A DNA stretch of 64,000 bases from Candidatus Omnitrophota bacterium. Lineage in GTDB: Bacteria; Omnitrophota; Gorgyraeia; Gorgyraeales; Gorgyraeaceae. A model generated the notes under the pieces. It was not told where the DNA came from, did not search any database, and worked only from the letters and a program-made list of their open reading frames with translations. Position numbers and translations under genes: made by a program. The stretch lies in the NCBI GenBank assembly GCA_018824145.1, contig JAHJHC010000032.1:5330-69329 (forward strand), read 5' to 3'. This document shows, piece by piece, positions 1 to 64,000 of this stretch; positions within the stretch are counted from its first letter, which is position 1, and the number at the start of each line of letters is the position of its first letter.

Positions 1-1445
1 AAATCTTTGGCAATCGGCTCTTTTAACTCTTCAGGAATTTTCGTATCTTCATATTTACATTTCGGACAAATCAACCTTATTAAACGCTGTGCAATAAATG
101 CCTCTACGCTCGAAGCTACCAGATACGGCTCAACACCGATATCTACCAATCTAGCAATAGCACTGGCAGCATCATTAGTATGAAGCGTAGAAAATATCAG
201 ATGTCCTGTCAAGGCAACACGAATAGCAATCTCAGCAGTCTCTGAATCCCTGACCTCTCCCACCATTATCACATCAGGATCGTGTCTTAGGATACTACGG
301 AGGCCGCGGGCAAAATCCAAACCGATTTCCGGCATAACCTGCATCTGGGTTATACCCGTAATCTCATATTCAATGGGGTCTTCTATAGTAATAATCTTAC
401 GTTCCTTAGTATTTATCTTGCTTAAACAGGCATACAGCGTCGTAGTCTTTCCGCTTCCGGTAGGGCCTGTAACAAAAATAATACCATGCGGTTTCATAAC
501 TAATCTCTCAAAGATCTGCTGATCTATACCTGAAAGCCCCAATCTCTCCAGACCAAAGAGCATCTGGGTAGGAAGGATCCTTATCACTACACTCTCCCCA
601 AAAGGTGTCGGTATGGTAGATATCCTCAAATCAAGCACTTGTTCCTGAACCCTTACAACTGCCCTGCCATCCTGCGGAAGACGGCGCTCTACAATATTTA
701 AATTAGACATGATCTTAATACGTGAAATTATGGCGTTTAAGAAACCTTTTATCCCCTGCGGGACATTGGCATCATAAAGCACACCGTCTATTCGATAACG
801 AAAATATACCTTCCCTCTATACGGCTCGATATGGATATCAGTGGCCCGTTTTCTCCACCCCTCTAAGATAATCTGATTAACCAGTTTTATTACAGAGGCG
901 TCTTCAGCTAATTTTTCAATATCTTCTACTCTTTCCTGGGAAATTTCTTGGGCACTTTCTTCAGACTTAAATCCCTGCTGCGAGTCAATACTCTCCAATG
1001 TCTCAGCTGCAGTCCCATAGTATCTGTTTAAGCCATCCGTTATATCCCTTGAGCATGAAAGGACCAATTCTATATCATAACCCAACTGTGTCCTTATCTC
1101 ATCCTGCGTCTTTATATCTAACGGATAATATGCCGCGATAGTCAAAGTCCTGCCTTTGATCTTTATAGGCAAAAATTTATAATATGAGGCGATCTTTACC
1201 GGGACCTTTTCTAACACAGCCTTATTAATGAGGCTTTTCTGCAGATTAAGATAACGTACTTTTAATTTATCTGCCAGGGCATTTAACATATCTTCTTCGG
1301 GGAGGACGCCTCTGGCGATTAAAATTTGTTGGAGGTTGCCGCCTGAGGCATCTATCTCCTTAATAAGTGCATCCAACGTCTTTTTGGAAACCAGCCCTTT
1401 CTCAACCAATGCTTCATACAAAAGTCTATCGTACTTCTTAAGCAT
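1..1445 (-). CDS. Type II secretion / type IV pilus assembly ATPase, GspE/PilB family. The start is in the window and the C-terminus runs off the window edge.
   Basis: The reverse-complement translation begins MLKKYDRLLYEALVEKGL at the ATG at 1445..1443, and the gene has a GspE_N-like N-terminus. Reverse-complementing 430-470 gives MKPHGIIFVTGPTGSGKTTTLYACL, a classic Walker A of secretion ATPases. The gene is absent from the ORF track because its stop lies outside the window. Confidence 0.85.
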   Translation of the reverse strand, partial: MLKKYDRLLYEALVEKGLVSKKTLDALIKEIDASGGNLQQILIARGVLPEEDMLNALADKLKVRYLNLQKSLINKAVLEKVPVKIASYYKFLPIKIKGRTLTIAAYYPLDIKTQDEIRTQLGYDIELVLSCSRDITDGLNRYYGTAAETLESIDSQQGFKSEESAQEISQERVEDIEKLAEDASVIKLVNQIILEGWRKRATDIHIEPYRGKVYFRYRIDGVLYDANVPQGIKGFLNAIISRIKIMSNLNIVERRLPQDGRAVVRVQEQVLDLRISTIPTPFGESVVIRILPTQMLFGLERLGLSGIDQQIFERLVMKPHGIIFVTGPTGSGKTTTLYACLSKINTKERKIITIEDPIEYEITGITQMQVMPEIGLDFARGLRSILRHDPDVIMVGEVRDSETAEIAIRVALTGHLIFSTLHTNDAASAIARLVDIGVEPYLVASSVEAFIAQRLIRLICPKCKYEDTKIPEELKEPIAKD

Positions 1446-1448
1446 ATA

Positions 1449-1898
1449 TTATCTCCCCTGCACGTATTCCCGATACCTCTCGATAATATCTTTCATATCA
1501 TCTTCGGAGACCAAAACCAATTTCAACCTGGACCCCCATGTTTCTTCTTCAGCTTTTTTCAAACCCCAGGCATCTAACGGATTGGTTATCGCAACAGTAA
1601 CTGTATCACCATCTTCCTCAATAGGAAAGCATTTATAATCTAAGATCAATGAGGGGCTGAATTTTTTTACAAAGCCCCAATCAACATATTTATATTTTAT
1701 ACTAATAAACGGGATATTAAACTGTTCGGATAACACCCCTAATAAATCCCTTTCTTTGATCTCTTTTTTTTCTACTAATATTGAGCCTAAAAATTTCTTT
1801 GTTGTTTGTTGTTCCCTTAAGGCATCCTGTAATTGCTCAGACGTTATAAGGCCCTTCTCTACTAAACTATCACCTAATCGTTTCTGTTTCTTATCCAT
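1449..1898 (-). CDS. Stand-alone MshEN / GspE N-terminal-domain protein, a candidate c-di-GMP-binding adaptor.
   Basis: This is a 149-aa protein. The segment KRLGDSLVEKGLITSEQLQDALREQ matches the RLGxxLxxxGxIxxxxLxxALxxQ MshEN motif. It sits 3 nt upstream of the GspE-like ATPase gene. Confidence 0.6.
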   Translation of the reverse strand: MDKKQKRLGDSLVEKGLITSEQLQDALREQQTTKKFLGSILVEKKEIKERDLLGVLSEQFNIPFISIKYKYVDWGFVKKFSPSLILDYKCFPIEEDGDTVTVAITNPLDAWGLKKAEEETWGSRLKLVLVSEDDMKDIIERYREYVQGR

Positions 1899-1910
1899 AA
1901 TCTCGCTGCC

Positions 1911-3323
1911 TTATTTCAATGCTCCTATAAGATAAAATTCCTGTTCCGACCTATTGTCCACCCTTCCATCTATTATCCTCTCACATCCTTCCAACGTCTC
2001 GTTCACTGTTACATAAGCACCTTTTTTGCCAGTATACGACTCTGCTACAGTAAACGGCTGCGTAAGAAAATATTGCAACTTTCTGGCACGTTCGTAAATT
2101 ATTCTGTCTGCAGGGGATAATTCATCGATTCCTATAACCAATACGATACGGCGCAACTCTTCATATTTCTGAAACATCTGAACGGCTGTATGAGCAATAT
2201 CTACATGGCGTTTTCCTACGATGTCGACATCAAGGTTGGAGCTTGATGATAATAAAGGATCGACAGCCGGATAAATACCTAGCTGAACCTTTTCACGGGA
2301 AAGGACCATCACGTTATCCATAAAGCTAAAAAGCACCACTACAGCAGGATCTGTCAGGTCATCAGCAGGAACATATACACATTCAATAGAAGTAATAGAC
2401 CCTCCTCCTTTTTGGGATGTCCTTATCCTTTCGTGAAATTCGCTTACCTCTGCCATCATTGTAGGCTGATACCCTGTCTCTGAAGGAACGCGGCCCATAA
2501 GTGTAGATGTCTCAGATCCGGCTTGAACATACCGAAAAATATTATCTACAAACAGCAAGACATCCTGGTTTTTCTTTTGAATGGCTTCTGCAAGGGTAAT
2601 CCCTGTTGCGGCTACTCCAAATCTAGCTCCGGGCGGTTCGTTCATCTGACCGAATACCATCTGCGTTTTTGAAAGGACACCTGATTCTGTAAGCTCATAG
2701 TAGAGTTCATTACCTTCACGAATACGTTCTCCTATTCCTGCGAAAACACAGGACCCTTCATGCATTTTTACGATTTTCTGAATAATTTCCAAAGTAAGTA
2801 CGCTCTTCCCCATACCAGCGCCGCCTAAGATCCCGGTTTTTGAACCTTTAACCAACGGAAAAAGAAGGTCGATAATCTTAAGCCCTGTTTCTATGACATC
2901 AAAGCTTTTTTTCTTTCTACCGCCCGTTCTGAGATAACTGCCCATATGAGTCTTGTGAATAGGCATTTTCTCAACACATTCAATTTTTCCTTTCTTGTCT
3001 ATAGGCTGTCCTAACACGTTAACCAGCCGGCCGTACATGCCTTCTCCAACAGGTATCTCTATACTCTTACCTGAATAATAAGCCTCTTGATTGCGGACTA
3101 TGTTAATCGTCGAGTTTATCGCAATACAGCGCGCAATATTCCCCGGCATGTGCTCGGAGACTTCCATAAAGACTTCTTCTCCATCAACTGTATGCGTCGT
3201 AACCAAACCAAATACATTGGGGACATCATCCTGGGACACAAACTTCACATCTACTACCGGGCCCTGGACTGAAATGACGCGTCCTACTATCTTTATATCT
3301 TTTTTATTTTTTTCCACGGACAT
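1911..3323 (-). CDS. atpD: F-type ATPase beta subunit.
   Basis: The protein has GGAGMGKSVL (P-loop), QMNEPPGARFGVAATGITLAE, YVPADDLTDPAVV, IYPAVDPL and a GIDELSPADR (DELSEED-like) segment, and aligns along its full length with F1 beta. Confidence 0.9.
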   Translation of the reverse strand: MSVEKNKKDIKIVGRVISVQGPVVDVKFVSQDDVPNVFGLVTTHTVDGEEVFMEVSEHMPGNIARCIAINSTINIVRNQEAYYSGKSIEIPVGEGMYGRLVNVLGQPIDKKGKIECVEKMPIHKTHMGSYLRTGGRKKKSFDVIETGLKIIDLLFPLVKGSKTGILGGAGMGKSVLTLEIIQKIVKMHEGSCVFAGIGERIREGNELYYELTESGVLSKTQMVFGQMNEPPGARFGVAATGITLAEAIQKKNQDVLLFVDNIFRYVQAGSETSTLMGRVPSETGYQPTMMAEVSEFHERIRTSQKGGGSITSIECVYVPADDLTDPAVVVLFSFMDNVMVLSREKVQLGIYPAVDPLLSSSSNLDVDIVGKRHVDIAHTAVQMFQKYEELRRIVLVIGIDELSPADRIIYERARKLQYFLTQPFTVAESYTGKKGAYVTVNETLEGCERIIDGRVDNRSEQEFYLIGALK

Positions 3324-4152
3324 ATCTCCCTGAAATCAGTTCGCGTAGAGCTCTATCAGCAAGCTCGTGACGGACACGAAAGTATTCTAACCTTACTTTT
3401 TTGTCTTCATCCTTCAGCTTCTCGCTCGATTCATCCAGGTGAATATAGCGGGCTGAAAATTCCGCTAGCCGGCTTACTCCAAAAATATAATGAAGCTTCT
3501 CTCCCATCCAAAGGTATACCAAATACTCGATCATATCTCCCGGCCTTGACTCCAGGATTATATCCTGATTTAAAGCGGGAATGGCCTTGCTTACATCAGG
3601 GGGGCGAAAAGGCAGAAAAGATACTGTTTCTATATGTTGCACTCCAAAGGAAACAGCTCGCGGATGTACCACTTTAACCGTATCAAACTCATTGGCCAAT
3701 GCCTTTTGGAAAATATAATCGCGCAGTTGCATTGCCTGTGTATGCCTTTCCTCATCCTGAATCCCGGGAAAGTTTACTGTCGAGTAGCCTTGTCCACTAA
3801 CATACATTTTTCCGCGCGCCCCGATAATGACCATTGTCGTAGGCATTTTCTGGGCCTCCTCAAGAGCTGCGTTTATAACTTTCATATTAAGTCCGCCCAA
3901 AAAACCGGCATCTGTGGTTATAGCAATAATAGCCTGTGCTCGTCCTTTGGCTTTCATGAAAACATGATTTACCGTATCCATATCAATATCTTTTAAAAAA
4001 CTTTCAATCGAAGGAAAAAATTCCTTAAAAACATTCAATCTCTTTTCCATCATATAATACTGTGCAATAGCAATCGATTTCAGCGTCTCAATCAAAAGCG
4101 ACAGCCCTTTATTGAATTCCATGTCTTTTTTTACGCTGATTAATGTCCTCAT
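3304..4152 (-). CDS. atpG: F-type ATPase gamma subunit.
   Basis: The 282-aa protein has AIITTDAGFLGGLNMKV (compare STDRGLCGGLN) and a C-terminal helix KVRLEYFRVRHELADRALRELISG typical of gamma. It lies between the alpha and beta genes. Confidence 0.75.
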   Translation of the reverse strand: MRTLISVKKDMEFNKGLSLLIETLKSIAIAQYYMMEKRLNVFKEFFPSIESFLKDIDMDTVNHVFMKAKGRAQAIIAITTDAGFLGGLNMKVINAALEEAQKMPTTMVIIGARGKMYVSGQGYSTVNFPGIQDEERHTQAMQLRDYIFQKALANEFDTVKVVHPRAVSFGVQHIETVSFLPFRPPDVSKAIPALNQDIILESRPGDMIEYLVYLWMGEKLHYIFGVSRLAEFSARYIHLDESSEKLKDEDKKVRLEYFRVRHELADRALRELISGRYVRGKK

Positions 4153-4153
4153 G

Positions 4154-5674
4154 CTATTTTATCTTTCCTGCAATATAATCTTTCAGGCAGCTTTCCAGCT
4201 TTTCAGCCATTTCCGTACTCATTTTTTTTGCAGTACGAAGATCACTAAAGAAAGAGGGGTGTACTTTTGTAATATACGGGCAGATATCCTCTCGGAATTG
4301 CAGGATCTGTTCTTTCGACAGGTTGTCAAGGAGCCCAAGATTCAAGGCATTCAAATAAACGATCTGGGCTTCCATTAAAACAGGCTGATTCCTATACTGA
4401 TTGATAAGGGCATTGATCGCATCTCCCCGTTTTATCTTGTCCTGAGCATCCTGTGAGATCCTGCCAGACTGCATCTGGGTCACTCTTAAAAGTTCTCTAT
4501 ACTGAATATAGTCCAGCCTTAATGTTTTACTGACCGAACGCATGGCATTCCACTGGGCCTTATTCCCGATACGAGAAACGGACAACCCAAAATCAATAGC
4601 AGGCATAAAGCCTTTCTTGAAAAGTTCGGTTGCAAAATAAAGCTGGCCGTCTGTCATCGAAACAATGTTAGTAGGAATATATCCGGTAAGGTCTCCCTGA
4701 AGGATCTCAACAATGGGGAAATATGTCATTGTCCCGTTCCCCCTTTCTTTGCTTAGATACCCCGCTCTTTCCATAAGCTGGGAATGTATATAAAAGATAT
4801 CCCCGGGATAAGCTTCACGGCCGGGAGCCCTTTCCAGGAGCAAGGATAATTGGCGATAGACCCAGGCATGCTTTGTAAGATCATCAAAGACTACAAATAC
4901 ATCCTTCCCATTGTACATGAAATATTCTCCCAGCATACTCGCAGTATAAGGGGCCAGATACTGCTCGCCGGTAGATAAGGACGCTACACCCGAAACAATA
5001 ATAGTGTATTTTAAGGCATCATGTTCTTTGAGTAAATCCACCACCTTGACAAGGCTGGAATACGGTTTTCCTATTATACAATAAATACAGATAACATCCC
5101 TTCCTTTTTGATTGAGGATGGCATCCATAGCAACCGTTGTTTTTCCTGTCTGACGGTCACCGATTAAGAGCTGGCGCTGGCCTTTGGCAGTAGGAATAAT
5201 CGCATCAAGGATCAATGTGCCTGTTTCAAATGTTTTATCAACAGGCTGCCTTTCCATAACCCCGGGAGCAACACGAAAGACAGGAAAGCTGTCATTAGCC
5301 TCAATCGGCCCGAGCCCGTCCTGAGGCATGCAAAGCCCGTTTACAATCCTGCCCACGAATGCATCACCTACAGGAAGGTCCAATGACTTGCCCTTGTTAT
5401 AGATCTCATCGCCTGCGCTAATATCCGCAACATCACCTAAAACAAGGACCTGGATATCTTCTTCAGTAAAGCCTATTACAAGGCCCAGTGTGCCATTTGC
5501 AAATTCAACGATCTGCCCGTTCATGCAAAAAGGCAACCCTTTGGCTATCACGACAAATTGCCGTACGGATTCAACGTACCCGACCTCTCTTACATCAAAG
5601 CCCGTTTGTGGTTTATCCATATCTTCTTTCTCACTACTCATCAGCCTCTTTTCCTGAGGCGTCAAGCATGGCAA
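4154..5674 (-). CDS. atpA: F-type ATPase alpha subunit. The true start is probably the internal Met near 5641.
   Basis: The protein has IGDRQTGKTTVAMDAILNQ, LLLERAPGREAYPGDIFYIHSQLMERA, PTNIVSMTDGQLYF and LSVSRIG, all hallmark F1 alpha motifs. Confidence 0.9.
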   Translation of the reverse strand: MPCLTPQEKRLMSSEKEDMDKPQTGFDVREVGYVESVRQFVVIAKGLPFCMNGQIVEFANGTLGLVIGFTEEDIQVLVLGDVADISAGDEIYNKGKSLDLPVGDAFVGRIVNGLCMPQDGLGPIEANDSFPVFRVAPGVMERQPVDKTFETGTLILDAIIPTAKGQRQLLIGDRQTGKTTVAMDAILNQKGRDVICIYCIIGKPYSSLVKVVDLLKEHDALKYTIIVSGVASLSTGEQYLAPYTASMLGEYFMYNGKDVFVVFDDLTKHAWVYRQLSLLLERAPGREAYPGDIFYIHSQLMERAGYLSKERGNGTMTYFPIVEILQGDLTGYIPTNIVSMTDGQLYFATELFKKGFMPAIDFGLSVSRIGNKAQWNAMRSVSKTLRLDYIQYRELLRVTQMQSGRISQDAQDKIKRGDAINALINQYRNQPVLMEAQIVYLNALNLGLLDNLSKEQILQFREDICPYITKVHPSFFSDLRTAKKMSTEMAEKLESCLKDYIAGKIK

Positions 5675-6377
5675 CTTGTCCCAATATCTTATGTCTCAAG
5701 CTGCCGTCCAAAACAAGACTCCCTATTTCAACAATAATCCCTGCTACGATTTTAGGATCCAGTTCTTCTTTTAAGTCCATATTACTTCCCAAAAGCTTAT
5801 TCACTTTCTTTAATAATTCGGCACGATCACTGTCACTCAACGGGAAAGCAGTCAAAACTTTTATTTCCTTGATCCCTTTTATTATCTTTAATTGACCTAT
5901 CTTCTTAAAGCCGTTTTCAATAAGGTCACGGACCCATCGCGAATGAACATCCTGCTTGAATTCCTCAGGCAAGGTATTCTGAATTGACTCACATGCCTTA
6001 TTGATTGCCTCTTTTGCTATTCTTTCATCTAATTCAGCGATAATGACCTTGCGAGACCTGTCTGCCTGTTCAACAATCTCCTCACTTCGGACTCGCGCCT
6101 CTTTTAATATCTTATCCCTTTCTGCCGCTGCCTGATTAGCAATATCTAAACGTTGTTTTTCTGCCTCATTACGGGCCACGGACAACAATTCTTCAGATTT
6201 ACGTTTTGCCTCCTCAAGCCGTCTATTTATATCCTTTTCTTTTTTACTATAATCCTGGTTTAATTCTTCAAGATGTTTTGTAGCCAAAACGACATTTCTA
6301 TTCAATATATGTTTAAACATATATATAAGCCCTATAAATATAACTATCTGGAACAATACCAAGGAAATTATAAGCAT
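5634..6377 (-). CDS. F-type ATPase b subunit fused to a delta (OSCP) C-terminal domain.
   Basis: It has an N-terminal TM helix and a long charged coiled coil typical of subunit b. The C-terminus VLTAFPLSDSDRAELLKKVNKLLGSNMDLKEELDPKIVAGIIVEIGSLVLDGSLRHKIL resembles the delta C-terminal domain. At 247 aa it appears to lack a full delta N-terminal helical bundle. Confidence 0.6.
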   Translation of the reverse strand: MLIISLVLFQIVIFIGLIYMFKHILNRNVVLATKHLEELNQDYSKKEKDINRRLEEAKRKSEELLSVARNEAEKQRLDIANQAAAERDKILKEARVRSEEIVEQADRSRKVIIAELDERIAKEAINKACESIQNTLPEEFKQDVHSRWVRDLIENGFKKIGQLKIIKGIKEIKVLTAFPLSDSDRAELLKKVNKLLGSNMDLKEELDPKIVAGIIVEIGSLVLDGSLRHKILGQVAMLDASGKEADE

Positions 6378-6398
6378 CTTATCCTCTCTTTCGGGATA

Positions 6399-6614
6399 TT
6401 ACCTTGCGAACAACTGAAACACTACCAATATTGCAATAATTGCCAAGGCCTGAGCAAAGACCAGGGCTATCACTAATGCCGTAAAAATCTTAGGGGCAGC
6501 AGACGGATTCCTGCCCAATGCGCCTATACTGGCAAAACACCCTGCAGCAAACACCGCACACGGCCCCAAGATACATACTGAAAAAATTAAAATAAGTGAA
6601 ATATTACGATCCAT
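6399..6614 (-). CDS. atpE: F-type ATPase c subunit homolog lacking the ion-binding carboxylate.
   Basis: The 71-aa protein is a two-helix hairpin with an RNP loop (compare RQP). Helix 2 reads LVFAQALAIIAIL and aligns to LVEALPIIGVV of canonical c subunits. Q55 is encoded by the CAG codon at 6452..6450 on the minus strand, which I verified from the DNA. Confidence 0.65.
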   Translation of the reverse strand: MDRNISLILIFSVCILGPCAVFAAGCFASIGALGRNPSAAPKIFTALVIALVFAQALAIIAILVVFQLFAR

Positions 6615-6861
6615 TGATTATAGGAGATGATGATTCCTCGACGACAATAGTTACTTTATTCTGATCGACTTTAACGATCCCTCTCTGTATATTAAATCTC
6701 TCTTCATCTATAAACAACGCACCTGAAATAAGCCGGCTTAAAATACGTTTGTGAAACGGTATTATCTCAAATACACCTTGCTCTCCAGGAACAATCACAC
6801 TCTGTGCCTTCCCTTTAAAAATAATCTTTCTGGGTGTTAATACATCCACATCTAATTGCAT
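6604..6861 (-). CDS. atpC: F-type ATPase epsilon subunit, N-terminal beta-sandwich domain only.
   Basis: The 85-aa protein contains LDVDVLTPRKIIFKGKAQSVIVPGEQGVFEIIPFHKRILSRL, which resembles the epsilon N-domain. It overlaps the c gene by 11 nt. Confidence 0.55.
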   Translation of the reverse strand: MQLDVDVLTPRKIIFKGKAQSVIVPGEQGVFEIIPFHKRILSRLISGALFIDEERFNIQRGIVKVDQNKVTIVVEESSSPIINGS

Positions 6862-6902
6862 TTTAACCTAGTTTTTTAAATAATACAAGACCCTATGATT
6901 TT

Positions 6903-7715
6903 TTATTCAGCCTTACTTTTATTTTCCTTGGAATCCGCCTCCGGAAATGCGGATTTCTTGGCCCCTGAAAGGCTATCTTTAGTAAGACGCGCCTGATGCT
7001 GCCACGTAAAAAACAACACCCCTGCCAAAAGGCCGCTAAATATAATAATAACGAATATTACTATCCAGGTCATGGTCTTTGAAGGAGAATCCGCCTTTAT
7101 GTTGGCATCTGCCAACATACTAGGAGAAGGCGGCCCTCCGGCAGTAACAAGGATCTTCTCCATCTTAGCAATATCTTCATCTATATTTTCTATTGCAAGT
7201 AAATTCTGACGGTAAATACCAATGTGACTCTGACGGCTAACTGACTCATCAGCCTGTGTAGTTCCAATTTCACTTAAACGTTGAAAAATACTATTGGCTA
7301 TCTCCTCAGCCTTCAGATAATACTCTGTGTCTTCAAGATTAGCTAGAATCGAGTCTGTGCGTTCCCTGAAATCAAGCAATTTAGCATCAGCTACAAGCCA
7401 GACATCTCTTACCTCGATTTCAAAGACTTTAACTTCTGAAGGTGACAGTTCCACCGTCTCTTTATACAAATAGAAGATAGATCTATCAGTATCATATTCT
7501 AAGTCCAAGCCAGCTGAATTTATAATATCATCGGGTTTTATCTCTATTGGTAAATACTTTTTAACCGGGGTAGTTTGTGTTTTTGTCTTTGATGGGTTAA
7601 CTACAACAATCTTAAAGGTCACGCTTTCAGCGGCCTTTAGTTCTCCTGAGTTTATAAAACTCCACACTGAAAACACTAATAAACCCCACACTACATTTTT
7701 TAAAATTACCCGCAT
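6903..7715 (-). CDS. Hypothetical single-pass membrane or periplasmic protein, the first gene of the ATPase-like operon.
   Basis: The 270-aa protein has an N-terminal signal or anchor helix (VVWGLLVFSVWSFINSG) and a C-terminal TM (MTWIVIFVIIIFSGLLAGVLFF). An AGGAGG SD lies about 8 nt upstream of the ATG. It shows no similarity to subunit a. Confidence 0.5.
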   Translation of the reverse strand: MRVILKNVVWGLLVFSVWSFINSGELKAAESVTFKIVVVNPSKTKTQTTPVKKYLPIEIKPDDIINSAGLDLEYDTDRSIFYLYKETVELSPSEVKVFEIEVRDVWLVADAKLLDFRERTDSILANLEDTEYYLKAEEIANSIFQRLSEIGTTQADESVSRQSHIGIYRQNLLAIENIDEDIAKMEKILVTAGGPPSPSMLADANIKADSPSKTMTWIVIFVIIIFSGLLAGVLFFTWQHQARLTKDSLSGAKKSAFPEADSKENKSKAE

Positions 7716-7801
7716 CTCTTTTTCCTCCTGTTTATTATAGTTGAATAATAACTTTTATACTAATATACCATATAATATACCCTATATACCACCTAAAGTG
7801 C

Positions 7802-7834
7802 AAAAAAAACTTGCCTTTTTTAAAAAGGCAAGTT
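7802..7834 (-). terminator. Intrinsic (rho-independent) terminator downstream of the giant gene.
   Basis: The stem CTTGCC/GGCAAG (7810-7815 and 7827-7832) has an AT loop. On the minus strand it is followed by a U8 tract, the complement of A8 at 7802-7809. Confidence 0.6.
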
Positions 7835-7857
7835 TCTCTTTTGGAAATTTGGAAATT

Positions 7858-7930
7858 GGAAATTCGGGACACATCCCAATTTTCACGCGTAGCTACAAAG
7901 CTTGAAAATTGGGATGTGTCCCGAATTTCC
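7858..7930 (-). repeat. A 27-bp perfect inverted repeat with a 19-nt loop, forming a large stem-loop in the giant-gene 3' UTR and flanked by short tandem GGAAATT repeats.
   Basis: Positions 7858-7884 (ggaaattcgggacacatcccaattttc) are the exact reverse complement of 7904-7930. The loop contains the palindrome GTAGCTAC. GGAAATT occurs three times on the left flank and CGAATTTCC twice on the right. Confidence 0.8.
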
Positions 7931-7983
7931 CGAATTTCCCTTACGCGCATCCAGCATCAAACATTGAGATTCCATAAAATACC

Positions 7984-10900
7984 TTACTGCATTAGTACAA
8001 TAGGATCTTCAATCCCGCCAATTTTACTTTCAAAAGTCTGCAACACTACATCAACTGTTCCATTTATCGCGTCTGTCTTATTGCGGATCTCTTTTACAGT
8101 AGGTGATTCTGTCAAGGCCTCTTCTAAGATTGTGCCCATATCATACCCTTCCTCACCAGCTAAGGCCTTTATCCTATCCGAGACCTCATTAATTGCATTA
8201 GTGATTACAGCAGTAGGACCTTCTTTCGACATAATCTCAGGCAAAGCATCTACGGAACTCTTAAGATTCTTTAGTGTGAGCGCAATATTTATACTATCAC
8301 CGGAAATCAATACTGCCTCTAATGCCTTTATAGCCTCCAATGCCTTCTTGGCTGCACGTGATGCCTCTGGAGCTGCGGCTGCAAGTCCTGCTACTGTAGT
8401 AATACTCATGGATTCAACCATCCCTGAACCTACCAAGACTGTACCAGTCTGCTGTTCAGTGACCATGTAGGTATAGGCCTTACCAGCAGGGAAGTTTCCG
8501 TCAGCTTCAACCTTTGCTATATACATTCCCGGTGTATCCTGGGTCATAAGTAGCCCTTCTTCAATAGCATCTCCGTCCCAGGCATAAATATATACCTGCG
8601 GCAAGAGATTCGGCAACCCTATACATTGTAGAGTAATAGTATCTCCTGTTAATGCCGGATCAGGAAATACTGCAACACTCCACTCGTATTTTCCAACCAT
8701 ACCTGAACCAGTGACCAGTCCGCCTGTCTCTGATTCTTGGATAATGAAAGAGTATGCTTTACCTGCTTCAAAACTATCATCAGCTTCAAATTCATACACA
8801 TAAACTCCGTCGCTACTCTCTTTCATTATACTACTATAGACAAGGTTACTATTAACATCGTAAATATCAATTACAGGGGCTAACCCAGGTTGACCTTGGC
8901 AGTTTATGGTTACGGTTTCATTGGTCAATACTGGATTAGGGGACACACTAGCACCCCACGAATATTTCAATGCAGTTTCCATAAGGGTTTCACCTGCTTC
9001 TACAGCCATATCAGCACCTTCCTGCAAGTCCTCAATCGCTGATTGTGTCCTTGTCTCAAAACTGGTCAGTGTCATATCAACCATTGCAATCATCTCATCA
9101 GTCTTAGAATCAATAAGGGCTGACTGTTCATTCATCTTTGTCTCAATAGTCTCAGTCTGTGCTGAAACTATATCTACGACTTCATCTGTCTTTTGATCAA
9201 GAAGGATAATCTGTTGATCCATAGAAGCCTGTATCTCGCCGCTAATCACTGACATTGGTTTATCTAACACATAGTCGATCTTATCGTCCATGTTTTCAAG
9301 AGAGTCTTCCATAGATGCCATGGCAGTAGGTATAGTAACAGTGAATGATACAGGCGTTGTGAAGTTACCTCCAGTACCAAGCACAATGTAAGTCTTTACA
9401 GTATATACCTTACCTGCCTGCAAGGTATCATAGGCAGTTCCTCCGGAAGTATGAGATGTCGGAGTCCAGGTCTGTGGGAAAAAACCAGCAAAATCAATAG
9501 GAGTCTGGATTTCACCTGTCTTATAAGTTGCGCAATCTGCTATATTCTCAAACTGGAAGCGTTCCACTTCTTGCTCTAAATCAGGATCCCAACTCGTACC
9601 AAGCCAGATATCAACAGTCGACGGTATATCTTCATAGAAGTAGTGCTTCTCAGGATCCCCTGCTTGCGGTGTATCTTCTTCCTGTACTAAGATTGTCTTT
9701 CTCTTGATCTGTTCAAATCCATCGTAAATCTTTACATCAACAACCAATGCCCCAGGAACCAATGAACCATCTCTTTCCAGCCATGAAGTTATATCCAATC
9801 TGTCAGTCTCTACATCATAAGAAAACTCTGAGTACGCCCTCCAGATATGTACAACCAATGTTTCCATAGTACGGAAAATCTTCCTGTCTCCCCATACTTT
9901 ACCTTCTTCGTCCACTCCGGTAAAATATGTTACTTCAATTGGACCATAATCTTTGTGGGTGAAGGTTGCTGTCCAATTGTCAGCTGTAACATCATGGTTT
10001 TTGGGCGAACTAACACCTGTTGCGTCCCAGCCAGGCCATCCACTTGTTGAGACTTCACTTACTGTCAACCCATTTATATGCTGGTTCGTAATTAAATCTC
10101 GTATATCCCATGTAATCGTATAGTAATCTATCTTCATTGTAGTGGATACACCAGCTGGAAAACCTGGATCAACATATGGACCCTCTATAAATACGTCAGG
10201 GTCATTGTGGTCATATATACGGATCTTTACAGTATCTGAACGATCATTAGCAATCTTCCAGTCAAATGTACCAGTATTATCCCAGTCTAATGCCTGCTGC
10301 CCTAGATCATTTTTAATAAGAATCTGATTGTCAGGCACGCCGTCTGCCGGGTCTATATCCGCGAAATTATCTTTTGAATAGTATATATCTACTTTAGGTA
10401 TAGTACCAAATGTTGTCCAGGTAACTTCACGTACTTCATTTGTAACCCAGCGACACTCATAGTCTAAAACTTCTGCCGGATCCCCGCCTTCTTTCAATGC
10501 TATGGCAGGAGAAGTAAGAGTGAAATCACCCTGAATCTTAAATTCGCCGGAATCGTCATTTACAATGCTCTCCAACAGAGTCCTTGCATCAGCTACTTTT
10601 ATCACGCAGGTAGGTGAGATATAATCCTCTACTATCCATGTGAATGAATGCGTTGCACCCGGATTCTGAGGATCATATACACCGTTGGTTACGATACCTG
10701 TATTAGCAGTGCCAGGATCATTATCTTCATCTATAGGAACAAACGGGCCTCCTACACCGTTCTGCGATATGGTTATCTTCACCTGCGGCATTGTTCCGCC
10801 CCATTCCCATGTAATGTCGTGAGAACTGGCAACTGCCCATTTTTCATCTGCAACAGGTGCATGAGTTATTATATAACCTATTATCTCAAAACTTTGGCTT

Positions 10901-13900
10901 TCGCCTATAATATCTGTCTGATCACCTACTGGAGAGGTTCCGTCTCTTGCATCAGCTACTCTGATAATAACATTTGCACTCGCCTCATCAGGAACCGTCC
11001 ATGTGAAAGTATGCTCTGCGCCTGGTCCGCCTGCGCCTGCGCCGTTAGTTACTAAGCCGGTATTTGCAGTACCAGGGTCATTGTCCTCGTCTACAGGATT
11101 AAAAGGCCCTGTAAGTCCATTGGTAGAATAAGTAATCTCAACTTCAGGAATAGTCCCTACCCAATTCCATTTTATATCCTTATCCTGTCCTATTTCCCAA
11201 GAAGGACCTCCTACAGGTGCATTAATCGTAATCTCACCCATGATCCTGAATAAGCCTGATGTATCAACTGCATCTGAATCCAATGAACTTTCTACGCGCA
11301 GTTTTACAGTATCCCTGGCAATATCATCAGGTACTGTCCAGTCAAATGAACCTCCACTTGCTCCATTAGCCACTATACCAGTATCTGCAGTCTGAGGATC
11401 ATTATCTTCATCTATAGGATCGAATGGTCCTGTATCACCGTTTAAAGAATATGTTATCTTTACATCCGTTACTGTACCGGTATTAGTCCAGGTAATTTGG
11501 TACGAATCACCAACAACCAGGTCCTGGCCCGTAATATTAGGATCTATTGTAAACTTGGCGCTGATCTTTGCATACGGTGCTGTAGTAAAGCTGTTTCGGT
11601 TCGGAAAACCAGTTTGCGCATTAACAGTATGAGGTGCAACACCATAACAATCTGAATCGTCATTGGATTCTACCTTGATCTTTAACTGGCTAGAAATGAT
11701 ATCAGGAACCTTTGGTACCCATAACCATTCTTCGTCTGTCGCAGGAGTTGAACTTCCTGATATAGCTGTCCATGAACTACCGCCGGTGAGAGAATAATAC
11801 ATAGTCACGTTGCCAAGAGTAGGCACTGTTGTATCTGTAATTGTCCACGTGATATATCTATTGGTATCATTAACAAACCACTGTTCATCACTCACTGGAG
11901 AAGTAACAATTATATCAGGCATAATTTTGAATGGACTAGCTGAATCCTTATAAGCATCTGTATCAGTCGGATCATCATAATTCGGATCTTCTACCCGCAT
12001 TATGAGCCCCATGTTATCTGTAATCAACCTATAATCAAGCGTAGTAGGTATGGTCCAGTCATAAATGCCTGCAGTACCAGATGACGGTTGAACACCAATC
12101 ACATACTTTATTGTAGGATTGGCTTGTAGATACACAGTGAGTTTTACTGCTTCCTGGGTCCTCGCTGTATCAGAATATGTTATACCTGTCTTAGTCCAGG
12201 AGATAGTCTCAGTATGTCCCAGAATCCATTTCTGTCCGCCATTAGGTGAAATACTAGTAAAGTTGACCCGGATAGTGAACGCATCAGAGATATCATAGAC
12301 ATCTGGATCATCATGTTTAGAGATACGGATTCTCATACTTTCAAATCCGACTGCCTCCGGCGGTATATTCCAGCCAAAATTACCTACGCTCCCGACAAAT
12401 TGCTCGGACGAGGTTATAACCTTTATATCCGTCGGGTCCTGCGGATCGCCAGGATCAGTAAAGTCCGGATTATTATATGCATATTCTATTTTGACTTTAT
12501 CAAAACTACTCGGGCCGTATCTCGTCCATTTGATAGTCCCCTGAGTACCAGCCTCCCAGACATATCCAGTCTCCGGTTCCTCAACCACAACCCTTGCCAT
12601 AATCTTAAACGGATTATCTGTTACATCTTTGACATCCGGAAATGCTGTATTATGGTCTTTTACCCGTATAAGCACATTCTCTGCAGTTAAAGTTATTGGT
12701 ATATCCCACGGATATTCTTTAGCACCGCTATTACTATAATTGGTTATTATATCTACCCAATCATTAGGATTGGATGGCGGTGTTGAACCAAGGTAATAAG
12801 CTATGTCTACATTAGTAATATTACCCTGCGAAGTCCATTTTACATAATGAGTTAAATCACATCCCCATTTTTCCATGTCAAGAAAATCAGGTGCTGTACC
12901 GCCATTGGGTTCAGTTACAGTAATTGTACCTTGTATAGTGAAGTCAACTGAAGTATCAAAACAATATGCAGAGTAAGTAGCATTCGCATCAGAGACACGG
13001 ATCCTATAGGTATGTGTAAGGTCTATACTATTAGGGATCGGCCAATCATAACTATTAGTAGCATCATTGGTAATCCCTGATATAACTGTCCCTGGCCATG
13101 TGTCATACGGAGCATCTTTCTTATATTTAATATCTACTGAAGTTGCTATATCTTCAGAGGTCCAAGTTACAGCATGCGTATTACCGGCTATCCACGGCAC
13201 TGTTCCGTCAGGAGTTAGTACAGTGATGTTATCTATTATCCAGAATGCTGTATCTGATTCATCCTTTACTAATTCTTGAGGATCGCTGGGATCCTTAAGC
13301 CGGATAAAGCAGTTAGTTGATCTACCTTTATCAGTAGGCACTGACCAGGAGTATTCTGTAGCACCTTCCACATAAGTCATATATTCATAATTTTCTTCTA
13401 CGTCCCCTGTTGTAGATAAGTAAATATCCACTCTGGAAATCGGACCGATCATAGTCCATATAATCTTTGAATCCTGATCAAATTGACCTGCCTTCAATTT
13501 GCTGCTAGAGTCATTAGGCTGCGTTACTGTTAACTGTCCGTGTACAGTAAACGGAGCTGATTCAGTAGTAGCACTGGAATCCTGTGCGTCACTTATTTTA
13601 ATCTGTGCCTCGTAACTTATTGCATTAGGAACTGTCCAAGGATATTGATTATTATTACTTATGGTTGAGCCGTCATTTACAAAATCAAAGTTATCCTGAT
13701 CATCTAAGCGGTATCGTATATACACATTGAGAATGGTACCTTTTGTGGTCCATTCTATAGTCTTTGCACTATTAGCCAGCCACCTGTCAGTTGAAATTGG
13801 ATGTAAGAATGTGAATCCGCCCCGCACAATGAACTCGGGTGAAAAACCTGTTACAAAAGATTTTTGATTCGTATCTTTTATCCTTATTATTGTATGCGTA

Positions 13901-16900
13901 CTGGCTACAGTAGTTACTGAATTCCAAGTATATGTGTTTGCATCCTGAGATACTGCCAAAGAAGGTTCAATTTCTGTCCAGGGCCCGGATAGACCATTAC
14001 TAGAAAATTCTATCTTAACATTAGTTATAGCGCCGGAAACCGTAAAGTTAATATCTTCCTGCTCCTGGCAAATCCACGGGTCTCCTGCTTGAGGCCGCGT
14101 AACTACTATATTAGCAATCTTAAAAACAGGCGAAGTATTTGTCACTTCATTATACAATTCATCTGTCACACGCACTACTACATTACTACTAATTGTAGGA
14201 GGTACGGTCCAGGGATAGGATTGGTCACTGGCAGTAATATCCGTATCAATGGTTATCCAATCTACGCCAGTACCTACACCGTCATAATCATAGTCTAATG
14301 TTACCTCAGGTATCGGCCCTGTTGTTGTCCAGGTAATATTCTTCTGCGCGCCGGAATCCCAAACCTGATCCAGCTGCGGGCTGGTAATCAAGAGCTTACC
14401 TCTTACGTAGAAAAAGTCTGAAACAGCCGCTATAGTAGGCTTTGTAGCGTCTGAATTAACTATCCTGACTTTCACTGAATCGCTTATGACGCTGGGAACG
14501 CTCCAGGTAGTTGAATTCTCTGTTAAATCCTCTCCGTCAGTAATATACTGATATGCACCGCCATTTATCGTAGGTTCTGACCACAATACGTCAACAAGTG
14601 GGATATTGCCTGTCTTGGTCCAGGAAATTGTCTTCTGATCCAATACATACCAGGTTTCTCCGCCTACTGGTGCACCAAGGACTATCTTACCTGTTATAGT
14701 GAAATTACCTGACTCATCTTTTACGTCATTAGGCTTGGTAGTATCTGCTATCCTGACATTGATCTCGTCAGACATCTGATCCGGGATCTTCCAGGTGAAA
14801 CTACCGTCTGAGGCAGAAATATTACTTGCCTGGCCTACAGGATCAACCTGCGGGTCTTCCCCTGCTGCCCAACCTAGTACCCAGCCAAAATCTCCGCCAG
14901 CTACTGAATATTCAATATTTACATTATTTACAACGCCTGTTACTGTCCACTCTATATCGTGATTATCATTTACTACCCATGCATCACTGGTAGTAGGACT
15001 GTCAAGGGTTATCTTTGCCCTTACCTCAAACGAGTTAGATGTATGTTTTGCATCTGCGTTATCCGGATCACTGATCTTTACCAAACACGTAGTTGATGCA
15101 ACATCACTCGGTACAGTCCATGAATAAGCACCTGAATTGGAAACAAACCCTGTACCGGGATTTCCAGCGCTTACATAGTCAATATTACGCCAAGCACCGC
15201 CATTATTGCTTGAGAATTCAAGTTTCGCAATAAGTATATCAGCTCCGTTTGGCGTCCAGGTTATGGTGCGACCTGAAGCGGAAATAACATAAGCTGGTAT
15301 AGCGTCTAACACAAATCCGCCCCTGATCTTAAAGGGAACTGATTCGTCTTCTACTTTATCAACAGCTGTCTCAGTATCCTCATCTGTTATCTTGATCTTG
15401 ACACTTTCAGATACGTGATCAGGTATTGATGACCAAGTATAGGATTGACCTGATGCTGCTACAGGCATATTTGAGGCATCTACCAGATCATATCCCTGGC
15501 CATAGTCATAGTAGATGTTTACGAGCCCTATACTTCCTGTATAGGACCAGGTGATGTTCTTATCTGTTGTCCCGACTTCCCAATTAGAATTTGAATCAGG
15601 TTTTACTACAGTTATGCTGCCTATAATGTCAAAACTCGGAGAATCGCCGTAAACACTGGAATTGACGTTATCAACTACTCTAACCACTACGTCATCACTT
15701 ATGGCATCAGGAATATTATCCCATGTGTAATCACTGGTAGCATCTACATTACCGGATACATCCAGGTCTTCAAACGAGCCGCCGTCTACACTGTAGTATA
15801 ACTTCACATAGCTAACCTGTTCAGAACCATTTAGGCTCCAGGAAATAGTGTGTCCATCTGAAAGGACCACTAAATTGCTGTCTTCTACAGGTTGTGAAAC
15901 TGTTATTACAGGCCTTATAGAGAATGGATATGTTGATACGCTATAGACATCAGTGGCTGCACCAGTATGATGCAGAGTATCTGATACTTTTATATAGCAG
16001 TTTTCTGAATTTTCGTCTTCTACTGTCCATTGATATGTATTGGAGCCATCTCCGTAAGCACCTCCGCCGTCATGATCCAGTATAATATCAATGTAATTCC
16101 CACCAGCTGAGGTCTTATATTGTATATCTACATTAGTCACGTCACCTATAGCTGTCCATGTAATATTTTTACTTTGACCTTTAAGCCAAATCGGTTTTGG
16201 AGTTTGCGAATCAGGGGCAGTGACATCCAATGAACCTACGAATTTAATATTATAGGGAACTACTGCCTTCACATCAGAATCATATTCGTGGCTGATTCTG
16301 ATCTTCACCTGATCATCTATGTCATTAGGCACGGTAAATGGATACACCCTTCTGACACCATGCGCAGAGTTAGCCACTGAAGTGAAATAATTAGTCTCCA
16401 GTTCATCCGCAAATGCATTTGTAGAGTATTCTATCTTAATCGGCCCGAATGTCCCTGTGGGTGTCCATTCAATATCATACGAAGTATTAACTGACCACAT
16501 AAGACCGCTCTCTATAGGAGACTCCCAAACAATGTCACCTTCTATCTCAAACGCCTCTGAATCATCAGTTACTTCTGTATTATCCACATCAGTTATCCTT
16601 ACTATAGCTGCCTTAGTATCATCAGTGATAGAATCAATCGCAGGGGCCCATAGATTATATGAACTAGACCCATACTCAAAATCCACTGTTGCTATATTTG
16701 TCCACGGTGCAGATCCGGTCTTGGAGAATTGAATTATCACATCACCCATATCTGCTGTCCCTAATGTAGTCCATTCTATAGTAAAGGCAGTTCCTACTGT
16801 CAATACATCCGTTGTCTCAGGTTCTGTAACAGTAATGCCGCTTTTCATCATGAAGCTATCAGACTCACCACATGCAGCTGCCAATGAAGCATCTGCTACC

Positions 16901-19900
16901 TTGATCATTGCCTGATCTTTAGTCAAAATATCTTCATCAGTAGGAATTGTCCAAGGATACGAAACAGGAGGCGTAGCAGTATATGAAGAGTTAATTACAT
17001 ATCCTCCGTACGGAGGATACGTTACTCCGTCGTCATTAGAATATACTATTTCGAATACATTAGGCGAACCTACTGTACCTATAAGACCTGTTACATTCCA
17101 CTCAATAAGATTACCTGAAGTCCCAATAACCCATTTGTCATTTGAGTCAGGTGAAGTAACAGTTATTACTGCGCGTATCTCAAATGTAGCTGATAGGTCT
17201 ACTGCTGCAGCATTGTCAGGATCACTAATTTTAAATTGGCAGGCAACAGACTTAACATCTGTAGGCACACTCCATGAACAGCTCTCTGAGTTTGTTACAA
17301 GACCCGTATGACCGGTGGGATTAGTCTTGTAGTCAATATCGTGCCATGTAGTACCGTCAAAAAATTCAAGTTTTGCAATAGGAATCTGTCCCTGCAGGTC
17401 ATAATTTTCCCATTTAATAGTATATGGATCACCTGCTGAAAGCGTTGTAGGAAGCAGAGCATCATTGATGTCAAAGTTTCCTGCAATATGGAATGTCGGG
17501 GACTCGTATTTCGTATATGTTTGACGATCCGTATCAACATCCTGGATCATAATCTGAGTAGTTAGAGTAATATGAGGTCCGACACCGTCTATACCAGCAT
17601 CCGGATCATCAAATGTCCACGTATCAGGAGAACCTGGTACAGTACTCTCAGTCTTAAGGTATTGATAGCCCTCACCGTCATCATAATCTATAAGTATATC
17701 CACACTGGTCAATTGATTACCGTATGCTGTCCAGTTAACTGTCTTATTAGTCTCTCCTACAAACCAGTTAGCATCCTGGGCAGGAGATAAACCATAGACA
17801 ATCCTTCCAAGTACGCGGAACGGAGATGAATCTCCGTATACCTTGTCCTCGAATCCAGTATCTTTATCTCTTACTCTTATCACTGCCTGGTTATAGCTTA
17901 ATTGCAGCGGGGCAGTTATAGCTGAACAGGTTTCTTCGGTATTAACATTATCCAAAAGCAATGTACCGGGAAGCCCGCCTGTTCCTGTAGATGAATAGTA
18001 GATCTGCACAGTAGATATAAGATTATCGTCGGATATAATATCTTCTGTCCAGGTCACTGTCTGATTCTCTAATCCAGCCCTCCATATAGGCGGATTAGAA
18101 CCTTCGTCACCAGCTGAAGGAGTAATGGTTACTCCGCTTATTGTCGGGTATGCACTGAATGTACCTGCTGATTCACCTTCTGCCTTTGGCGAAGTCTGTG
18201 CGTCTCTTATCCGAATCGTGCAATTGTTGCTTTTAACATCAGGTATTTGTGGTACGTTATAGGTCTCTATATTACCGTCTCCTACTGTGGCTGTGCCGCC
18301 CACAGCTAAATTATGCTCTGTTGTTCCATCATAGAGATAGATATATACTGTACTCATGGTATCTCCATAAGCACGCCATTTGACCTGTCTATTTGTATCT
18401 CCTACATTCCAGTCTATATCAAACGGCGCATAGTCTACTGTCGGAGTAAGTACAGTTATCTTACCTCGTATGTACATTGCGACTGAGGCAGCGCTTATTA
18501 CACTGCTATAATCTGTCTCATTCGCATCTCTCACCTTAAATTTAGTCGTATCCGTAAGATCAGCTGTTACCGGTATGGTCCACTGGTAAGTACCGCTTCC
18601 TACTGGGGTTGCAACTCCATTAAATGCACTTACATTAAACGGATCCAGATTTGTATCAACTGTATATTCATCTCCTGTAAAATTCCCTGAAGGAGATGCA
18701 ATGATCTTTACCTTATTTATCTCACCATGGTTTACATCCCATGATATGGCCTTTTGTTCTGTTATCCTCCAGGTAGTTGTCGTAGCAGGTGCGGTTAAGG
18801 TAAGAGCACCTCTTACCTTAAAGGCATCGCTTAGTACAAATGTCCCGTCAGTACCGGACTTTTCATAATTTGTATCTTCTATTAAAATCTTATAGTTTGG
18901 TATAAGTGGTGTTTCTGGAATTATCCATGCTGAGGCAAGTGACTGCTGTAAAGCCGCAGTTGTTGAAAATGTGCGGTCAGCAACTATTACATTCGAGAAG
19001 GTCACACCGTCTGTCGCATATTTTACACTCACTGCATTTATACGGCCATCCCTCTGCCAGGTTATCTGCGTACTATCTCTACCTACAAATCCACTGGCTA
19101 ATGTACCTGCAGTCGGAGTAATTATAGTCAGCTGTCCTTTTACTATGAAATCCAATGATTCATCTACGACATATGTGCCGAATGTTGAGGTATCTTCTAT
19201 CTTTATAAGTGAATCATCACCAGCATCCACCCTTGTTATATAATCCCCTGTTGCTGGATTTGTCGGGATAGTCCAATCGTATGAACCCTGGTTCGGAATA
19301 GTATCATCACCATCTGCATCACCGTCACCATCATCATCTTCAGCAGCCATTGAAGCAACTAGCTCTGTCCAGCCACCCCCTGTGTCTCTGGAATATGATA
19401 TCTTTACATTAGTTACAGGACCGTACACATCCCATGAAACAGTATTTGCTGTTGCGCCGTCTGCTGTCCAAATATCACCTTGACTAGGTGCAGTAACTTC
19501 TACATTACCGCATATCACAAATTCATTCGATTCTTTTGCTGTACTCGGTTGAAGCGGCGTACTTGCTGTAATCCTGAACTTTATATCTTCTGCAGCAAGA
19601 TTTAAAGGTATTGGATTATCATGTGCACCAGTCGTATCCCATGTATATGTGTTCTCATTAGCTACTCCTGAACCATGTTTATTGTTAGCAACTCCATCCT
19701 TTATCAATAACCATTCTCCACTGGCACCTGAATCTTTATTCCAGTATTCCAGTTTTACCGCGGAAACACTGTCACCGATTGTATTCCATTTGATTACAAA
19801 GGACGGCGTCAATGAATCTACATGGAAAGGCTCTCCTCCTGTTGGATATGCGAATGTAAAGGAAGAAGTTATCTTAAATGCATCTGATGTAGTAGTAGTT

Positions 19901-22900
19901 GCATCTTCATAAGCGCTGTCACCATCCTGGATCCTTACCTGTACATTGTTTCCAACTTCATTAGGAACGCCATCCGGATCCCATACGCCACCAGCTGATG
20001 CAGGATTATATCCTGCTACGCCGTCATCTACGTCAACATTCGCTTTTAAAAGCACTTCAGGATCGCCTGTGCCATAACCGTCATAATCAATATATATATC
20101 TACTGCTGTTAGATTTCCGTCATAGTGCCACTTTATAAGCTTATCAGTCGCACCTACAGGCCAGTTATGAGCACTATCAGGTTCATCTATATAAATCTTA
20201 CCTGCTACCCTGAAATTAGTAGCTGTCATTGCATTTATATAATCATCAAAATTAGAGTCCGCATCCCTGACTGCGATACGTCCCTGGGTGGTTTTATTAG
20301 TCGCTACTGTAATAGTATTACAGCTGCCCTGGGCTGTAGACCAGTTATCTACTATAGGTGTATCAGTTTCAAAGTTAAATCCGCCTGTTCCAGTAGCACT
20401 GTAATATATATCTACTGTTGTGAGCTTTGAACTTGTCTCTGTCCAGGTAACTGTCTGGTTCTCGGAATCAGATACCCATACTCCGGCTATATTAGGTGGA
20501 TTCGTCGGTGTTATTGCTACACTACTGATAGTCGGATACGCACTAAATGTACCTGACTCTCCTTCTGCATTAGGCGAAACAGCAGCATCTCTTATTCGAA
20601 TCGTACAATTATGGCTCTTTACATCCGGGACTGAAGGTACATTATAAGTCTCTATGTTGCCGTTTCCAACAGTAGATGTACCGCCTACAGCTAAATCATA
20701 CTCGGTAGTCCCATCATATAGATAAATATATACTGTACTCATGGTATCCCCATACGAACGGAACTGTACCTGTTTATCAGCCTCTCCTACCTTCCAGTCC
20801 ACACCAAACGGTGCATAATCTACGGAAGGTGTAAGTACAGTTATCTTACCTCGTATATACATTACTACTGATGCAGTACTTATTACGTCTGCAAAGTCTG
20901 TCTCATTGGCATCCCGAACTTTGAATTTAGTCGTATCAGTAAGGTCAGCTGTTACAGGTATTGTCCATGGGTAACTACCGCTTCCTACAGGAGTAGCTGC
21001 TGCACTAAATGCACTTACGTTAAATGGGTCAAGATTTGTATCAACCGTATATTCGTCCCCTGTGAAATTGCCGGAAGGAGATGCAATGATCTTTACCTTA
21101 TTTATCTGGCCATGGTCCACATCCCAGGATATGGTCTTCTGTTCAGTTATCCTCCAGGTAGTTGTAGTTGAAGGAGCGGTTATAGAAAGCGCACCTTTTA
21201 CTGTGAATGTATTACTTAATATATAGGTACCGTCTGTGCCTGATTTTTCATAATTTGTATCTTCTATTAAAATCTTATAATTAGGTGTAAGCGGGGTCTC
21301 GGGTACTATCCATGCTGAGGCAAGTGATTGCTGTGTAGCTGCAGTAGTGGCAAATGTCCGGTCAGCTGCTATCACATTGGAGAAAGTAACCCCGTCTGTT
21401 GCATACTTTACATTAACTGCATTGATACGGCCATCTCTTTGCCATGTAATCTGTGTCGAGTCTCTTCCTACAAACCCGCTAGCCAGTGTACCTGCTGTAG
21501 GCGCAATTATCGTCAGCTGTCCTTTTACTATAAAATCTAACGACTCATCATTGACGTACGTGCCATAAGTAGCAGATGCATCTTCGACCTTTATATATGA
21601 AACATCAGCTGCATCTACTCTCGTAATAAAGTCTCCTGAAGCAGGATTAACAGGGATGGTCCACTGGTATGCGCCTTTATTTGCCTGAGCATCTCCTGCC
21701 TCTGCTAACTGGGTCGGTACTATTACTGTATAACCAACGCCGCTATCTCTGGAATACGATATTTTAGCATTAGTTACAGGTCCGTATACATCCCATGAAA
21801 TCGTATTTGCTGTTGCACCATCTGCTACCCAAATCTCACCCTGTTCCGGCGCAGTCACATCCAAAGTCCCGCAAATAACGAATTCCTCTGACTCTAATTC
21901 CGTAGCAGGATGATTGGGTACGACTGATGTAATCCTGAATTTAATGTCAGTCGCAGCATAATTTACAGGAAGAGGTGTCGAAGAAGCAGGGCCCCAATCA
22001 TATGTATTGACCTGAACACCATCGCCATAGTTATTATCGACATTCCCGTCTATAAGCGTCCAGCCATTTACGTTGTGATAATATTCAAGTTTTACCTTGG
22101 ATACGTCAGACCCTGTTGTCTTCCATTGAATCTGTAACGGGCTCGGGCTGGTATCATCATCTATATGGAATGTCTCTCCGCCTAACGGATAAGCAAATTC
22201 AAATGAACCAATAATATTAAATGCAGGCGAAAGGTATTGTGTATAAGCCTTTCGGTCTGTATCAACATCTTCTATCCTTACTGTAACATTTTCCGCAGCA
22301 TAGTCACCCACGCCATCTACACCCGTATCTATATCATCATAAGTCCATGAATCAGGAGATTCAGGGACAGTATCTTCTGTCTTCTGATAGATATAGCTGC
22401 TCCCATAATCAATATAGATATCCACCTGAGTAAGCTGATCTCCATATGCTGTCCAGTTAATTAATTTATCCACAGCTCCTATTCCCCAGTTGGCACCTAG
22501 AGAAGGAGATGCACCATAAACTACCCGGCCTAAGACACTGAACACCTCTGTAGAATCTCCGTATACCTTATTTTCAAAACCTGTGTCATTATCCTGGACA
22601 CGGATCTTTGCACTCTGAAAACTCAAGTTTGTCGGAGCAGTAATAGTCGCACAGCTCTCATGCGTCAAGACATCTTCTTTGATTGTTACAGCATCAGCAA
22701 ATGTCCCTGCCTTACTGTATACAATATCAACTGTGTCTACTAGGGTATCATCTGATATATCATTTTCTGTCCACGTTACTGTCTGGTTGGCTAATTTAGC
22801 CCTCCATATAGTATGGTCTTTAGCTTCGTCGCCGACTGAAGGAACTATATCTACATTAGTTATTGTAGGATACACATAAAATGTCCCTGAAGTCTCTGAA

Positions 22901-25900
22901 ATCGTCGGATTTGAAGTAGCATTTTTTATACGGATCTGACATGCATTGCTCTTCATGTCAGGGATCTTGCCGTGAACATCCCAATTTGCTACACTCCAGG
23001 TCTTATTATCACCATCACCGCAGGCAGTTCCTCCTGCACCATTAATGCTCAATAACCACTGGTTACCGTCATAAAAATCTATCCATACAGTGGATATAGC
23101 ACCATAGGCATTCCATGTTATAAGTCTTCCTGTATCCTTTACATTCCAGTCCACGCCTGGTGTCTGAACACTAATCTTGCCTCTTATAGTAACATCAGCG
23201 CCTGATGTAGATGCTACATCATCATAATCAGTCTCGTTATAATCCTTTACCCTGATCCTTGCGATCGTACTGAGAGGTGTATCTCTCTGTATATCCCAGT
23301 CATAGAATCCCTTTGCAACAGGAGAAGTATCTTTATCAAACGCTATTTCATTATCAGCCTGCGTCTGGCCTATAATAAGATACTCGTCCCCGCCAAATGC
23401 ACCTGAAGGCGATATCTCGATCTTGACAAATGCAATATTTCCATGCTGGACATCCCATCTGATCCTCTTATCCTGATCAGTTATGTACCAGGTCGGCTGC
23501 TGCAGGTCAGGATCTGTTATCTTAACTTTTCCTTTTATCTTGAATGGCGGAGATTCGGAATCTATATCCGCATTATTCTTATCCTGGCATTTTATCTTGT
23601 AGCTGGTGCCTATAAACTCAGGCGGAGACCAGCTTGTAATATGCTCTGTCTCTGCACCGACAAAATCTATTACTCCATTTGTCCCAAGGTCAGTCATGAG
23701 GTCCCAGCTGTCTCCATCCCATAAGTATAGTTTCACGCCTTCTATATTTCCGTATCTTTTGAATTTAATGTTCTTGGCAATACCTGCTTCATATACATTG
23801 TACCCTTCGGTCCCATCATCAGGCCATAGCATCTCTACAGAACCCCTTGTCGTAAACTGGTCTGATAGAATTGCCAAAGTGTATGTCTCACGGTCTTTAT
23901 CCACGACCTTTATCTCTGCTGTAGGTGAAAGCACTACCTCTTCGTCAATATACCAGCCCCATGTCCCGTTTAATCCGTCTCCACCATGTGAAGGTACGGT
24001 CTCAGCATCGTTAAGTAAATCCCATGCAGTCTGGTCGTCTGGCCTATAATATATATTCACATTCGGGAAAGTGCCCCATTTCTGCCATTCAATAGTCTCT
24101 GTATCATTAGCTTCCCATGAATCATTGCTGTCAGGTTGCAAAACCTTACATTTTGGGGCAATAGTAAAGTTAGCTGCAGATATTCCTTGAGCAGCAGAAT
24201 TATCCGGGTCTGTAATTTTAATCTTACAAAGCTGTGACATAACTGTCGCAGGAGATGTCCAGGAGTAGCTTTCGTTATTAGAGACAAGGGTAGTTGTATC
24301 TGCTTCAAGATTATTAACTATGTTATACCAATTAGTGCCGTTCGTTGTGTATTGCATCAATACATCGCTTATCAATGTCCCTGTCTTAGCCCAGGTAACT
24401 ATCGCAGCCCTGTTAGAGACAACAACTGTATCTTCCGGGTCAACAGCAGTAACAGCTATAGTCTCGAATTTTCCTGCGATATGGAATGTTACAGAGTTAT
24501 ATTGAGTCAGAGGTCCTCTATCAGTATCATTATCCTGTAGTCTTATCTGGGCGCTTTCTGTAACATTATCTCCGACAGTGCCGCTCCCTTCAGGGTCTTC
24601 AAATGTCCATGGGCTTGAATTCGCGGCTATAGTAGTAATGTAGTTGAAGCCGGCCCCGTCATCATAATCTGCATAAACATCTAACTGGGTAATTTCTGTT
24701 CCAAAAGCTGACCATATTACCTGACGGCTGTCATCTCCGATAAACCAGTCAGCATCCAGTGAAGGAGATGCACCGTATTGTATTCTACCAAGCATCCTGA
24801 ATGCAGATGAATCTGCGTATATCTTATCCTGGAAATCTGTATCTGCGTCTCTTACCCGTACTATCGCAGAATCAAAACTCAAGGCAGCTGGAGCAGTAAT
24901 AGTATTGCATATTTCATGGGTAGTTACAGCCCCGCCTGTATTAAGCGCTGTATCAGGTGTCCCGCCTGTTGCAGTGTATAGAATCTGAACTTCACTTATA
25001 AGGCCTGGAGTAGCTATGTCATTCTCTGTCCAGGTCACTGTCTGACTCCCTAATCCTGCTCTCCATATAGGAGGATTAGAGCCTTCATCTCCTGTTGAAG
25101 GTGTAATCGTTACGCCTGTTATAGTAGGATATACACTAAATGTGCCTTGAGATTCGCCTGATACAGTAGGTGAAGATTCTGCGTTTCGTACCCGTATCGT
25201 ACAGTTAATGCTTTTTACATCAGGTACCTGCGGTACGTTATAGGTCTCCTCATTACCGTCTCCGTTAGTTGATATCCCGCCTACAGCAAGGTCATGCTCT
25301 GCTGCGCCGTCATACAGATAGATATATACTGTCCCCATGGTGTCGCCGTATGTTGTGAATTTAACCTGTTTATCAGAATCCCCGGGATGCCAGTCCGTAG
25401 AAGGCAGATAATCAACCGTGGGGGTTTTAACTGCAATTTTTCCCCTGATTAATATAGCTGGAGATGCAGCAGTTATTACAGTCGGAAAGTCTGTCTCATT
25501 GTCATCTCTGACCTTAAATTTAGTTGTATCACTTAGCACTGCTGTCACAGGGACAGTCCAACTATAACTTCCGCTTCCTACAGGAGTTGCCACTCCATTA
25601 AATGCACTTACATTAAAAGGATTCAGGTTTGTATCTACTACATATTCATCTCCCGTAAAGTTCCCTGATGGTGAAGCTATGATTTCCACTTTACTTATCT
25701 CACCATGATTTACATCCCAGGATATGGTTTTATTTGTATCTGTTATGTTCCAGGTATCAGTCGAAGATGGGGCTGTTAATGTAAGTTGTCCTTTTACTCT
25801 AAAATTACCGCTTTCTACAAATGTTCCGTCTGCGCCTGATTTTTCATAATTCGTATCTTCCACCAGTATATTATAACTTATACTTAGCGGGGTCTCCGGG

Positions 25901-28900
25901 ACTATCCATGCTGATGCAAGTGACTGTTGTGTAGCTGCGGTAGTGGCAAACGTCCTATCAGCTGTAATCACGTTCGAGAAAGTTACCCCGTCTGTTGCGT
26001 ATTTCACATTAACAGCATTGATCCTTCCGTCTCTTTCCCAGGTTATCTGGGTCGAGGCTCTTCCTGTAAATCCATTAGCGAATGTAGCTGCAGAAGGTGT
26101 TATTATCCTTAACTGTCCCTTTACTATAAAGTCAAGGGATTCGTCAGTTACATATGTACCGAATGTAGAAGTGTCTTCTACTGTTATATATGAATCATCT
26201 CCTGCATCCACCCTTGTTATATAATCTCCTGTAGCTGGATTCGTCGGTATGGTCCAATCATATGAACCTTTGTTCGGAATAGTGTCATCTTCATCTGCAT
26301 CTCCATCACCATCATCATCTTCAGCTGCCATTGTAGAAACCAACTCTACATATCCTACACCACTATCTCTGGAATATAATATCTTTACGTTAGTTACAGG
26401 TCCAAAAACATCCCATGATATGGTATTTGCTGTTGCACCATCTGCTGTCCAAATCAACCCTTGAGTAGGAGCTGTAATAGCAATATTTCCACAAATCACA
26501 AATTCATTCGATAACTTTGCTGTCGACGGCTGGTCAGGTGTGCTTGACGTAATCCTGAATTTTATATCCTCTGCTGCCAAGTTCAATGGTAATAAATTAT
26601 CATGTGCCCCGACTCTATCCCAGGTATATGTGTTTTCATTAGCTACACCAGACCCGTGTTTATTATTGGCTATACCGCTCTTTATCAATAACCATTCACC
26701 GGATGCACCTGAATCTTTATTCCAGTATTCTAATTTCACTGCAGAAACATTATCACCTATGGTATTCCACCTGATTTGAATACTCGGAGTGGTTGATGCA
26801 ACATGGAATGTCTCTCCGCCTACAGGATACGCAAACGTAAATGAGGCAGTTATCTTAAATGCCTCAGATGTTGTAGTAGTTACGGATTCATAGTTACTGT
26901 CAGCATCCTGGAGCCTTATCTGTACATTATTCCCAATCTCATTAGGAACTCCATTCGGATCCCATGCTCCGCCAGCAGATGCTGGGTTGTAGCCTGCGCT
27001 TCCCTGGGTTGCGTCAACATTTGCCTTTAAAAGTACTTCGGGATCTCCGGTCCCATAACCGTCATAGTCTATATATATATCCACTGCGCTTATATCCCCG
27101 TCATAATGCCACTTGATCAGCTTATCAGTTGCACCTACCTGCCAGTTATGTGTATCATCAGGCTCATCTATGAATATCTCACCACAAACCTTGAAATTTG
27201 CAGGTATCATGGCATTTATATAATCATCAAAATTAGAATCTGCATCCCGGACTGCAATACGGCCTTGCAGGGTCCTTTCTGTCGGTACAGTTATTGTTGC
27301 GCAACTTCCTTGAGCAGTACTCCAATTATCCACTATCGGAGTATCAGTTTCAAAATTAAACCCTCCTGTTCCTGTAGATGAATAATATATATCTACTGTC
27401 GTAAGTTCAGCACTCGTCTCTGTCCACGTCACTGTCTGATCAGCTGCCTCAGCTATCCATACACCTGCTGTATTAGGCGGATCCGTCGGGGTTATTGCTA
27501 CATTTGATATAACTGGATATGTGCTGAATGTACCACCTGACTCGCCTTCTGCAGTCGGAGAAGATTCTGCATTCCTCACCCGAATCGTACAGTTATGGCT
27601 CTTTACATCAGGAACTGTAAATTCACCGCTGCCGCCAAATGTCTCTTCACTTCCATTGCCGTTCGTTGCTATACCGCTACCTCCATCTATCTGATGCTCT
27701 GCTACTCCGTCATATAAATAGACATATACTGTACTCATGGTATCGCCGTATGTTGTGAATTTTACCTGTTTATCTGTATCCCCTACGTTCCAGTCATCAC
27801 TGGGCAAATAATCTACTGTAGGTGTCTTTACTGTAATTTTACCTCTAATATACATTGCTACTGACGCTGCGCTTATTACATCAGCATAATCTGTCTCGTT
27901 CATATCCCTTACCTTGAATTTAGTAGTATCACTCAGGACCGCTGTAACTGGTATGGTCCACTGATAACTTCCGCTTCCTACAGGAGTTGCTGCTGCACTG
28001 AACGCACTTACGCTAAATGGATTCAAGTTTGTATCAACTACATATTCATCCCCTGTGAAATTACCTGATGGAGATGCAATAATCTTGACCTTACTTATCT
28101 CACCATGAGCTACATTCCAGGATATAGTCTTATTTGTATCTGTTATATTCCATGTAGTAGTTGATGATGGGGCTGTAAGTGTAAGCGCACCTTTTACTGT
28201 AAAAGGATTACTTAGTACATACGTTCCTGATGTGCCTGACTTTTCGTAATTCGTATCTTCGATGAGTATCTTATAGTCCGGGGTTAAAGGTGTCTCTGGA
28301 ATAATCCAATCTGAAGCAAGTGACTGTTGAGTAGCTGCAGTAGTCGCAAATATACGGTCACTGACTAATGAATTGGAGAAAGTTACTCCGTCTGTTGCGT
28401 ATTTTACATTTACTGCATTGATCCTTCCGTCTCTTTCCCATGTAACAGGGGTTGTTTCTCTTCCTACAAAACCATCAGCTAATGTGGCCACAGACGGCGC
28501 TATTATCCTTAACTGTCCTTTTACTATAAAGTCAAGGGATTCATGGCTGACATACTGTCCGAAGGTTGAAGCATCTTCTACCTTTATATATGAACTCTCA
28601 GATGCATCTACCCTTGTTATATAATCACCTAATGAAGGATCTGTTGGTATAGTCCACTGGTACGCTCCTTTATTTGCAGCTGCATCTCCTGCTTCAGCTG
28701 ACATTGACGAAACCAACTCTACATAATTTGACTTACTGTCTCTTGAATAAGCTATCTTTACATTAGTCACAGGTCCGTATACATTCCATGATACGGTATT
28801 AGCTGTTGTGCCGTCTGCAACCAATGTCAATCCCTGGGTAGGAGCAGTAACTGCGATATTTCCGCAGATTACAAATTCATTCGATACCTTTGCTGTTGAA

Positions 28901-31900
28901 GGTTGCAGTGGAGTACTCGACGTAATCCTGAACTTTATATCTTCTGCAGCCAGATTCAGAGGCAGCAGATTATCATGCGCACCAACTGTATCCCATGTAT
29001 ATGTATTTTCATTAGCAACTCCTGAGCCGTGTTTATTATTGGCAACTCCATTCTTTATCAACAGCCATTCACCTGATGTCCCTGAATCCTTATTCCAGTA
29101 TTCGAGTTTTACTGCAGAAACACTATCACCTATAGTATTCCATTTAATTACAAAGGATGGCGTCAATGAAGTAACATGAAACTCCTCACTGCCTACAGGA
29201 TACGCAAATGTAAATGAGGCTGTTATTTTAAATGCCTCTGATGTAGTAGTAGTTGCATCATCATAATTATCATTGGCATCTTGGATCCTTATCTGTACAT
29301 TATTCCCGACTTCATTAGGAACACCAGCCGGATCCCATGCCCCACCAGCAGATGCTGGATTATATCCTGCTACTCCGTCATCTACGTCAACATTGGCTTT
29401 TAAGAGCACCTCACTTGTTCCGGTGCCATAACCGTCATAATCTATATATATATCTACAGCACTTACATCTCCGTCATAATGCCACTTGATCAGCTTATCA
29501 GTTGCACCTACCTGCCAATTATGTGTATCATCAGGCTCGTCTATATATATCTTACCAGCTACCCTGAAGTCTGTCTGCATCATGGCATTTACATCATCAT
29601 CAAAGTTGGAATCTGCATCCCGGACCGCGATACGTCCCTGCAGGGTCCTTGTTGAAGGTACTGTTATTGTGGCGCAGCTTCCTTGAGCAGTAGACCAATC
29701 ATCCATTATCGGCGTATCTGTCCCAAAGTTAAAACCTCCTGAACCTGTTGAACTATAGTAAATATCTACTGTATCAACCTGTGCGCTTGTATCCGTCCAT
29801 GTAACTTCCTGGTTAGTAGCACCTGTTATCCATACGTTTGCTACATCCGGTGGATCTGTAGGAGTTATTGCGACATTTGATAAAACAGGGTATGCGCTGA
29901 ATGCACCTGATTCTCCTTCTACATCAGCATCGACTCTTATCACTGTATCCCTTACCCTGACTGTACAGGCATTGCTCTTTACATCAGGAACTGACGACGG
30001 TAGAGTAAAGTCCTGCGGGTTGCCATTACCTGCTGTTGCTACACCGCCGCTGTCTAATTGATGCTCGACTCCGTCATCACCGTCATAGAGAAATACATAT
30101 ACAGTGCCTAAAGCACTTCCATAGGCAGAGAATTTTACTATCTTACCTGTATCTCCGACTTTCCAGTCAACGAACGGAGAGTAATCTACTGTAGGTGTCT
30201 GGACTAGAATATTAGCCCTCATATCCATGGCAGCTGAGGCATTGCTCTTTATATCTGTAAAACTTGCATTGTCATGCACTACCTTGAATTTTATGGTATC
30301 CACAAGGGGTGTACTAATAGGGATAGTCCAAGGATAGTTTCCGCTTCCTACCTTTGAAGGCAATAAACCTGTATTGAACGCCTCTACATTGAATGGATTA
30401 AGGCCTGTCACAACATCATATTCGTCTCCTGAGAAATTTCCGGAAGGAGACGCAATTATTTTTACATAATCCAATTGCCCGTGGTCTACCTCCCAGGATA
30501 TGGTCTTTTCCTCTGTTATCCTCCATGTAGCTGTAGCTGTAGGGGCAGTAAGGGTAAGTGCGCCTTTGATCCTGAAAGCATCACTTGGGACAAATGTTCC
30601 GTCTGTGCCTGACTTTTCATAATTTGCGTCTTCAATCAGTAATATATACTCGTCAGTTACCGGGGTCTCCGGTACCTGCCATTGGCTCGCTGTGGATTGT
30701 TGTGTAGAATTTATAGTCGCAAATGTGCGGTCTTGAGCTATTACATTGGAATAATTATCAACACCATTATTTGTAGAGTATTTTACGTTTACTGCATAGA
30801 TACGTCCGTCTCTTTCCCATGTTATAGTATTGGAACTCGCACAGTTTAAACCTGCCGAAAGCGCGCCTACAGTAGGTGCTATCAGCCTTAATTGACCTTT
30901 TACCATAAAGTCAAGAGATTCATCTGTGGCATATGTATCAAACGGAGCTACTGCATCAGATACCTTTATAAGTGAACCATGAGCGGCATCTACTCTGGTA
31001 ATAAAGTCGCCTTGTGCTGGGTCTGTTGGGATAGTCCATTGATATGCGCCTTTATTTGCTGCTGCATCTCCTGCTTCTCCTGACTGCTCAGTGAGCTCCA
31101 CATAAGATTCACTTACGTCTCTGGTGTAGAATACCTTTACGTTGCCCACAGGTCCGAAAACATTCCATGACACTGTATTAGCTGTTGTACCATCCGCAAC
31201 CCACGTTACACCTTGTGTAGGGGCAGTAACTTCTATATCTCCGCATAGCACAATAGTAGCTGATTCCAATTCTGTATCTGGCTGGTTCGGAGTTACGGCT
31301 GTAATCCTGAATTTAACATTTGTCGCAGCAAGGTTTACTGGAAGCGGCCCTGTTGAATCAGCATCCCATGTATAACTATTTTCAGTGTCTCCCCAGCTAT
31401 TGTTGGCAAGGCTGGGTTCTATGGGAGTCCATCCATTAACATTATGGAAATACTCGAGTTTCACTGCGGTTATATTCGTACCGCTGGTCTTCCATTTTAT
31501 GAGGTACCCAGTAGGATCTGTATCATCATCAATGTGATGAACTTCTCCTACTGCAGCGGGTTTTGTAAACTCAAATCCGCCAAGTATAGGGAAAGGATCT
31601 GATGTATCAGTTGTTACAGTATATGCATCAACATCATCTATTTTAATCTTTACATTGTTTCCAACATAATCACCTATACCTTCGTCAGTCGGATCTCCGG
31701 GATCTTCCCATGTCCAGCTATTATACCCGCTTGAACACGCAATCGTAGTAAGTGTCTCATCCATAGTGCCATCACCATTATAGTCAGCATAAATCTTTGC
31801 ATCCCCTATAGTACCTTTAACATTCCATTCAATCAGACGGGTCGTATCCCCTACTGTCCAGTCCAAACACGTGTCATCAGGCTTAGAAATAACGATCTCA

Positions 31901-34900
31901 CCTATGACGTCAAATGGATTTGATTCTCCATAGACAATGCCAGTATAATCTACAGGAGAAGTCTGGGCATCCTCTATACGAATATTCGCGCTGTTTGTAA
32001 GGGTTGCAGGAAGCACTACAGTGGAGGTATATGATAAACTGGCTGGAGGAATACCTGTCTTATCTATATTAGATGCAAGGGTCTTTGGATATCCTGCGCC
32101 TGAATTACCATCTTCCAGAATTATATTAATGTTCGTGGTCGGAGCAGCTATTGCACTCCATTCAATAAGATTACTATTACTTTCAGCTATCCACGCCTGT
32201 GAAGGTGTAGTAACTGTTATTTTTGGCTTTAATGTAAAAAAGGTTGTTTCTACATCGATATCATTATTCTGGTTCGATATAACACGGATCTTACATTGCT
32301 CACTTCTCTGCTGTTGTTTTGTATCTGCAGCATGCCATAAATAAGTATTGGTGCCTGACTTAAGGCCTGCTGGATTATTATCATGTCCGTCATATGCATT
32401 ATCGATCGTAGTGTATCCTGTACCTTCAACATAAAGTTCGATCTTTACAGTTGACATAATACCAGTTGCTTCCCAAGTAACATTATGGTCTTCTCCAACA
32501 TACCATGTCCCAGGTGTAGTGATCGAGGTAAGGTCTCCTTTAATAATAAATGTATCACTTTCATCCTGCAGTTCATATGGAGCGCCCAGGCCATCATAAT
32601 TTATTGCAGTGGTACGGATCTTACACAAGTTATAAATCTTATCGGGGACTGTCCAGCTTAGAGTAACTCCAGTTTCACCGGATGCTCCTGGAGTCCGTGA
32701 ATCAGGAAGGCCTGATCCTCCTGCATTGTCCAGCCAGTCACTTCCGTCCCATAATTCAAATTTAAGATTCCCTGTATCTCCGTACTTCTTCCATTTTACT
32801 GTAACACTGTCTCCAACAGTCATCTCCTGATCCAACACAGGCTGCATCATCTCTAATTGGCCGACAACAATATTTGCCTCACCTACAGCAGTTTCTGCAT
32901 ACACATCCTGTCCATCAAGGGCATCTTCAACTCGGAAAAGCACCTTATTGTCCATAGCTGGATTTGTTATATCAGAATCTATAGCAGTATAATCTGTAGA
33001 AGTTACGCCTCCTGCTAAATCACTGCCGATCTGTGTCCACTGTGTATCACCGATATTCTTATAAAATGCCTTTAAATTAGTAAAACTACCGACATTCGAC
33101 CAATTAATAGTATGTACTCCTGATCCTATTGTTATGGTCTCATTCTTTGTACTGGGATCCCCAGGCGGCTGGTCAAATAAAATATTTCCTTTAAAGGCAT
33201 GTGTAGGAGAACCAGCCATTATAGGCCCGAATATATCAAATTCGTGGTTCATCTCTCCTACTCTGATCTTCACTTCAGGCGCAGTACTTTCAGGGATATT
33301 AACAGTATAAGGCGTCCCAGGGACATTTGTGCAATAATCAGGGGCAATTTCAGTGGCTCCGGAGAATGCTACCCATGAACCATCAGGATAACTTGCTCCT
33401 GAGTTTGTATTATACATAATCTTTACATTCCCTACGTCACCCTTTACATTCCACTCTATGTCTCCTGTACTCAAGACATTGTATCCCTGATTAGTTAGAG
33501 GGCTGTCAATAACGATTTTACCTCCTATACTAAAAGTCGGAGATATAGAAACAACATCCGTATCTTCATATTTCACCTGCTCATCATCTTCTTCCACTCT
33601 TACCAGCTTGATCTTCGCATTATTATGCGCAACAGTATTAGTCTCAGGGATCGTCCATAAAGAACCACTGGCTGTAGACGCCCATGTTGGCTGTTCATAC
33701 CAATTGGTTCCATCAGGTGTAGAATAGAGTCTCACCCAGCCAATTAAACCTGTTGTGGTCCAGGTAATGGCTTTACTTTGTTCTATAATCCACAGGTCGC
33801 CGATACCAGGCGGAGTCCCTATAAAAATCCTTGGTTTTATCTCAAAGTCATACAGAGATTCATCTGATACAGAGGTATCATTATGGTCTCTTACACGCAC
33901 TCCGGCCTTATCAGTTGTAATTGTCTGCCTGTCATTCTCAGCAGGTATACTCCATGAGTAAGGTGAAGATCCTCCTCCGATTTGCGATGCAATCGTAAAA
34001 TCTGTATAATCATTATTCCCGCTATCTGTATCTAAGAGTATATCTACTTCAGCTATACCACCTGTAACAGTCCATGTAATAGTCGGAGCGCCTGTAGCAG
34101 GCGGCTGTGAAAATCCGTCAACAAACCATAACTCTATATTCTGGTCATCCATGCCAGGTGAACCTAAATACACAGCACCTTTTACTACAAAATTACTCTG
34201 AGAGTTCGCAAAGACATAGGTACCGTCATTATTATCATAAATCTTTACTCTATATGTTATACCAGCTGTGGCAGGAACCTGCATTGAATGATGGCAAATA
34301 TTGCTTCCATCTTCATTTTTGTCATGAGCAACAGTAGCTACAGGTATATCATATAAAGTGCCTGAATCATCATCATAGTATATTTCGCATGTACCTAAGT
34401 CCCCCTTATATCTCCACTGCACATCTATATCCGCGCCACCCACATAATATACCTCGCCACCGTTAGGCGCTTCCATCCAATGGTTCTTTTCGCCTCCTGA
34501 TATTGCGTAAAGTTTACCTTTAATATGGAAGTCAATATCCGTAGCATGCTTTACACTGGTCTCGTCTGCGTCTTCTATCTTTATCTCATTACCGGAAGTA
34601 GTACACTTATTTGCAGGGACTGTCCAATCGTAATAGCTGTTACCACTTGCCGGTAAAGTAGTTATAGGCGTCCCAACATTTCCTAAACCATCTTCCCATG
34701 TTACACCATCCGGCGCATAATATAATTTTAAATCACCAAGGTCATACCCGCCCGTCTTACCCACGTTGTCATTAACTACCCACTCGATCCTGAAGGTCTC
34801 TTCAGCGATCAATGCATCAGCATTTATATTGCTTGCATCCGGGCTAGTTATCTCTAACTTGCCTAGTACAGTCAGTTCTGAAGATTCCTTATATACATCA

Positions 34901-37900
34901 GTCGCATGGGCAACGCTCTCAACCCTTATACGTATATCATTGTCAGGAGGAGTAACTTGCTTGGTAACAGGGCAATCTATCTTCGGCCATGAAAACGAAT
35001 CTACATTTGATATACCACTCGCTATAGTACCACCCCAACCCCCAGTTCCTCCCTCTGTATCATATTTTACATTCACAGTCTGTACACCGTTTGTTCCTGT
35101 GCCTCCGCCTTCTGTCTCCCATGTAATATTATAGTTAGTAGTTCCTACATAAACAGTTCCAGTAGATGGAGAAAGATTGACAAACCTTGCCTTGATAGTA
35201 AGTTTATCTGCAACAGATATAGATTCTATGCGATCATCGTCTTTTGCCCTGATTTTTATCCTTATCTGTGAATTCAAACCATTGTCTCCAACCTTAAAAA
35301 CAGTATCATCATCTGGTATAGTCCATGTATATGACTCATCAGTTGCAGTAACTACACCTGGAGTATCAACAATAGCATTAGTGTAGTTATCAGAACCATT
35401 ATTCTTTGAATAATAAATATAAATGTCTCCTATGCCTGAACCTTCTGCATCCCAGATAATAGCATTCTGGGCCCCGCATTCCCAATCAGGGCTCACAGCA
35501 GGAGAGCCGGCATTCTGCGGAGGTGTTGTAAGCTCCAGACTCCCAAGGATAGCAAAGTTATTTAGTGATGCGTCACTTACATCATCTTCATCTCCTACCT
35601 TAACAGAATACACCTTTATCTTACATTGCTGGCTTACAATGCCCGGAAGATTCTCAATGGTCCAAGTGTAATAAGACTCATCCTCATATGTAGTATCATA
35701 ATTATTTTCAGAAGGGATGGAGCCGCCTAGTAAGGCATCATAGTCAGTGCCGCCATTTGTCGAGTATGCTATCATTACATCTCCAAAATCAAAATCAACA
35801 GGCTTCCACCTTATATCCATTGTCTCGCCTATTGTCTTCACTATACCTGTAGCATCAGGATAGCTCAGCTTGATCTGGGGTTTTACAGCAAAATCAGCTG
35901 TCCCTGTATTTGATTCACCAGCAGTCCCTGTAACCAGATCTTCATCTCCCTGTAAGGCCACCATTATCATATCGTTTGCCCCTTCATGCACAGGAAGGAC
36001 TGTCCAGTTGAATGTTCCAGCTGTGATGTCAGTTGTATCAGGCGTGGTCAGTTCGTAAGTATAGTTGCTTCCGCTGTTCTTTGAGAGCATTATCTTGGCC
36101 CATCCGGTTATAGATCCGTTCACATCCCAGGTTATAGCAGTTGTCTCACTTGTGTCAGAGATCTTAACAAAATTTGTAGTCGGAGCTGTAACTACTATAG
36201 ATCCTTTTATCTTGAATGCAGGGCTTTCATGATATATATTCGTCAGACTGTAGTCCTGGACCTTTACATAGACTTCATTATCCAGGTCATTAGGGATAGT
36301 CCATGCATATTTTAAATCAGTTGAAGGCTTATCTACTCCAGGGGCTATTTCAGCGTAGCCACCAGCCCCTTTCTTATAAAACACCTTTACCTTATCATCA
36401 GTTGTGCTCCCCTTTAAAGTCCACTCTATATCCCTCTGGGTTCCATATCTCCACACATCATTAAGTTCCGGCTTTGTAATTGTAACTACCTGCTCTATTG
36501 TGAAGACAGCAGCTGATTCATCATCAATATCACTAGGATATGCAGCACTCTCTATTCTGATCATGGCTTGTGTAGATTCCGGAGCTGGAACAGGATCCCA
36601 TGTCCAAAAACACTGGTTCGAATATGTAGTATTATAATTATTCGCCACATCGATCCCGACTCCGCCGTTTAACTTTTCCCATGTACCTCCAGTATTCCTT
36701 GAAATGGATATATATACCTTATTATTACCAACAGGCCCTACATCACCTTCGTATTCCCATATAATGTCATGGGAAGTACCCACCTGCCATGAAGGCGCGC
36801 CACCATCATGCTGAATAAGGGTCACGGTAGCGTCTATGTCAAAAACAAGGTCAGATTCATCCTCTACTCCTGTAAGCTCAGCCTGTGAACTCTCTATCTT
36901 GACCATGGCTTCATCACTTATAGGCAACTCCGGAGTCCACTGGTAATAGGATTGGTTCGTATAGGTAGTATTGTAATTTAGATTCGCTGCTACTTCATCT
37001 ATATACTCCCATGCAACACCGCTATTCCTTGATACGTAGAGTTTCACATTGGTCGTGGACAGGTTGCTTGTATTTGACCATACAATATGTCCGTTATCAC
37101 CTGTGGTACTGCCTGTAATCCATCTCTCATCTCCACCCATAGGCTCTACAAGTGTTATTGAACCTTGTTCTATAGTGATGCTGGCGCTTTCGCCGTATAC
37201 AGTCGAATCCGCTATGTCAGACTGGACTACCTTTATCTTGGCGTAATCATCCTGAGCAGGCTGGACAAGACTAAAAGGTATATCCCAATCATATGAACTC
37301 CCAGTGCCGGATGCCCCTGCAGGCTCATCCAATTTAATAGGCGTGTTATATGATAAGCCGTCATTATTTGAATAAAATATATTTACCGTGCCATCAGTAA
37401 TGCCTGTACCGAAATGTCCATGTTTCATCCAGGAAATAGTCTTATCCTGCTCACCAAGATACCAGGTTGTAGGAGAAGTAGGAGTTACACTGGTTATACG
37501 GCCTCTTAATGTAAACGGCTGAGATATAGTTTGTACAGTTGTATTCGGGGAATCAGGGTCATAATTTGAAGTTATCTTAATGACACAATTCGTGCCGATT
37601 AAGTTCTCTCCGTCTATTGCAGCAGGTATTGTCCAGGGAAAAGTGCCGCTTCCGCCGTCGCCTGCTCCGGTACCGACACTGGTAGTAGTGCTTAACGGCG
37701 TACTAAGGTAAGTCTGTCCTCCGTCAATAGAAAGCTTTATTGTAACAGTTGTCGTACTTAAAGTATCCAGGTGCCCCAAATAGTCCCACGTAATATCCTG
37801 CTGTTCCCCTATCCTCCAGGTATTTGGCGGCTGGTCAATAGTCAAAACTCCTTTTATAATAAAATCCTCATTGGATATATCAATGTTTCTTGCTGACATA

Positions 37901-39993
37901 TCCGTATCTGTAATCTTGACCCTAAGCTGTTCGCCTATAAGATTCGTTCCACTGATATCTGCAGGTATATCCCATCCATAGAACCCTGTAGGGCAATGTG
38001 TATCTTCTTCAACTGGCGATGCTGGCGTCTCGTAAATAGCTGTTCCTATATATCCAGAGCCGCCGTTTACAGAAAGCTCTATCTTTACTTTATGCTGATT
38101 ACTGTATCCTGTGCCTCCGCTATTGGTAGAATCAGCATAGACCCATACTATATCCTTAAGCTGTCCTACGGACCAGACCTCTTTCTCTTCTGTATAATCA
38201 GGCGGCAGTCCGCCATTGGGTACCTTTACTGTAAGAGGCGCAAGCTCCACTACATAATTACTTATGTTTATAGCCACGTAAGTATCGACTCGGTTTAAGG
38301 TAAGGGTAGTAGCAGGCGGCCCTCCTGATAGATCAGCCCTTATCCATTCAGAACCAGTAGTAGCACTCCTCGTAGTAGAGCCTCCTGAAACGCTGTAGGT
38401 TATAAATGACCTTGTATCATCTATTGTATAATCCAGGACCTGATTCTGTGCATTGGCAGCTGCAGCAATGCTCTGAGAATACTGCTGGATCAGAGTAGAT
38501 TCATCAGTAAATTCTACGACAGACCATGCGATTTCCATATTTCCTGCTGTGCCTACGCGGTCAAATGTAAGCGTAGTAGGATTAGTTATTACGCCCCGCG
38601 TAAAAGTATCATCCCAGTATGTAGCAGTAATTGCATTAAGATAACTAAACACAAGAAAGCTTTTATCTACATCCACTTCCTCTGGTATCTCTGCTGTAGT
38701 AGATGAGACTGCGACAGCCATCGTAGCATAGGAGGAATGATGCTGGACTTTGGCATCTGTCTCAAATGAGACAACCTGCCACATGATATTACAGGCCCGG
38801 GCGCCTATGCCTGTACCACGCTTGAAATACAGCGTCTTTGAAACCCCTCCTCCTGCAACCGGGGGTATATATTCATACACTTCAAAGTAAATATCCCTAT
38901 CGCTCTCAGCAGTGCCGTTCCAATAACATATGCCGTCAGGATACGGATTTCCAGTCATCCTCCTGATATTTACGTCAGAGGCAGTATTCCCTCCAGGCGT
39001 ATCGCGCAGGTCAATATAATAAGTCTGATTATCATTAAGCGTTACCGGCGTAGAGAATTCTATATCAAACCATCCCCAGCTACCAGGAAGGGTAGTCGCA
39101 TCTATATTGGTGACACTGGAATCAGTAACTATCGTACCGTTCTCTGTCTCTCTGATGGAAAAATCCACATACTGCGGAGCAGGGCTGATAGCATTTCTAT
39201 CTATGTAAAGACTGACCTTATCCAGCTGATAAGTAGCACCAGTACTGTCATACTTAAACTGTTGTGCAAGTCTATAGCTGGAAAGCGTGGTGCCCACATA
39301 ACTGACTGCACCACTATTACAGTATGAAATAGGCCCGGGTGCTGCCTCGCCCTCTATGAATTCACCCAGCGGGAATACATCAGGTACATTAGTTACAATA
39401 TAAGCATTGGGGCTTAATAGTAAAAAGCTCTTATTCATATCTACTTGGAACGGCAGAATAGTGTATCTATCCTGTTTATCTTCGGCAAGGATTGTTACGC
39501 CTCTCTGGACAAAGACCCCGTCTGTAAACTCCACAATGCGCCAGTTTATATTCCTGGTAGAATACTCTTCCTGAGCGCCCAGCTCTAACCGGTAGGCATC
39601 ATAAAAGTCCACATATATAAGATTACCTGCCTGATAACCTGCTGTTGAATCATTACTATCAAGTGTTGCAAAGGCAACGCATTTAGTTACATCACTAACA
39701 GGTGTATGGGCATCTGGAGAGCCTGTATAGCCGTCTGTGCCGTCATCTATCCAGACAACACGCACAAAGCTCGTACCCGCACTTCCTGTAGGAGCAAGTG
39801 TAGCTGTGCCTTTATAGACCTTCTTCACCTGCACTGCTTCTGCCTCTGGCACTAAATAAACCATAGAGGAAAGTAGATACACCCCTCCCGTAAGCAATAT
39901 TGCCCCAATGAAGACGCCTAGATTTTTCAGTAATCTTTTCTGCAGATTCAGATTTTTTTCTTTCATCTTCAGAAAATTATTATACGTCTTCAT
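7984..39993 (-). CDS. Giant surface or adhesin-like protein of 10,669 aa. It has an N-terminal signal-anchor, a unique roughly 600-aa N-terminal region, more than 100 tandem Ig-like beta-sandwich repeats of about 90-100 aa, and a non-Ig C-terminal region.
   Basis: It is a single uninterrupted ORF of 32,010 bp. The N-terminus KNLGVFIGAILLTGGVYLLSSMVYLV is hydrophobic. A recurring domain signature (...W.VG....I.W...G....V.I.YS.DGG.....I.......Y.WT.P......IKI.D..) runs throughout. A GGAGG SD lies upstream of the ATG. Confidence 0.9.
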   Translation of the reverse strand: MKTYNNFLKMKEKNLNLQKRLLKNLGVFIGAILLTGGVYLLSSMVYLVPEAEAVQVKKVYKGTATLAPTGSAGTSFVRVVWIDDGTDGYTGSPDAHTPVSDVTKCVAFATLDSNDSTAGYQAGNLIYVDFYDAYRLELGAQEEYSTRNINWRIVEFTDGVFVQRGVTILAEDKQDRYTILPFQVDMNKSFLLLSPNAYIVTNVPDVFPLGEFIEGEAAPGPISYCNSGAVSYVGTTLSSYRLAQQFKYDSTGATYQLDKVSLYIDRNAISPAPQYVDFSIRETENGTIVTDSSVTNIDATTLPGSWGWFDIEFSTPVTLNDNQTYYIDLRDTPGGNTASDVNIRRMTGNPYPDGICYWNGTAESDRDIYFEVYEYIPPVAGGGVSKTLYFKRGTGIGARACNIMWQVVSFETDAKVQHHSSYATMAVAVSSTTAEIPEEVDVDKSFLVFSYLNAITATYWDDTFTRGVITNPTTLTFDRVGTAGNMEIAWSVVEFTDESTLIQQYSQSIAAAANAQNQVLDYTIDDTRSFITYSVSGGSTTRSATTGSEWIRADLSGGPPATTLTLNRVDTYVAINISNYVVELAPLTVKVPNGGLPPDYTEEKEVWSVGQLKDIVWVYADSTNSGGTGYSNQHKVKIELSVNGGSGYIGTAIYETPASPVEEDTHCPTGFYGWDIPADISGTNLIGEQLRVKITDTDMSARNIDISNEDFIIKGVLTIDQPPNTWRIGEQQDITWDYLGHLDTLSTTTVTIKLSIDGGQTYLSTPLSTTTSVGTGAGDGGSGTFPWTIPAAIDGENLIGTNCVIKITSNYDPDSPNTTVQTISQPFTLRGRITSVTPTSPTTWYLGEQDKTISWMKHGHFGTGITDGTVNIFYSNNDGLSYNTPIKLDEPAGASGTGSSYDWDIPFSLVQPAQDDYAKIKVVQSDIADSTVYGESASITIEQGSITLVEPMGGDERWITGSTTGDNGHIVWSNTSNLSTTNVKLYVSRNSGVAWEYIDEVAANLNYNTTYTNQSYYQWTPELPISDEAMVKIESSQAELTGVEDESDLVFDIDATVTLIQHDGGAPSWQVGTSHDIIWEYEGDVGPVGNNKVYISISRNTGGTWEKLNGGVGIDVANNYNTTYSNQCFWTWDPVPAPESTQAMIRIESAAYPSDIDDESAAVFTIEQVVTITKPELNDVWRYGTQRDIEWTLKGSTTDDKVKVFYKKGAGGYAEIAPGVDKPSTDLKYAWTIPNDLDNEVYVKVQDYSLTNIYHESPAFKIKGSIVVTAPTTNFVKISDTSETTAITWDVNGSITGWAKIMLSKNSGSNYTYELTTPDTTDITAGTFNWTVLPVHEGANDMIMVALQGDEDLVTGTAGESNTGTADFAVKPQIKLSYPDATGIVKTIGETMDIRWKPVDFDFGDVMIAYSTNGGTDYDALLGGSIPSENNYDTTYEDESYYTWTIENLPGIVSQQCKIKVYSVKVGDEDDVSDASLNNFAILGSLELTTPPQNAGSPAVSPDWECGAQNAIIWDAEGSGIGDIYIYYSKNNGSDNYTNAIVDTPGVVTATDESYTWTIPDDDTVFKVGDNGLNSQIRIKIRAKDDDRIESISVADKLTIKARFVNLSPSTGTVYVGTTNYNITWETEGGGTGTNGVQTVNVKYDTEGGTGGWGGTIASGISNVDSFSWPKIDCPVTKQVTPPDNDIRIRVESVAHATDVYKESSELTVLGKLEITSPDASNINADALIAEETFRIEWVVNDNVGKTGGYDLGDLKLYYAPDGVTWEDGLGNVGTPITTLPASGNSYYDWTVPANKCTTSGNEIKIEDADETSVKHATDIDFHIKGKLYAISGGEKNHWMEAPNGGEVYYVGGADIDVQWRYKGDLGTCEIYYDDDSGTLYDIPVATVAHDKNEDGSNICHHSMQVPATAGITYRVKIYDNNDGTYVFANSQSNFVVKGAVYLGSPGMDDQNIELWFVDGFSQPPATGAPTITWTVTGGIAEVDILLDTDSGNNDYTDFTIASQIGGGSSPYSWSIPAENDRQTITTDKAGVRVRDHNDTSVSDESLYDFEIKPRIFIGTPPGIGDLWIIEQSKAITWTTTGLIGWVRLYSTPDGTNWYEQPTWASTASGSLWTIPETNTVAHNNAKIKLVRVEEDDEQVKYEDTDVVSISPTFSIGGKIVIDSPLTNQGYNVLSTGDIEWNVKGDVGNVKIMYNTNSGASYPDGSWVAFSGATEIAPDYCTNVPGTPYTVNIPESTAPEVKIRVGEMNHEFDIFGPIMAGSPTHAFKGNILFDQPPGDPSTKNETITIGSGVHTINWSNVGSFTNLKAFYKNIGDTQWTQIGSDLAGGVTSTDYTAIDSDITNPAMDNKVLFRVEDALDGQDVYAETAVGEANIVVGQLEMMQPVLDQEMTVGDSVTVKWKKYGDTGNLKFELWDGSDWLDNAGGSGLPDSRTPGASGETGVTLSWTVPDKIYNLCKIRTTAINYDGLGAPYELQDESDTFIIKGDLTSITTPGTWYVGEDHNVTWEATGIMSTVKIELYVEGTGYTTIDNAYDGHDNNPAGLKSGTNTYLWHAADTKQQQRSEQCKIRVISNQNNDIDVETTFFTLKPKITVTTPSQAWIAESNSNLIEWSAIAAPTTNINIILEDGNSGAGYPKTLASNIDKTGIPPASLSYTSTVVLPATLTNSANIRIEDAQTSPVDYTGIVYGESNPFDVIGEIVISKPDDTCLDWTVGDTTRLIEWNVKGTIGDAKIYADYNGDGTMDETLTTIACSSGYNSWTWEDPGDPTDEGIGDYVGNNVKIKIDDVDAYTVTTDTSDPFPILGGFEFTKPAAVGEVHHIDDDTDPTGYLIKWKTSGTNITAVKLEYFHNVNGWTPIEPSLANNSWGDTENSYTWDADSTGPLPVNLAATNVKFRITAVTPNQPDTELESATIVLCGDIEVTAPTQGVTWVADGTTANTVSWNVFGPVGNVKVFYTRDVSESYVELTEQSGEAGDAAANKGAYQWTIPTDPAQGDFITRVDAAHGSLIKVSDAVAPFDTYATDESLDFMVKGQLRLIAPTVGALSAGLNCASSNTITWERDGRIYAVNVKYSTNNGVDNYSNVIAQDRTFATINSTQQSTASQWQVPETPVTDEYILLIEDANYEKSGTDGTFVPSDAFRIKGALTLTAPTATATWRITEEKTISWEVDHGQLDYVKIIASPSGNFSGDEYDVVTGLNPFNVEAFNTGLLPSKVGSGNYPWTIPISTPLVDTIKFKVVHDNASFTDIKSNASAAMDMRANILVQTPTVDYSPFVDWKVGDTGKIVKFSAYGSALGTVYVFLYDGDDGVEHQLDSGGVATAGNGNPQDFTLPSSVPDVKSNACTVRVRDTVIRVDADVEGESGAFSAYPVLSNVAITPTDPPDVANVWITGATNQEVTWTDTSAQVDTVDIYYSSTGSGGFNFGTDTPIMDDWSTAQGSCATITVPSTRTLQGRIAVRDADSNFDDDVNAMMQTDFRVAGKIYIDEPDDTHNWQVGATDKLIKWHYDGDVSAVDIYIDYDGYGTGTSEVLLKANVDVDDGVAGYNPASAGGAWDPAGVPNEVGNNVQIRIQDANDNYDDATTTTSEAFKITASFTFAYPVGSEEFHVTSLTPSFVIKWNTIGDSVSAVKLEYWNKDSGTSGEWLLIKNGVANNKHGSGVANENTYTWDTVGAHDNLLPLNLAAEDIKFRITSSTPLQPSTAKVSNEFVICGNIAVTAPTQGLTLVADGTTANTVSWNVYGPVTNVKIAYSRDSKSNYVELVSSMSAEAGDAAANKGAYQWTIPTDPSLGDYITRVDASESSYIKVEDASTFGQYVSHESLDFIVKGQLRIIAPSVATLADGFVGRETTPVTWERDGRINAVNVKYATDGVTFSNSLVSDRIFATTAATQQSLASDWIIPETPLTPDYKILIEDTNYEKSGTSGTYVLSNPFTVKGALTLTAPSSTTTWNITDTNKTISWNVAHGEISKVKIIASPSGNFTGDEYVVDTNLNPFSVSAFSAAATPVGSGSYQWTIPVTAVLSDTTKFKVRDMNETDYADVISAASVAMYIRGKITVKTPTVDYLPSDDWNVGDTDKQVKFTTYGDTMSTVYVYLYDGVAEHQIDGGSGIATNGNGSEETFGGSGEFTVPDVKSHNCTIRVRNAESSPTAEGESGGTFSTYPVISNVAITPTDPPNTAGVWIAEAADQTVTWTETSAELTTVDIYYSSTGTGGFNFETDTPIVDNWSTAQGSCATITVPTERTLQGRIAVRDADSNFDDYINAMIPANFKVCGEIFIDEPDDTHNWQVGATDKLIKWHYDGDISAVDIYIDYDGYGTGDPEVLLKANVDATQGSAGYNPASAGGAWDPNGVPNEIGNNVQIRLQDADSNYESVTTTTSEAFKITASFTFAYPVGGETFHVASTTPSIQIRWNTIGDNVSAVKLEYWNKDSGASGEWLLIKSGIANNKHGSGVANENTYTWDRVGAHDNLLPLNLAAEDIKFRITSSTPDQPSTAKLSNEFVICGNIAITAPTQGLIWTADGATANTISWDVFGPVTNVKILYSRDSGVGYVELVSTMAAEDDDGDGDADEDDTIPNKGSYDWTIPTNPATGDYITRVDAGDDSYITVEDTSTFGTYVTDESLDFIVKGQLRIITPSAATFANGFTGRASTQITWERDGRINAVNVKYATDGVTFSNVITADRTFATTAATQQSLASAWIVPETPLSISYNILVEDTNYEKSGADGTFVESGNFRVKGQLTLTAPSSTDTWNITDTNKTISWDVNHGEISKVEIIASPSGNFTGDEYVVDTNLNPFNVSAFNGVATPVGSGSYSWTVPVTAVLSDTTKFKVRDDNETDFPTVITAASPAILIRGKIAVKTPTVDYLPSTDWHPGDSDKQVKFTTYGDTMGTVYIYLYDGAAEHDLAVGGISTNGDGNEETYNVPQVPDVKSINCTIRVRNAESSPTVSGESQGTFSVYPTITGVTITPSTGDEGSNPPIWRAGLGSQTVTWTENDIATPGLISEVQILYTATGGTPDTALNTGGAVTTHEICNTITAPAALSFDSAIVRVRDADTDFQDKIYADSSAFRMLGRIQYGASPSLDADWFIGDDSRQVIWSAFGTEITQLDVYADYDDGAGFNYITTIAANSSPWTFEDPEGSGTVGDNVTESAQIRLQDNDTDRGPLTQYNSVTFHIAGKFETIAVTAVDPEDTVVVSNRAAIVTWAKTGTLISDVLMQYTTNGTNWYNIVNNLEADTTTLVSNNESYSWTSPATVMSQLCKIKITDPDNSAAQGISAANFTIAPKCKVLQPDSNDSWEANDTETIEWQKWGTFPNVNIYYRPDDQTAWDLLNDAETVPSHGGDGLNGTWGWYIDEEVVLSPTAEIKVVDKDRETYTLAILSDQFTTRGSVEMLWPDDGTEGYNVYEAGIAKNIKFKRYGNIEGVKLYLWDGDSWDLMTDLGTNGVIDFVGAETEHITSWSPPEFIGTSYKIKCQDKNNADIDSESPPFKIKGKVKITDPDLQQPTWYITDQDKRIRWDVQHGNIAFVKIEISPSGAFGGDEYLIIGQTQADNEIAFDKDTSPVAKGFYDWDIQRDTPLSTIARIRVKDYNETDYDDVASTSGADVTIRGKISVQTPGVDWNVKDTGRLITWNAYGAISTVWIDFYDGNQWLLSINGAGGTACGDGDNKTWSVANWDVHGKIPDMKSNACQIRIKNATSNPTISETSGTFYVYPTITNVDIVPSVGDEAKDHTIWRAKLANQTVTWTENDISDDTLVDTVDIVYSKAGTFADAVTIKEDVLTHESCATITAPTNLSFQSAKIRVQDNDTGFENKVYGDSTEVFSVLGRVVYGASPSLGANWGIGAVDKLINWTAYGDQLTQVDIYIDYGSSYIYQKTEDTVPESPDSWTYDDIDTGVDGVGDYAAENVTVRIEDVDTDRKAYTQYLSPAFNIIGSFEFAYPLGGETFHIDDDTSPSPLQIQWKTTGSDVSKVKLEYYHNVNGWTLIDGNVDNNYGDGVQVNTYDWGPASSTPLPVNYAATDIKFRITSVVPNHPATELESEEFVICGTLDVTAPEQGEIWVADGATANTISWDVYGPVTNAKISYSRDSGVGYTVIVPTQLAEAGDAQANKGAYQWTIPVNPASGDFITRVDAADVSYIKVEDASATYGTYVNDESLDFIVKGQLTIIAPTAGTLASGFVGRDSTQITWQRDGRINAVNVKYATDGVTFSNVIAADRTFATTAATQQSLASAWIVPETPLTPNYKILIEDTNYEKSGTDGTYILSNTFTVKGALSITAPSTTTTWRITEQKTISWDVDHGQINKVKIIASPSGNFTGDEYTVDTNLDPFNVSAFSAAATPVGSGSYPWTIPVTADLTDTTKFKVRDANETDFADVISTASVVMYIRGKITVLTPSVDYAPFGVDWKVGEADKQVQFRSYGDTMSTVYIYLYDGTTEYDLAVGGTSTVGNGNIETYNVPSVPDVKSHNCTIRIRDAAVSPNAEGESGTFSAYPTISSVAITPTNPPNIAGVWVSDSENQTVTWTETSSKLTTVDIYYSATGTGGFNFETDTPIVDNWSTAQGSCNTITVATNKTTQGRIAVRDADSNFDDYINAMTATNFRVAGKIYIDEPDSAHNWPVGATDKLIKWHYDGNLTAVDIYIDYDGYGTGDPEVLLKANVDVDDGVAGYNPASAGGVWDPDGVPNEVGNNVQVRIQDGDSAYEDATTTTSDAFKITSSFTFAYPTGGEPFHVDSLTPSFVIKWNTIGDSVSAVKLEYWNKDSGASGEWLLIKDGVANNKHGSGVANENTYTWDTTGAHDNPIPLNLAAEDIKFRITASTPLQPSTAKESNEFVICGNVEVTAPSQGDIWTADGATANTVSWDVYGPVTNVKISYSRDTGGGWTELVASMAAEDDDGDGDADGDDTIPNQGSYDWTIPTNPATGDYITRVDAGDDSLIKIEDTSTFGTYVVDESLDFIVKGQLTIITPTAGTLASGFVGRDSTQITWQRDGRINAVSVKYATDGVTFSNVIVADRTFSTTAALQQSLASAWIIPETPLIPNYKILIEDTNYEKSGTDGTFVLSDAFKVRGALTLTAPATTTTWRITEQKAISWDVNHGEINKVKIIASPSGNFTGDEYTVDTNLDPFNVSAFNGVATPVGSGTYQWTIPVTADLTDTTKFKVRDANETDYSSVISAASVAMYIRGKITVLTPTVDYAPFDIDWNVGDTNRQVKWRAYGDTMSTVYIYLYDGTTEHNLAVGGTATVGDGNIETYNVPQIPDVKSNNCTIRIRDAQTSPKAEGESAGTFSAYPTISGVTITPSAGDEGSNPPIWRAGLENQTVTWTEDIISDDNLISTVQIYYSSTGTGGLPGTLLLDNVNTEETCSAITAPLQLSYNQAVIRVRDKDTGFEDKVYGDSSPFRVLGRIVYGLSPAQDANWFVGETNKTVNWTAYGNQLTSVDILIDYDDGEGYQYLKTESTVPGSPDTWTFDDPDAGIDGVGPHITLTTQIMIQDVDTDRQTYTKYESPTFHIAGNFDINDALLPTTLSAGDPYTIKWENYDLQGQIPIAKLEFFDGTTWHDIDYKTNPTGHTGLVTNSESCSWSVPTDVKSVACQFKISDPDNAAAVDLSATFEIRAVITVTSPDSNDKWVIGTSGNLIEWNVTGLIGTVGSPNVFEIVYSNDDGVTYPPYGGYVINSSYTATPPVSYPWTIPTDEDILTKDQAMIKVADASLAAACGESDSFMMKSGITVTEPETTDVLTVGTAFTIEWTTLGTADMGDVIIQFSKTGSAPWTNIATVDFEYGSSSYNLWAPAIDSITDDTKAAIVRITDVDNTEVTDDSEAFEIEGDIVWESPIESGLMWSVNTSYDIEWTPTGTFGPIKIEYSTNAFADELETNYFTSVANSAHGVRRVYPFTVPNDIDDQVKIRISHEYDSDVKAVVPYNIKFVGSLDVTAPDSQTPKPIWLKGQSKNITWTAIGDVTNVDIQYKTSAGGNYIDIILDHDGGGAYGDGSNTYQWTVEDENSENCYIKVSDTLHHTGAATDVYSVSTYPFSIRPVITVSQPVEDSNLVVLSDGHTISWSLNGSEQVSYVKLYYSVDGGSFEDLDVSGNVDATSDYTWDNIPDAISDDVVVRVVDNVNSSVYGDSPSFDIIGSITVVKPDSNSNWEVGTTDKNITWSYTGSIGLVNIYYDYGQGYDLVDASNMPVAASGQSYTWSSIPDHVSESVKIKITDEDTETAVDKVEDESVPFKIRGGFVLDAIPAYVISASGRTITWTPNGADILIAKLEFSSNNGGAWRNIDYVSAGNPGTGFVSNSGAYSWTVPSDVASTTCLVKISDPDNADAKHTSNSFEVRAKITLDSPTTSDAWVVNDNHDIEWTVTGVVNNVNIEYSVAGGDFGWVLGWAAGEDPQVDPVGQASNISASDGSFTWKIPDQMSDEINVRIADTTKPNDVKDESGNFTITGKIVLGAPVGGETWYVLDQKTISWTKTGNIPLVDVLWSEPTINGGAYQYITDGEDLTENSTTWSVPSVISDSVKVRIVNSDATKPTIAAVSDFFYVRGKLLITSPQLDQVWDSGAQKNITWTTTGPIPEVTLDYDYDGVGTGVDWITIDTDITASDQSYPWTVPPTISSNVVVRVTDELYNEVTNTSPVFKIANIVVTRPQAGDPWICQEQEDINFTVSGAITNVKIEFSSNGLSGPWTEIEPSLAVSQDANTYTWNSVTTVASTHTIIRIKDTNQKSFVTGFSPEFIVRGGFTFLHPISTDRWLANSAKTIEWTTKGTILNVYIRYRLDDQDNFDFVNDGSTISNNNQYPWTVPNAISYEAQIKISDAQDSSATTESAPFTVHGQLTVTQPNDSSSKLKAGQFDQDSKIIWTMIGPISRVDIYLSTTGDVEENYEYMTYVEGATEYSWSVPTDKGRSTNCFIRLKDPSDPQELVKDESDTAFWIIDNITVLTPDGTVPWIAGNTHAVTWTSEDIATSVDIKYKKDAPYDTWPGTVISGITNDATNSYDWPIPNSIDLTHTYRIRVSDANATYSAYCFDTSVDFTIQGTITVTEPNGGTAPDFLDMEKWGCDLTHYVKWTSQGNITNVDIAYYLGSTPPSNPNDWVDIITNYSNSGAKEYPWDIPITLTAENVLIRVKDHNTAFPDVKDVTDNPFKIMARVVVEEPETGYVWEAGTQGTIKWTRYGPSSFDKVKIEYAYNNPDFTDPGDPQDPTDIKVITSSEQFVGSVGNFGWNIPPEAVGFESMRIRISKHDDPDVYDISDAFTIRVNFTSISPNGGQKWILGHTETISWTKTGITYSDTARTQEAVKLTVYLQANPTIKYVIGVQPSSGTAGIYDWTIPTTLDYRLITDNMGLIMRVEDPNYDDPTDTDAYKDSASPFKIMPDIIVTSPVSDEQWFVNDTNRYITWTITDTTVPTLGNVTMYYSLTGGSSWTAISGSSTPATDEEWLWVPKVPDIISSQLKIKVESNDDSDCYGVAPHTVNAQTGFPNRNSFTTAPYAKISAKFTIDPNITGQDLVVGDSYQITWTNTGTVTDVKITYSLNGDTGPFDPIDEDNDPQTADTGIVANGASGGSFDWTVPDDIARDTVKLRVESSLDSDAVDTSGLFRIMGEITINAPVGGPSWEIGQDKDIKWNWVGTIPEVEITYSTNGLTGPFNPVDEDNDPGTANTGLVTNGAGAGGPGAEHTFTWTVPDEASANVIIRVADARDGTSPVGDQTDIIGESQSFEIIGYIITHAPVADEKWAVASSHDITWEWGGTMPQVKITISQNGVGGPFVPIDEDNDPGTANTGIVTNGVYDPQNPGATHSFTWIVEDYISPTCVIKVADARTLLESIVNDDSGEFKIQGDFTLTSPAIALKEGGDPAEVLDYECRWVTNEVREVTWTTFGTIPKVDIYYSKDNFADIDPADGVPDNQILIKNDLGQQALDWDNTGTFDWKIANDRSDTVKIRIYDHNDPDVFIEGPYVDPGFPAGVSTTMKIDYYTITWDIRDLITNQHINGLTVSEVSTSGWPGWDATGVSSPKNHDVTADNWTATFTHKDYGPIEVTYFTGVDEEGKVWGDRKIFRTMETLVVHIWRAYSEFSYDVETDRLDITSWLERDGSLVPGALVVDVKIYDGFEQIKRKTILVQEEDTPQAGDPEKHYFYEDIPSTVDIWLGTSWDPDLEQEVERFQFENIADCATYKTGEIQTPIDFAGFFPQTWTPTSHTSGGTAYDTLQAGKVYTVKTYIVLGTGGNFTTPVSFTVTIPTAMASMEDSLENMDDKIDYVLDKPMSVISGEIQASMDQQIILLDQKTDEVVDIVSAQTETIETKMNEQSALIDSKTDEMIAMVDMTLTSFETRTQSAIEDLQEGADMAVEAGETLMETALKYSWGASVSPNPVLTNETVTINCQGQPGLAPVIDIYDVNSNLVYSSIMKESSDGVYVYEFEADDSFEAGKAYSFIIQESETGGLVTGSGMVGKYEWSVAVFPDPALTGDTITLQCIGLPNLLPQVYIYAWDGDAIEEGLLMTQDTPGMYIAKVEADGNFPAGKAYTYMVTEQQTGTVLVGSGMVESMSITTVAGLAAAAPEASRAAKKALEAIKALEAVLISGDSINIALTLKNLKSSVDALPEIMSKEGPTAVITNAINEVSDRIKALAGEEGYDMGTILEEALTESPTVKEIRNKTDAINGTVDVVLQTFESKIGGIEDPIVLMQ
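17400..32200 (-). repeat. Nested tandem super-repeat inside the giant gene, with a period of about 2.33 kb (about 775 aa, 8 Ig-like domains) and five full copies.
   Basis: Conserved landmarks (KLEY[WFY]...GEWLLIK or HNVNGWT coding, read on the antisense strand) recur at about 31.4, 29.06, 26.69, 22.06 and 19.7 kb. Near-identical antisense pseudo-ORFs (..EKVTPSVAYFTLTAL..) sit at 18971, 21347, 25943 and 28373. VFSLATPEPCLLLA-type pseudo-ORFs sit at about 19.65, 26.6 and 28.9 kb. Confidence 0.85.
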
Positions 39994-40008
39994 TGTCCTC
40001 GCCTCCTT

Positions 40009-40515
40009 TTAATCGCTTATTAAGACCTCGAGCTGATTCTCAGATTCTTCTTCGGAGTCAGGCTCAGGTCTTTTTATTCTTTTTGCAGCCCTCACAAAAC
40101 TAATACTTTTTGCGAGCCATTCTTCAGTAATCCTGTTTCCTCTGTTTGGCTTAGTTACCTCATGGTAAGTCACCTTCACAGCATCGCCGACTTTTATATC
40201 GTTTAAACCCTGTTTATGCACCACCTTTGTATCTTCATCAATAAGAAAAGAATAATCAGTATTTGTCTCGGCATCACCTACGGCAATAACCGTGGGATTA
40301 AATCTGGGTGTAAAATAAATAACCTCTCCTACCAACTCTTTTTCTTTAATCATCTCTTTCACAGGAGACTGTTCGCCTTCTCCTTGCTCTTCGTCGTCTT
40401 CCTGAGCAACTCCTGCCCCTATGCCTCCTAAGAGAAAAACCGCTATTAAAAATATGAGACATACAAAAATCTTTTTCATCCCGCTATCCTCCTTACTTTT
40501 AAAAATAATATTCAT
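40009..40515 (-). CDS. Small secreted protein of unknown function, located immediately upstream of and co-oriented with the giant gene.
   Basis: The 168-aa protein has a signal peptide (KKIFVCLIFLIAVFLLGGIGAGVA), an acidic linker, a beta-rich domain and an acidic C-terminus. There is a 15-nt gap to the giant-gene ATG. Confidence 0.6.
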   Translation of the reverse strand: MNIIFKSKEDSGMKKIFVCLIFLIAVFLLGGIGAGVAQEDDEEQGEGEQSPVKEMIKEKELVGEVIYFTPRFNPTVIAVGDAETNTDYSFLIDEDTKVVHKQGLNDIKVGDAVKVTYHEVTKPNRGNRITEEWLAKSISFVRAAKRIKRPEPDSEEESENQLEVLISD

Positions 40516-41780
40516 TTCTTCATCCTATCGCCTTTAGATACAAATGTAAAATCCCTGACTGCACCGTCAGCTGAACGTTTTGTCAGCACGCCTTTTAAAA
40601 CCTCACCATCCCATTTTCCGTGCCAGCTGGCTGATTCACCCAGCTCGTTTGTCTGCATCGTCTCCCACGTAATAGTATCGTCTTTAAGCTTACGTTTCGA
40701 ATAATTTGCATCACTAAAACCTTCCCTGCTTAAATTCAGTGAAGTCAAACGATTGTATTTAAAAATGATTGTATCTTGAGCATTAAAAGCTATGCCCGGA
40801 CCTCCGACTTGCCTCAAATCAATCCTCCAGGTATACCCTTCTATTTCCATCTTCGCCTTTTCAAGTTCTTTTAAGGCATCTTCAGTCAGCCTGATCTTCC
40901 ACACGTAGTCATCTATCTCTTTATTTGCCTCAATGGCTTTATCTCTCTCACTTCTAAGCACATCTAAAGTCTTGTTATAAAGTGCCATGGTTTTATTATA
41001 CTCACTCTTCATCACAGTATGCTGTCTGTAAAAATATAAAATGACAAAGACTAAAACTAAAAATGTTATTCCACTCGAGATCATGTAAATCAGAAATGAC
41101 TTCTTAGGGACAGGTGCCTTCTTTTGTTCCTGTGCTGCACTTTCTATTCTTTTTTTAATCTCTTCTGTAAATTCCCTCGGACCCAAAATTCTTCCTTTGT
41201 GTAATTTTTTTTTAAACTCATCTATCTCTATTTGGGTAACAAATTCTGTGTATCTCTCGAATGTCTTTTCCCTGCCTTTTAAGAGTGTGAATACTTCTTC
41301 AATCTCACTACCTAACTCAGGAAAATGCCTTTTTTCCGGGTTTAAAAATTGAGGATAACTGGAAAAAGGATACGTCTTGATGTAATTTGTAAAGTCTACT
41401 CTTTTGGGATTCAGATGGATATGTCTTAAGAGCGGTAAAAGAGAACTCTCTTTCTCTGCCAGCTTAGCCTTAAACCTTTCCTGGAAAAGGTGCCCTTTTT
41501 TATTATACTTTCCGTTAAATAATTTTGTATATATGGAGTTTATATCATGCATAATACTTGAAATACCAATCTGGTTCTGTAGCTCAATAAGCATATGAAG
41601 ATGGCTAGGTAGTAAAATATAGCCGAATAGCTTAAAACTATATTGCTCTTTATATCTATTTATTAATGACACATATTCTCTATAGTCATCAGGCTGTATA
41701 AATATATTTTGATTGTGACCACCTCTTGAAGTCACGTAGTACAAAACATTTTCAACATATACTCTCGGAAGCCTTGCCAT
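40512..41780 (-). CDS. Membrane-anchored fusion protein with an N-terminal IS200/COG1943 (RAYT-like) HUH domain, a TM helix, a coiled coil and a C-terminal WETMQ domain.
   Basis: The N-terminus MARLPR...YYVTSRGG...LLPSHLHMLIE...GHLFQERF...LRHIHLNP matches the COG1943 Y1-transposase fold with HUH = HLH. A TM helix ISSGITFLVLVFVILYFY follows. The C-terminus ...ITWETMQTNELGESASWHGKWDGEVLKGVLTKRSADGAVRDFTFVS is shared with two other ORFs. The gene overlaps the next gene by 4 nt (ATGA). Confidence 0.65.
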   Translation of the reverse strand: MARLPRVYVENVLYYVTSRGGHNQNIFIQPDDYREYVSLINRYKEQYSFKLFGYILLPSHLHMLIELQNQIGISSIMHDINSIYTKLFNGKYNKKGHLFQERFKAKLAEKESSLLPLLRHIHLNPKRVDFTNYIKTYPFSSYPQFLNPEKRHFPELGSEIEEVFTLLKGREKTFERYTEFVTQIEIDEFKKKLHKGRILGPREFTEEIKKRIESAAQEQKKAPVPKKSFLIYMISSGITFLVLVFVILYFYRQHTVMKSEYNKTMALYNKTLDVLRSERDKAIEANKEIDDYVWKIRLTEDALKELEKAKMEIEGYTWRIDLRQVGGPGIAFNAQDTIIFKYNRLTSLNLSREGFSDANYSKRKLKDDTITWETMQTNELGESASWHGKWDGEVLKGVLTKRSADGAVRDFTFVSKGDRMKK

Positions 41781-41797
41781 CTTACCTTTTCTCCTTC

Positions 41798-41850
41798 AAA
41801 ATGCCTGGCACCTATCTAAAAGTGCCTGGCACTTTCTATCTAAAAACAAA
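41798..41850 (-). promoter_or_regulatory. Candidate operator or promoter region of the HUH-fusion, secreted-protein and giant-gene operon. It is a tandem 21-bp direct repeat, and each copy carries the palindrome TGCCTGGCA.
   Basis: tgcctggcacctatctaaaa (41802-) and tgcctggcactttctatctaaaaa (41823-) are centred about 25 and 45 bp upstream of the ATG at 41780. An AAGGAG SD precedes the ATG. Confidence 0.4.
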
Positions 41851-41873
41851 AAATCCAGGCGCATTGCCTGGAT
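41842..41873 (-). terminator. Intrinsic terminator separating the TMTC cluster and mini-gene from the giant-gene operon.
   Basis: The stem ATCCAGGC/GCCTGGAT (41853-41860 and 41866-41873) has the loop GCATT. On the minus strand it is followed by UUUUUGUUUUU. Confidence 0.6.
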
Positions 41874-41880
41874 TTCTCCT

Positions 41881-41979
41881 TTAAGTTTCGGCAATCTGCC
41901 TATCCGCCTGAAGCGGACGCACGATTTTGCGTCTCCAGATTACTCTGGATTTGCCTTTTTCGACCTCAAATCTCTTCAA
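41881..41979 (-). CDS. Possible 32-aa basic small protein ((M)KRFEVEKGKSRVIWRRKIVRPLQADRQIAET). It starts at TTG and carries its own promoter and terminator.
   Basis: A perfect AGGAGG SD sits at 41989-41984 with a 4-nt spacer to the TTG at 41979. A TAA stop at 41883-41881 is followed immediately by the terminator. The ORF track omits it because it is under 60 aa and starts at a non-ATG codon. Confidence 0.25.
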   Translation of the reverse strand: MKRFEVEKGKSRVIWRRKIVRPLQADRQIAET

Positions 41980-41994
41980 TTGTCCTCCTATTAA

Positions 41995-42023
41995 AGTATA
42001 CTCTATAATACATAAAAAATCAA
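41995..42023 (-). promoter_or_regulatory. Near-consensus sigma70-type promoter (TTGATT-N17-TATACT) driving the mini-gene.
   Basis: On the minus strand the -35 element ttgatt (complement of 42018-42023), a 17-nt spacer, and the -10 element tatact (complement of 41995-42000) are followed about 7 nt later by the SD. Confidence 0.45.
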
Positions 42024-42103
42024 GGGCCTCCCCAAAATTAGTACCGTTTGCTATTTAAATTCTTCGCCAACCTGCCGGGCAAACAGTACAAAAATCCTGC
42101 CTA

Positions 42104-44101
42104 TTACTCCCCCTCTTCTATACCCTTCTCCGAATACACTGCCTTCAAATGCCCCTTAATCTCAGCATTATCCGGCAAAAGAGAAGCAGCTTTTTTCAAG
42201 TAACCAAAGGCTTCATCCAAATCCCCTTTTCTATAATAAGCCCAACCCAGAGTATCCAAGGTTTCTGCACTTTCCGGATCAATAGATAAGGCCTTCTTAA
42301 GTAAGCCTATAGCCTCTGTAAAGTTATTCCTCTCAAGATAAATATAACCAAGATTATTATATGCAGCTATGCCCAATTCAGGGTCAAGTTTAATACTCTT
42401 TTTATAATATCCGATTGCTGTCTCATAATCAACTAATAAATCATACATAAGCCCAAGGTTATAGTATGCCTCTGCATAATCAGGTTCTAATTCAACGGCT
42501 TTTTTATACAATTCCGATGCCTCACTGACCTGATCTAAATCTTCATATAACACCCCTCCAAGATTATTATAAGCCTCTGCATAATCAGGCTTGATTTGAA
42601 TGGCCTTTCTAAAAGAGTTTATTGCATCATTTGTCTTTTTGCCCATATCGCGGTATGTGACACCTAAATTATTATATGTCCATGCATATCCTGAATCTAC
42701 CTCTAAGGCATTCTGATACGAATTGAGAGCATCTTCGTATAAACCAGTATTGTAGTACGCAGTACCAAGGTTATTGTAAGCCCTGTGGCTATTCGGAGAA
42801 GCCTCCACTGTCTTTGTCCAAAAAGTAACAGAGTCTCTCCAATCCAGGTTACGTTGCATGACAGTATAGGAATAGAAACTGACTACGGTAAAGATTAACA
42901 CTATAGTCGATCTTCTTGCTATCCTTTGTGGAAAAAACCGTAAGTCTAAAGAAGACAATGCTTGAACACCTATGGCAAGTAAAACGCATAATCCCACAGA
43001 AGGGATATATAGGCGCTGTTCGGCAATCGGCCTTGAGACTAAAAATATAATGTTAGAGATAGGTAAAAGGGTCAAAAATATCCAGAAAAGAAAGAATAAA
43101 ACCAGTCTCGAATGTCTAAATGCCTTAATGACTATAACTGTAAGGACAACGAGTAATAATGCAGAGAAAAGCACTGCGGGTTCAAAGAAAGATCCAGGTA
43201 TACTGAAAGACCGCTCGGCATTAAGATTAAAAGGAAATACAAGCAGTTTAACATAGTAACCTATGGTCTTTATGACAGTTAATATTTTAGGATACAGGCT
43301 GATCTTTACAACTAGATTCTTGCCTGAACCTACTGTTCCCAGGATAATTATTTTAAAAATAATATAAAGAATCGCAAGGCCCCAAAAAGGCAATGTCTTA
43401 GTTATAAAACCCTTGTATTCTTCTTTCGGAACAAAACATATAACATACAAGACTAATATAAACGGCAAAGTAATGGCCATTGCCTTTGAAAAAAGAGCGA
43501 GTATAAAACATAAAAGGCTTGCACTATAAAAAACTATACGGCTTTTCAATCTATCTTGAAGCCTGAATTTTGTAAAAAGAATGAATGATAAAATAAAAAA
43601 TATTAATGCCAAGGGATCAGAACGATTCTTTATCCACGTAATAGATTCAGTATGGATCGGGTGGACTGCAAAGAAGAGCGCTGAGAGAAAAGCCAGGTTA
43701 AATAACCTCCCGTGCCTTGTTTGCAGCGCGACTATATTAAGTATAAAGAAATATATTAAGATAACATTTATTATATGCAAGAAAAGGCTGGTCAGATGAT
43801 AGCCAAAGGGGTTTAATTTCCATAAAGAATAATCAAATGCAAAACTAGCCATTAATATAGGACGAAAATTCACCTTCTCCTCTTGATTATGCTCTCTACT
43901 CAACATTAAATAAAATTGCCTCCAATACCGGGGAGTGAATAAAGATGGGATATTCTTTGGATTACTAATATACTCCCCCTTCGACACAATAACCTTATCA
44001 TCCCAGATAAAGGAATTTTTGAAGGTATTGGAGTAGACAATAATAGATATAAGTATTAAAAATATAATAAAAATTGTGTGTTTACTGATAGCAGTATCCA
44101 T
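42104..44101 (-). CDS. TMTC/DUF1736-type GT-C membrane glycosyltransferase-like protein with C-terminal TPR repeats (paralog 5).
   Basis: The 665-aa protein has the N-terminal motif NSFIWDDKVIV and PFGYHLTSLFLHIINV, followed by about 10 TM helices and a C-terminal TPR array (AYNNLG.. repeats). Confidence 0.75.
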   Translation of the reverse strand: MDTAISKHTIFIIFLILISIIVYSNTFKNSFIWDDKVIVSKGEYISNPKNIPSLFTPRYWRQFYLMLSREHNQEEKVNFRPILMASFAFDYSLWKLNPFGYHLTSLFLHIINVILIYFFILNIVALQTRHGRLFNLAFLSALFFAVHPIHTESITWIKNRSDPLALIFFILSFILFTKFRLQDRLKSRIVFYSASLLCFILALFSKAMAITLPFILVLYVICFVPKEEYKGFITKTLPFWGLAILYIIFKIIILGTVGSGKNLVVKISLYPKILTVIKTIGYYVKLLVFPFNLNAERSFSIPGSFFEPAVLFSALLLVVLTVIVIKAFRHSRLVLFFLFWIFLTLLPISNIIFLVSRPIAEQRLYIPSVGLCVLLAIGVQALSSLDLRFFPQRIARRSTIVLIFTVVSFYSYTVMQRNLDWRDSVTFWTKTVEASPNSHRAYNNLGTAYYNTGLYEDALNSYQNALEVDSGYAWTYNNLGVTYRDMGKKTNDAINSFRKAIQIKPDYAEAYNNLGGVLYEDLDQVSEASELYKKAVELEPDYAEAYYNLGLMYDLLVDYETAIGYYKKSIKLDPELGIAAYNNLGYIYLERNNFTEAIGLLKKALSIDPESAETLDTLGWAYYRKGDLDEAFGYLKKAASLLPDNAEIKGHLKAVYSEKGIEEGE

Positions 44102-44108
44102 TATAATC

Positions 44109-46169
44109 TCAATCTTCAGTCTTCTGGAGATTTTCTAAATTCCCCTTGGCATCTTCGTTATCAGGATCAATCTCTAATATTCTCTCCCAATGACCTCTTG
44201 CCTTATTGATAAGTCCCTTATCGCGAAATATACGCGCAAGGTTTCTGTGGGCCTTTATATGATCAGGAGCTAGCTCAATAGTTTTTTCCAGGTATGTTAT
44301 TGCAGTGTCTTTTTCTCCTAAATCAGTATATAACGCGCCTATATTATTGTATGCATCAGCATATTCTGAATCAAGTTCAATAGCCTTCTTATAGTATCTC
44401 AATGCCTCTCCCTGAAGCCCTGATGAGTCATAAAATAACCCCAAGTTATAATAGGCCTCTGCATAGTCAGGTTTAAGCTCTATAGCCCTTTTATAGAGAA
44501 TCTCTACCTGACTAATCTGGCCGGACTCTGAATATAGGACCCCTGCAAGATTATTATATGCCTCTGCATAATCAGGTTTCAGTTCAATAGCCCTTTTTAG
44601 ATGCAGAAAGACATTATCAACTAAGCCATTTTCTATATAAAGCACCACACCAAGGTTACTATAGGCCTCTGCATAGCCAGGCATAAGTTCAATGGCCTTC
44701 TTGAATGCATCTATCGCCATCTCATTTTCTCCTATGTCGCGGTACGCGGCGCCAAGATTATTATACGCCATAGCATATTTTGGATCGATTTCTATAGCCT
44801 TTTTATATGAAGCTATGGCCTCCTGATATTGTCCGATATTATAGTATGCAGCGCCAAGATTATTATGGGTCCTCGCATTATTCGGAGATAAAGAAACTGC
44901 CTTTGTCCATAGTGTTAACGGCTTTCTCCAATCAAAGTTACGATTTATAGCAATAGTCGAGTAAAAAATAAATATGGCTATAGTAAATAACACTGCTAAG
45001 TTTTTCAAGATTTTACGGGAAAAAAACCTTGATTCTAAAAAAGGGATCGCCCTAATACCCATCGCAAGTATAATACAAAAACCCAATGAAGGGATGTAAA
45101 GGCGCTGTTCAGCGATAGGCCTTGCATACAAAAATATGATATTTGAAGCAGGAAGTAATGTTATGAAAAACCACAGGATTCCGAATGATACCATCCTGGA
45201 ATATTTTAATCCCCTTATAACCATAATCGCCAAAACCAACAACATCAGTGAAGATAGAACAACCCCTATCTCAAAAAACGATTTGGGGACAGATAGAAAA
45301 TGTTCGATATTAAGATTAATGGGGAGAATTAAAAGTTTCATATAATAACCCATGGTCTTAATGACTGCCAGGATATGATAATGTATGCCGAGCTTAATAA
45401 TGCTCTCATCCGAGAGCACACTTATAAGGCCCTTGAGCTTGAATGCAAGATAGAAAAATATAATTCCAAAATAGCTTCCTATACCGACCAATGCGCCTTT
45501 ATATTCTTTTTTTGGAAGGAAATAAATAGCATAGAGGATTAACACAAGGGGCAGTGTAATAGCTGTTTCTTTTGAAAAAAGTGCAAGCACGAAAGAAATC
45601 TGGCTTGCAAAATAAAGAATAATGCGGCCCCTGAGTACTTTTTCCTTAGAGACGTATTTTATAAAAAAAAGGAATGAAAGGAGTAAAAATAATAAACTCA
45701 ATAAATCAAAACGATTCTTTATCCATGCAATAGACTCTGTATGTACAGGATGCACGGCAAAGAATAATGCGGCAAGAAAAGGCAGGTCAAGTAAAACCCC
45801 CTCCTTTTCAGGCGGCCTTACTAATCTAAAAATAATAAGATATATCAGGATAACGTTTAATATATGCAGCAATAAGTTAGTCAAATGGTAACCAAAAGGT
45901 CTTAGATTCCATATTAAATAATCTAATGTAAAACTTGCAAGACTTACCGGTCGATACTGTCCCTTACTGCCCGGATAATAATAATTCCAATATTTAGGAT
46001 TAAATAAAAAGGGGATATCTTTTAAGCTCTTCGTATATCTATTATCAACGATCAACTCTTCTTCGTCCCACACGAACGGATTCTTGAAGGTATTGGAGAA
46101 AACAATAATAGAGATAAGAATCAATAAGATAAGAGGTATAAAATATTTCCTGGTATTATATTCTTCCAT
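44109..46169 (-). CDS. TMTC/DUF1736-type GT-C membrane protein with TPR repeats (paralog 4).
   Basis: The 686-aa protein has NPFVWDEEELIV and PFGYHLTNLLLHILNV, a multi-TM core and TPR repeats. Confidence 0.75.
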   Translation of the reverse strand: MEEYNTRKYFIPLILLILISIIVFSNTFKNPFVWDEEELIVDNRYTKSLKDIPFLFNPKYWNYYYPGSKGQYRPVSLASFTLDYLIWNLRPFGYHLTNLLLHILNVILIYLIIFRLVRPPEKEGVLLDLPFLAALFFAVHPVHTESIAWIKNRFDLLSLLFLLLSFLFFIKYVSKEKVLRGRIILYFASQISFVLALFSKETAITLPLVLILYAIYFLPKKEYKGALVGIGSYFGIIFFYLAFKLKGLISVLSDESIIKLGIHYHILAVIKTMGYYMKLLILPINLNIEHFLSVPKSFFEIGVVLSSLMLLVLAIMVIRGLKYSRMVSFGILWFFITLLPASNIIFLYARPIAEQRLYIPSLGFCIILAMGIRAIPFLESRFFSRKILKNLAVLFTIAIFIFYSTIAINRNFDWRKPLTLWTKAVSLSPNNARTHNNLGAAYYNIGQYQEAIASYKKAIEIDPKYAMAYNNLGAAYRDIGENEMAIDAFKKAIELMPGYAEAYSNLGVVLYIENGLVDNVFLHLKRAIELKPDYAEAYNNLAGVLYSESGQISQVEILYKRAIELKPDYAEAYYNLGLFYDSSGLQGEALRYYKKAIELDSEYADAYNNIGALYTDLGEKDTAITYLEKTIELAPDHIKAHRNLARIFRDKGLINKARGHWERILEIDPDNEDAKGNLENLQKTED

Positions 46170-47652
46170 AATTCACGACCTTTTTTTTAAAATGTGACAA
46201 ATAGTACTTTATATATATAATAAAACGGAAATCTCTTTTACAAAGTCCGATTGCTAACTGAAAGACAATAACTATAAAGCCAGGAATTATATGAAAATGC
46301 CTGTACAGCTTTTTCTTTATTATAAATCTCTTTAAAAAAGAAGGCATTACCGGAAACAACTTGTACAACTTTTCAAAATTGTCTTTCCATGCTTTATGAT
46401 GCGGGTCATTTATAGAGTCTTGATGAAAAAAATCCCCTACATTGCCTTTCTCAAAAGATTCGACATCTTTAGTATAGATTATTCCCAATTCTATAGCCCT
46501 GTCTACAATAGGCAGTTTCGGATAATACGCCAGGTAATAACATTTTAAACGATTAAAATATTTATGTGAATACATAAATTCAAGTGCTAACTCATAATCC
46601 TCTTCCTTGACCAAGGGTAAGCCGAATATTAAATCCACATCATACCTTAATTTCAGCTTGCCGCATATACTAAAGGCCTTGTCTATCTGGTCATTTGTCT
46701 CATTACGATGCAAAATATCCTTCCGTATACTCTCATTAAACGTCTGCACACCGAAATCTATACCGTAACAGCCTGAATCTTTCATTAATCTAATAAGGTC
46801 TTCGTCTACAAAACTTACATGACCCTCACATCTGAAAGGCACGGAAATCTCTTTTTTATATTCATGCAAAAATCCGCTCAGCCATTTTTTGTCCGTAAAA
46901 AACACGCTGTCAAAAAACATAACCCTTTTAAAATTATACCGTTTTTTCATTGCCTTTAATTCACTTATTACAGATGAAGCGCTCCGCCTTCTAAAATATC
47001 CATCACTATAAATCTTATGAAAATAAGCCTCGCAGCAATAACTGCAGCTAAAAACACAGCCCCTTGCTGTCATCACCATGTAATCATCTCTGTAATTTAT
47101 ATAATTCTCAAACAGTCCTTTATCCGGAAACGGCAATGAATCAAGATCCTTAATAGGCGGCCTTAGAGGATTCTTTATTACCTCGCCTCCTTTTTTATAC
47201 CATACATTAGGTATACTGTACTCTGGTCTATTTGATGAAAGAGTGTTTACTAAATCTAAAAGTGCATATTCACCTTCTCCGATAATAACAAAATCTACAA
47301 AATCATTCTTTACCACCTCTTCCGGAACAAGACTTACATGCACTCCCCCAAATACGGTCTTAACATTCATCTTTTCCTTTATGGTACGCGCAACATCACA
47401 GGTCCACTGATAGTTACTGGTATAAACCGAAAATGCAACGAGATCAGGGGTTGAACTCTCGATTCTGGAAATGACCTCATTTTTCCGGTCAAACACCCTT
47501 TCCAAAAAAGGGATATAAAACACATTGTCCTCTGTCCCGAAAAGTCCTGGATCATATGCTAATGAAATCTCATGGCCTGCTTTCTTCAAGACGCTTGACA
47601 AGTACTCTATACCTAAATGTTCTCTCCCCAAATGCACAAAGGTGACTTTCAT
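46156..47652 (-). CDS. B12-binding radical SAM enzyme (class B rSAM).
   Basis: The N-terminus is a B12-binding Rossmann-like domain (..DLVAFSVYTSNY..VFGGVHVSLVPEE). The radical SAM cluster motif is ARGCVFSCSYCCE (CxxxCxxC). Confidence 0.75.
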   Translation of the reverse strand: MKVTFVHLGREHLGIEYLSSVLKKAGHEISLAYDPGLFGTEDNVFYIPFLERVFDRKNEVISRIESSTPDLVAFSVYTSNYQWTCDVARTIKEKMNVKTVFGGVHVSLVPEEVVKNDFVDFVIIGEGEYALLDLVNTLSSNRPEYSIPNVWYKKGGEVIKNPLRPPIKDLDSLPFPDKGLFENYINYRDDYMVMTARGCVFSCSYCCEAYFHKIYSDGYFRRRSASSVISELKAMKKRYNFKRVMFFDSVFFTDKKWLSGFLHEYKKEISVPFRCEGHVSFVDEDLIRLMKDSGCYGIDFGVQTFNESIRKDILHRNETNDQIDKAFSICGKLKLRYDVDLIFGLPLVKEEDYELALEFMYSHKYFNRLKCYYLAYYPKLPIVDRAIELGIIYTKDVESFEKGNVGDFFHQDSINDPHHKAWKDNFEKLYKLFPVMPSFLKRFIIKKKLYRHFHIIPGFIVIVFQLAIGLCKRDFRFIIYIKYYLSHFKKKVVNYGRI

Positions 47653-47654
47653 CG

Positions 47655-49130
47655 TTATGTATGTCCTTTGATATAGAAATCCAATTTCTTGGCCTCTTCA
47701 TGATAGGCAATAAATTTCGGATCTTTTATAGATATATCTTCCTGGCTAAAGACCATGTCCAGAAAAGCTGAGAATTTCCTTTTGAATTCCGTAAATGAGC
47801 GGACTTTTAGTACAGCCTTTAATAAAAAATACGGTTGGGAATGGTAGCTTACATAGGCCCATCGTGCCATATGATCTATCTCTTCGTTCGTAAGTTTAGT
47901 CCAATGCCGGGGCAAAGGCCGGTCAGTCTCTTTTCCCAAGATCCAGTCCTTCCAGTAATCCTTCCCCATATTGTGCACCATTTCTTTCCATAAAGGAGTC
48001 AGGGGTTTTGCCAGGCACTTCGAAAACTGGACATAGTCTAACTTGAGTTCTTTGGCGAATCGGACTGTCTTTTTTACTGTTTTCTTAGTCTCTCCTGGAG
48101 AACCTATTAGGAAAAACCCCAATGCCCTTATCCCTAATTTTTTGGTAGCACGTATTGTCTCCCGGATCTGGTCCAATCTGATACCCTTTTTTACTCTATC
48201 AAGCATCTCTTGGGAGCCGGATTCAATCCCATAGTAGATCCTTCCACATCCTGCCTCTTTCATCTCTTTTAACATCTCTTTATCAATATCCACTCTCGAT
48301 CTGCATGCCCACAGGATATCAAGGTTTCTCTTCCTTATTTCGTGACATATAGCTATTGTCCTATCTTTATCGACTGTAAAATCATAATCGAAGATATCGA
48401 TCTCCCGGATACCATATTTATTATAGCACTCCTCCATCTCATTAACTACAGTCATTGGACGGCGTGGATTGTAGACGGTCCTGCCTGCCTCACAGAAGGT
48501 ACAATGGTACGGACAGCCAAGACTGGTAATCATGACAGTAAAATTCTTCCTCTCAGTGGGAAACTCGGCATAAAGCTCATTCGGCAAAAGGTCTCTGGCA
48601 GGATTAGGATATTTGTCAAAATCTACTAGTTTAGTAGGATTGATTTTTATCAGGCCCTTATCTTTATAAACAAGGCCATCCACGTCTTCCAGTCTTCCCT
48701 TACCTTCTAATGCAGAAAAAAGCTGGGGTATGGTATCTAAGGCCTGTTCGATTACTCCATAGTCTATCTCAGGATGGCTGATCGACTCCTCAGGATAGAC
48801 ACGCAGATTATAACCTCCTACTACTATTGGAATATCCAATCCTTTTTTAAGATACCGGATCCATTCCAATGTCTCAGGAAACATATAAGTAGTCATCATA
48901 AATCCCATTATGTCCGGCTTAAAACTCTTAAGTCTATCTAATACCCCTTCTTTAGTAAGATTTAAGGTCCGGGCATCAATAATTATTACTTCATGGCCGG
49001 CCTGACGTGCTATAGCTGCTACCCAGGCAAGGCTTAAAGGCGGAAACATCCCAAAATACTTCTGAACAATCCTTAAATTCTCCTCATGGACCTTGTATTT
49101 AAAAGGATTAAAAACTAAGGCAAATCTCAT
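47655..49130 (-). CDS. B12-binding radical SAM enzyme, a paralog of the adjacent gene.
   Basis: B12-binding N-domain (..DIMGFMMTTYMF..IVVGGYNLRVYPEE) and SLGCPYHCTFCEA (CxxxCxxC). Confidence 0.75.
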   Translation of the reverse strand: MRFALVFNPFKYKVHEENLRIVQKYFGMFPPLSLAWVAAIARQAGHEVIIIDARTLNLTKEGVLDRLKSFKPDIMGFMMTTYMFPETLEWIRYLKKGLDIPIVVGGYNLRVYPEESISHPEIDYGVIEQALDTIPQLFSALEGKGRLEDVDGLVYKDKGLIKINPTKLVDFDKYPNPARDLLPNELYAEFPTERKNFTVMITSLGCPYHCTFCEAGRTVYNPRRPMTVVNEMEECYNKYGIREIDIFDYDFTVDKDRTIAICHEIRKRNLDILWACRSRVDIDKEMLKEMKEAGCGRIYYGIESGSQEMLDRVKKGIRLDQIRETIRATKKLGIRALGFFLIGSPGETKKTVKKTVRFAKELKLDYVQFSKCLAKPLTPLWKEMVHNMGKDYWKDWILGKETDRPLPRHWTKLTNEEIDHMARWAYVSYHSQPYFLLKAVLKVRSFTEFKRKFSAFLDMVFSQEDISIKDPKFIAYHEEAKKLDFYIKGHT

Positions 49131-51418
49131 TCTTTCTCCTTCTCAAGATACTCTAACGCCTTCTTGGCAGTTTCATTAAAAGGGTCTATCTCCAAAATTT
49201 TCTCCCATTGGTCTTTGGCTAAATTGAAAAGCTCCTTATCATAATAGTAAACAAGTGCGAGATTGTTATAGGCTACGAGATAGTCAGGTTTAAGTCCAAT
49301 GGCTTTTTCAAAAGATTCTATTGCCTTTTCATACTGGCCTAAGTAACGATAGGCTATACCTAAACTATTGTAAGCGTCCACATTATCTGGTTTAAGCTCA
49401 ATGGCCTTCTTGCAATACATAACTGCTTCTTCATATAACCCTATGGTATTAAGCATCATCCCGAAATTGTAATAGGCGTTTGCATGCTCCGACTCTAATT
49501 CAATGGCCTTTTTGCAAAGCTCCATGGCCTCACGTATACGATGAGGTTCTTTATTATAAATAAGAGCCCCTAGGCTATTATAGGCATCAGCATAGTCAGG
49601 TCTTAATTCAATGGCCTTTTCATGATACCTGACTGCATCCTGATATAATCCTAAAGAGCTGTGTATCAATCCGAGATTGTTATATGCATTGGCATAGCCG
49701 GGTTTTAATTTAATTGCCTTTTTGCAGAGTTTCACAGCCTTACCGACCTGGCCTAATTCTTTAAAAAGAACCCATCCGAGATTATTATAGGCATTGGCAT
49801 AGTTTGGTTTAAGTTCTATAGCCTTTTTATAATACCGTATTACCTCATCTATTTCAGCCGATTTTCTATAGAGCATTGTCCCGATATTATCATAGGCCCG
49901 GCCATAACGTGGACTTATCTCAATGGCCTTTTTAAATGCTGCCATGGCTTCTTCATCCTTTCCGATCTTGCGATATACAATACCAAGGTTATAATGCATC
50001 CATGCGTCATCCGCACTTATTTCTATGGCTTTTTTATATGCTCTAATAGCGTCTTTATAACGACCCGCCTGGTAATAAGCAATCCCTAGATTATTATGAA
50101 CCCTTGAAATATTTGGAGAGTATTCGAGTGTCTTTGACCAAAATGTAAGAGGATCCCTCCACTCAAAGTTGCGTCTAACAGTGCTAACAGAATAAAACGC
50201 AGCTATAAAGAGAGTCAATAACATTGCCAAATTCCTAAATCCTTTTTTATAAGAAAGCCTTTCACCTAAAAAAGACAGGCCTTTAATGCCGAGAGCGAAG
50301 AATAAACAAAAACCTACGGAAGGAAAATAGAGACGCTGCTCGGCAATCGGTCTTGTATGTAGAAATATAATGTTAGAAACAGGTAAAAGCGTTACAAAAA
50401 TCCATAAGATAGAAAATAAGAGCAAATTAGAATATCTACCTCTTTCTCTGCCTAAAAATATCTTTATAACTGCAGCTATTATAACGCATAATAACGCAAA
50501 GGATAAAAATACCTCAGGCTCAAAAAAAGATCCCGGGATGTTAAATATACGTTCGGCATTGAGTTTAATCGGAAATAAAAGCATGTTTACATAAAAGCCA
50601 AGGGTCTTGATAACTGTGAGAACATTGGGATAAAACTCTAACCCGGACATATTGTCAGATAACCCAATAGTTCCCAGGAATGTCGCTTTAAACATAAGAT
50701 AAAGGAATAATAACCCAAAAAACGGGATGGTCTCTCTTATAGCTATATTACGTTCTTTCCTGGATAGAAAACATACTGCATAAAGGACCAAAATAAGAGG
50801 TAAGGTGACAGCCATTGCTTTAGATAAAAGTGCAAATATAAAGAAAATAAGCGCTCCGGCATAAAAATAAATAGGGGATTCTATCCTTTTCTGCGATATA
50901 TGCTTAATAAAAAATAAAAAGGATAAAAGAAAAAACAATAAACCAAATAGGTCAGAGCGGTTTTTTATCCAGGTAACGGATTCAGTATGCATAGGATGAG
51001 TGGCAAAGAAAAGTGCGGCAAGGAATGCTAAATGCCGTCTCTTATCATACTTTTCCACTAATCTATAAATAAGAAAGTATAGCAGTATCACGTTAAGTAT
51101 ATGCAATAGAAGATTGGTAAGATGGTAGCCGAAAGGATTTAATTTCCATAGATAAAAGTCTAAAGCAAAACTCGCCATAATTATCGGCCGGTATCCTACA
51201 CTAGTTACTTCAATAAATTCCCTGTTTCTCGGTAAGAAGGATTGCCTCCAATATATAGGAGTGAAGAAAAAAAAGACGTTTTTTAGACTTTTGATATACT
51301 TGCCTCTTACAATAACAGTCTTATCATCCCACATAAAAGAGTTTTTGCACGTATTAGAGAATATAGCGATACATATAACTATAAGCAGGATAATAGGTAT
51401 TATATTTTTATTTCCCAT
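49127..51418 (-). CDS. TMTC/DUF1736-type GT-C membrane protein with a long TPR array (paralog 3).
   Basis: The 763-aa protein has NSFMWDDKTVIV and PFGYHLTNLLLHILNV. The C-terminus carries at least 9 TPR repeats. Confidence 0.75.
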   Translation of the reverse strand: MGNKNIIPIILLIVICIAIFSNTCKNSFMWDDKTVIVRGKYIKSLKNVFFFFTPIYWRQSFLPRNREFIEVTSVGYRPIIMASFALDFYLWKLNPFGYHLTNLLLHILNVILLYFLIYRLVEKYDKRRHLAFLAALFFATHPMHTESVTWIKNRSDLFGLLFFLLSFLFFIKHISQKRIESPIYFYAGALIFFIFALLSKAMAVTLPLILVLYAVCFLSRKERNIAIRETIPFFGLLFLYLMFKATFLGTIGLSDNMSGLEFYPNVLTVIKTLGFYVNMLLFPIKLNAERIFNIPGSFFEPEVFLSFALLCVIIAAVIKIFLGRERGRYSNLLLFSILWIFVTLLPVSNIIFLHTRPIAEQRLYFPSVGFCLFFALGIKGLSFLGERLSYKKGFRNLAMLLTLFIAAFYSVSTVRRNFEWRDPLTFWSKTLEYSPNISRVHNNLGIAYYQAGRYKDAIRAYKKAIEISADDAWMHYNLGIVYRKIGKDEEAMAAFKKAIEISPRYGRAYDNIGTMLYRKSAEIDEVIRYYKKAIELKPNYANAYNNLGWVLFKELGQVGKAVKLCKKAIKLKPGYANAYNNLGLIHSSLGLYQDAVRYHEKAIELRPDYADAYNSLGALIYNKEPHRIREAMELCKKAIELESEHANAYYNFGMMLNTIGLYEEAVMYCKKAIELKPDNVDAYNSLGIAYRYLGQYEKAIESFEKAIGLKPDYLVAYNNLALVYYYDKELFNLAKDQWEKILEIDPFNETAKKALEYLEKEKE

Positions 51419-53135
51419 TAATCTCCCTATTTACGACATGGTTCGAGTTGCGATATGGTTCGAGCAGGGCCAAAAACTTAGGGTTTACCTCAGCCCTTAG
51501 CTCAATCGCCTTATCACAATATTCAACAGCCAAAGAATACTCTTTTTGATAATAATAAGCTACTGCCAGATTATTATATGCACCGGCATAATCTGGGTTC
51601 ATCTCTATGACTTTATTATATACGGATATGGCCCTTTCTTTTTTACCGCTTATCATATACATATTCGCAAGGTTATTATACGCATCTATATACTCGGGAT
51701 TGAGTTCGATGGCCTTCTTAAATGATGCTATTGCCTCTTCGTTTTTCTCAATAGCCTGATAAGCGACGCCTAGATTATTATGCGCAAGGACATACTTCGG
51801 ATAGATTTCTATGGCCTTTTTATAAGAGGCTATGGCCTTTTTAACCCTGCCAATATCGTAGTATTCTACTCCGAGGTTATTGTAGGCCCTGGGACTATTA
51901 TAGGAAGCCTCTGCGGTTTTCTGCCAAAAGGCAATAGGATTCCTCCAGTCAAAATTTCTTTTAATGGTGCTGGAAGAATAGAAGATAAATACGGTAAGGG
52001 CCAATAATACCGCAATCTTTTTAAGACCCAGGTTCCTGATACAGATAGCCAGGATAACGCAAAGGCCTACTGAAGGGATATAAAGGCGCTGTTCGGCAAT
52101 AGGCCTTGGGTATAGAAAGATTATATTGGAAACCGGTAGAATGGTTAAAAAAATCCATAGGACAATAAAGAAAAAGAACTTTGAACTTTTAAATTTTTTT
52201 ATAGCTATAATTGATGTGGAAACTACTAATGTCAAAGCAAAAAAGACCCTGGGCTCGAATATAGACTTAGGAATACGCATCACATGTTCTGCATTAAGCC
52301 CGACCGGAAAAATAAGCAGTTTTAAATAATAACCGAGTGTCTTGAAGACCATGAGTATATTAGAATAAAGCCCTATCTCAGAAATATATACCGCTGAGAC
52401 TATATTTATCAGATCTCCAAACTTTATGACAAGATAGACTATCATCAATCCAAAAAAAGGCAATATAGCAATCTTTGCTTTCTTTTGTTTATCTTTAGGG
52501 ATAAAGCTTAAGATATAAAAGAACAATATAAACGGTAAGGTAATAGCCATCTCTTTTGAAAGAAGCGCAATAGGGAAAAATAAAAGCGAACCGCAGTAAG
52601 ATAGCATCCGAAACCTTTTTCTTTCTTCTGACGTATACCTCATAAAAAGAAGGACCGATAAGAGAAAAAACAGCAACGATACAAGATCGAAACGGTTCTT
52701 TATCCATGTAACGGATTCGATATGTATGGGATGTGTGGCGAAGAATACCGCACTAAGGAAAGGGATGTTAATCAATCCTTTCCTGACATTCGGCTCCAGC
52801 AATTTAAATATAAAAAAATATATAAGTACGACATTTAAGATATGCAGCAAAAGATTAGTCAAATGATACCCAAATGCATTGTCTTCCCAAAAAAAGTAGT
52901 CTAATGCAAAGGTCATTAAGGTCACAGGCCGATATTGCCCCTTCAGCCCAGGATAATAATGGTTCCAGTATTGGGTGCTGAACAAAAAAGGGATATATTC
53001 TAAATCTTCAATATATTTATTCTCAACTATTAGATCCCTATCATCCCACATAAAGGGGTTCTTAAAGGTATTCGAGAAGATAACAGCTGATATAACTATA
53101 AGCAATATAATAGGTATTGCATGTTTATTTTTCAT
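51408..53135 (-). CDS. TMTC/DUF1736-type GT-C membrane protein with TPR repeats (paralog 2). I take the start at the internal Met (MKNKHAIPIILL...) rather than the track start at 53261.
   Basis: The protein has NPFMWDDRDLIV and AFGYHLTNLLLHILNV. The 53261 start would overlap the upstream gene by 137 nt, whereas the internal Met gives an 11-nt overlap like the other paralogs. Confidence 0.7.
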   Translation of the reverse strand: MKNKHAIPIILLIVISAVIFSNTFKNPFMWDDRDLIVENKYIEDLEYIPFLFSTQYWNHYYPGLKGQYRPVTLMTFALDYFFWEDNAFGYHLTNLLLHILNVVLIYFFIFKLLEPNVRKGLINIPFLSAVFFATHPIHIESVTWIKNRFDLVSLLFFLLSVLLFMRYTSEERKRFRMLSYCGSLLFFPIALLSKEMAITLPFILFFYILSFIPKDKQKKAKIAILPFFGLMIVYLVIKFGDLINIVSAVYISEIGLYSNILMVFKTLGYYLKLLIFPVGLNAEHVMRIPKSIFEPRVFFALTLVVSTSIIAIKKFKSSKFFFFIVLWIFLTILPVSNIIFLYPRPIAEQRLYIPSVGLCVILAICIRNLGLKKIAVLLALTVFIFYSSSTIKRNFDWRNPIAFWQKTAEASYNSPRAYNNLGVEYYDIGRVKKAIASYKKAIEIYPKYVLAHNNLGVAYQAIEKNEEAIASFKKAIELNPEYIDAYNNLANMYMISGKKERAISVYNKVIEMNPDYAGAYNNLAVAYYYQKEYSLAVEYCDKAIELRAEVNPKFLALLEPYRNSNHVVNREINGK

Positions 53136-55314
53136 CGATAACCCTATCTCGATATGGCTCAAGCAAGGCCAAAAATTCTGGTTTAACCCCTGAGCCAAGT
53201 TCAATGGCCTTATCACAATGCTCGATCGACAGGTCATATATCCGCTCGTAATAATACACAACTGCCAGATTGATGTGTGCTATTCCATATTCAGGGTCTA
53301 TTATTATGGCTTTTGTATATGAATTTATGGCCTTCTGATTATCTTTCATGGCCACATATACATTCCCGAGATTATTATACGCTTCTGCATAAGCTGAGTT
53401 GAACTCAATGGACTTTTCAAGGAAGTCTATAGCTTTATCGTTCTCTCCCATCACAGTATATATATTCCCTAGATTATTATATGCGCTTGCATTATACGGA
53501 TCGATTTTTATGGCATCCTGAAATGAGGTTATCGCCATTTGGTTATTGCCAAGCTTATGATATGCTATGCCAAGGTCATTATAGGCCCTAGAGAAATCAG
53601 GATTGATTGCCAAGGACTTTAAATACGAATCTATGGCTTTCTGGTCTTTTCCGAGATCCCTATACGCATTTCCGAGGTTATTATAGGCCAGTGCGTAATC
53701 GGAATCTATACTTACGGCTTTCTTATATGCATGTATGGCCCGTTCTGTCCTTCCGTCAGCACGATAAAGATTACCAAGACTGTTGTAGGCAGGCGCATAA
53801 TAAGGATTTACTTCTATGGCCTTCTTAAAAAGGTCCATAGCCCCTTCGTTATTATTGCCTATATCTACATATGTAATACCAAGGTTATTATAAACTTCGG
53901 CATTTGTCGGATCGATCTCTATTGCCCTTTCAAAAAATGTAATTGCCCTTAGAGACTGGCCTATTTCGCTATATATATTGCCGAGGTTATTGAACGCGTC
54001 TACGAGCTTTGGATCAAGTTCCAGTGCCTTTTCATACGACGCAATAGCATCTTCGACACTACCCCTGTCTCTGTATATATTGCCGATATTATTATATATT
54101 CCTGCGCTGTCTGGCGCATACTGTAAAATCCTTTTATAAAGCACCATAGGCTCTTTCCAGTAAGTATTCTGTCTAATGGTCAAATAAGAATAGAAACCCG
54201 ATACAACTGTTATAAGCAGTATAGTAAGTATCTTTAGATTTTTATTTCTATATAAATACACTGCTCCATTTGCCAATATAAGGAAAAATCCTATTGACGG
54301 CAGATACAACCAATGTTCAGCCATATAGGCATTTATAGGATAAAGATTGGATAAAGGGATAAGTGATATAAAAAACCAATATATAGAGAACGACAGCGGA
54401 TTGTTTTCCTTCTTTTTTATAAAACTATAAATTAATAAAGACACTGTTAATAAAATCCCTGCTATTGCCATAGGATCAACCCAGCTAAATACACTATTGC
54501 CGTACTGCATATGAAGGTCTGAAGGTAAAAATAAAAGCCTTATGTAATTAGCTATAGCGACAAAGAAACCCGGCATCCTCTGGAATACCGTAGTAGAAAA
54601 AACACTGCTATCAGGCAAAAAAGATTTTAGAATCGTTACTCTTGAAATGATGTAAATAAATGCTAAACACGATATAGGCACAAACGCCTTAATATTAAAT
54701 CTCTTCCTGAAAGTATAATGGTATAAAAAGAGCAACGCGGGAAAAATAATACTTAATTCTTTACATAAAAGAGCTAATATGTAAGTTATTAACATCACAA
54801 AATATGCACCAGGTTTTCCCGAATTTATATATTTTATATAACAAATAAATGAGGCGAGCATAAACAGCATAAATAAAGAATCCGATCTTCCAGATATATA
54901 AGCTATAGCTTCACTATGTATAGGATGGATAATAAATAAAATGCTTGTAATTAAAGACAAAAGTGCATCTTTATAAAGAATGGCAATCAGCCAATATACA
55001 GCCAGGCCGACTAAGATATGCAACAAGATATTGGTAAGATGATAACCTGAAACATTTAATCTCCATAATGAATAATCAAGACGGTAGGTAAATATCTGAA
55101 GCGGGTGATAAAGACTGCTCCTTTTTCCGACACCGGCTTCCACATCTTGCGTAAAAATCTCCGGTAAATAATCCCATTTTTTTATAAATGTATTATTTCT
55201 TACTAAATCCTCATCGTCCCAGACAAACTTATTGTTTAAAGAATTTACGTAGACACCAAGACCTAGGATGATTATTACAAAGATAGCTATAATAGTAAAC
55301 TTATGTCCTGACAT
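53125..55314 (-). CDS. TMTC/DUF1736-type GT-C membrane protein with TPR repeats (paralog 1, the most divergent).
   Basis: The 729-aa protein has NKFVWDDEDLV and VSGYHLTNILLHILV. The C-terminus carries about 9 TPR repeats. Confidence 0.7.
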   Translation of the reverse strand: MSGHKFTIIAIFVIIILGLGVYVNSLNNKFVWDDEDLVRNNTFIKKWDYLPEIFTQDVEAGVGKRSSLYHPLQIFTYRLDYSLWRLNVSGYHLTNILLHILVGLAVYWLIAILYKDALLSLITSILFIIHPIHSEAIAYISGRSDSLFMLFMLASFICYIKYINSGKPGAYFVMLITYILALLCKELSIIFPALLFLYHYTFRKRFNIKAFVPISCLAFIYIISRVTILKSFLPDSSVFSTTVFQRMPGFFVAIANYIRLLFLPSDLHMQYGNSVFSWVDPMAIAGILLTVSLLIYSFIKKKENNPLSFSIYWFFISLIPLSNLYPINAYMAEHWLYLPSIGFFLILANGAVYLYRNKNLKILTILLITVVSGFYSYLTIRQNTYWKEPMVLYKRILQYAPDSAGIYNNIGNIYRDRGSVEDAIASYEKALELDPKLVDAFNNLGNIYSEIGQSLRAITFFERAIEIDPTNAEVYNNLGITYVDIGNNNEGAMDLFKKAIEVNPYYAPAYNSLGNLYRADGRTERAIHAYKKAVSIDSDYALAYNNLGNAYRDLGKDQKAIDSYLKSLAINPDFSRAYNDLGIAYHKLGNNQMAITSFQDAIKIDPYNASAYNNLGNIYTVMGENDKAIDFLEKSIEFNSAYAEAYNNLGNVYVAMKDNQKAINSYTKAIIIDPEYGIAHINLAVVYYYERIYDLSIEHCDKAIELGSGVKPEFLALLEPYRDRVIDEK

Positions 55315-56254
55315 ATCTATTTGGGTTAACCAGTCTATTTAAGAATGGTTTTATAAAAAACAATCCGAATAAAATAGGGCAGATTACATTAACAAAAGAT
55401 AGTAAAAGACCGCTTCCTAAAAGCCTATCTGGAACCGCATATTCTGAAAAAAATACTAGAATAGCTGATTCCCTGGTGCCTAATCCCCCGAATGTTATTG
55501 GTAAGGATGCGAGAAGCAGAACAATAGGGGTAAAAATCAAAAAGGCCTCAATGGGTATTTCTATGCTGAATGCCTTAAAAAGAAAAAAGGCGTTTATCAA
55601 TTTGCATCCTTCAAACCCTAAAGAATATATAAATAAAGTAACTAGCGATTTTATACTAAACTTTTCGATAAGGACTTTGAATATTTCTCTAGGCCGAGGG
55701 CTCATCTTTCTAGAGTTCTTAATAAAATTAATAAGTATTGAATTTCTAAAAAGTATTATTATAAAAAAGAAAACTAAAAATATTACGGCAAAATAAATCT
55801 TTTGATATAGCTCAAGTTTATAGAAAAACCAGCCGACAGAAATAAAAGAGATTAAAGCAAAAAAGCTAAAACTATATACTAATATTACGGAACTTATGCC
55901 CCTGGCATAAGAGAAATCGTGTCTTTTGTGTAAATACGCCACCATAACGGATTCTCCGATTTTGAATGGAAGGATACCTTTTATAGGTGCACTACCCATG
56001 CGTAGTATAAGGGTCTCAAAAAAGGGGATATTACACCCTAATAGTTCAAGTATTTTTTTATACCTTGCCGGAGAAAAACATGTATGCGCTATAAATGAAA
56101 AAAAAATTGCTCCAGCAAGGAATCTAACCTCTATCTGTGCCAATAGGTTCTTTACTTCAGAGAACCGAATCTTTGAAAATATAATAGTAAAAACAGAGAT
56201 GGTTATTACCCAGGTGATAATAAATCTCAGTAATTGTTTTCGCTGGTTAATCAT
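55301..56254 (-). CDS. Flippase-like polytopic membrane protein (lysyl-PG-synthase TM / YbhN-like domain).
   Basis: The 317-aa protein has about 8 TM helices and a C-terminal LPITFGGLGTRESAIL motif. It sits between the GT9 and TMTC genes. Confidence 0.4.
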   Translation of the reverse strand: MINQRKQLLRFIITWVITISVFTIIFSKIRFSEVKNLLAQIEVRFLAGAIFFSFIAHTCFSPARYKKILELLGCNIPFFETLILRMGSAPIKGILPFKIGESVMVAYLHKRHDFSYARGISSVILVYSFSFFALISFISVGWFFYKLELYQKIYFAVIFLVFFFIIILFRNSILINFIKNSRKMSPRPREIFKVLIEKFSIKSLVTLFIYSLGFEGCKLINAFFLFKAFSIEIPIEAFLIFTPIVLLLASLPITFGGLGTRESAILVFFSEYAVPDRLLGSGLLLSFVNVICPILFGLFFIKPFLNRLVNPNRYVRT

Positions 56255-56257
56255 ATT

Positions 56258-57499
56258 TTACAATAGCGCCATTACCTTTTCATAGACATTCTCTACCGTT
56301 ATATTTCTCAAACATGCCCCTATTTTACAAGATGATTTCCTATGATTGTAGGCATTTACACAAGGGCTACAAACTAAATTTGAGCTAATATTTTCCCGAT
56401 GATTTTTATCTTTTCCATAAAGCAAAGGTGTTTCAGGGCCAAAAAGAATTATAGCTTTTACTGGAGTTAGACTTGAAAAAAGAGCTGGCCCGCTGTCATT
56501 CGTTACTAATATATCCGCTATGGAATACAAAGTCAGCAGATCTTTTAAAGAAGTAAGCCCGGCTACGGATGTGGCTTTTCCTATTTTAGATGCTATCAGA
56601 TCTGCCTTCTGCTTTTCTTTAACAGTACCTGTTATTAATATCGTAGACCTAGGTAATCCTTCTTGAATAAGTTTGCCTAATTTTATAAAATTCTCTTCAG
56701 GCCATCTTCTTATTGGTAACAAATCGGCTGTATTTGGATTTAATATAATAATTGGTTTGTCTAAACTAGAACATTTTCCGCCAGAGGCGGACCTGCCTCC
56801 GGCGGGCAACTGCTCAAGTTTTCTTATTAACAATTCTTTTTCATCTTCGGTAGGAGAAAAAATAGGAAGACTATCCGTTACCTTAGGGACTTCAAAAATC
56901 ATAGGAGTGCCATCTTTAGGAGGAGCATAATTCAATGCCTCTACTAAACTCACAAAAAAAACTGAAGCATGTAAGTAAGGATTATATAATAATTTATGAG
57001 TAAATAAATCTCCTCGGTAAGGCCCATCACTAGTAAATTGATGTAATCCCACTTTTTTATCCGCACCTGATAAATATGAAATAATTGCTGATGTCCTTGA
57101 AAAAAATTCCATATCTATGGCAGCATCTATTTTTTCTTTGCGTATCCTAATCAGGGCCTTAAAGCCTGAATAAATAAGGCTTATAAGATCCTTGGAATCA
57201 ACCTCTATAAGATTAGCTTGAGGGATTATATCCAGTATATCTAAAATCGGCCGATTTTTTTTGAGGACTAAAAAAAAGATATGTTCCCTTCCTGCGAAAT
57301 TTTTTGCTTTTTTTAGAGCCGGGTAAGCTAATACTGTCGAACCTTGCTCGATTAATTTTATAAAAAGAATTTTGGCGGGTTTTTTATAATGGCGGGGGTC
57401 TTTTTTGAGAATACTATAGAGCCTTCTGTGAATGGTCAGAAAAAAACAGAATGGACGACCTAAATTTTTGTCTATCCAGCGAATGAGGTCTGGATTCAC
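56258..57499 (-). CDS. Glycosyltransferase family 9 (ADP-heptose heptosyltransferase-like).
   Basis: The C-terminal motif ADILVTNDSGPALFSSL matches the GT9 signature (D-x-L-V-T-N-D-S-G-P), and the protein has a GT-B two-domain length of 413 aa. Confidence 0.65.
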   Translation of the reverse strand: MNPDLIRWIDKNLGRPFCFFLTIHRRLYSILKKDPRHYKKPAKILFIKLIEQGSTVLAYPALKKAKNFAGREHIFFLVLKKNRPILDILDIIPQANLIEVDSKDLISLIYSGFKALIRIRKEKIDAAIDMEFFSRTSAIISYLSGADKKVGLHQFTSDGPYRGDLFTHKLLYNPYLHASVFFVSLVEALNYAPPKDGTPMIFEVPKVTDSLPIFSPTEDEKELLIRKLEQLPAGGRSASGGKCSSLDKPIIILNPNTADLLPIRRWPEENFIKLGKLIQEGLPRSTILITGTVKEKQKADLIASKIGKATSVAGLTSLKDLLTLYSIADILVTNDSGPALFSSLTPVKAIILFGPETPLLYGKDKNHRENISSNLVCSPCVNAYNHRKSSCKIGACLRNITVENVYEKVMALL

Positions 57500-57533
57500 C
57501 TTTTTTTATCCTTTTCGTACCCAATTAAAAATT

Positions 57534-58268
57534 TTATCTGTTAAAAAACAGGCCTTTTTTCTTCTTTTTCTCTTCTTTCTTTAAAGGTTCGGTTTCTTGC
57601 GCGACAATTTTTTTAACGCTTTCTTCTTTTACCTCCACCACCTCCTGCTCTTCCTGAACAGGTGATTCCGCAGCCTCATCTTCTACTTCATCAGGTACGG
57701 CTTTCACTTCTTCTTTGATAATTTTCTTCTCTGATTCAATAGCCTTATCTCCTACCATTCCTTCTTCAACCTGAGTCCCAGACTCTTCTGGTTCCTCAGA
57801 TATCATTTCTTTTCCCAGGCTGACAAACGTATAATCCTTTTTTTTCTTTTCGTCTACATGCCAGCTCAAAACACCCCGCATGTTTTCACTGGAAATCTGA
57901 CCTCTCCAAAACGCAATACCTTTCTCTTCACTGGTCTGCATTGTCTCCCAGACAACGATTTCTTTATCTTTACCTTTAAGTCTTACCGTATAACCACTGG
58001 ACGGAAATCCTTCCGAAGATAATTTCTCCGAAATAATCTTATTATTTTCAAAACGCAATGTATCACTCTCTTTTTTATCGGTCTTGTCTGACATTTCTTT
58101 CAGCTCAATCTGCCACACAGTATTGTTAAGCCCGGCTTTTGCCTCAGAAATCATTTCTTGTTCTGTCCTGGGCTCTTCATCTTTTTCTTTTTCCCGCGCC
58201 ATACAAACCGAAACTAATCCTAGAGTTAAAATTATAAATGCGGAACATATTGAAATCTTCTTAATCAT
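57534..58268 (-). CDS. Secreted WETMQ-domain protein with a Glu-rich C-terminal tail (paralog 2).
   Basis: It has a signal peptide ([24 protein letters not shown]). The core ..[83 protein letters not shown] is followed by an acidic tail. Confidence 0.6.
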
Positions 58269-59757
58269 TATCAGTTTCCTCCTTTATATTATCATCTGAT
58301 TTTTGTTGTCCCTTTTTAACATATGCCTTTATAATCTGCTGCTCTTCTTTGGGCTTATCCTTGGAATCGGTTTCTACTCCCTGTATTTTTTCAACAACAT
58401 CATATCCTGATACAACTTCGCCGAATATTGTATGTTTTTTATTTAACCAGGGAGTCTGGTTTGTAGTTATAAAAAATTGGCTTTTGTTTGTATTCGGCCC
58501 GGAATTCGCCATGGCCAAAATCCCCGGCTTATCAAACTTGACTTCTTCACTTACCTCATCCTGAAACGGCTCTCCCCAAATAGATTCACCGCCTGTTCCA
58601 GTGCCGGTCGGATCTCCGGTCTGGATCATGAAATCCTTTATTACACGATGAAATATTATCCCTTCATAATATCCTTTTTCAACCAGGCCTATAAAATTCT
58701 CACACGCCATAGGTGCTATGTCAGGAAAAAGCTTCAACACTACAATACCATGATTTGTTTTAATTGCAACTAAAGTTTTCATTTTCAATTCCTCTATCTT
58801 CTTTGCACGCATTTCTTCTGCTACATAATCCCGGAACCTTGCTCTTTCTAGTAAATCTTCGAAATAGTCCTTAATAATCTTGCGTTTTTTGACTGTAGTA
58901 AGCATATCCCTGTAATATTTTTGCTTTTGTTCAGTGTATTTCTCAATATCTGCGTCTCTCTTATTCAGAAGGCGAAAGACAGCAACCCCGTAAAAAAACT
59001 CCGCTACGATAAAGTCGCCTTTTTCATGGCTAAGAATTCTATAAGCATCATCTTTAGGGATTTTCCAGAGGTCTATCAATGCTTCTAAAGACATTATATT
59101 TATCCAGGAGGCACCCTTCTGGCCTATTTCCTTCTTTTCAATATACGTATCATACCAAAGCCTTGGATTTTTTTTAACCTTCTCGGCAAACTCTTTAGCC
59201 TCTTCTTCGGTCTCAAACCTTATGTATTCACTCTCGAAAGAATTATATTGATTTAAAAATTTCTGCTTCATCTCTTCCTCGGTTACAGTTACCTCTGGCT
59301 CGGTCTTTAGCTTCATGTATTTATTGATTATCAATAAATCCTCTATACGACGCTCAAAACTATCTACTCCCTCCCCTAATTGCATAGTTACCCAGATCTT
59401 GTAATTATCGGTTCCATACTCTATATCTTTTTCTGATACCAACCTTTTTAGTTCCTCTAAAAGTTCCTCTCTTGAAACAGTAATATTAAGCCTGGCAGAT
59501 TCCTGTCTATATATTAAATTTTGCCATGCCTCTTGCCTTATCTCTTCTTCTGTCCGAGTCTCTCCTCCCTCTTTAGGACCTAATCGGGTAAAAAGAGCAG
59601 CTGTTTTATAATAATAATTAAACTCTTCCAAACTAATCGGCCGTCCAAAGGCCTCGCCGATGACTTTGGATGAGGAGTCTTCTCCATATGCCGTTCCGTT
59701 AAACAAATTCAATAAACTCAGGGAAAATAAAAAAATTATTATAAGTCTTTTATCCAT
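58261..59757 (-). CDS. Periplasmic peptidyl-prolyl cis-trans isomerase, a cyclophilin-type catalytic domain fused to a SurA-like N-terminal chaperone domain.
   Basis: It has a signal peptide. The C-terminal segment [20 protein letters not shown]...[26 protein letters not shown]...[20 protein letters not shown]...HTIFGEVV is canonical cyclophilin. Confidence 0.8.
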
Positions 59758-59761
59758 ATAT

Positions 59762-60289
59762 TTATTCGACTATCTTTATTTCAACGGCATCAGATTGAAC
59801 TTTGTTTTTAAAGGTGTCTAAGCCGATTTCCTCGCCATAACTATTTTGATAAACTCCGGTGATCTTATACGTGCCGAGTTCCTTAAAGTCAAAATAATAC
59901 TTTATGTCCCTTGGTCTATCAGAACTTATCTCCTCTCCTGTATTTAATAATACAAGGTAACCTGTCTTAGGAAGGCCGATATCTTCGGATACTCTGGATT
60001 CTTTGAACGGCAAGTCTTCTCCTGATGGAGATGTTGCAGAAAGGTATATCTCCCGGTGCGTTTCAGGGCTAGACTTTGAATTTACATAGAATCTCTTATT
60101 TGCATATATTGGTTTCTTACCCTTATTCTCCAGTTTAAAGACTACTGGTATCGGATCAGTTTTCTTATATTCAGTTTTTTCAAATGATAGGCTTAATTCC
60201 AAAGATTCATCTTTTGCGATGACTTTGCCACATTGACATAGTGGAAGTATTATGGCTAATAAAAGTAAGATAATATAAGTGATCCGCAT
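59762..60289 (-). CDS. Hypothetical secreted or lipoprotein-like protein.
   Basis: The 175-aa protein has an N-terminal signal with Cys residues (ILPLCQCG). Confidence 0.5.
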
Positions 60290-60304
60290 GTTTATACGTT
60301 ATAA

Positions 60305-60736
60305 CTATTGGCTCATAAAAGAAAACTCAAATACACGGCCATCCGTATCAATTTTCCTTAAAGTACCTCTCATAACATCGTCTTTAATTTCACCCTGCCA
60401 AAGAGCGACATTACCTTCTCCATCCCTTTGCATTGTCTCCCAGATCACTGCCTCTTCTTTTACTATGACCGTAAACCCCGTAGGAGAATAACCCGCGTTT
60501 TCTAAGTTCATCGAAGAAACCCTGCCGTCTATAAAAGTTATCGTATCGATTTCCGGATTTTGTCTTTTATCACCCGTCGAAGTCAAACTGATAATCCATT
60601 CTGTATTATTCAGCTCTTCCTTTTTAGTCTGAGCCAGTTCCCTGGCCGACATATTCTGAGCTTGAGAAACACCCTGGATGAAAATCATACTACTTATTAT
60701 TAAAAAAATTAACATTTTTTTCATAATAGACATCAT
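60305..60736 (-). CDS. Secreted WETMQ-domain protein (paralog 3, minimal).
   Basis: It has a signal peptide. The core ..TEWIISLTS..DTITFIDGRVSSMNLENAGY..FTVIVKEEAVIWETMQRDGEGNVALWQGEIKDDVMRGTLRKIDTDGRVFEFSFMS is the same domain as paralog 2. Confidence 0.6.
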   Translation of the reverse strand: MMSIMKKMLIFLIISSMIFIQGVSQAQNMSARELAQTKKEELNNTEWIISLTSTGDKRQNPEIDTITFIDGRVSSMNLENAGYSPTGFTVIVKEEAVIWETMQRDGEGNVALWQGEIKDDVMRGTLRKIDTDGRVFEFSFMSQ

Positions 60737-60743
60737 GCCTCTC

Positions 60744-61985
60744 TTATTTACGCATTATATTTTTACCTTCATATGTTTCCCAGGTAAGCAGATATTTCCT
60801 CACCCAGTCCAAGTCACTATCTCCGCTTTTAGCCAGCCTTAAATAATGCCTGAAGTGTTCTATTGCCTTTTCACGATTAATCAAATATTCCGCATAGATA
60901 TAACCCAAATTAAAATGGGCATACGCATCTTCTGGATTTATCTCCACGGCCTTTAAAAATTCAGAAATAGCCCGTTTGTATTCCTGCCTTTTAGTATAAA
61001 ACACCCCTAAATTATAGTGCATCTGGGACGTTTCTTTCAAAAGCCTTGTATTTTGCCTGGAAATCTCTGTGAATCTTTTGGGAATACGTTTCGCCTCCCG
61101 CTCCAATGCATTATTTTTCTTTACTGCATCGCTATAATTTTTCTTATATTCACTTAGATTTTCATTTATTTTTTTGACTTCTTTATCTATTTTGTCCTTA
61201 GCCTTTTCAAGATAATTAACCTCTTTCTGACTCTTTGCATAATCATTTTTGAATTTATCGATACTCTTATTTAAATCCTTGATCTCTTCTTCCTTATCAT
61301 TGCGCAGCTCCGCTAATTCCTCATCTTTATTTTTACGTAACTCGGCTATTTCTTTATTTATCCGTTCATTATCCTTCTTGAATTTATCGAGTTCTGCCTG
61401 AGTATCTTTAAGATCAGACTTCAATGTCTGGCATTCCTTTGACAAACCAGCAATTTTCTTTTCACTCTCTATTAAAGCCTTTTCACTCTCTTGTTCCAAA
61501 GTTAAAATTTTCTTCTGTAACTCTTTTACCAACGTGCCTTTTTTCGCCTTTTCGTAAGCAGTTTTAAAATGCCCGCTCTCAGACTCTAACTCTGCCACAG
61601 TATCCTTAAGCTGTTTGAGTTCTTCCTGTATTTTTTGATTCAGACTCAACATCTCTTCTTTTTCTTTTTCAAAGGCCTCTTTTTCTAACTCCAGACTCTC
61701 TATGGATTCTTCTAAATCTGCCACGCTTCTTTTCTCCTTAAGAAGGCGCTTGGCCTGAATCAATAAATTATTGCGATCCTGTTTTACTGCCTCAAATTTT
61801 TCAAGGAGTCCATTATATTCCTTCTCAAGATCACGTTTATCTAAACTAATCTCTTCATTGCCTGGCTCTGCGCCTTCTAATTGGCTTATAGAATCATGCT
61901 TGAGTACAAAGCCCGCCCCTTCATTTATCAAAAAAATAACTAATATTGAAATCACTGTCCTTAATAATAACTTATATTTACTCAT
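60744..61985 (-). CDS. Coiled-coil protein with an N-terminal anchor or signal and a C-terminal TPR module.
   Basis: The 413-aa protein has a long K/E-rich heptad region. The C-terminus YNLGVFYTKRQEYKRAISEFLKAVEINPEDAYAHFNLGYIY is a TPR pair. Confidence 0.55.
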   Translation of the reverse strand: MSKYKLLLRTVISILVIFLINEGAGFVLKHDSISQLEGAEPGNEEISLDKRDLEKEYNGLLEKFEAVKQDRNNLLIQAKRLLKEKRSVADLEESIESLELEKEAFEKEKEEMLSLNQKIQEELKQLKDTVAELESESGHFKTAYEKAKKGTLVKELQKKILTLEQESEKALIESEKKIAGLSKECQTLKSDLKDTQAELDKFKKDNERINKEIAELRKNKDEELAELRNDKEEEIKDLNKSIDKFKNDYAKSQKEVNYLEKAKDKIDKEVKKINENLSEYKKNYSDAVKKNNALEREAKRIPKRFTEISRQNTRLLKETSQMHYNLGVFYTKRQEYKRAISEFLKAVEINPEDAYAHFNLGYIYAEYLINREKAIEHFRHYLRLAKSGDSDLDWVRKYLLTWETYEGKNIMRK

Positions 61986-62019
61986 TTTTTTTCTCCTAAT
62001 ATATTATTAATCAAATAAT

Positions 62020-63882
62020 CTAATCTCTAATATCTTTTATCCCAACAGGGGATTCATCTTCTATCTCCGCCCCCTCTTCTGTTACCTCAATCTCATCTTT
62101 TAAATCCGAAGAATACTCTTTATATGGCTTTACTTTCTCCTCAGGAGGTTCCTTAACCTCTTCAAAATCTGTTTCAGTAGTAAAAGCACTGTAGTCTTCG
62201 TAATCTTTTCCCGGCATATATCCATACTCTCTAGCATCTCCTGTAGTTAAAAAATCTCCGGTTACGATATGCGGGGTAAGCATAATTAACAATTCTGTCT
62301 TATCGGTTGATTTAGTAGTTGATCTAAATAAATTGCCCAACAATGGGATATTGCCTAAAAAAGGGACCTTCTCTGTACTCTCTGCCTCCTCTTCTCTACG
62401 CATACCTCCGATAACAATGGTCGTACCGTCTTTAACCATAACTGTAGTTTCTGTAGTGGAAGTGTCAATTATCGGTATCTGATTGCCTGATGGTGTAGTA
62501 AGAGTAGATGTGACGCTGGAAATCTCCGGCTTTATTTTCATAGTTATATATCCATCGTCATTTATAGTCGGGGTTACTGACAACTGAATCCCTACGTCTA
62601 TAAAAGTCACTTCTTCCGAGACAGTAGTAGTGGTCTGTCCTGTAGTAGTAGTGGTGGTAACATACGCCTGGCGTTCACCGACGTGGATCCTGGCCTCCTG
62701 GTTATTTATTACAGCCAACTTGGGATTAGAAAGGATCTGTGTATTGCCCAGAGTCTGCAAATATTTAACTAGAAAATCCAGGTCCCTTTTAGAATCTATC
62801 ATACCTATATGCATATTTTCGCCAACAGTAGTTTTTGAACCTCCTGCATAGCTGGTCGCAGTACCACTAAATGGGATAGAGCCTATCTCACCAGCCATAT
62901 CCCTTACAACCTCCTGTCTCGATCTCCAAGTATCAGTAGTAGCTTGTACAGCACTAAACGGATAATTCCCTAAATAAGTCATTCCATATTGCTGACCTAA
63001 ATTATGTATCCCCTCCCATTCAACACCATAATCTACTTGATCGATTAATTTAATTTTTATAATTTGGGCGTCGATCAAAACCTCTTTTGTCTTTGTGTCT
63101 AATTTTGCAATCAATTTTTCAACCTCCTGCATCCTCTCCGGCAATGCCTGGACAACAATAAGATTCGAACGTTCATCTGCCTTGACTGAACCAACCTTCT
63201 TGGCATCCAGTCGCAGTTTGAGTTGTTCTTCTATATCTTTAGCCATGGCATATTTCAGGGTAAATACCTGCACTAAATTTTCCTGTTCCATAGTCGCCAA
63301 AGCTCTTTCAATTTCTATAATATTTTCCGGTGTATCCATAATCAAAGCAGTGCCCGAGTCAGGCTCGACCAATACCCTTCCGATATCGCTCTTTAAGGTA
63401 TCGAAAAGGGAAAATGCCTGGTCAGGAATAGCATATTTGAGCCGGAAGGTCTTGACCTGGCGAATATCGGCAAAGTTCTTCCCAAAAATCGCCCTATACT
63501 CTTTTTCTGTCATTATATTATAGATATCTCCCTGTTTCATATAAGCAAGCTCGTTCGAACGTAACATTATATCAAATATATCTTTAATTAATACGTTTTC
63601 AACCGTAAGTGAAATCCTGCCAGTTACTTTTTTTGTAGTAATAATGTTCAAACCTGCTTTCAATGCCACAAACTTAAGGGCATCTATTATGTCAATATTC
63701 CTCAGGTCTAAAGAGATCTTCCCTTGCATGCCTCCGGTTATAGGTATAAGAGGTCCGTTTCCTACGGCACCAGTATCATCTAAAACCATCTGTGCTAACT
63801 GGGTAGTATCTTTCTCAACTGCAAACGAATAGTTTACTAATAAGGAAATTAAGACTGTAAATAAGCATGTCTTCTTTATCAT
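62020..63882 (-). CDS. Secretin (PilQ/GspD family outer-membrane channel).
   Basis: It has a signal peptide, an N0-like domain (ISLDLRNIDIIDALKFVALKAGLNIIT), an N1-like domain (VQVFTLKYAMAKDIEEQLK) and the secretin hallmark VPFLGNIPLLGNLFR. Its ATG overlaps the upstream gene stop (ATGA). Confidence 0.85.
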   Translation of the reverse strand: MIKKTCLFTVLISLLVNYSFAVEKDTTQLAQMVLDDTGAVGNGPLIPITGGMQGKISLDLRNIDIIDALKFVALKAGLNIITTKKVTGRISLTVENVLIKDIFDIMLRSNELAYMKQGDIYNIMTEKEYRAIFGKNFADIRQVKTFRLKYAIPDQAFSLFDTLKSDIGRVLVEPDSGTALIMDTPENIIEIERALATMEQENLVQVFTLKYAMAKDIEEQLKLRLDAKKVGSVKADERSNLIVVQALPERMQEVEKLIAKLDTKTKEVLIDAQIIKIKLIDQVDYGVEWEGIHNLGQQYGMTYLGNYPFSAVQATTDTWRSRQEVVRDMAGEIGSIPFSGTATSYAGGSKTTVGENMHIGMIDSKRDLDFLVKYLQTLGNTQILSNPKLAVINNQEARIHVGERQAYVTTTTTTGQTTTTVSEEVTFIDVGIQLSVTPTINDDGYITMKIKPEISSVTSTLTTPSGNQIPIIDTSTTETTVMVKDGTTIVIGGMRREEEAESTEKVPFLGNIPLLGNLFRSTTKSTDKTELLIMLTPHIVTGDFLTTGDAREYGYMPGKDYEDYSAFTTETDFEEVKEPPEEKVKPYKEYSSDLKDEIEVTEEGAEIEDESPVGIKDIRD

Positions 63883-64000
63883 TTCAACTCCATCTCTTCT
63901 CCGGCGTAACCTAAAATAACCTTATCTTTAAAAATAGCCTGGACCTTTATGTCGCCAATCATCTGACCTCTTTTCACGAAAAAAGTCCTCATTGCCTTTG
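63880..64000 (-). CDS. The 3' end of a gene running in from beyond the window, possibly PilP-like.
   Basis: The frame is open to the window edge and translates to ...KAMRTFFVKRGQMIGDIKVQAIFKDKVILGYAGEEMELK*. The stop TGA overlaps the secretin ATG. The beta-rich C-terminus resembles PilP and the gene sits immediately upstream of a secretin. Confidence 0.3.

Follow-up and report, generated by a model that had tools for sequence, protein, structure and literature searches.

The window, i.e., the whole 64-kb stretch of DNA that was analysed, carries on its minus strand three genes separated by a 4-nt overlap or a 15-nt gap (Table 1). The N-terminal domain of the 422-aa product of the first gene matches Pfam PF01797 (Y1_Tnp; E = 2.4e-10), and it also matches NCBIfam NF047646 (REP-associated tyrosine transposase; E = 4e-19), though the match falls short of the curated cutoff of that family. 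Catalytic residues seem to have been lost from the Y1 domain. The domain is followed by what appears to be a transmembrane helix and then by a C-terminal domain, whose motif WETMQTNE is invariant in the alignment with the homologue from the related locus L004; a search of solved structures with the 422-aa protein returned no matches. For the second gene, gene callers place the start after an AGGAGG at 40493, giving a protein of 156 aa. Over the 10,669 residues of the third, giant protein, the sole Pfam match is one Kre9_KNH Ig-like domain. The wider neighbourhood contains genes for TPR proteins, radical-SAM/B12 enzymes, a family 9 glycosyltransferase, a secretin and ATP synthase; no GGDEF or EAL genes were found in the 64-kb window.

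Table 1. Features of the leader and of the three genes downstream, in window coordinates
Feature	Position	Strand	Description
Sigma-70-like promoter	41995..42023	-	TTGATT 42023..42018, 17-nt spacer, TATACT 42000..41995
Chance ORF, 32 codons	41881..41979	-	TTG start, TAA stop; not a conserved coding sequence
c-di-GMP-I (GEMM-I) aptamer	41884..41966	-	Rfam RF03167, own covariance model, covariation
G, equivalent of Vc2 G20	41955	-	Predicted contact to one ligand guanine; just 5' of the GC that opens the first hairpin
A, equivalent of Vc2 A47	41928	-	Just 3' of GACGC; G in the RF03167 consensus
C, equivalent of Vc2 C92	41891	-	Predicted Watson-Crick partner of the other ligand guanine; second junction nucleotide before the P1 3' strand
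Intrinsic terminator, expression platform	41838..41878	-	GAGAAAUCCAGGC-AAUGC-GCCUGGAUUUUUU then GUUUUU
Palindrome AAAGTGCCAGGCAC, two copies	41832..41822 and 41811..41801	-	Between terminator and start codon
First gene, 422 aa	40512..41780	-	N-terminal RayT / IS200-like Y1 domain; SD GAAGGAG 41797..41791
Second gene, small acidic protein	40009..40515	-	Hydrophobic N-terminus; 168 aa as ORF
Third gene, giant 10,669-aa protein	7984..39993	-	N-terminal hydrophobic anchor

A first-pass annotation had read the region 5' of the first gene as a self-contained mini-gene, in which a TTGATT-N17-TATACT promoter, a "perfect" SD, a 32-aa basic peptide and a terminator follow one another, and had offered a small RNA as an alternative. 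That there is a discrete unit running from promoter to terminator was borne out, with all of the elements at their places on the minus strand. The promoter is present and matches the consensus at 9 of 12 positions; it would place the start of transcription near 41988. At all 8 related loci (see below) a sigma-70-like site matching 8-10 of the 12 consensus positions lies 21-48 nt 5' of the aptamer, i.e., the position of the site is kept. The hairpin and U-tract said to lie directly past the ORF are likewise there: the terminator hairpin (41878..41848) has 13 pairs, of which 5 are G-C, has a folding energy of -21.0 kcal/mol when taken alone and is followed by UUUUUUGUUUUU, and a hairpin with a U-tract occupies the same place after the aptamer in all related leaders. 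An Rfam match to the Brucella RNA BSnc120 (20.9 bits; gathering score, 114) reflects the terminator only and was set aside. The 151-nt stretch as a whole folds with an energy of -51.2 kcal/mol (z = -4.2), and none of 200 shuffled sequences was as stable.

A scan against Rfam 15, which the annotation had proposed as a check, revealed a c-di-GMP-I-type aptamer exactly beneath the ORF. RF03167, a member of the c-di-GMP-I clan CL00126, matched the minus strand at 41964..41886 over all 80 of its positions (1-80/80), with an E-value of 1.2e-13 in the local scan and of 8.4e-12 over the whole window; the score of 60.5 bits exceeds the gathering score of 59 by a small margin only, and the model is that of the GGC variant; the G47 by which this variant is recognized is missing here. 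With the best member per clan listed, this was the sole family above its gathering score in the 64 kb, and a further family of CL00126 was also above its own gathering score at the aptamer. A second match to our own model elsewhere in the window (57434..57511; 12.5 bits, E = 0.85) was attributed to chance.

The core of P1 is formed by CG at 41962..41961 paired with CG at 41890..41889. The first hairpin (41949..41934) carries a GUAA tetraloop and is closed by GC/GC (41954..41953 and 41930..41929), and the second spans 41926..41893. Both internal hairpins noticed in the first reading are real: tccaga/tctgga is the first hairpin of the aptamer, with its tetraloop, and ccgc/gcgg is the tip of the second. 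In the relatives the loop of the first hairpin is GCAA, GUAA, GUGA or GAAA, except that L009 has a 41-nt insertion instead. Bulges in the second hairpin (G and AG) lie where a putative tetraloop receptor would be. The aptamer lies on the same strand as the first gene, whose start is 104 nt past the aptamer end.

The exact 422-aa protein was found on three other contigs (SRR2544004, ERZ27247128 and SRR6514274), on which the leader was 100% identical, and its nearest relatives in genome collections were from Candidatus Omnitrophota MAGs, with 31-36% identity over the best-matching segment. A two-sequence profile scan of metagenomes yielded 30 loci, and we built a covariance model of our own (R1) from the window and L004. 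The aptamer was present 5' of homologues of the 422-aa gene (30-50% identity) at L004/L011, L032, L012/L013, L006, L009 and L027, with identical aptamers within each of the two pairs, and L007 carries a disrupted copy, seen as a split match with an insertion. Five of the related aptamers were confirmed independently by Rfam, with scores of 41.7-67.4 bits. The aptamer was absent from loci matching the N-terminal domain only (L014-L018, L020, L029 and L035); at L008 and L010 the upstream sequence was too short for an aptamer call.

In seven distinct relatives the elements follow one another in the same order, i.e., promoter, aptamer, terminator, one or two copies of the palindrome AAAGTGCCWGGCAC, and gene, and the related first genes begin MARLPR. 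The downstream order is also maintained: the genes for the 422-aa protein and the small acidic protein and the N-terminal region of the giant gene follow one another at L004, L009, L010 and L032, and the first two of these at L012, L013 and L032. At L028, the giant N-terminal region comes after a partial match to the 422-aa protein (residues 225-414), without the gene for the small acidic protein. In an alignment of the 7 distinct aptamers, fitted to our own model, 97.6% of the pair cells were standard pairs and 17 of the 24 pairs had changed on both sides. Neither value was reached by any of 500 shuffles, and when the partners were slid by 1-3 columns only 25-44% were paired. As an independent check, RNAalifold run on a plain MAFFT alignment of 6 sequences recovered both hairpins, with covariation in 13 of 20 pairs.

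We conclude that the element is a cis-acting class I cyclic-di-GMP (GEMM-I) riboswitch leader with a terminator platform, i.e., a new instance of a known RNA type, and that minus-strand 42023..41838 very probably constitutes the promoter and 5' leader of the three-gene operon, with its c-di-GMP-I aptamer and terminator. The identity of the aptamer, the covariation of its helices, the letters at its ligand contacts (G/A/C) and the conserved order of the elements are directly supported here. The comparison of loci indicates that the unit is not self-contained: it is a 5' leader, whose arrangement is conserved along with that of the downstream operon. The alternative of a small RNA stands in so far as the element is an RNA rather than a gene, but it is a cis-acting leader and not a stand-alone transcript.

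The main claim of the annotation, that a 32-aa basic peptide is encoded by a mini-gene of its own, is not supported, the frame not being conserved in relatives and the unit being the leader of an operon. As originally written, AGGAGG (41989..41984), the TTG start 4 nt 3' of it (41979..41977), the peptide (L/M)KRFEVEKGKSRVIWRRKIVRPLQADRQIAET and the TAA stop (41883..41881) are all present on the minus strand, and the 32 codons end 2 nt before the terminator stem. A small protein might thus be made from its own promoter, SD and start codon, and L004, L032 and L012 likewise have an open frame across the aptamer. We nevertheless regard such a gene as highly improbable. The start codon of this frame is absent in L009 and L027. 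Stops interrupt it within the aptamer in two more relatives, after 15 codons in L007 and in the second hairpin in L006. At L004 and L032 the frame opens instead at an ATG that precedes the aptamer by 91 nt and lacks an SD, and AGGAGG was found at the equivalent place in none of the relatives. Nor is the SD, although present, more than would be expected by chance in combination with a start: this strand of the window has 12 instances of AGGAGG followed at a distance of 4-12 nt by a start codon, and a long ORF begins at 4 of these but not at the other 8. ORFs of at least 25 aa are themselves abundant noise, with 56 within 6 kb. The proportions of variable columns at codon positions 1, 2 and 3 are flat (0.70, 0.71 and 0.68), i.e., there is no codon periodicity, and the indels among the relatives are of 1, 7 and 41 nt, which are not multiples of three. 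What similarity the peptides share is confined to the fragments EKGK and RK.VRP, which arise when the invariant strings GAAAAAGGCAAA, CGCAAA and GUGCGUCC of the aptamer are translated. In a test for small proteins that looked for a conserved start and a coding pattern of substitutions, the ORF failed, being broken or differently bounded in all relatives. Since the frame is not conserved and there is no coding signal, we take the ORF to be a by-product of the aptamer sequence. The comparison of peptide with RNA in relatives, which had also been proposed as a check, was thus positive for one and negative for the other: by these alignments the RNA structure is conserved, and the peptide is not. 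For annotation, the outcome is that one false small-ORF candidate is removed. The same data bear on a leader-peptide attenuator, in which a ribosome halted at the TAA would cover the 5' arm of the terminator, so that translation and c-di-GMP would jointly set read-through. The proximity of the stop codon to the extended terminator stem and of the SD to the 5' end of the transcript would suit such a device. The geometry of the ORF, however, is conserved in no relative, and the proposal is drawn purely from that of one genome; we give it scarcely any credence.

Read as a stand-alone small RNA of ~145 nt, the transcript would bind c-di-GMP in trans or act as a sponge for the ligand, with the operon driven via the palindromes. 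SreA and SreB of Listeria are examples of riboswitches whose terminated transcripts act in trans. This reading would account for the strength of the terminator, which forms in the thermodynamic model whatever the state of the aptamer, and for the palindromes, which resemble a protein-binding site and of which one or two invariant copies occur between terminator and gene in every related leader. It is quite unlikely, in our judgement, for two reasons. In the window, no second sigma-70-like site was found between the terminator and the start codon, from which the operon might otherwise be transcribed. Moreover, in loci whose proteins are only 30-50% identical, the aptamer is always found directly 5' of this gene and on its strand, which is a signature of control in cis. 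A sigma-54 site was also considered for the palindrome and rejected: CTGGCAC occurs on one strand, but there is no TTGC at the required spacing.

The GGC variant described by RF03167 was reportedly named by Weinberg and colleagues (PNAS, 2017), and we take the "GGC" in its name to denote the letters at the three ligand-contact positions. The RF03167 consensus has G, G and C at these positions (AAAG-GC; GACGC-G-AA; UG-C-CG). In the window, the letters were assigned by alignment to the Rfam consensus, and the corresponding numbering in the Vc2 riboswitch of Vibrio cholerae is our own, from helix boundaries. The ligand contacts in Vc2 are G20, A47 and C92 (PMC4744006, PMC6140456), of which C92 forms a Watson-Crick pair with a guanine of the ligand (PMC6140456). 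The change G20A, whether natural or engineered, leads to recognition of c-AMP-GMP (PMC4744006, PMC6140456). On this alignment, the letters in the window (G/A/C) are the canonical c-di-GMP signature, and c-di-GMP is the probable ligand.

It is nevertheless RF03167 that scores best in Rfam, both in the window and in all of the related aptamers, and similarity to that model is highest in the junctions and in the lower part of the second hairpin. This would be expected if the element were an orphan member of the GGC variant with a ligand other than c-di-GMP, a reading that we consider very unlikely, as the middle contact is A both in the window (GACGC-A-AA) and in every relative (CGC-A-AA), against G in the consensus. 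It is on account of this A that we file the element as canonical c-di-GMP-I rather than as the GGC variant. At the first contact the relatives differ among themselves. In L012 and L013 the position of G20 is occupied by A (AUAAGA-GCAAA), i.e., the GEMM-Ib signature, and the same is probable of L007; these are like the c-AMP-GMP (GEMM-Ib) riboswitches of Geobacter (Kellenberger 2015 and Nelson 2015, as cited in PMC6140456), which have the same fold. The window differs from them in having G at this position (G41955), and should therefore prefer c-di-GMP. The A20 signature in some orthologous leaders suggests that related operons respond to cGAMP instead.

Among characterized members of clan CL00126, the element resembles Vc2 (RF01051) in having two side-by-side hairpins above a short closing P1, the invariant junction strings GGCAAA and CGCAAA, a GNRA tetraloop (GUAA) on the first hairpin, and G, A and C at the positions of G20, A47 and C92. 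The conserved C in GAC and the G in the bulge of the second hairpin are likewise at the place of the inter-helix pair, and in both cases the RNA is in the 5' leader of a gene for a cell-surface protein. It differs in having an intrinsic terminator as its platform, which Vc2 lacks (PMC4744006; bioRxiv 10.1101/617340), in its Omnitrophota-like host lineage and in the operon regulated, which is not the same. Its best score is with the sister model RF03167 and not with RF01051.

In C. difficile, Cd1 is a c-di-GMP-I riboswitch of the terminator type. As in such switches from Bacillus and Clostridioides (Bc1, PMC11218506), a rho-independent terminator comes after the aptamer in the window, and their regulated genes, too, concern the cell surface or motility. 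In those systems the helices that switch are known from mapping; in the window, neither a convincing antiterminator nor an overlap of the aptamer with the terminator was found.

Control via termination appears to be the best-supported mechanism for the operon. RNA polymerase would start at the TTGATT/TATACT promoter and transcribe the aptamer first, and the intrinsic terminator would follow within a few nucleotides. Whether or not c-di-GMP was bound during the next ~40 nt would then decide between a stop at the hairpin and U-tract and read-through into the operon. The direction of the switch can be given as a leaning only, drawn from the architecture. An OFF switch, in which the ligand would promote termination, is our tentative preference, held at a little short of an even chance, because the free-standing terminator hairpin shares no nucleotides with the core of P1 and resembles OFF designs with a separate antiterminator. 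An ON switch might be expected by likeness to c-di-GMP-induced adhesins, but it is less favoured than OFF and seems to us doubtful.

Modelling of the expression platform bears on this leaning at one locus. In L012, the probability of the terminator rose from 0.115 to 0.39 when the aptamer fold was enforced; this was the only one of five loci to show an antiterminator, and we counted it for OFF. In the window, L006, L004 and L009, the thermodynamic model gave a terminator probability of ~1.0 with or without the enforced fold. With the probability unchanged in four of the five loci, these calculations do not demonstrate coupling of the ligand to termination. In the window and L006, AUUGCC at the 3' end of the aptamer is complementary to GGCAAU in the top of the 5' arm and the loop of the terminator (-8.8 kcal/mol), and this 6-bp pairing could, on the model, delay nucleation of the hairpin in the ligand-free state at these two loci. 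In transcripts ending at the terminator loop, the candidate pairing had a probability of ~0.1 in the window and ~0.4 in L006. It was no better than in shuffled sequences, which did as well in 92 of 2000 cases for the window and 158 of 2000 for L006 (Fisher's combined p = 0.11 over six loci). A search with RNAduplex for antiterminators, pairing the aptamer (with its upstream leader, or its last 20 nt) with the 5' arm and loop of the terminator, found no consistent partner. Exchange of partners between the 5' arm of the first hairpin (AAAUCCAG) and the similar 5' arm of the terminator was also considered and was rejected, since the similarity is absent in L006 and L012.

A further and more speculative reading, which we think improbable, joins the riboswitch to the palindromes. 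Here the leader would be a two-layer module of Omnitrophota giant-gene operons, in which a cyclic-dinucleotide riboswitch, of the c-di-GMP type in the window and of the cGAMP-type A20 variant in some orthologues, would be combined with AAAGTGCCWGGCAC palindromes bound by the product of the first gene. The proposed binder, i.e., the 422-aa protein, would be anchored in the membrane and would carry a DNA-hairpin-binding domain of the RayT / IS200-like Y1 type. Were this so, two inputs, an intracellular second messenger and a signal from the envelope, would jointly govern expression of the giant surface protein, and a domesticated REP-type transposase domain would be acting as a regulator of transcription.

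The riboswitch itself is ordinary, and its value comes from its context, in which it offers a testable regulatory input for a giant gene. Descriptions of the giant genes of Omnitrophota come solely from genomes. Riboswitches and c-di-GMP go unmentioned in the surveys of these genes examined here, and a full-text literature search found no paper linking them with either. A regulatory link between giant genes and c-di-GMP thus appears to be unreported in the searchable literature. Because a conserved c-di-GMP sensor lies directly 5' of the operon, we predict that a change in cellular c-di-GMP switches production of the giant protein on or off. The aptamer might also find use as a reporter.

The ligand-contact position of the c-di-GMP-I aptamer that corresponds to G20 in Vc2 numbering is a G in the window. 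In the leaders of two related metagenome loci, L012 and L013, the equivalent nucleotide is an A, not a G (AUAAGA-GCAAA), and this is probably also true of the L007 leader (2206..2357). An A at this position is the signature of the c-AMP-GMP-sensing GEMM-Ib riboswitches, so that, judging from this nucleotide, related giant-gene operons may answer a different cyclic dinucleotide. The aptamers also vary in their architecture. That of L009 (2236..2354) carries a 41-nt branched insertion, including a CCCGAAAGGG hairpin, in place of the first hairpin, with the junctions and the second hairpin retained. In L007 the two aptamer hairpins are separated by an insertion of ~60 nt, and Rfam misses this aptamer.

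Features of the giant-gene operon and its relatives (loci are numbered in their own coordinates)
Feature	Sequence	Position	Strand	Remark
Leader with A at G20 equivalent	L012	2229..2318
Leader with A at G20 equivalent	L013	2243..2332
First regulated gene (422 aa)	window	41780..40512	minus
Counterpart of first regulated gene	L004	3001..4197
168-aa ORF	window	40515..40009	minus
Giant 10,669-aa protein gene	window	39993..7984	minus
Palindrome	window	41832..41822, 41811..41801	minus
Palindrome	L004	2921/2964
Palindrome	L006	1074
Palindrome	L007	2426/2458
Palindrome	L009	2416/2448
Palindrome	L010	26/47
Palindrome	L012	2382/2446
Palindrome	L013	2396/2448
Palindrome	L027	3295/3316
Palindrome	L032	2422/2465
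TTGTCC-N18-TATAAT promoter-like site	window	41980..42009	plus	10/12 consensus positions

In the product of the first regulated gene, a RayT/IS200-like Y1 domain is fused to a hydrophobic helix, which is followed by a WETMQTNE-bearing C-terminal domain; this last domain also occurs as a separate ORF immediately 5' of the riboswitch in L004, L006, L007, L012 and L032. At the positions taken to be those of the HUH and Tyr motifs, the window protein retains H-L-H and has RHIHLNP where its relatives have the Tyr; in the L004 homologue NYVH is retained and HUH is replaced by S-L-S. These changes suggest that the RayT-like domain is catalytically dead and domesticated. The L007 homologue of the gene contains an internal 35-bp perfect inverted repeat (2951..3027), at which a match to Rfam MIR7533 was rejected as spurious (39.9 bits vs a gathering score of 230).

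Each leader contains one or two copies of a nearly invariant palindrome, AAAGTGCC(A/T)GGCAC, which without exception follow the terminator of the riboswitch and precede the start codon of the RayT-like gene. Paired copies are spaced by 21 to 64 nt, and no exact copy of this palindrome is present elsewhere in the 209 kb comprising the window and the loci. GCCUGG or GCCUGAG is also present in the 3' arm of the terminator in the six leaders with a mapped arm. The palindrome is not a sigma-54 site; it may serve as an operator, or as a REP-like hairpin recognised by the adjoining RayT-like domain.

The giant protein is almost devoid of recognisable domains, its sole Pfam match being one Kre9_KNH Ig-like domain, which spans residues 2261-2340 when the segment 19992..7987 is translated. 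L004, L009, L010, L028 and L032 share the conserved N-terminal region of the giant protein, about residues 30-870. The small acidic protein between the RayT-like and giant proteins, 168 aa as an ORF, is 156 aa according to gene callers; an AGGAGG at 40493, within the ORF, lies ahead of an ATG, and the true start is probably later than the ORF start. The resemblance of this protein to LytA, an acidic lipoprotein, is weak (E 5.6e-4, well below the cutoff). Finally, the plus-strand promoter-like site overlaps the minus-strand promoter of the leader; the A+T-richness of this promoter region probably accounts for it.

What the first reader, a model, noticed from the sequence alone, without database searches (positions are those of the whole stretch)
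42104..57499. Five TMTC-like GT-C paralogs plus GT9, a flippase and two B12-rSAM enzymes: a candidate dedicated O-glycosylation system for the giant Ig-repeat protein
Nine co-oriented, overlapping genes lie within about 2 kb of the giant gene. Five proteins have the DUF1736/TMTC N-terminal signature (F[VIM]WDD...GYHLTN.LLH), a multi-TM GT-C core and 8-10 TPR repeats. Eukaryotic TMTC1-4 are known O-mannosyltransferases that specifically modify beta-strands of cadherin Ig-like domains using a lipid-linked sugar and TPR-mediated substrate recognition. Here five paralogs sit beside a protein made of more than 100 Ig-like S/T-rich domains. A flippase-like protein and a GT9 enzyme supply plausible donor-handling steps. 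Bacterial TMTC homologs are essentially uncharacterised.
Basis: partly seen in the sequence, partly recalled or inferred. Interest (0 to 1): 0.8.

Follow-up and report, generated by a model that had tools for sequence, protein, structure and literature searches.

The report
TMTC-like glycosylation cassette beside giant adhesin
An uncultured Omnitrophota bacterium carries a nine-gene cassette, with five true relatives of the animal cadherin O-mannosyltransferases (TMTC), inserted into a conserved secretion locus just upstream of a 10,669-residue Ig-repeat surface protein, but related genomes show the cassette is an optional add-on to that secretion system rather than a fixed partner of the giant gene.

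Summary

The "dedicated to the giant protein" reading is only partly supported. The wider family is mostly made of lone genes in many phyla. In Omnitrophota, the rSAM/TMTC-like core (with GT9 in five of eight loci) lies next to type II secretion/type IV pilus-like genes in 7 of 8 loci.

Seven loci carry a homologous giant Ig-repeat gene. Three contain the cassette, at different positions. Two closely matching loci (L129, L131) keep the window's gene order without it. The giant protein is therefore a plausible substrate, but not the only one. Pseudopilins, as with TfpW, are a serious rival. This is a new variant of a known kind and has not been tested experimentally.

The parts
42104..44101 (-). 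TMTC-like GT-C + TPR paralogue 1 (665 aa)
   Evidence: Paralogue alignment. TPR Pfam hits. BLASTP to TMTC1/3/4 E about 1e-18.
44109..46169 (-). TMTC-like GT-C + TPR paralogue 2 (686 aa; = P0001)
46156..47652 (-). B12-binding radical SAM enzyme A (498 aa)
   Evidence: Pfam B12-binding + Radical_SAM. CVFSCSYC motif. Closest solved relative TokK, E 2e-12.
47655..49130 (-). B12-binding radical SAM enzyme B (491 aa)
   Evidence: Pfam. CPYHCTFC motif. Closest solved relative AprD4 sugar diol-dehydratase, E 4e-28. 73-78% identical across 7 related loci.
49127..51418 (-). TMTC-like GT-C + TPR paralogue 3 (763 aa)
51408..53135 (-). TMTC-like GT-C + TPR paralogue 4 (575 aa from the ATG at 53135; about 5 TPR)
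53125..55314 (-). TMTC-like GT-C + TPR paralogue 5 (729 aa; most divergent, 35% identity; AEHWLY in place of AEQRLY)
   Evidence: (weak PMT/PMT_2).
55301..56254 (-). MprF-type flippase-like membrane protein (317 aa)
   Evidence: PF03706 at 93 bits (GA 33.4). TIGR00374 at 58 bits (cut-off 43.2).
56258..57499 (-). GT9-family GT-B glycosyltransferase (413 aa), specificity unknown
   Evidence: PF01075 at 61.5 bits. Heptosyltransferase equivalogs far below cut-off. PDB 3tov E 7e-9. Orthologues 53-57% identical in 5 loci.
57534..58268 (-). Secreted 244-aa protein with a 'WETMQ' domain (conserved locus component)
   Evidence: Paralogy to o143 and to the p422 C-terminus, E 1e-16 to 1e-20. Orthologues in L129 and L131.
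58261..59757 (-). SurA_N + cyclophilin peptidyl-prolyl isomerase
   Evidence: Pfam. A PPIase in this position is reported upstream of Omnitrophota giant genes.
59762..61985 (-). Three conserved locus genes: o175, o143 (WETMQ domain) and a coiled-coil/TPR protein
62020..63882 (-). Secretin (GspD/PilQ type)
   Evidence: Pfam Secretin + Secretin_N. AAA_16 ATPase and a 229-aa gene lie just upstream, outside the window.
41848..41878 (-). Terminator-like hairpin between the cassette and the giant-gene unit
   Evidence: 13-bp stem plus T-run.
40512..41780 (-). 422-aa protein: Y1-transposase-like N-domain + TM + coiled coil + WETMQ domain; conserved partner of the giant gene
   Evidence: Pfam Y1_Tnp. 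Paralogy. More than 60 full-length clusters at 45-58% identity in Omnitrophota. Found upstream of Ig-giant genes in L092, L094, L095, L129 and L131.
40009..40515 (-). 168-aa secreted protein immediately upstream of the giant gene
   Evidence: Homologues in the same position in L089, L091, L092, L094, L095, L096 and L131.
7984..39993 (-). Giant protein, 10,669 aa: N-terminal membrane anchor, N-domain, 85 Ig-like (Kre9_KNH-type) repeats, 736-aa C-terminal region. Candidate substrate.
   Evidence: Homologues in L089, L091, L092-L096, L129 and L131.

Best explanation
The nine genes form a lipid-linked-sugar, periplasmic protein-glycosylation cassette of the TMTC (GT105-like) type. In this genome it has been inserted into the conserved Omnitrophota 'secretin, PPIase, giant gene' locus.

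Proposed mechanism. A sugar is assembled on a polyprenyl-phosphate carrier at the cytoplasmic face. GT9 is the candidate for this step, and a GT2 encoded elsewhere is the alternative. The two B12-radical-SAM enzymes tailor the sugar; enzyme B is most like the sugar-dehydratase AprD4. The MprF-like protein flips the lipid-linked sugar to the periplasmic face. The five GT-C paralogues then use it. Each has its DD/DE active-site loop and its TPR domain facing the periplasm. They glycosylate Ser/Thr of proteins exported by the associated type II secretion/type IV pilus-like machine.

In this genome the leading candidate acceptor is the Sec-exported 10,669-aa protein with its 85 Ig-like repeats. 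The five paralogues may divide the work among different strands or repeat subtypes, as TMTC1-4 do for cadherin EC domains.

Shown here: gene content; TMTC homology, fold and motifs; Ig-like repeats; recurrent synteny with the secretion locus.

Inferred only: donor identity, the roles of GT9, the rSAM enzymes and the flippase-like protein, the topology, protein as acceptor, and the giant protein as substrate.
For: TMTC membership by sequence: BLASTP 24-27% identity over about 400 aa, E 1e-12 to 1e-27. hhalign probability 100%, E 8e-49, 392 columns. ArnT gives nothing.

The catalytic and donor-phosphate motifs of TMTCs are conserved in all five paralogues. The helix pattern is 11 TM followed by TPR.

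TMTC1-4 and TMEM260 modify beta-strands of Ig-like domains (PMC11292533). The giant protein is 85 Ig-like repeats with a Ser conserved in 92% of repeats (as S or T) in the last strand.

The cassette sits together with secretin-set genes (the AAA_16/p229 end is outside the stretch fetched for L089), an o168 homologue and an Ig-repeat giant homologue in three diverged genomes, with different gene orders: the window, L089 and L091. The orthologues are 53-78% identical, and the giants' N-domains are about 30% identical.

The rSAM-B/TMTC-like pair is next to T2SS/T4P-like genes in 7 of 8 loci.
Against: L129, L131, L092 and L094 carry homologous giant loci without the cassette in view. L129 and L131 have exactly the window's order minus the nine genes.

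The cassette core also occurs beside T2SS E/F, pseudopilin and PilMN genes with no giant gene in view within the 10-kb flanks fetched (L004, L006, L086).

The wider family is mostly lone genes in many phyla.

There is no GT2 polyprenyl-P-sugar synthase in the window. A terminator-like hairpin separates the cassette from the giant-gene unit.

Pfam DUF1736 is not matched, and the TMTC 'DW' motif reads E-[RH].

There are no experimental data for any bacterial member in the searched literature.
Confidence: 0.4

Rival explanations
1. The cassette glycosylates pseudopilins/pilins or other parts of the type II secretion/type IV pilus-like machine, not the giant protein. This would make it a TfpW-like pilin glycosylation system. 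Its position next to the giant gene follows only from the giant gene's own linkage to the secretion locus.
For: P. aeruginosa TfpW has the same architecture: cytoplasmic N-terminus, 11 TM, a DDX motif in periplasmic loop 1, a periplasmic TPR domain, and 646 aa. It glycosylates type IV pilin and is encoded next to pilA (bioRxiv 10.1101/2020.04.19.049825).

In L004, L006 and L086 the rSAM-B + TMTC-like core (with GT9 in L006 and L086) directly follows T2SS-F, the PilM/N-type gene and its neighbours; T2SS-E and the N_methyl pseudopilin genes are annotated in L004 and L086, and no giant gene is in view in any of the three. In L090 a TMTC-like gene alone sits in that position.

7 of 8 rSAM-B loci touch T2SS/T4P-like genes, while only 3 of 8 show a giant gene.
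Against: No pilin-like (N_methyl) gene is present in the window or in the 10 kb upstream of it. Five paralogues seem excessive for a few small pilins. Homology to TfpW itself was not tested.
Confidence: 0.2
2. It is a general periplasmic protein O-glycosylation system with many substrates. The tandem paralogues widen substrate range, and the giant protein is at most one of many acceptors.
For: The family is very widespread. It usually occurs as lone genes or as tandem arrays of 2-5 without giant genes or rSAM partners. L003 is a 49%-identical lone gene among housekeeping genes. Yeast PMTs and mycobacterial Pmt are general enzymes.
Against: The Omnitrophota subfamily that carries the 73-78% conserved rSAM-B sits at one kind of locus, which argues for a specific partner.
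Confidence: 0.2
3. The acceptor is not a protein. The GT-C enzymes decorate a lipid or a glycan such as LPS/lipid A, a cell-wall or capsular polymer, or a hopanoid-like lipid. GT9, the rSAM enzymes and the flippase-like protein would then belong to envelope glycolipid synthesis.
For: GT9 enzymes are classically LPS-core heptosyltransferases. The best NCBIfam hits for the rSAM enzymes are the lipid-associated HpnJ, the ladderane-type lipid rSAM and BchE. PF03706 is a lipid-flippase-type domain. L088 and L087 place the module among GT2/GT4, epimerase, nucleotidyl-transferase, MurJ/Wzx-like and further PMT_2 genes. ArnT, Emb and Aft GT-C enzymes act on lipids and glycans.
Confidence: 0.15

Closest known systems
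Metazoan TMTC1-4 (CAZy GT105), cadherin/protocadherin O-mannosyltransferases
   Same: The N-terminal GT-C domain is homologous over its full length (E 8e-49 profile-profile, 24-27% identity). The DD, YRP, LFAxHPxHTE...R.D, KE and AE..LYxPS motifs are shared. The architecture is 11 TM plus a C-terminal TPR domain. Paralogues come in multiples (4 in vertebrates, 5 here). The neighbouring candidate substrate is made of Ig-like domains.
   Different: This system is bacterial and would use undecaprenyl-type rather than dolichol carriers. Pfam DUF1736 is not matched and the DW motif is replaced by E-[RH]. The genes are clustered with B12-rSAM, GT9 and MprF-like flippase genes, which have no TMTC counterpart. 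The sugar, the acceptor and the activity are all untested.
Pseudomonas aeruginosa TfpW (GT-C pilin D-arabinofuranosyl transferase)
   Same: It is a bacterial GT-C with 11 TM, a periplasmic DDX loop and a periplasmic C-terminal TPR domain, about 650 aa long. It is encoded within a type IV pilus locus, uses a polyprenyl-P-sugar donor and needs a small flippase.
   Different: Homology to the window proteins was not tested because no sequence was available. TfpW is single-copy, lies next to pilA, and has no rSAM or GT9 partners.
PMT family (GT39): yeast Pmt1-7, POMT1/2, actinobacterial Pmt
   Different: PMTs carry a luminal MIR domain instead of C-terminal TPRs. The window proteins fall below the Pfam PMT thresholds.
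TMEM260 (GT117), O-mannosyltransferase of IPT (Ig-like) domains
   Same: It is a GT-C plus TPR-like luminal module dedicated to an Ig-like domain class.
   Different: It is a different GT-C family (DUF2723). No similarity test was run here.
Conserved T2SS-like locus upstream of Omnitrophota giant genes (West-Roberts et al. 2023, bioRxiv 10.1101/2023.11.21.568195)
   Same: Secretin and peptidyl-prolyl isomerase genes precede a giant gene in an Omnitrophota genome.
   Different: The main text of that paper, searched by term, and the 2026 complete-genome preprint, searched the same way, describe no TMTC-like/GT-C, B12-rSAM, GT9 or flippase-like cassette beside giant genes; 'radical SAM' and 'TPR' occur there only as domains within giant proteins. 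The PPIase here is a cyclophilin with SurA_N, not Rotamase_2.

Membership tests
TMTC / GT105 O-mannosyltransferases | Significant full-length sequence homology of the membrane domain to TMTC1-4 | tested here: met
   BLASTP E 1e-12 to 1e-27 (database size set to 1e8) for all five paralogues. hhalign probability 100%, E 8e-49, 392 columns. TMTC sequences were taken from the supplement of PMC7801869.
TMTC / GT105 O-mannosyltransferases | GT-C fold with 11 TM helices | tested here: met
TMTC / GT105 O-mannosyltransferases | Catalytic DD in loop 1, plus the H/K-YRP, D...K and AER(V) donor-phosphate motifs | tested here: met
   WD[DE] is invariant in all five. YRP is present in 4 of 5 (YHP in the fifth). 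R153/D155 and K200 are invariant. AEQRLY is present in 4 of 5 (AEHWLY in the fifth).
TMTC / GT105 O-mannosyltransferases | Pfam DUF1736 (TM7-TM8 loop) with the conserved DW motif | tested here: not met
   No PF08409 hit in any of the five or in 17 family members, even at E up to 10 or 0.1. The loop does align in hhalign, but DW is replaced by E-[RH].
TMTC / GT105 O-mannosyltransferases | C-terminal TPR domain on the same (non-cytoplasmic) side as the active site | tested here: inconclusive
   The TPR domain is certain. Its side is inferred from the odd TM count and from homology, not measured.
TMTC / GT105 O-mannosyltransferases | Transfers mannose from polyprenyl-P-Man to Ser/Thr on beta-strands of Ig-like domains | not testable with these tools
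   This needs biochemistry or glycoproteomics.
GT9 (heptosyltransferase family) | Pfam Glyco_transf_9 above the gathering score; LPS heptosyltransferase equivalog scores | tested here: inconclusive
   PF01075 at 61.5 bits (GA 22) is met. The NCBIfam heptosyltransferase I/II/III models score far below their cut-offs (55.7 against 134.6). The protein belongs to the family, but its specificity is unknown.
B12-binding radical SAM enzymes | N-terminal B12-binding domain + radical SAM core with CxxxCxxC | tested here: met
   Both Pfam domains score above GA in both proteins. The motifs CVFSCSYC and CPYHCTFC are present. No equivalog-level assignment was reached.
MprF-type flippase-like domain (PF03706 / TIGR00374) | Profile match above the curated cut-offs | tested here: met
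   93 bits (GA 33.4) and 58.3 bits (cut-off 43.2). Flippase activity itself was not tested.
Kre9/KNH-like Ig-like domain (PF10342) | Profile match of the giant protein's repeat unit | tested here: inconclusive
   A two-repeat piece scores 33.8 bits (GA 24.6). The repeat consensus alone scores 21.8 bits, below GA. 5,000-aa pieces gave no hits at E 1e-3. No structure model was made for the repeat.
TfpW-type pilin GT-C glycosyltransferases | Homology to TfpW and a position next to the major pilin gene | not tested
   No TfpW sequence was available. No pilin gene lies in the window. Related loci L004 and L086 do have N_methyl pseudopilin genes.

The most novel reading that the evidence does not exclude
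[quoted passage not shown] They would use a lipid-linked sugar built by a GT9 enzyme, tailored by B12-radical-SAM enzymes and flipped by an MprF-like protein. If so, the 'TPR-guided GT-C modifies Ig-like adhesion domains' logic of cadherin O-mannosylation arose in bacteria, and a new sugar-tailoring chemistry feeds it.
Probability: 0.2. Interest if true: 0.85.

Novelty: new variant of a known kind. Interest (0 to 1): 0.6.

Why it matters
TMTC enzymes are disease-linked cadherin O-mannosyltransferases. Their substrate recognition and their evolutionary origin are both unresolved, and in the library searched no bacterial homologue has been characterised.

This locus provides compact bacterial TMTC homologues. 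They are modelled with high confidence and sit in a genomic setting that names concrete candidate substrates: Ig-like repeats of a giant exported protein, or pseudopilins. It also names candidate donor-pathway enzymes.

It adds a new, variable component to the secretion locus that precedes Omnitrophota giant genes, namely the nine-gene glycosylation cassette. A B12-radical-SAM enzyme that stays 73-78% identical across diverged loci points to an undescribed tailoring step for a lipid-linked sugar.

Tried and rejected
1. Pfam, NCBIfam and PDB sequence searches on the TM domains gave nothing useful: only a weak PMT hit on paralogue 5, no DUF1736 and no PDB hit even with a profile. Homology became clear only after TMTC sequences were taken from a paper's supplement.

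2. A Foldseek search with the full-length model was swamped by TPR proteins such as OGT and SPY. A second model of the TM domain alone was needed. The AFDB library was unavailable.

3. The giant protein's N-terminal 567 aa found no relatives as a single query, either in metagenome contigs or in the protein database. Relatives appeared only through neighbours of TMTC-like homologues (L089, L091) and then through an alignment-based scan.

4. My first conclusion, 'no linkage to giant genes at all', came from the 80 cross-phylum loci. It was revised after the Omnitrophota-specific loci were examined.

5. Reading the 422-aa 'transposase' as a mobile element that explains the adjacency was rejected. 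It is a conserved full-length partner of the giant gene in many Omnitrophota.

6. The GT2 genes in related loci (L088, L091) could not be assigned as polyprenyl-P-sugar synthases.

7. L057 (Auribacterota), with three similar repeats 6 kb from a TMTC-like gene, is not a second instance.
Full report
**What is in the window.** Every sizeable ORF is on the minus strand. In the direction of transcription, from high to low coordinates, the order is as follows.

- Secretin (62020-63882).
- A coiled-coil/TPR protein.
- Two small secreted proteins, o143 and o175.
- A SurA_N-cyclophilin isomerase.
- A 244-aa secreted protein.
- The nine genes of the finding (57499-42104).
- A 323-bp gap containing a 13-bp-stem terminator-like hairpin.
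- A 422-aa protein, then a 168-aa protein.
- A 10,669-aa ORF (39993-7984).
- An F-type ATP synthase operon.

The source is a Candidatus Omnitrophota MAG: P0001 is 100% identical to one of the ORFs and lies on an 87.6-kb NCBI contig. Just outside the window, upstream of the secretin, lie an AAA_16 ATPase, a 229-aa gene and two-component regulators.

**Check of the observation.**

- The nine genes overlap or abut, with junctions of -14 to +7 nt.
- Five are paralogues at 35-51% identity. They have very strong C-terminal TPR hits and the quoted F.WD[DE] and GYHLT[NS] motifs.
- The other four are two B12-binding radical SAM enzymes, an LPG_synthase_TM/TIGR00374 'flippase-like' protein and a GT9-family enzyme.
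- The giant protein has an N-terminal membrane anchor and 85 contiguous repeats of about 110 aa between residues 568 and 9933 (own HMM).
- The repeats match the Pfam Kre9_KNH Ig-like domain at 33.8 bits on a two-repeat piece. S+T content is about 19%.

Corrections: there are 85 repeats, not more than 100. There are about 5-10 TPRs, not 8-10. The quoted motif is not the DUF1736 segment, and Pfam DUF1736 is not matched at all.

**Are the five proteins TMTC-like GT-C enzymes? Yes.**

- Library searches on the membrane domain were nearly blank.
- I therefore rebuilt the N-terminal domains of human TMTC1-4 and Drosophila TMTC1 and TMTC4 from the alignment in the supplement of Eisenhaber et al. 2021 (PMC7801869).
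- BLASTP of each window paralogue against them gives 24-27% identity over about 400 residues, with E 1e-12 to 1e-27 at a nominal database size of 1e8.
- A profile of 17 bacterial members aligns to the TMTC profile with probability 100%, E 8e-49, over 392 columns. ArnT gives no signal in the same test.
- The motifs that paper ties to catalysis and donor-phosphate binding are conserved: DD, YRP, D...K and AER. The stretch LFAVHPxHTE is nearly identical.
- AlphaFold2 models are confident (pLDDT 91.7 full length, 85.8 for the TM domain). They show 11 long helices followed by TPR hairpins.
- One defining feature fails. The DUF1736 profile is not matched, and the TMTC 'DW' motif in that loop reads E-[RH].

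I therefore file these proteins as bacterial members of the TMTC superfamily, not as orthologues of TMTC1-4.

**Is the cassette linked to the giant gene? Only in part.**

(a) Family-wide view.
- In the 80 best loci, fetched with flanks of up to 10 kb, only one has an ORF of 2,000 aa or more. Only one has the Ig repeat, and that is an unrelated three-repeat protein in Auribacterota.
- 22 of the 80 have two to five tandem paralogues without any giant gene.
- A 49%-identical homologue is a lone gene among housekeeping genes.

(b) The Omnitrophota subfamily.
- The B12-rSAM 'B' enzyme is 73-78% identical across loci. GT9 is 53-57% and the secretin 50-62%.
- Eight loci carry this orthologue together with TMTC-like genes. 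Seven of them also carry type II secretion/type IV pilus-like genes.
- In three of these (L004, L006, L086) the neighbours are T2SS-F and a PilM/N-type gene; T2SS-E and N_methyl pseudopilin genes are annotated in L004 and L086.
- In the other four (window, L087, L089, L091) the neighbours are secretin-set genes: AAA_16, p229, secretin and the coiled-coil protein, except that only the secretin and coiled-coil end lies inside the stretch fetched for L089.

(c) Two of those loci repeat the whole composite.
- L089 reads: secretin, coiled-coil, PPI_N-like, WETMQ protein, rSAM A, rSAM B, two TMTC-like genes, GT9 (opposite strand), a toxin-antitoxin pair, an o168 homologue, and then a 1,905-aa protein with 15 copies of the same repeat.
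- L091 reads: GT2, rSAM, GT9, rSAM B, rSAM A, rSAM, flippase-like, rSAM, TMTC-like, AAA_16, p229, secretin, coiled-coil, PPI_N-like, WETMQ protein, an o168 homologue, and then a protein of at least 1,988 aa cut by the contig end. Its N-domain is about 30% identical to that of the window giant.

(d) View from the giant-gene side.
- An alignment-based metagenome scan and two look-ups of p422 homologues gave further homologous giant loci.
- L129 encodes a giant of at least 8,471 aa. Its order is AAA_16, p229, secretin, coiled-coil, o143, o175, PPIase, ORF244, p422, then two small genes (150 and 151 aa) where the window has the single o168, then the giant. Through p422 this is exactly the window's order with the nine genes missing between ORF244 and p422.
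- L131 matches this apart from lacking o143 (it carries an o168 homologue before the giant). The 2 kb visible upstream of AAA_16 there holds two-component genes, as in the window's source contig.
- L092 and L094 also lack the cassette within 10 kb upstream.
- Tally: 3 of 7 assessable giant loci carry the cassette, at two different insertion points.

**Interpretation.**
- The nine genes behave as a movable cassette. Its constant association is with the type II secretion/type IV pilus-like apparatus of Omnitrophota.
- West-Roberts et al. (2023) report that this apparatus precedes giant genes across the phylum.
- The cassette is found beside the inner-membrane platform and pilin genes in some genomes. 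In others it lies beside, or inside, the secretin/giant-gene locus.
- That pattern fits a glycosylation module serving an exported product of this machine. It does not tell us which product.
- Evidence for the giant protein as substrate:
  - The known preference of TMTC1-4 and TMEM260 for beta-strands of Ig-like domains.
  - The Sec-type N-terminal anchor of the giant protein.
  - A Ser conserved (as S or T) in 92% of the 85 repeats in the last strand.
  - The threefold recurrence with shuffled order.
  - Anecdotally, the largest paralogue count (five) sits next to the largest repeat count.
- Evidence for pilins as substrate:
  - TfpW is a characterised bacterial 11-TM + TPR GT-C enzyme that glycosylates type IV pilin.
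  - Some loci show the cassette core beside T2SS E/F, PilMN and, where annotated, pseudopilin genes, with no giant gene in view.
- A non-protein acceptor cannot be excluded. GT9 and the lipid-type rSAM similarities point that way, and sugar-polymer genes surround the module in L087 and L088.

**Mechanistic steps, shown and inferred.**
- Shown: gene content, homology, fold, motif conservation and synteny.
- Inferred from family knowledge: a polyprenyl-phosphate-sugar donor, a periplasmic active site and TPR domain, and flipping by the PF03706 protein.
- Speculative: GT9 as the enzyme that loads or extends the lipid-linked sugar, and the two B12-rSAM enzymes as sugar tailors. Enzyme B's closest solved relative is the aminoglycoside sugar dehydratase AprD4 (E 4e-28). 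Enzyme A's closest is the methyltransferase TokK.
- No GT2 polyprenyl-P-sugar synthase lies in the window. GT2 genes in related loci could not be assigned.

**Novelty.**
- Prokaryotic TMTC homologues are mentioned in passing in the literature.
- My searches of the held library found no characterised bacterial member. They also found no description of this cassette or of its link to Omnitrophota secretion/giant-gene loci.
- I rate it a new variant of a known kind, namely GT-C/TPR protein glycosylation. It is of real interest, but its substrate is unproven.

Noticed in passing
window 40512-41780 (-); also 57534-58268 and 60305-60736: Three proteins in the locus share a domain of about 110 aa, called 'WETMQ' here (30-35% identity, E 1e-15 to 1e-20). 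One copy is the C-terminus of the 422-aa protein annotated as 'transposase'. That protein has a Y1/IS200-like N-domain, a TM helix, a coiled coil and then the WETMQ domain. The HUH motif is present, but the usual Tyr in the YI..NP motif reads RHIHLNP. Full-length homologues are common in Omnitrophota and sit upstream of giant Ig-repeat genes, so it looks like a domesticated locus component rather than a mobile element.
   Followed up: partly
window 40009-40515 (-): A 168-aa secreted protein lies immediately upstream of the giant gene. It has homologues in the same position in L089, L091, L092, L094, L095, L096 and L131. No Pfam family matches it. It may be a chaperone or partner of the giant protein.
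   Followed up: partly
window 47655-49130 (-): B12-radical-SAM enzyme B is unusually conserved. It is 73-78% identical across seven loci in which GT9 is about 55%, the secretin 50-62% and the giants' N-domains about 30%. Its closest solved relative is the sugar diol-dehydratase AprD4.
   Followed up: partly
window 41848-41878 (-): A strong terminator-like hairpin (13-bp stem plus T-run) lies in the 323-bp gap between the last TMTC-like gene and the 422-aa gene. It suggests that the cassette and the giant-gene unit are transcribed separately.
   Followed up: no
window 7984-10194 (-), giant aa 9934-10669: The non-repeat C-terminal region of the giant protein has relatives at the ends of other metagenomic Ig-repeat giants (L097-L099). 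Its last 150 aa or so look helical or coiled.
   Followed up: no
window about 38790-39350 (-), giant aa about 215-400: The window's giant protein carries an insertion of about 185 aa relative to the L089 and L091 homologues. The insertion gives a weak DUF4082 hit (E 8e-4).
   Followed up: no
window 51408-53261 (-): The mechanical ORF starts at a TTG 42 codons upstream and overlaps the preceding gene by 137 nt. The ATG at 53135 gives an N-terminus that matches the other paralogues and an 11-nt overlap.
   Followed up: yes
window 8001-40000 vs 42001-58000: The giant gene has 41-44% G+C, while the cassette has 33-40%. This may reflect amino-acid composition (T/D/G/V-rich versus membrane/TPR proteins) or a different history for the inserted cassette.
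   Followed up: no
giant protein repeats (window 10195-38292): Across the 85 repeats, one Ser in the last strand (motif d.S..F.I) is S in 86% and S or T in 92%. The Thr after the conserved Trp in Y.WT.P is S or T in 54%. These are candidate acceptor positions, or simply structural residues.
   Followed up: partly
L089 14453-15081: A nucleotidyltransferase/HepT toxin-antitoxin pair is inserted between the cassette and the o168 + Ig-repeat gene. GT9 is inverted there. Both point to local rearrangement around the cassette.
   Followed up: no
L013, L088 loci and one search hits: TMTC-like proteins also appear in MAGs labelled Woesearchaeota and Patescibacteria. Binning errors were not ruled out.
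   Followed up: no

Follow-up and report, generated by a model that had tools for sequence, protein, structure and literature searches.

Three-component periplasmic glycosylation systems, such as ArnC/ArnEF/ArnT, GtrB/GtrA/GtrC, CsbB/GtcA/YfhO and the archaeal AglD/AglS, share a simple logic: a sugar is loaded onto polyprenyl phosphate in the cytoplasm, flipped across the membrane and transferred outside the cell by a GT-C enzyme. To our knowledge, radical SAM genes are not built into any of these systems. Radical SAM sugar chemistry has so far been found mainly in antibiotic pathways (AprD4, GenK, DesII) and on lipid head groups (HpnJ, calditol synthase). For example, HpnJ remodels a lipid-anchored aminosugar via ring contraction. 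AprD4 is a radical SAM 1,2-diol dehydratase which acts on an aminosugar in apramycin biosynthesis and binds no cobalamin. Here we describe a locus from Omnitrophota, a phylum with giant proteins to which a role in attachment or predation has been ascribed, in which two radical SAM genes lie among genes for predicted periplasmic transferases.

Two radical SAM genes within a nine-gene operon

The window, meaning the whole 64-kb stretch of DNA analyzed, carries nine minus-strand genes running from 57499 to 42104, with overlaps or gaps of no more than 7 nt throughout. The operon and its boundary are as follows:

56258..57499, minus strand: GT9-family glycosyltransferase, operon gene 1 (Pfam Glyco_transf_9, 61.5 bits)
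55301..56254, minus strand: LPG_synthase_TM (TIGR00374) flippase-like membrane protein (Pfam, 93 bits; six hydrophobic segments)
53125..55314, minus strand: first GT-C + TPR transferase in the operon, the most divergent paralog (TPR Pfam matches, alignment)
51408..53135, minus strand: second GT-C + TPR transferase (Pfam, alignment)
49127..51418, minus strand: third GT-C + TPR transferase, N-domain modelled
47655..49130, minus strand: rSAM-B, 491 aa, radical SAM plus B12-binding-like domain (Pfam, homologues)
46156..47652, minus strand: rSAM-A, 498 aa, second radical SAM plus B12-binding-like domain (Pfam, homologues)
44109..46169, minus strand: fourth GT-C + TPR transferase (Pfam, alignment; KETAIT)
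42104..44101, minus strand: fifth GT-C + TPR transferase, last gene (Pfam, alignment)
41848..41964, minus strand: operon boundary, c-di-GMP-I-GGC riboswitch aptamer (41964 to 41886) and terminator-like hairpin (41878 to 41848)

For the gene at 51408..53135, the ATG at 53135 was chosen as start over the ORF finder's TTG at 53261. A first-pass annotation had described two tandem B12-binding radical SAM paralogs in the middle of an array of TMTC-like genes, and this description holds: minus-strand open reading frames were found at exactly its coordinates, both Pfam domains and a CxxxCxxC motif are present in each protein, and the pair sits between the third and fourth of the five GT-C + TPR genes in the order of transcription. 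Of the junctions it gave, the 14-nt one is an overlap (46156-46169) between rSAM-A and the fourth GT-C + TPR gene, whereas in place of a 3-nt junction we found a 4-nt ATGA overlap of rSAM-B with the third GT-C + TPR gene (49127-49130) and a 2-nt spacer (47653-47654) separating rSAM-B from rSAM-A. The aptamer (Rfam RF03167; 60.5 bits, gathering score 59; E 8.4e-12) and the hairpin, in which a run of T follows a 13-bp stem, are located upstream of two open reading frames (40512-41780 and 40009-40515) and a giant gene, and they set the operon apart from the latter. No cobalamin riboswitch was detected by Rfam within the window, and no GT2 polyprenyl-phosphate glycosyltransferase was detected by Pfam in the operon or elsewhere in the window.

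Both radical SAM proteins score well above the Pfam gathering cutoffs for B12-binding (PF02310; rSAM-B 68.1 and rSAM-A 65.4 bits, cutoff 32.1) and Radical_SAM (PF04055; 81.2 and 55.9 bits, cutoff 29.5). The CxxxCxxC cysteines (C206/C210/C213 in rSAM-B, C199/C203/C206 in rSAM-A) are conserved in 99–100% of 120 homologues of each. Judged by motif and domain score, the two are members of the radical SAM superfamily, and their N-terminal PF02310 domain places them in its 'B12-binding-domain' class, in which their use of cobalamin is a prediction. The pair share only 24% identity (345 residues, E 2e-28) and are therefore ancient paralogs rather than products of a recent duplication, so that the first-pass term 'paralogs' applies in the distant sense. 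Each has a separate, well-conserved orthologue set, with identities of 62–82% across phyla for rSAM-B orthologues and 47–73% for rSAM-A homologues. Hydropathy analysis revealed a hydrophobic C-terminal helix in rSAM-A (residues 452–473), which is conserved in an alignment of 20 orthologues.

None of the five GT-C + TPR paralogs exceeds the Pfam gathering cutoff for PMT_2 (26.1), PMT (22.7) or TMTC_DUF1736; the paralog at 53125-55314 matches PMT and PMT_2 weakly (21.2 and 16.8 bits) and the other four have no match. The N-domain of the protein at 49127..51418 was modelled by AF2 with a pLDDT of 88 and a pTM of 0.91, and the 20 top PDB matches of the same domain in Foldseek were all GT-C enzymes (STT3, AglB, PglB, ArnT, DPY19, Pmt4, Pmt1/2 and EmbB). 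Comparison of this domain with PMT_2 proteins by hhalign gave a probability of 95.4% (E 2e-8). On the predicted structure, the N-domain of the TMTC-like proteins has a genuine GT-C fold. An acidic DD/DE motif occupies the first extracytoplasmic loop, with W30 and D31 invariant and D or E at position 32 in all five paralogs, and this motif is nearly invariant in 32 homologues. TMTC-type DD, YRP, RxD and KE(T)xxT motifs are present as well, and KETAIT in the fourth transferase matches the TMTC motif KE(T/Q)xxT exactly.

A recurrent neighbourhood of glycosylation genes

We examined 82 loci carrying rSAM-B in genomes of Omnitrophota, Elusimicrobiota, Desulfobacterota and the PVC group. Of these, 40 extend at least 5 kb to either side and are referred to as full loci; neighbours were counted within 10 kb, as raw counts. 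Co-occurrence with TMTC-like genes, the check proposed in the first-pass annotation, came out positive, with GT-C genes in 30 of the 40 full loci and none in the remaining 10. A flippase-like LPG_synthase_TM gene was found in 23/40, either this or a GT-C gene in 37/40, a further B12-type radical SAM gene in 26/40 and a GT9 gene in 17/40. Modules contain from one to five radical SAM genes, and an rSAM-A orthologue (at least 40% identity) accompanies rSAM-B in only 13/40 full loci. The commonest gene immediately upstream of rSAM-B encodes GT9 (15/69 loci), a radical SAM gene follows immediately downstream in 18/69, and these two kinds, together with flippase-like, GT-C and DegT genes, make up most of the immediate neighbours. 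Among 143 otherwise unlabelled neighbours, a Pfam census was led by Radical_SAM (n = 16), DegT aminotransferase (n = 7) and GT2 (n = 7), and members of two GT2 clusters are found close to rSAM-B in relatives, at 10 loci for one cluster and 6 for the other. The smallest version of the module, on an Endomicrobiales contig, consists of rSAM-B, rSAM-A, a flippase-like gene and PMT_2, with no GT9.

What the computations show is the domain content, the tight packing of the operon, the GT-C fold, the conservation of synteny and the position of both enzymes outside named subfamilies. We see roughly even chances that the two anciently diverged radical SAM enzymes are standing parts of a conserved envelope-glycosylation module and carry out cytoplasmic radical tailoring of the sugar donor used by the GT-C enzymes. 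The module would comprise GT9, an LPG_synthase_TM-type flippase-like protein, at least one GT-C enzyme (here five, each with periplasmic TPR), rSAM-B and rSAM-A. Because of the operon context and the recurrence of the neighbourhood in several phyla, the sugar is probably altered before its attachment outside the cell. Since radical SAM enzymes depend on SAM, Fe-S clusters and a reductant, both would work in the cytoplasm or at the inner face of the membrane, as their context also suggests. The AprD4/HpnJ-like rSAM-B would probably make a non-methylating radical change (dehydration/deoxygenation or rearrangement) to a hexose or aminosugar, which the gene context would place on a nucleotide or polyprenyl phosphate. 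The lipid-linked intermediate would probably be the substrate of rSAM-A, working at the membrane, and if one of the two is a methylase, it may be this one. From the same context, the flippase-like protein is predicted to bring the lipid-linked sugar, once tailored, to the periplasmic side of the membrane, where the GT-C/TPR paralogs would hand it to periplasmic acceptors. The TPR domains and the adjacent Thr/Ser-rich giant secreted protein favour protein acceptors, while the GT9 link and the lipid A context of one relative favour an LPS acceptor.

A more far-reaching version of donor tailoring is tentative and, in our view, rather doubtful. It holds that the module is a widespread extension of the polyprenyl-phosphate-sugar/flippase/GT-C scheme in Omnitrophota, Elusimicrobiota, Desulfobacterota and the PVC group, in which an AprD4/HpnJ-like rSAM-B and a membrane-tethered rSAM-A would remodel the donor before it is flipped, e.g. 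by deoxygenation or a carbocycle-forming rearrangement, and so put an unusual sugar on envelope proteins or LPS. The five TPR-bearing GT-C paralogs might then decorate the giant c-di-GMP-regulated surface protein.

The prevalence of GT9 beside rSAM-B also suits a different role, namely tailoring of the LPS inner core or lipid A. A lipid A-Kdo intermediate would then receive a heptose-like sugar from GT9 at the cytoplasmic face and the radical SAM enzymes would alter that core sugar or the lipid before export by MsbA, with GT-C transfer as a separate, later step that uses no donor made by them. One locus (L005) fits this, as its module sits inside a lipid A/LPS-core cluster, flanked by lpxB, msbA-like, waaA, three lpxL-like, lpxK and GT9 genes and by GT9, Kdo kinase, UDP-glucose dehydrogenase and AsmA genes. 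However, among the 82 loci lipid A genes flank the module only there, apart from LpxL-like genes in L033. The GT9 link is weaker than the links to flippase-like and GT-C genes, and the Endomicrobiales module dispenses with GT9 altogether. Moreover, the GT9 of the window is not an equivalog of LPS heptosyltransferases, falling below every heptosyltransferase cutoff in NCBIfam (heptosyltransferase II, 55.7 bits against 134.6). We therefore regard this role as unlikely.

Closest enzyme families and less probable roles

The closest solved relative of rSAM-B is AprD4 (PDB 6fd2; 101 bits over residues 151–401, fold TM 0.70/0.75), at only about 21% identity; the AF2 model of rSAM-B has a pLDDT of 78.7. 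rSAM-B does not belong to the AprD4 family proper, since it scored 119.2 bits with NF033070 (rSAM-A 40.4) against a cutoff of 500. For rSAM-A, the closest solved structure is TokK (50 bits). HpnJ (TIGR03471) is the best curated NCBIfam model for both proteins, which reach 30% or less of its cutoff (170.5 and 107 bits for rSAM-B and rSAM-A, cutoff 577.6). BchE (TIGR02026) is second for rSAM-B (143.1 bits; rSAM-A 90.5; cutoff 481). By these scores, rSAM-B and rSAM-A are outside every curated subfamily, with no cutoff reached. rSAM-B forms one tight orthologue group; around it are more than 150 clusters at 50% identity with scores of 250–465 bits, and 8,050 clusters at E<=1e-30.

These relationships bear on the first-pass proposal that the pair modifies the transferred glycan or its lipid carrier. 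Its general part gains from the co-occurrence with GT-C and flippase-like genes and from the GT-C fold. Its specific part, in which cobalamin-dependent C-methyltransferases act on the glycan or carrier and the five TMTC-like enzymes attach the product to the adjacent surface protein, now appears distinctly unlikely. In its favour, that protein (10,669 aa) has an N-terminal signal anchor and is 19% Ser+Thr, the analogy with TMTC makes proteins likely acceptors for enzymes with TPR domains, and methylases (TokK, CysS and a P-methyltransferase) are among the PDB and NCBIfam matches of rSAM-A. However, C-methylation is not indicated for rSAM-B, whose nearest characterized relatives (AprD4, HpnJ and BchE) are not methylases, AprD4 moreover binding no cobalamin, and the window has no cobalamin riboswitch. 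As for the giant acceptor, L019 has a giant-like gene near its module and L007 a weak case of one, whereas about 80 of the 82 loci have none within 10 kb, and in the window the riboswitch and terminator-like hairpin stand between operon and giant gene.

We find it improbable that the enzymes modify a non-glycan membrane lipid, acting on its acyl or alkyl chains or its head group like Grs, Hgm, Mss and the radical SAM enzymes associated with ladderanes, with the LPG_synthase_TM protein flipping the product and the GT-C link being incidental. The LPG_synthase_TM family is known from lysyl-phosphatidylglycerol flipping, lipid-modifying radical SAM enzymes have been reported in Omnitrophota genomes and the hydrophobic tail of rSAM-A is compatible with such a role. 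Both proteins also match the 'lipid biosynthesis B12-binding/radical SAM' model TIGR04072, but at 110 and 92 bits they remain far under its cutoff of 360. The solved tetraether synthase is absent from the PDB sequence matches of both, and the genes that recur nearby encode sugar enzymes (GT9, GT-C, GT2, DegT and GT1), with no lipid-synthesis genes among the families listed. Modification of peptides, i.e. of RiPPs or protein side chains in the manner of ApyD, PoyC-type or MgmA-type class B enzymes, possibly on the giant protein before export, is very improbable. MgmA (PDB 9ccb) is the second PDB match of rSAM-B, yet the scores of rSAM-B and rSAM-A with ApyD (NF050148; 126 and 104 bits, cutoff 750) and rSAM_ocin_1 (TIGR03975; 81 and 75 bits, cutoff 281.85) are far too low, no RiPP-associated family is among those listed in the Pfam neighbour census and the glycan context is dominant. 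Finally, membership in a hopanoid (HpnJ/HpnR) or bacteriochlorophyll (BchE) pathway is effectively refuted: HpnJ and BchE head the curated matches and HpnL shares a broad family with the flippase-like gene, but the scores are far below cutoff, more than 150 of the 50%-identity clusters (250–680 bits) are nearer to rSAM-B than the HpnJ model (170 bits), no squalene-hopene cyclase, hpn or bch genes occur in the window or in Pfam-annotated relatives, and shc, hpnH, hpnI and hpnK are missing there and from the neighbour census, which lists 25 families. The objection anticipated in the first-pass annotation, that the pair might belong to one of these pathways, thus fails because neither enzyme reaches a curated subfamily cutoff, and no pathway genes are found among the neighbours.

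Significance and comparison with known systems

The genomic association of the radical SAM pair with a glycosylation module, as read from gene order, is solid; it does not by itself assign the chemistry and is not yet a discovery. If cytoplasmic tailoring of the GT-C donor is correct, sugar tailoring for periplasmic GT-C glycosylation would provide the physiological context for a large clade of 'B12-binding' radical SAM enzymes. Radical SAM sugar chemistry would be extended to envelope glycoconjugates in several phyla that are little studied and for the most part uncultured, and the surface chemistry of Omnitrophota would acquire a concrete biochemical handle.

In both rSAM-B and AprD4 the radical SAM barrel comes after a Rossmann-like N-domain, and four additional conserved cysteines of rSAM-B (235, 262, 276 and 295) align with cysteines of AprD4. 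In contrast to AprD4, which belongs to an antibiotic pathway, has a soluble aminoglycoside as substrate and works with the reductase AprD3, rSAM-B is found in an envelope glycosylation context with GT-C and flippase-like genes. The HpnJ/HpnI/HpnK/HpnL pathway, which builds a cyclitol-ether side chain, likewise includes an LPG_synthase_TM-family gene in its cluster (HpnL). The flippase-like protein of the window exceeds the TIGR00374 'flippase-like domain' cutoff (58.3 bits against 43.2), with no HpnL model among its NCBIfam matches. The two differ in that the module lacks the squalene-hopene cyclase/hpnH context and the hpn pathway lacks GT-C transferases. Similarly to the eukaryotic O-mannosyltransferases TMTC1-4, the transferases of the window have a multi-pass GT-C domain at the N-terminus and a TPR array at the C-terminus, occur as multiple paralogs and carry the first-loop DD motif together with YRP, RxD, KE(T)xxT and E-x-R-x-Y. 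Unlike TMTC1-4, they are bacterial, periplasmic and below the TMTC_DUF1736 and PMT_2 thresholds.

The three-component systems offer the broadest parallel. Flippase-like and GT-C parts are present in the window, and in relatives they are joined by GT2, deacetylase and DegT genes, which recalls Arn; L005, for example, has GT2 and Polysacc_deac_1 genes after the module in an Arn-like arrangement. AglD itself contains an LPG_synthase_TM-type domain by InterPro grouping. The operon of the window departs from these systems in having no GT2, in a flippase-like protein of MprF/AglD rather than GtrA/ArnEF type, and in GT-C enzymes that bear TPR domains and are present in five copies.

The radical SAM pair and its operon

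The two radical SAM genes called in the first-pass annotation, here rSAM-A and rSAM-B, correspond exactly to open reading frames (ORFs) on the minus strand, which carries nearly all of the coding sequence in the window. Both exceed the Pfam gathering cutoffs for the B12-binding (32.1 bits) and Radical_SAM (29.5 bits) domains and carry a CxxxCxxC motif, kept in 99–100% of 120 homologues per protein. They lie in an operon of nine genes running from 57499 to 42104 (minus strand) with gaps that never exceed 7 nt, in which a GT9 transferase and a flippase-like protein are followed by three membrane+TPR genes, rSAM-B, rSAM-A and two further membrane+TPR genes.

56258-57499, minus strand: GT9 transferase, first in the operon
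55301-56254, minus strand: LPG_synthase_TM / TIGR00374 'flippase-like' membrane protein, second in the operon
51408-53261, minus strand: second TPR gene as called by the ORF finder (TTG at 53261), with an alternative ATG start at 53135
47655-49130, minus strand: rSAM-B, 491 aa (B12-binding 68.1 bits, Radical_SAM 81.2 bits)
46156-47652, minus strand: rSAM-A, 498 aa (B12-binding 65.4 bits, Radical_SAM 55.9 bits)

rSAM-B shares an ATGA overlap with the gene upstream (49127-49130) and is separated by 2 nt from rSAM-A, which overlaps the downstream gene by 14 nt. For the second TPR gene, the TTG start is probably wrong: it creates a 137-nt overlap with the upstream gene, and the ATG start (MKNKHAIP...) gives an 11-nt overlap and, in an alignment, agrees with the N-terminal ends of the four remaining paralogs. 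For the GT9 transferase and the flippase-like protein, PDB matches gave no useful information. The description of the pair as tandem paralogs holds as far as homology is concerned (E 2e-28), although the two proteins are only 24% identical. Since each also has its own series of orthologues (62–82% identity for rSAM-B, 47–73% for rSAM-A), we regard them as ancient and non-redundant paralogs.

Direct assignment of the five membrane+TPR proteins to a family through Pfam or PDB sequences failed. Pfam detects only the TPR half of the full proteins, the isolated N-terminal domains have no Pfam match at threshold (the most divergent narrowly misses PMT, 21.2 bits vs 22.7), and their profile finds nothing among PDB sequences at E<=1. 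The fold was settled only by profile comparison and structure prediction. Alignment of the five N-domains with eleven PMT_2-positive neighbors of rSAM-B from other genomes (hhalign) gave 95.4% probability (E 2e-8, 313 columns), and the best 20 PDB matches of an AlphaFold2 N-domain model (pLDDT 88, pTM 0.91) are all GT-C enzymes: STT3, AglB, PglB, ArnT, DPY19, Pmt4, Pmt1/2 and EmbB. TMTC motifs as defined in PMC7801869 are also present, namely WDD/E after the first helix, YRP, RxD, KE(T)xxT (exactly matched by KETAIT in one paralog) and E-x-R-x-Y. Taken together, these results identify a TMTC-like architecture of GT-C domain plus TPR array, so that the original label 'TMTC' is appropriate for architecture and motifs and not for formal Pfam membership.

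Upstream of the operon, a pair of minus-strand ORFs (58261-59757 and 62020-63882) encodes a periplasmic PPIase of SurA-N/cyclophilin type and a secretin (Secretin, Secretin_N, STN), which fits an export or surface-assembly neighborhood.

Subfamily placement of rSAM-A and rSAM-B

Neither protein reached the cutoff of any NCBIfam model. The best models for rSAM-B were HpnJ (170.5 bits, cutoff 577.6) and BchE (143, cutoff 481), with ApyD, PhpK, BzaD and AprD4 (119, cutoff 500) behind them, and those for rSAM-A were HpnJ (107 bits), ApyD, MJ_1487 and a P-methyltransferase. A hopanoid or bacteriochlorophyll role, which the first-pass annotation had set against its own reading, fails, as the HMMs score far under their cutoffs and the pathway genes are absent nearby, both in the window and in Pfam-annotated relatives.

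Among PDB sequences, AprD4 is the nearest to rSAM-B (101 bits), ahead of MgmA, and TokK is the nearest to rSAM-A (50 bits). AprD4 is also the best fold match of the rSAM-B model (pLDDT 78.7; TM 0.70/0.75), with OxsB, MgmA and TsrM close; E-values of the four lie within tenfold of each other, so the fold search does not tell cobalamin-binders from non-binders. Four extra conserved cysteines of rSAM-B, considered as ligands of an auxiliary Fe-S cluster, align with those of AprD4 and hence do not distinguish the families. AprD4, a 1,2-diol dehydratase whose substrate is an aminosugar, is grouped with class B enzymes but, by the account of a 2026 review, binds no cobalamin. The 'B12-binding' label therefore proves neither cobalamin use by rSAM-B nor, still less, methylation. 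No cobalamin riboswitch was found within the window. With a non-cobalamin diol dehydratase as the closest solved relative of rSAM-B, the proposed C-methylation of a glycan or its lipid carrier is not supported.

An exhaustive search over 1.84 billion cluster representatives placed the rSAM-B orthologues in one 50%-identity cluster (680 bits), beyond which we found more than 150 further clusters at 250–465 bits and a total of 8,050 at E<=1e-30. Within this large clade we could identify no characterized member. rSAM-B-like domains also occur inside proteins of 900–2,600 aa (P0439, 2331 aa; P0441, 2633 aa; P0433, P0471 and P0500) at 28–32% identity and about 255–277 bits, one protein having six matched stretches; this recalls reported cases of Radical_SAM domains within giant proteins of Omnitrophota.

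Conserved neighborhood in other genomes

With aligned rSAM-B orthologues (77% mean column identity) as query, 80 loci were recovered in species-representative genomes, by record title from Omnitrophota, Elusimicrobiota/Endomicrobiales, several Desulfobacterota families, Auribacterota and Planctomycetota/PVC bins. Contig look-ups added further loci, and the 82 left after removal of duplicates were analyzed by ORF calling, BLAST and iterated HMMs. In the 40 full loci, with at least 5 kb on either side, raw, uncalibrated counts were taken within 10 kb of rSAM-B. A GT-C gene, of the window type or the PMT_2 type, was found in 30/40, a flippase-like gene in 23/40, and one or the other in 37/40. GT9 was present in 17/40, an additional B12-type radical SAM gene in 26/40 and a clear rSAM-A orthologue in 13/40. 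Among 69 loci, GT9 is the direct upstream neighbor of rSAM-B in 15, and the direct downstream neighbor is a radical SAM gene (18), a GT-C gene (9), a flippase-like gene (8) or a DegT aminotransferase (6).

Three recurrent types emerged when the neighbors were clustered without bias and the unlabelled ones surveyed with Pfam: DegT aminotransferases, GT2 and a small radical SAM protein (~330 aa, Radical_SAM + Fer4_12). The last adjoins rSAM-B/rSAM-A in 25 loci (for instance at 13019-14005 in L001 and 13052-14038 in L004) and has no counterpart in the window. In some loci as many as five B12-type radical SAM genes lie within 20 kb. The module appears bare in an Endomicrobiales contig (L006, 10001-15650; rSAM-B, rSAM-A, flippase-like, PMT_2) and elaborate in two Desulfobacterota contigs, where GT9 and a radical SAM gene precede rSAM-B and rSAM-A, followed by the small radical SAM, a flippase-like gene, a further radical SAM gene and GT-C+TPR genes. 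With five GT-C genes the window stands at the high end, other loci having four at most.

The check proposed in the first-pass annotation, conserved co-occurrence with TMTC-like genes, is thus positive. rSAM-B is a regular component of a glycosylation module that centers on a flippase-like protein and GT-C transferases, and the conserved synteny supports a functional link between the radical SAM pair and the GT-C array. Literature searches on Omnitrophota radical SAM enzymes, ArnT with cobalamin radical SAM and heptosyltransferase with radical SAM found no description of this module.

Candidate acceptors and proposed sugar donor

Downstream of the last GT-C gene, a gap of 323 nt contains a riboswitch and a hairpin, just upstream of ORFs 40512-41780 and 40009-40515 and the gene for a giant protein.

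41964 to 41886, minus strand: c-di-GMP-I-GGC variant riboswitch aptamer, full length (RF03167, 60.5 bits, gathering 59, E 8e-12)
41848-41878, minus strand: terminator-like hairpin with a 13-bp stem, directly after the riboswitch
7984-39993, minus strand: giant ORF, 10,669 aa, signal anchor at its N-terminus (residues 25-45)

This arrangement marks the giant gene and the two ORFs as a separately regulated unit, and from its sequence the giant gene looks to be gated by the cyclic-dinucleotide riboswitch. A promoter-like site lies upstream of the riboswitch (42023-41995, minus strand). Genes 40512-41780 and 57534-58268 (both minus strand) bracket the operon and have in common a ~115-aa domain (35% identity, E 2e-16) that matches no Pfam family. 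The 422-aa protein of this pair has an odd architecture, in which the ~115-aa domain is fused to a Y1_Tnp / REP-associated tyrosine-transposase-like domain at the N-terminus, a TM helix and a coiled coil. F-type ATP synthase genes (OSCP, alpha, gamma, beta) lie beyond the giant gene (1911-6377, minus strand), and in L001 (Desulfosudaceae) subunits B, C and A directly follow the GT-C gene (18818-21482); this may reflect an old gene order that insertion of the giant gene interrupted.

The giant protein contains 11.4% Thr, 19% Ser+Thr, 9% Asp and 0.5% Cys, and Kre9_KNH (an Ig-like domain) is the sole Pfam match in its first 10,000 residues. It differs from the multi-enzyme 'Archaeovorin' type described among Omnitrophota giants. 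It is a plausible target for O-glycosylation, and TPR domains hint at recognition of a protein. An association with giant genes did not prove to be conserved, however: near the module, a giant-like ORF was found only in L019 (28% identity over 379 aa, E 1e-18) and, marginally, in L007. Given also its separate regulation, the link to the module is weak, and the surface protein originally proposed as target is not supported as such. Lipopolysaccharide (LPS) is an equal candidate as acceptor. It is suggested by GT9 as direct upstream neighbor of rSAM-B in 15 of 69 loci and by L005 (Omnitrophota), where the module is embedded in a lipid A/LPS-core cluster and has GT2 and Polysacc_deac_1 genes after it in an Arn-like arrangement. 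As a general context lipid A was rejected, since homologues of the lpx, waaA and Kdo-kinase genes of L005 occur in only 1–2 of the 82 loci.

Beyond the genomic association of the radical SAM pair with the GT-C module, what follows is what we infer. Radical SAM enzymes work in the cytoplasm, but the catalytic loop of the GT-C enzymes and their TPR domains lie on the periplasmic side, so the sole meeting point is the sugar donor. The sugar would be altered on the cytoplasmic side while attached to a nucleotide, a route comparable with the DegT/DesI-DesII logic, or to polyprenyl phosphate at the inner leaflet; no GT2 to load polyprenyl phosphate was found in the window. A conserved hydrophobic C-terminal helix in rSAM-A (residues 452-473, mean Kyte-Doolittle hydropathy 2.2) suggests that this enzyme acts at the membrane. 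Next, the flippase-like protein would carry the modified product across the membrane, for transfer by the GT-C/TPR enzymes. We infer a lipid-linked-sugar/GT-C glycosylation module with built-in radical SAM tailoring. HpnJ offers a precedent for a radical SAM enzyme that remodels a sugar anchored to a lipid, and calditol synthase is a second.

Follow-up and report, generated by a model that had tools for sequence, protein, structure and literature searches.

WETMQ, a new family of predicted periplasmic barrel proteins from the secretin locus beside Omnitrophota giant genes

What is the small domain that recurs in three proteins encoded near a giant gene of Omnitrophota? These bacteria are abundant, ultra-small and largely uncultured, some of them are predatory or episymbiotic, and they encode the longest known bacterial proteins. 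The stretch of DNA analysed here, 64,000 nucleotides in all (the window), holds a giant ORF of 10,669 aa (7984..39993, minus strand) and the three proteins in question, whose shared domain we call WETMQ after one of its motifs. We conclude that the WETMQ family is new although its fold is common and its type of locus is already published, and that it is probably an unrecognised part of the Omnitrophota secretin machinery.

The first-pass annotation, made from the letters of the window, had placed the domain in three ORFs, and its coordinates are correct: all three are on the minus strand and encode 422, 244 and 143 aa. Copy C (60305..60736, from the ORF and a domain alignment) is the shortest, with the domain aligned at 60308..60622; in the AF2 model its signal peptide (aa 1 to ~26) is followed by a short helix (31-42), and the eight strands of the barrel span aa 45-142. 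Copy B (57534..58268, from the ORF, alignment and BLASTP) has a signal peptide, a barrel (aa 45-155; 57804..58136, minus strand) and the Glu-rich tail that had been claimed for it, about 85 aa rich in Glu and Lys (57537..57803, minus strand) that end in a basic-aromatic motif. Copy A, placed by alignment and BLASTP, is the barrel at aa 313-422 (40515..40844, minus strand) of a 422-aa fusion (40512..41780, minus strand). The hydrophobic starts of the 143- and 244-aa proteins and a fusion segment at about aa 226-250 bear out the two signal peptides and the third copy behind a transmembrane (TM) segment, as had been described.

The common domain of about 105 aa aligned without large gaps in the three copies, with 22 invariant columns that include W..I.L, DT..F, WETMQ, W.G, G.L and F.S. 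In pairwise BLASTP with composition-based statistics the copies are 36-37% identical, with E values from 1e-17 to 5e-22, and an HMM of the three, run against the six-frame window, matched only A, B and C, each at an E of about 1e-53, the next match having E > 2. A similarity that is compositional only, the objection foreseen in the first-pass annotation, is ruled out by the composition-corrected BLASTP together with the six-frame scan. The idea of a threefold duplication, taken as a local event, has to be given up, since the fusion copy is an old paralogue kept across many genomes: 22 of 24 fusion-type barrels fell in a pure neighbour-joining clade, and their identity to the soluble copies is about 31-33%. 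Most genomes carry one or two soluble copies.

The family is neither tiny nor restricted to the window, as it comprises 1236 representative clusters (784 with E<=1e-10). Those members that have a name are all 'hypothetical', and nearly all of the loci are labelled Omnitrophota. Across the family, the five residues of the WETMQ motif show no variation or almost none; since successive side chains of a strand point to opposite faces, both faces of strand 5, where the motif lies, appear to be constrained. The WETMQ domain of the three window proteins had no match in Pfam or NCBIfam, the search of 119 members against Pfam at E<=1 returned scattered chance matches only (the best recurring one was CIDE-N, in 13 of the 119 at E 0.012, which is chance level), and the WETMQ profile found nothing among PDB sequences at E<=10. 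That the family had not been recognised was therefore well judged, and no profile match to a well-characterised family turned up in Pfam, NCBIfam or the PDB. We suggest that it merits a new domain entry in family databases.

The AF2 model of the 143-aa protein is an eight-stranded up-and-down beta-barrel (pLDDT 87.9), and it is this antiparallel arrangement that defines the lipocalin/calycin fold. The modelled barrel resembles avidins, lipocalins and designed barrels at the level of the fold only. Against calycins (avidin/streptavidin, lipocalins, nitrobindin) and designed eight-stranded barrels, identity was at most 18% (5-18% for the avidins) and no Foldseek match reached E<=1e-3, and the motif set of the family (WETMQ, FWRG, MRG, DFSF) differs from those of all the calycin families. 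The avidin Pfam profile covers the biotin-binding residues; no lipocalin, avidin or related Pfam model was among the matches listed for the 119 members. Lipocalins carry a GxW on strand A, share structurally conserved regions and have a C-terminal alpha-helix that packs against the barrel, whereas strand 1 of WETMQ reads N-T-x-W, its Trp being invariant and the Gly absent, and in the model no helix follows strand 8, where the 143-aa protein stops. Thus, of the lipocalin-like role that had been proposed, the eight-stranded lipocalin/avidin-like barrel stands as a model, but the lipocalin sequence signature and C-terminal helix are missing. An usher role, proposed along with it, is without support, ushers being large outer-membrane barrels. 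The fold comparison also matched the beta-barrel of the CBASS effector Cap15 (PDB 7N34); this match and a riboswitch in the window raised the idea of a cyclic-dinucleotide receptor, which the predicted periplasmic location of the barrel makes unlikely.

Export is predicted for the family as a whole: an N-terminal hydrophobic segment was found in 232 of 250 members, and we regard the WETMQ proteins as exported, probably periplasmic. A lipobox-like motif occurs in just 19 of the 250, and for its rarity we rejected a lipoprotein pilotin; it is absent from the 143-aa copy, and the 244-aa copy has only an atypical VSVC. Many members carry a basic-aromatic motif at one terminus. A C-terminal KKKGWWxR, joined by a linker with a median of 68 aa, is found in 63 of 247 members, copy B included, and A|WFGKKK stands at the mature N-terminus of 36 of the 247, with an N-terminal stretch of median 78 aa; only one protein has both. 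Where soluble members have such a motif, the fusion class has a true TM segment and a coiled coil.

The gene order around WETMQ was compared in 67 species-level loci. It is conserved as an ExeA-like ATPase, a weakly GspC-like protein, a PilQ/GspD-type secretin, a coiled-coil/TPR protein and WETMQ, after which come, as optional genes and in this order, p175, a SurA-cyclophilin, a second WETMQ, the HUH-TM-WETMQ fusion, p168 and the giant gene. The same order was seen in four independent metagenome loci with precomputed Pfam labels. In the window the operon is tightly spaced, with gaps from -8 to +34 nt, and the genes given below with coordinates are all on the minus strand. The secretin (62020..63882; Pfam Secretin E 7.8e-54, and Secretin_N) lies two genes upstream of copy C and scored under the cut-offs of the NCBIfam PilQ, GspD and MshL models, and the weakly GspC-like protein, p229, had an E of 2.7e-4, far below cut-off. 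Immediately upstream of copy C, which starts 7 nt downstream of it, is the gene of a 413-aa coiled-coil/TPR protein (60744..61985). This protein starts with a hydrophobic segment, continues as a long coiled coil and ends in TPRs; its likeness to PilW/Tgl is weak. Between copies C and B is the gene of a periplasmic foldase, the peptidyl-prolyl isomerase (PPIase; 58261..59757), in which SurA_N_2 and Pro_isomerase (E 1.2e-54) were recognised by Pfam and which copy B overlaps by 8 nt; between WETMQ and the PPIase is p175, a 175-aa exported protein (59762..60289) with no match in Pfam or NCBIfam. The secretin, the PPIase and the giant ORF sit where the first-pass annotation had put them.

It appears that the secretin neighbourhood is the more constant one. 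Upstream sequence of 2.5 kb or more was available for 52 soluble copies. The coiled-coil/TPR gene directly precedes 39 of them and is itself preceded by the secretin in 38 of these 39 (its label, TPRcc, comes, like the GIANT_N label used below, from a jackhmmer profile, which can drift on repeats). Seven others follow the PPIase, and for the remaining six the closest gene upstream that bears a label is again the TPR gene, at a distance of over 400 nt. A secretin was within 10 kb in 53 of the 67 loci, so that WETMQ has the conserved co-location with a secretin gene that is looked for in a secretin accessory component; the PPIase was found in 30 loci and p175 homologues in 17. A second class of loci has the secretin, TPRcc and WETMQ with no giant gene within 10 kb (L003, L020, L022, L029, L030, L033, L035, L042, L043, L061, L071 and L074), and because of this class the tightest partner of WETMQ is the secretin and TPRcc pair, not the giant gene. 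The context with giant genes that had been pointed to is therefore conserved in many genomes, with secretin, PPIase and giant gene, but the giant gene is not the partner that WETMQ follows most closely.

A T2SS/T4P-like locus upstream of Omnitrophota giant genes has been described (West-Roberts et al. 2023; bioRxiv 10.1101/2023.11.21.568195), and as in the window a secretin (gspD) and a conserved PPIase come before the giant genes; the PPIase of that paper has a Rotamase_2 domain, whereas that of the window joins SurA_N to a cyclophilin. The text of the paper makes no mention of a small-protein family of the WETMQ type, of an HUH/'transposase' fusion or of a riboswitch, and the words 'transposase', 'secretin' and 'riboswitch' have 0 occurrences in it. 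The WETMQ family, with its 1236 clusters mostly from Omnitrophota, can now be added as a fixed component of the secretin module beside giant genes, and its binding partners, the terminal basic-aromatic motifs and control by c-di-GMP offer testable handles on giant-protein biology.

The fusion gene opens a second operon, with p168 and the giant gene. Its leader contains a c-di-GMP-I-type riboswitch aptamer (41886..41964, minus strand) of the GGC variant, Rfam RF03167, which scored 60.5 bits against a gathering score of 59 (E 3e-12). Immediately 3' of the aptamer is a terminator-like hairpin with a 13-pair stem and a T-run (41848..41878, minus strand), likely the expression platform. Homologues of this aptamer directly precede the fusion gene in 14 of 19 other loci (15 of 20 with the window), so that the operon is preceded by the riboswitch in most of the loci examined. 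Downstream, p168 encodes an exported protein of 168 aa (40009..40515, minus strand); it shares 4 nt with the end of the fusion gene, and 15 nt separate it from the giant gene, the last of the operon. The fusion was followed by p168 and/or a homologue of the giant N-terminus in 17 of the 17 loci with enough downstream sequence, giant N-terminus homologues (by the GIANT_N profile) came after p168 in 23 loci, and riboswitch, fusion, p168 and giant gene kept the same positions in more than 20 species-level loci. An ORF of 136-210 aa just upstream of giant genes elsewhere, considered as a possible further WETMQ copy, is a p168 homologue instead.

The fusion protein begins with a RAYT-like HUH domain (aa ~1-145), in which both the fold and the HUH motif of RAYT/IS200-type Y1 proteins are present. 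After a helical region, a TM segment (~226-250) runs into a long helix to 284, and a helix at 290-310 leads to the barrel, with AF2 strands at 316-415 (model pLDDT 86.9). NCBIfam models scored below their cut-offs (NF047646 68.9, cut-off 80; NF033573 14.5, cut-off 55). Compared with the RAYT protein TnpA_REP (PDB 4ER8), the likeness is limited to the N-terminal domain: the fusion adds a predicted TM helix and a predicted periplasmic barrel, and its gene is syntenic, apparently single-copy and under a riboswitch. His120 of the fusion aligns to Tyr115 of TnpA_REP, which we take to be the catalytic nucleophile of 4ER8; of 83 homologues, 46 have His at the equivalent position, 28 Tyr, 5 Gln, 3 Cys and 1 Asp.

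What, then, may the barrel do? PilP, the HR domain of GspC and the pilotin MxiM are secretin-associated periplasmic accessory proteins that act by docking onto the secretin, and WETMQ is like them in being a small exported beta-rich domain, encoded next to a secretin and often carried on a flexible membrane linker. We propose, at a probability of roughly 40%, that the WETMQ barrel serves the secretin machine as a docking module, tethered and in the periplasm, where we infer both the docking and the partner. The barrel, which we read as an ancient domain, would sit on the periplasmic side of the inner membrane as an Omnitrophota-specific accessory to the PilQ/GspD-type secretin module, a module that in many genomes, and in the window, precedes the operon of a giant, presumably surface, protein. 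There it would bind one common periplasmic partner, most likely the periplasmic domains of the secretin or the adjacent coiled-coil/TPR protein, a guess from gene adjacency, and the paralogues would differ in what each tethers to this partner: nothing for the 143-aa copy, a long acidic linker ending in a basic-aromatic, putatively membrane-seeking motif for the 244-aa copy, and an inner-membrane-anchored RAYT-like HUH domain lacking the nucleophile Tyr for the 422-aa copy. Two observations count against docking, namely that the weakly GspC-like p229 may already fill the usual secretin-docking role, and that the closest folds, avidins and lipocalins, are ligand binders, not docking modules.

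From those same folds it is possible, if doubtful, that a calycin-like barrel binds a small hydrophobic or amphipathic molecule, such as a lipid, an LPS or glycan precursor or a cofactor, in its interior and carries it in the periplasm or, in the fusion, is the sensor of a transmembrane HUH-domain protein. However, the likeness is limited to the fold, as the low identities, the Foldseek result and the Pfam matches listed above attest, the lipocalin C-terminal helix is missing and no ligand can be named; moreover, a free carrier would leave the conserved tethers and the strict secretin adjacency unexplained. That the barrels chaperone the giant protein or its glycans, as dedicated holdases that take hold of stretches of the giant protein in transit and work with the SurA-like PPIase, is close to what had been proposed from the letters. 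In many loci the WETMQ gene is a few genes from the giant ORF and beside the SurA_N-cyclophilin foldase, and the fusion copy shares an operon with the giant gene, but we consider this role unlikely, given the whole class of loci named above, whose secretin, TPR and WETMQ genes have no giant gene within 10 kb of them, and a fold comparison that showed no likeness to known chaperone folds. Very unlikely is a periplasmic immunity protein or inhibitor of the PliC/MliC type, which would shield the wall of a predatory cell against the lytic activities that go with its giant protein: WETMQ did not match the MliC/PliC profile, and the first 10,000 aa of the giant protein had no Pfam domain at E<=1e-3 and hence lend it no support.

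The databases call the 422-aa protein and its homologues 'transposase' or 'RayT', and a 2026 preprint interprets the transposase flanks of giant genes as mobile DNA, which would fit an IS200/RAYT-type element that spread the WETMQ domain around the locus as a passenger. We find this hardly credible. The families named in the preprint are IS110, IS5 and IS1634, not IS200/RAYT; each cluster of fusion homologues was seen on one or two contigs; the fusion barrels belong to a single old clade; and a mobile-element origin of the fusion is ruled out by its fixed place in the operon, by its TM segment and by the loss of the Tyr, replaced by His here as in the 46 homologues. The fusion is a conserved syntenic gene, often without the catalytic Tyr, and not a mobile 'transposase'. 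What is routinely annotated as a 'transposase' directly upstream of many giant genes is instead a RAYT-like domain fused to a WETMQ barrel, a conserved protein anchored in the membrane, and surveys of genomes could wrongly score its gene as mobile DNA next to giant loci.

Apart from the docking module, we also considered that the barrel might be the common periplasmic recognition module of a trans-envelope device of Omnitrophota that has gone unrecognised. As part of the fusion it might couple what happens in the periplasm at the secretin or the giant protein to the HUH domain, which, domesticated, anchored in the membrane and without its nucleophile, would bind nucleic acid in the cytoplasm and add a second, envelope-sensing layer of control on top of the riboswitch. 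We rate this as rather improbable; if true, the fusion would be the first protein to use the HUH transposase fold for transmembrane signalling. The HUH domain might then act on the DNA or leader of its own operon, for example on short palindromes. The inverted-repeat search upstream of the fusion gene established no REP-like hairpins for the HUH domain; it returned the riboswitch terminator and two short palindromes. Both are GTGCCAGGCAC palindromes, located after the riboswitch terminator and ahead of the start codon of the fusion.

The three window proteins of 143, 244 and 422 amino acids, all encoded on the reverse strand (60305..60736, 57534..58268 and 40512..41780, respectively), have in common a segment of about 105 residues, the WETMQ domain, whose alignment contains 22 invariant columns, including W.I.L, DT..F, WETMQ, W.G, G.L and F.S. 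Pairwise BLASTP with composition-based statistics gave 36-37% identity among the copies (E-values of 1e-17 to 5e-22), and an HMM built from the three recovered exactly those three when run against all six frames of the 64-kb window, with E-values of about 1e-53 and the next match above 2. The similarity is therefore true homology, and compositional bias as its source was ruled out by the composition-adjusted BLASTP and the six-frame scan. ORFs, alignment, BLASTP and HMM thus agree with the first-pass annotation, which had placed a common domain in these three ORFs, behind signal peptides in two of them and a transmembrane (TM) segment in the third. The 143-aa and 244-aa proteins have signal-peptide-like hydrophobic starts, and in the 422-aa protein the domain sits after a TM segment and a long helix.

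The suggestion that the family was unrecognised also held. In the three window proteins the domain matched no Pfam or NCBIfam model, its profile gave zero matches among all PDB sequences even at E <= 10, and 119 family members scanned singly against Pfam at E <= 1 gave only scattered chance matches. A word-indexed search returned 230 WETMQ clusters; the best 120 of these have no Pfam domain on record, and where a name was listed it was 'hypothetical protein', the sources being Candidatus Omnitrophota/Omnitrophica and a single Ratteibacteria. When 1.84 billion representatives were searched exhaustively with HMMER, 1236 proteins passed E <= 1e-3 and 784 of them passed E <= 1e-10, and a GTDB scan with one genome per species yielded 67 loci with titles that were nearly all Omnitrophota. 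The few other titles (Planctomycetia, Deltaproteobacteria, WOR-3, Rokuibacteriota) go with identical synteny and are probably loose MAG labels. The WETMQ domain defines a genuine family of considerable size, centred on Omnitrophota and of a common fold, for which there is no curated description.

An AlphaFold2 model of the 143-aa protein, built with a 119-sequence alignment (mean pLDDT 87.9, about 97 across the domain), consists of a signal peptide, a short helix (residues 31-42) and eight antiparallel strands (45-142), and in the 422-aa protein the C-terminal part was predicted to form the same barrel (strands at 316-415; mean pLDDT 86.9). Foldseek gave no match at E <= 1e-3; its weak list was dominated by lipocalins and avidins, the structural matches included small outer-membrane eight-strand barrels, and all of them were at most 18% identical to the query. 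Such low identity and the lack of a significant match point to a predicted minimal calycin-like up-and-down barrel without an identifiable specific relative.

Since an N-terminal hydrophobic segment is present in 232 of 250 sampled members and a lipobox-like motif in only 19 of 250, WETMQ proteins are exported and generally not lipoproteins. Their linkers and tails are of low complexity, rich in Ala, Lys, Glu and Pro. A C-terminal basic-aromatic motif, KKKGWWxR-COOH, occurs in 63 of 247 members behind a tail of median 68 aa, and is carried by the 244-aa window protein (57537..57570, reverse strand); A|WFGKKK occurs in 36 of 247 at the mature N-terminus, straight after an AxA-type cleavage site and a median of 78 aa ahead of the barrel. 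The two placements are mutually exclusive but for a single protein that has both. Family-wide (P0121-P0254), a long low-complexity linker always parts the terminal motif from the barrel, and in the fusion class a transmembrane helix and about 85 residues of helix take the place of the motif. This arrangement suggests that a long tether typically holds the barrel to an element that seeks or spans the membrane; the 143-aa window copy represents the bare, untethered form. One protein among the roughly 250 sampled, P0172 (247 aa), has two tandem divergent barrels, with FKTEQ instead of WETMQ.

The threefold duplication proposed in the first-pass annotation does not stand as a local event. In the neighbour-joining tree, 22 of 24 fusion-type barrels group in a single pure clade, which is old and only about 31-33% identical to the soluble barrels; the duplication is therefore ancient paralogy. 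Among soluble copies, position gives no clean split in the tree.

Four family members on long contigs were found by exact-sequence look-up, and according to the precomputed Pfam labels the WETMQ gene in all four comes directly after a secretin gene (PF00263) and one for a TPR/coiled-coil protein, with an AAA_22 ATPase close by and, in two, a very large ORF two to three genes onward. The 67 GTDB loci were labelled through iterative searches with the window's own proteins; the labels for the TPR/coiled-coil protein (TPRcc; 60744..61985 in the window) and the giant N-terminus come from jackhmmer profiles built on repeat-rich sequences and may be assigned too often, but the Pfam-labelled loci agree with them. 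The recurring order is an ExeA-like AAA_22 ATPase, p229, secretin, TPRcc (about 330-400 aa), WETMQ, optionally the exported protein p175 with the SurA_N-cyclophilin PPIase, optionally a second WETMQ gene, optionally the HUH-TM-coiled-coil-WETMQ fusion, then the exported protein p168 and the giant ORF. Upstream sequence of 2.5 kb or more was available for 52 soluble copies. Of these, 39 come straight after the TPR gene (preceded by the secretin in 38), seven come after the PPIase, as the 244-aa window copy does, and six are separated by more than 400 nt from the TPR gene, which is their closest labelled gene on the upstream side. The fusion gene is followed by p168 and/or a giant-N-terminus homologue in 17/17 loci with enough downstream sequence. 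The secretin scored best against PilQ and GspD and the ATPase against an ExeA-like 'PEP-CTERM-associated ATPase', all below cut-off; p229 matched GspC weakly (E 2.7e-4), and the TPR part of TPRcc weakly resembles PilW/Tgl.

A second class of loci (L003/L004, L020, L022, L029, L030, L033, L035, L042, L043, L061, L071 and L074) has, for example in L003, L022, L030 and L074, the order p229, secretin, large TPR protein, second secretin, TPRcc, WETMQ and AAA_22 ATPase, and no giant gene was found within 10 kb. The protein between the two secretins (about 750-1250 aa) matches the TPRcc profile, and in L003 polysaccharide export genes (Wza, Wzz, Wzy) come after the WETMQ-ATPase stretch. Because of this class, the tightest WETMQ partner is the secretin/TPR pair, not the giant gene; of the placement noted earlier, between secretin/PPIase and giant gene, the secretin side was borne out whereas the giant gene is not a constant neighbour. 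WETMQ proteins are thus best described, from gene context, as predicted accessory proteins of a secretin system.

In the RAYT-like domain of the 422-aa fusion, the two HUH histidines are retained in 73/83 and 75/83 homologues. The position aligned to Tyr115 of TnpA_REP (4ER8), which we take to be the nucleophile, is His in the window protein (codon 120, about 41421..41423) and in 46/83 homologues, and Tyr in only 28/83. A sister group of Omnitrophota proteins of about 320 aa (P0333-P0357) has the same HUH domain, TM segment and coiled coil without the barrel; most of these (29/33) retain the Tyr. The single TM segment with its more basic N-terminal flank, and the signal peptides that the soluble paralogues carry, would put the HUH domain on the cytoplasmic side of the membrane and the barrel on the periplasmic side. 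Just before the barrel, the fusion helix (aa 291-310, about 40851..40910, reverse strand) has YVWKIRLTEDAL, with the homologue consensus YxWKIRLTExAL; it echoes barrel strand 1 (YTWRIDL) and is a weak partial match to positions 1-19 of the three-copy HMM.

Upstream of the fusion gene lies a c-di-GMP-I-type aptamer (RF03167; 41886..41964 on the reverse, coding strand; Rfam scan, 60.5 bits, E 3e-12), directly followed by an intrinsic-terminator-like hairpin with a 13-pair stem and a T-run (41848..41878, reverse strand), and this element is about 70 nt from the fusion ATG. The fusion gene and p168 (40009..40515) share 4 nt, only 15 nt separate the end of p168 from the giant gene, and from this tight spacing the three genes probably form one riboswitch-led operon. 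Of 19 other loci with a fusion gene, 14 have the aptamer immediately ahead of it; in five of the six fusion-less loci scanned it was not found, and the sixth, L014, has one about 940 nt upstream of p168. Between the terminator and the fusion ribosome-binding site, the palindrome GTGCCAGGCA(C) occurs twice, each time after TAGATAG (41802..41832, both strands), and may be a candidate operator site; the 10-mer is found seven times in the window within one mismatch, against 1.9 expected.

An exported, conserved barrel adjacent to the secretin/TPR pair, with tethered forms whose terminal anchors are mutually exclusive and a paralogue that is anchored in the inner membrane and whose gene shares an operon with the giant gene behind a c-di-GMP riboswitch, suggests, tentatively (probability about 0.4), that the barrel is a docking module and that all copies bind the same periplasmic partner within the secretin machine. 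This partner would be either the secretin, through its periplasmic domains, or the TPR protein, and the paralogues would link it to the membrane surface via the basic-aromatic end, or to the cytoplasmic HUH domain via the TM segment. The main rival is a ligand-binding, calycin-like carrier or sensor, favoured by the class of fold and by polar residues that are invariant; we consider it doubtful, and it leaves the tethers and the synteny unexplained. That WETMQ acts as a chaperone for the giant protein is unlikely and is weakened by the giant-less loci, and a PliC-like immunity role appears very improbable, given that residues 1-10,000 of the 10,669-aa giant ORF (7984..39993, reverse strand) yielded no Pfam match at E<=1e-3. 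Fusion homologues are named 'transposase' or 'RayT' in databases; however, residues and synteny mark the fusion as a membrane-anchored HUH protein that has been domesticated, rather than an active transposase, and a mobile-element origin of the WETMQ fusion is effectively refuted.

Omnitrophota giant genes generally have a T2SS/T4P-like locus ahead of them, with gspD and a conserved PPIase among its genes, and pilZ genes behind them (West-Roberts et al., 2023, bioRxiv 10.1101/2023.11.21.568195). That preprint mentions neither the WETMQ family nor the HUH fusion nor the riboswitch; term searches of its text, and a literature search that joined Omnitrophota, riboswitch and c-di-GMP, gave no report of the aptamer found here. 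A 2026 preprint counted 'transposase flanks' beside giant genes and read them as mobile DNA, naming the families IS110, IS5 and IS1634. The locus type is thus known, and the WETMQ family inside it had gone unremarked; the predicted domesticated HUH fusion and the probable riboswitch-led giant-gene operon add to its interest.

Giant ORFs of related loci have only faint Kre9_KNH and Reelin-subrepeat hints on record. Downstream of the window's giant gene, a 270-aa ORF (6903..7715) without a family match is followed by an F-type ATP synthase set (b/delta fusion, alpha, gamma, beta; 1911..6377, reverse strand), of which alpha and beta score above NCBIfam equivalog cut-offs. Past these genes, a 149-aa protein (1449..1898, reverse strand) has a MshEN domain (Pfam E 1e-10), a domain type that binds c-di-GMP, and is possibly another c-di-GMP link besides the riboswitch.
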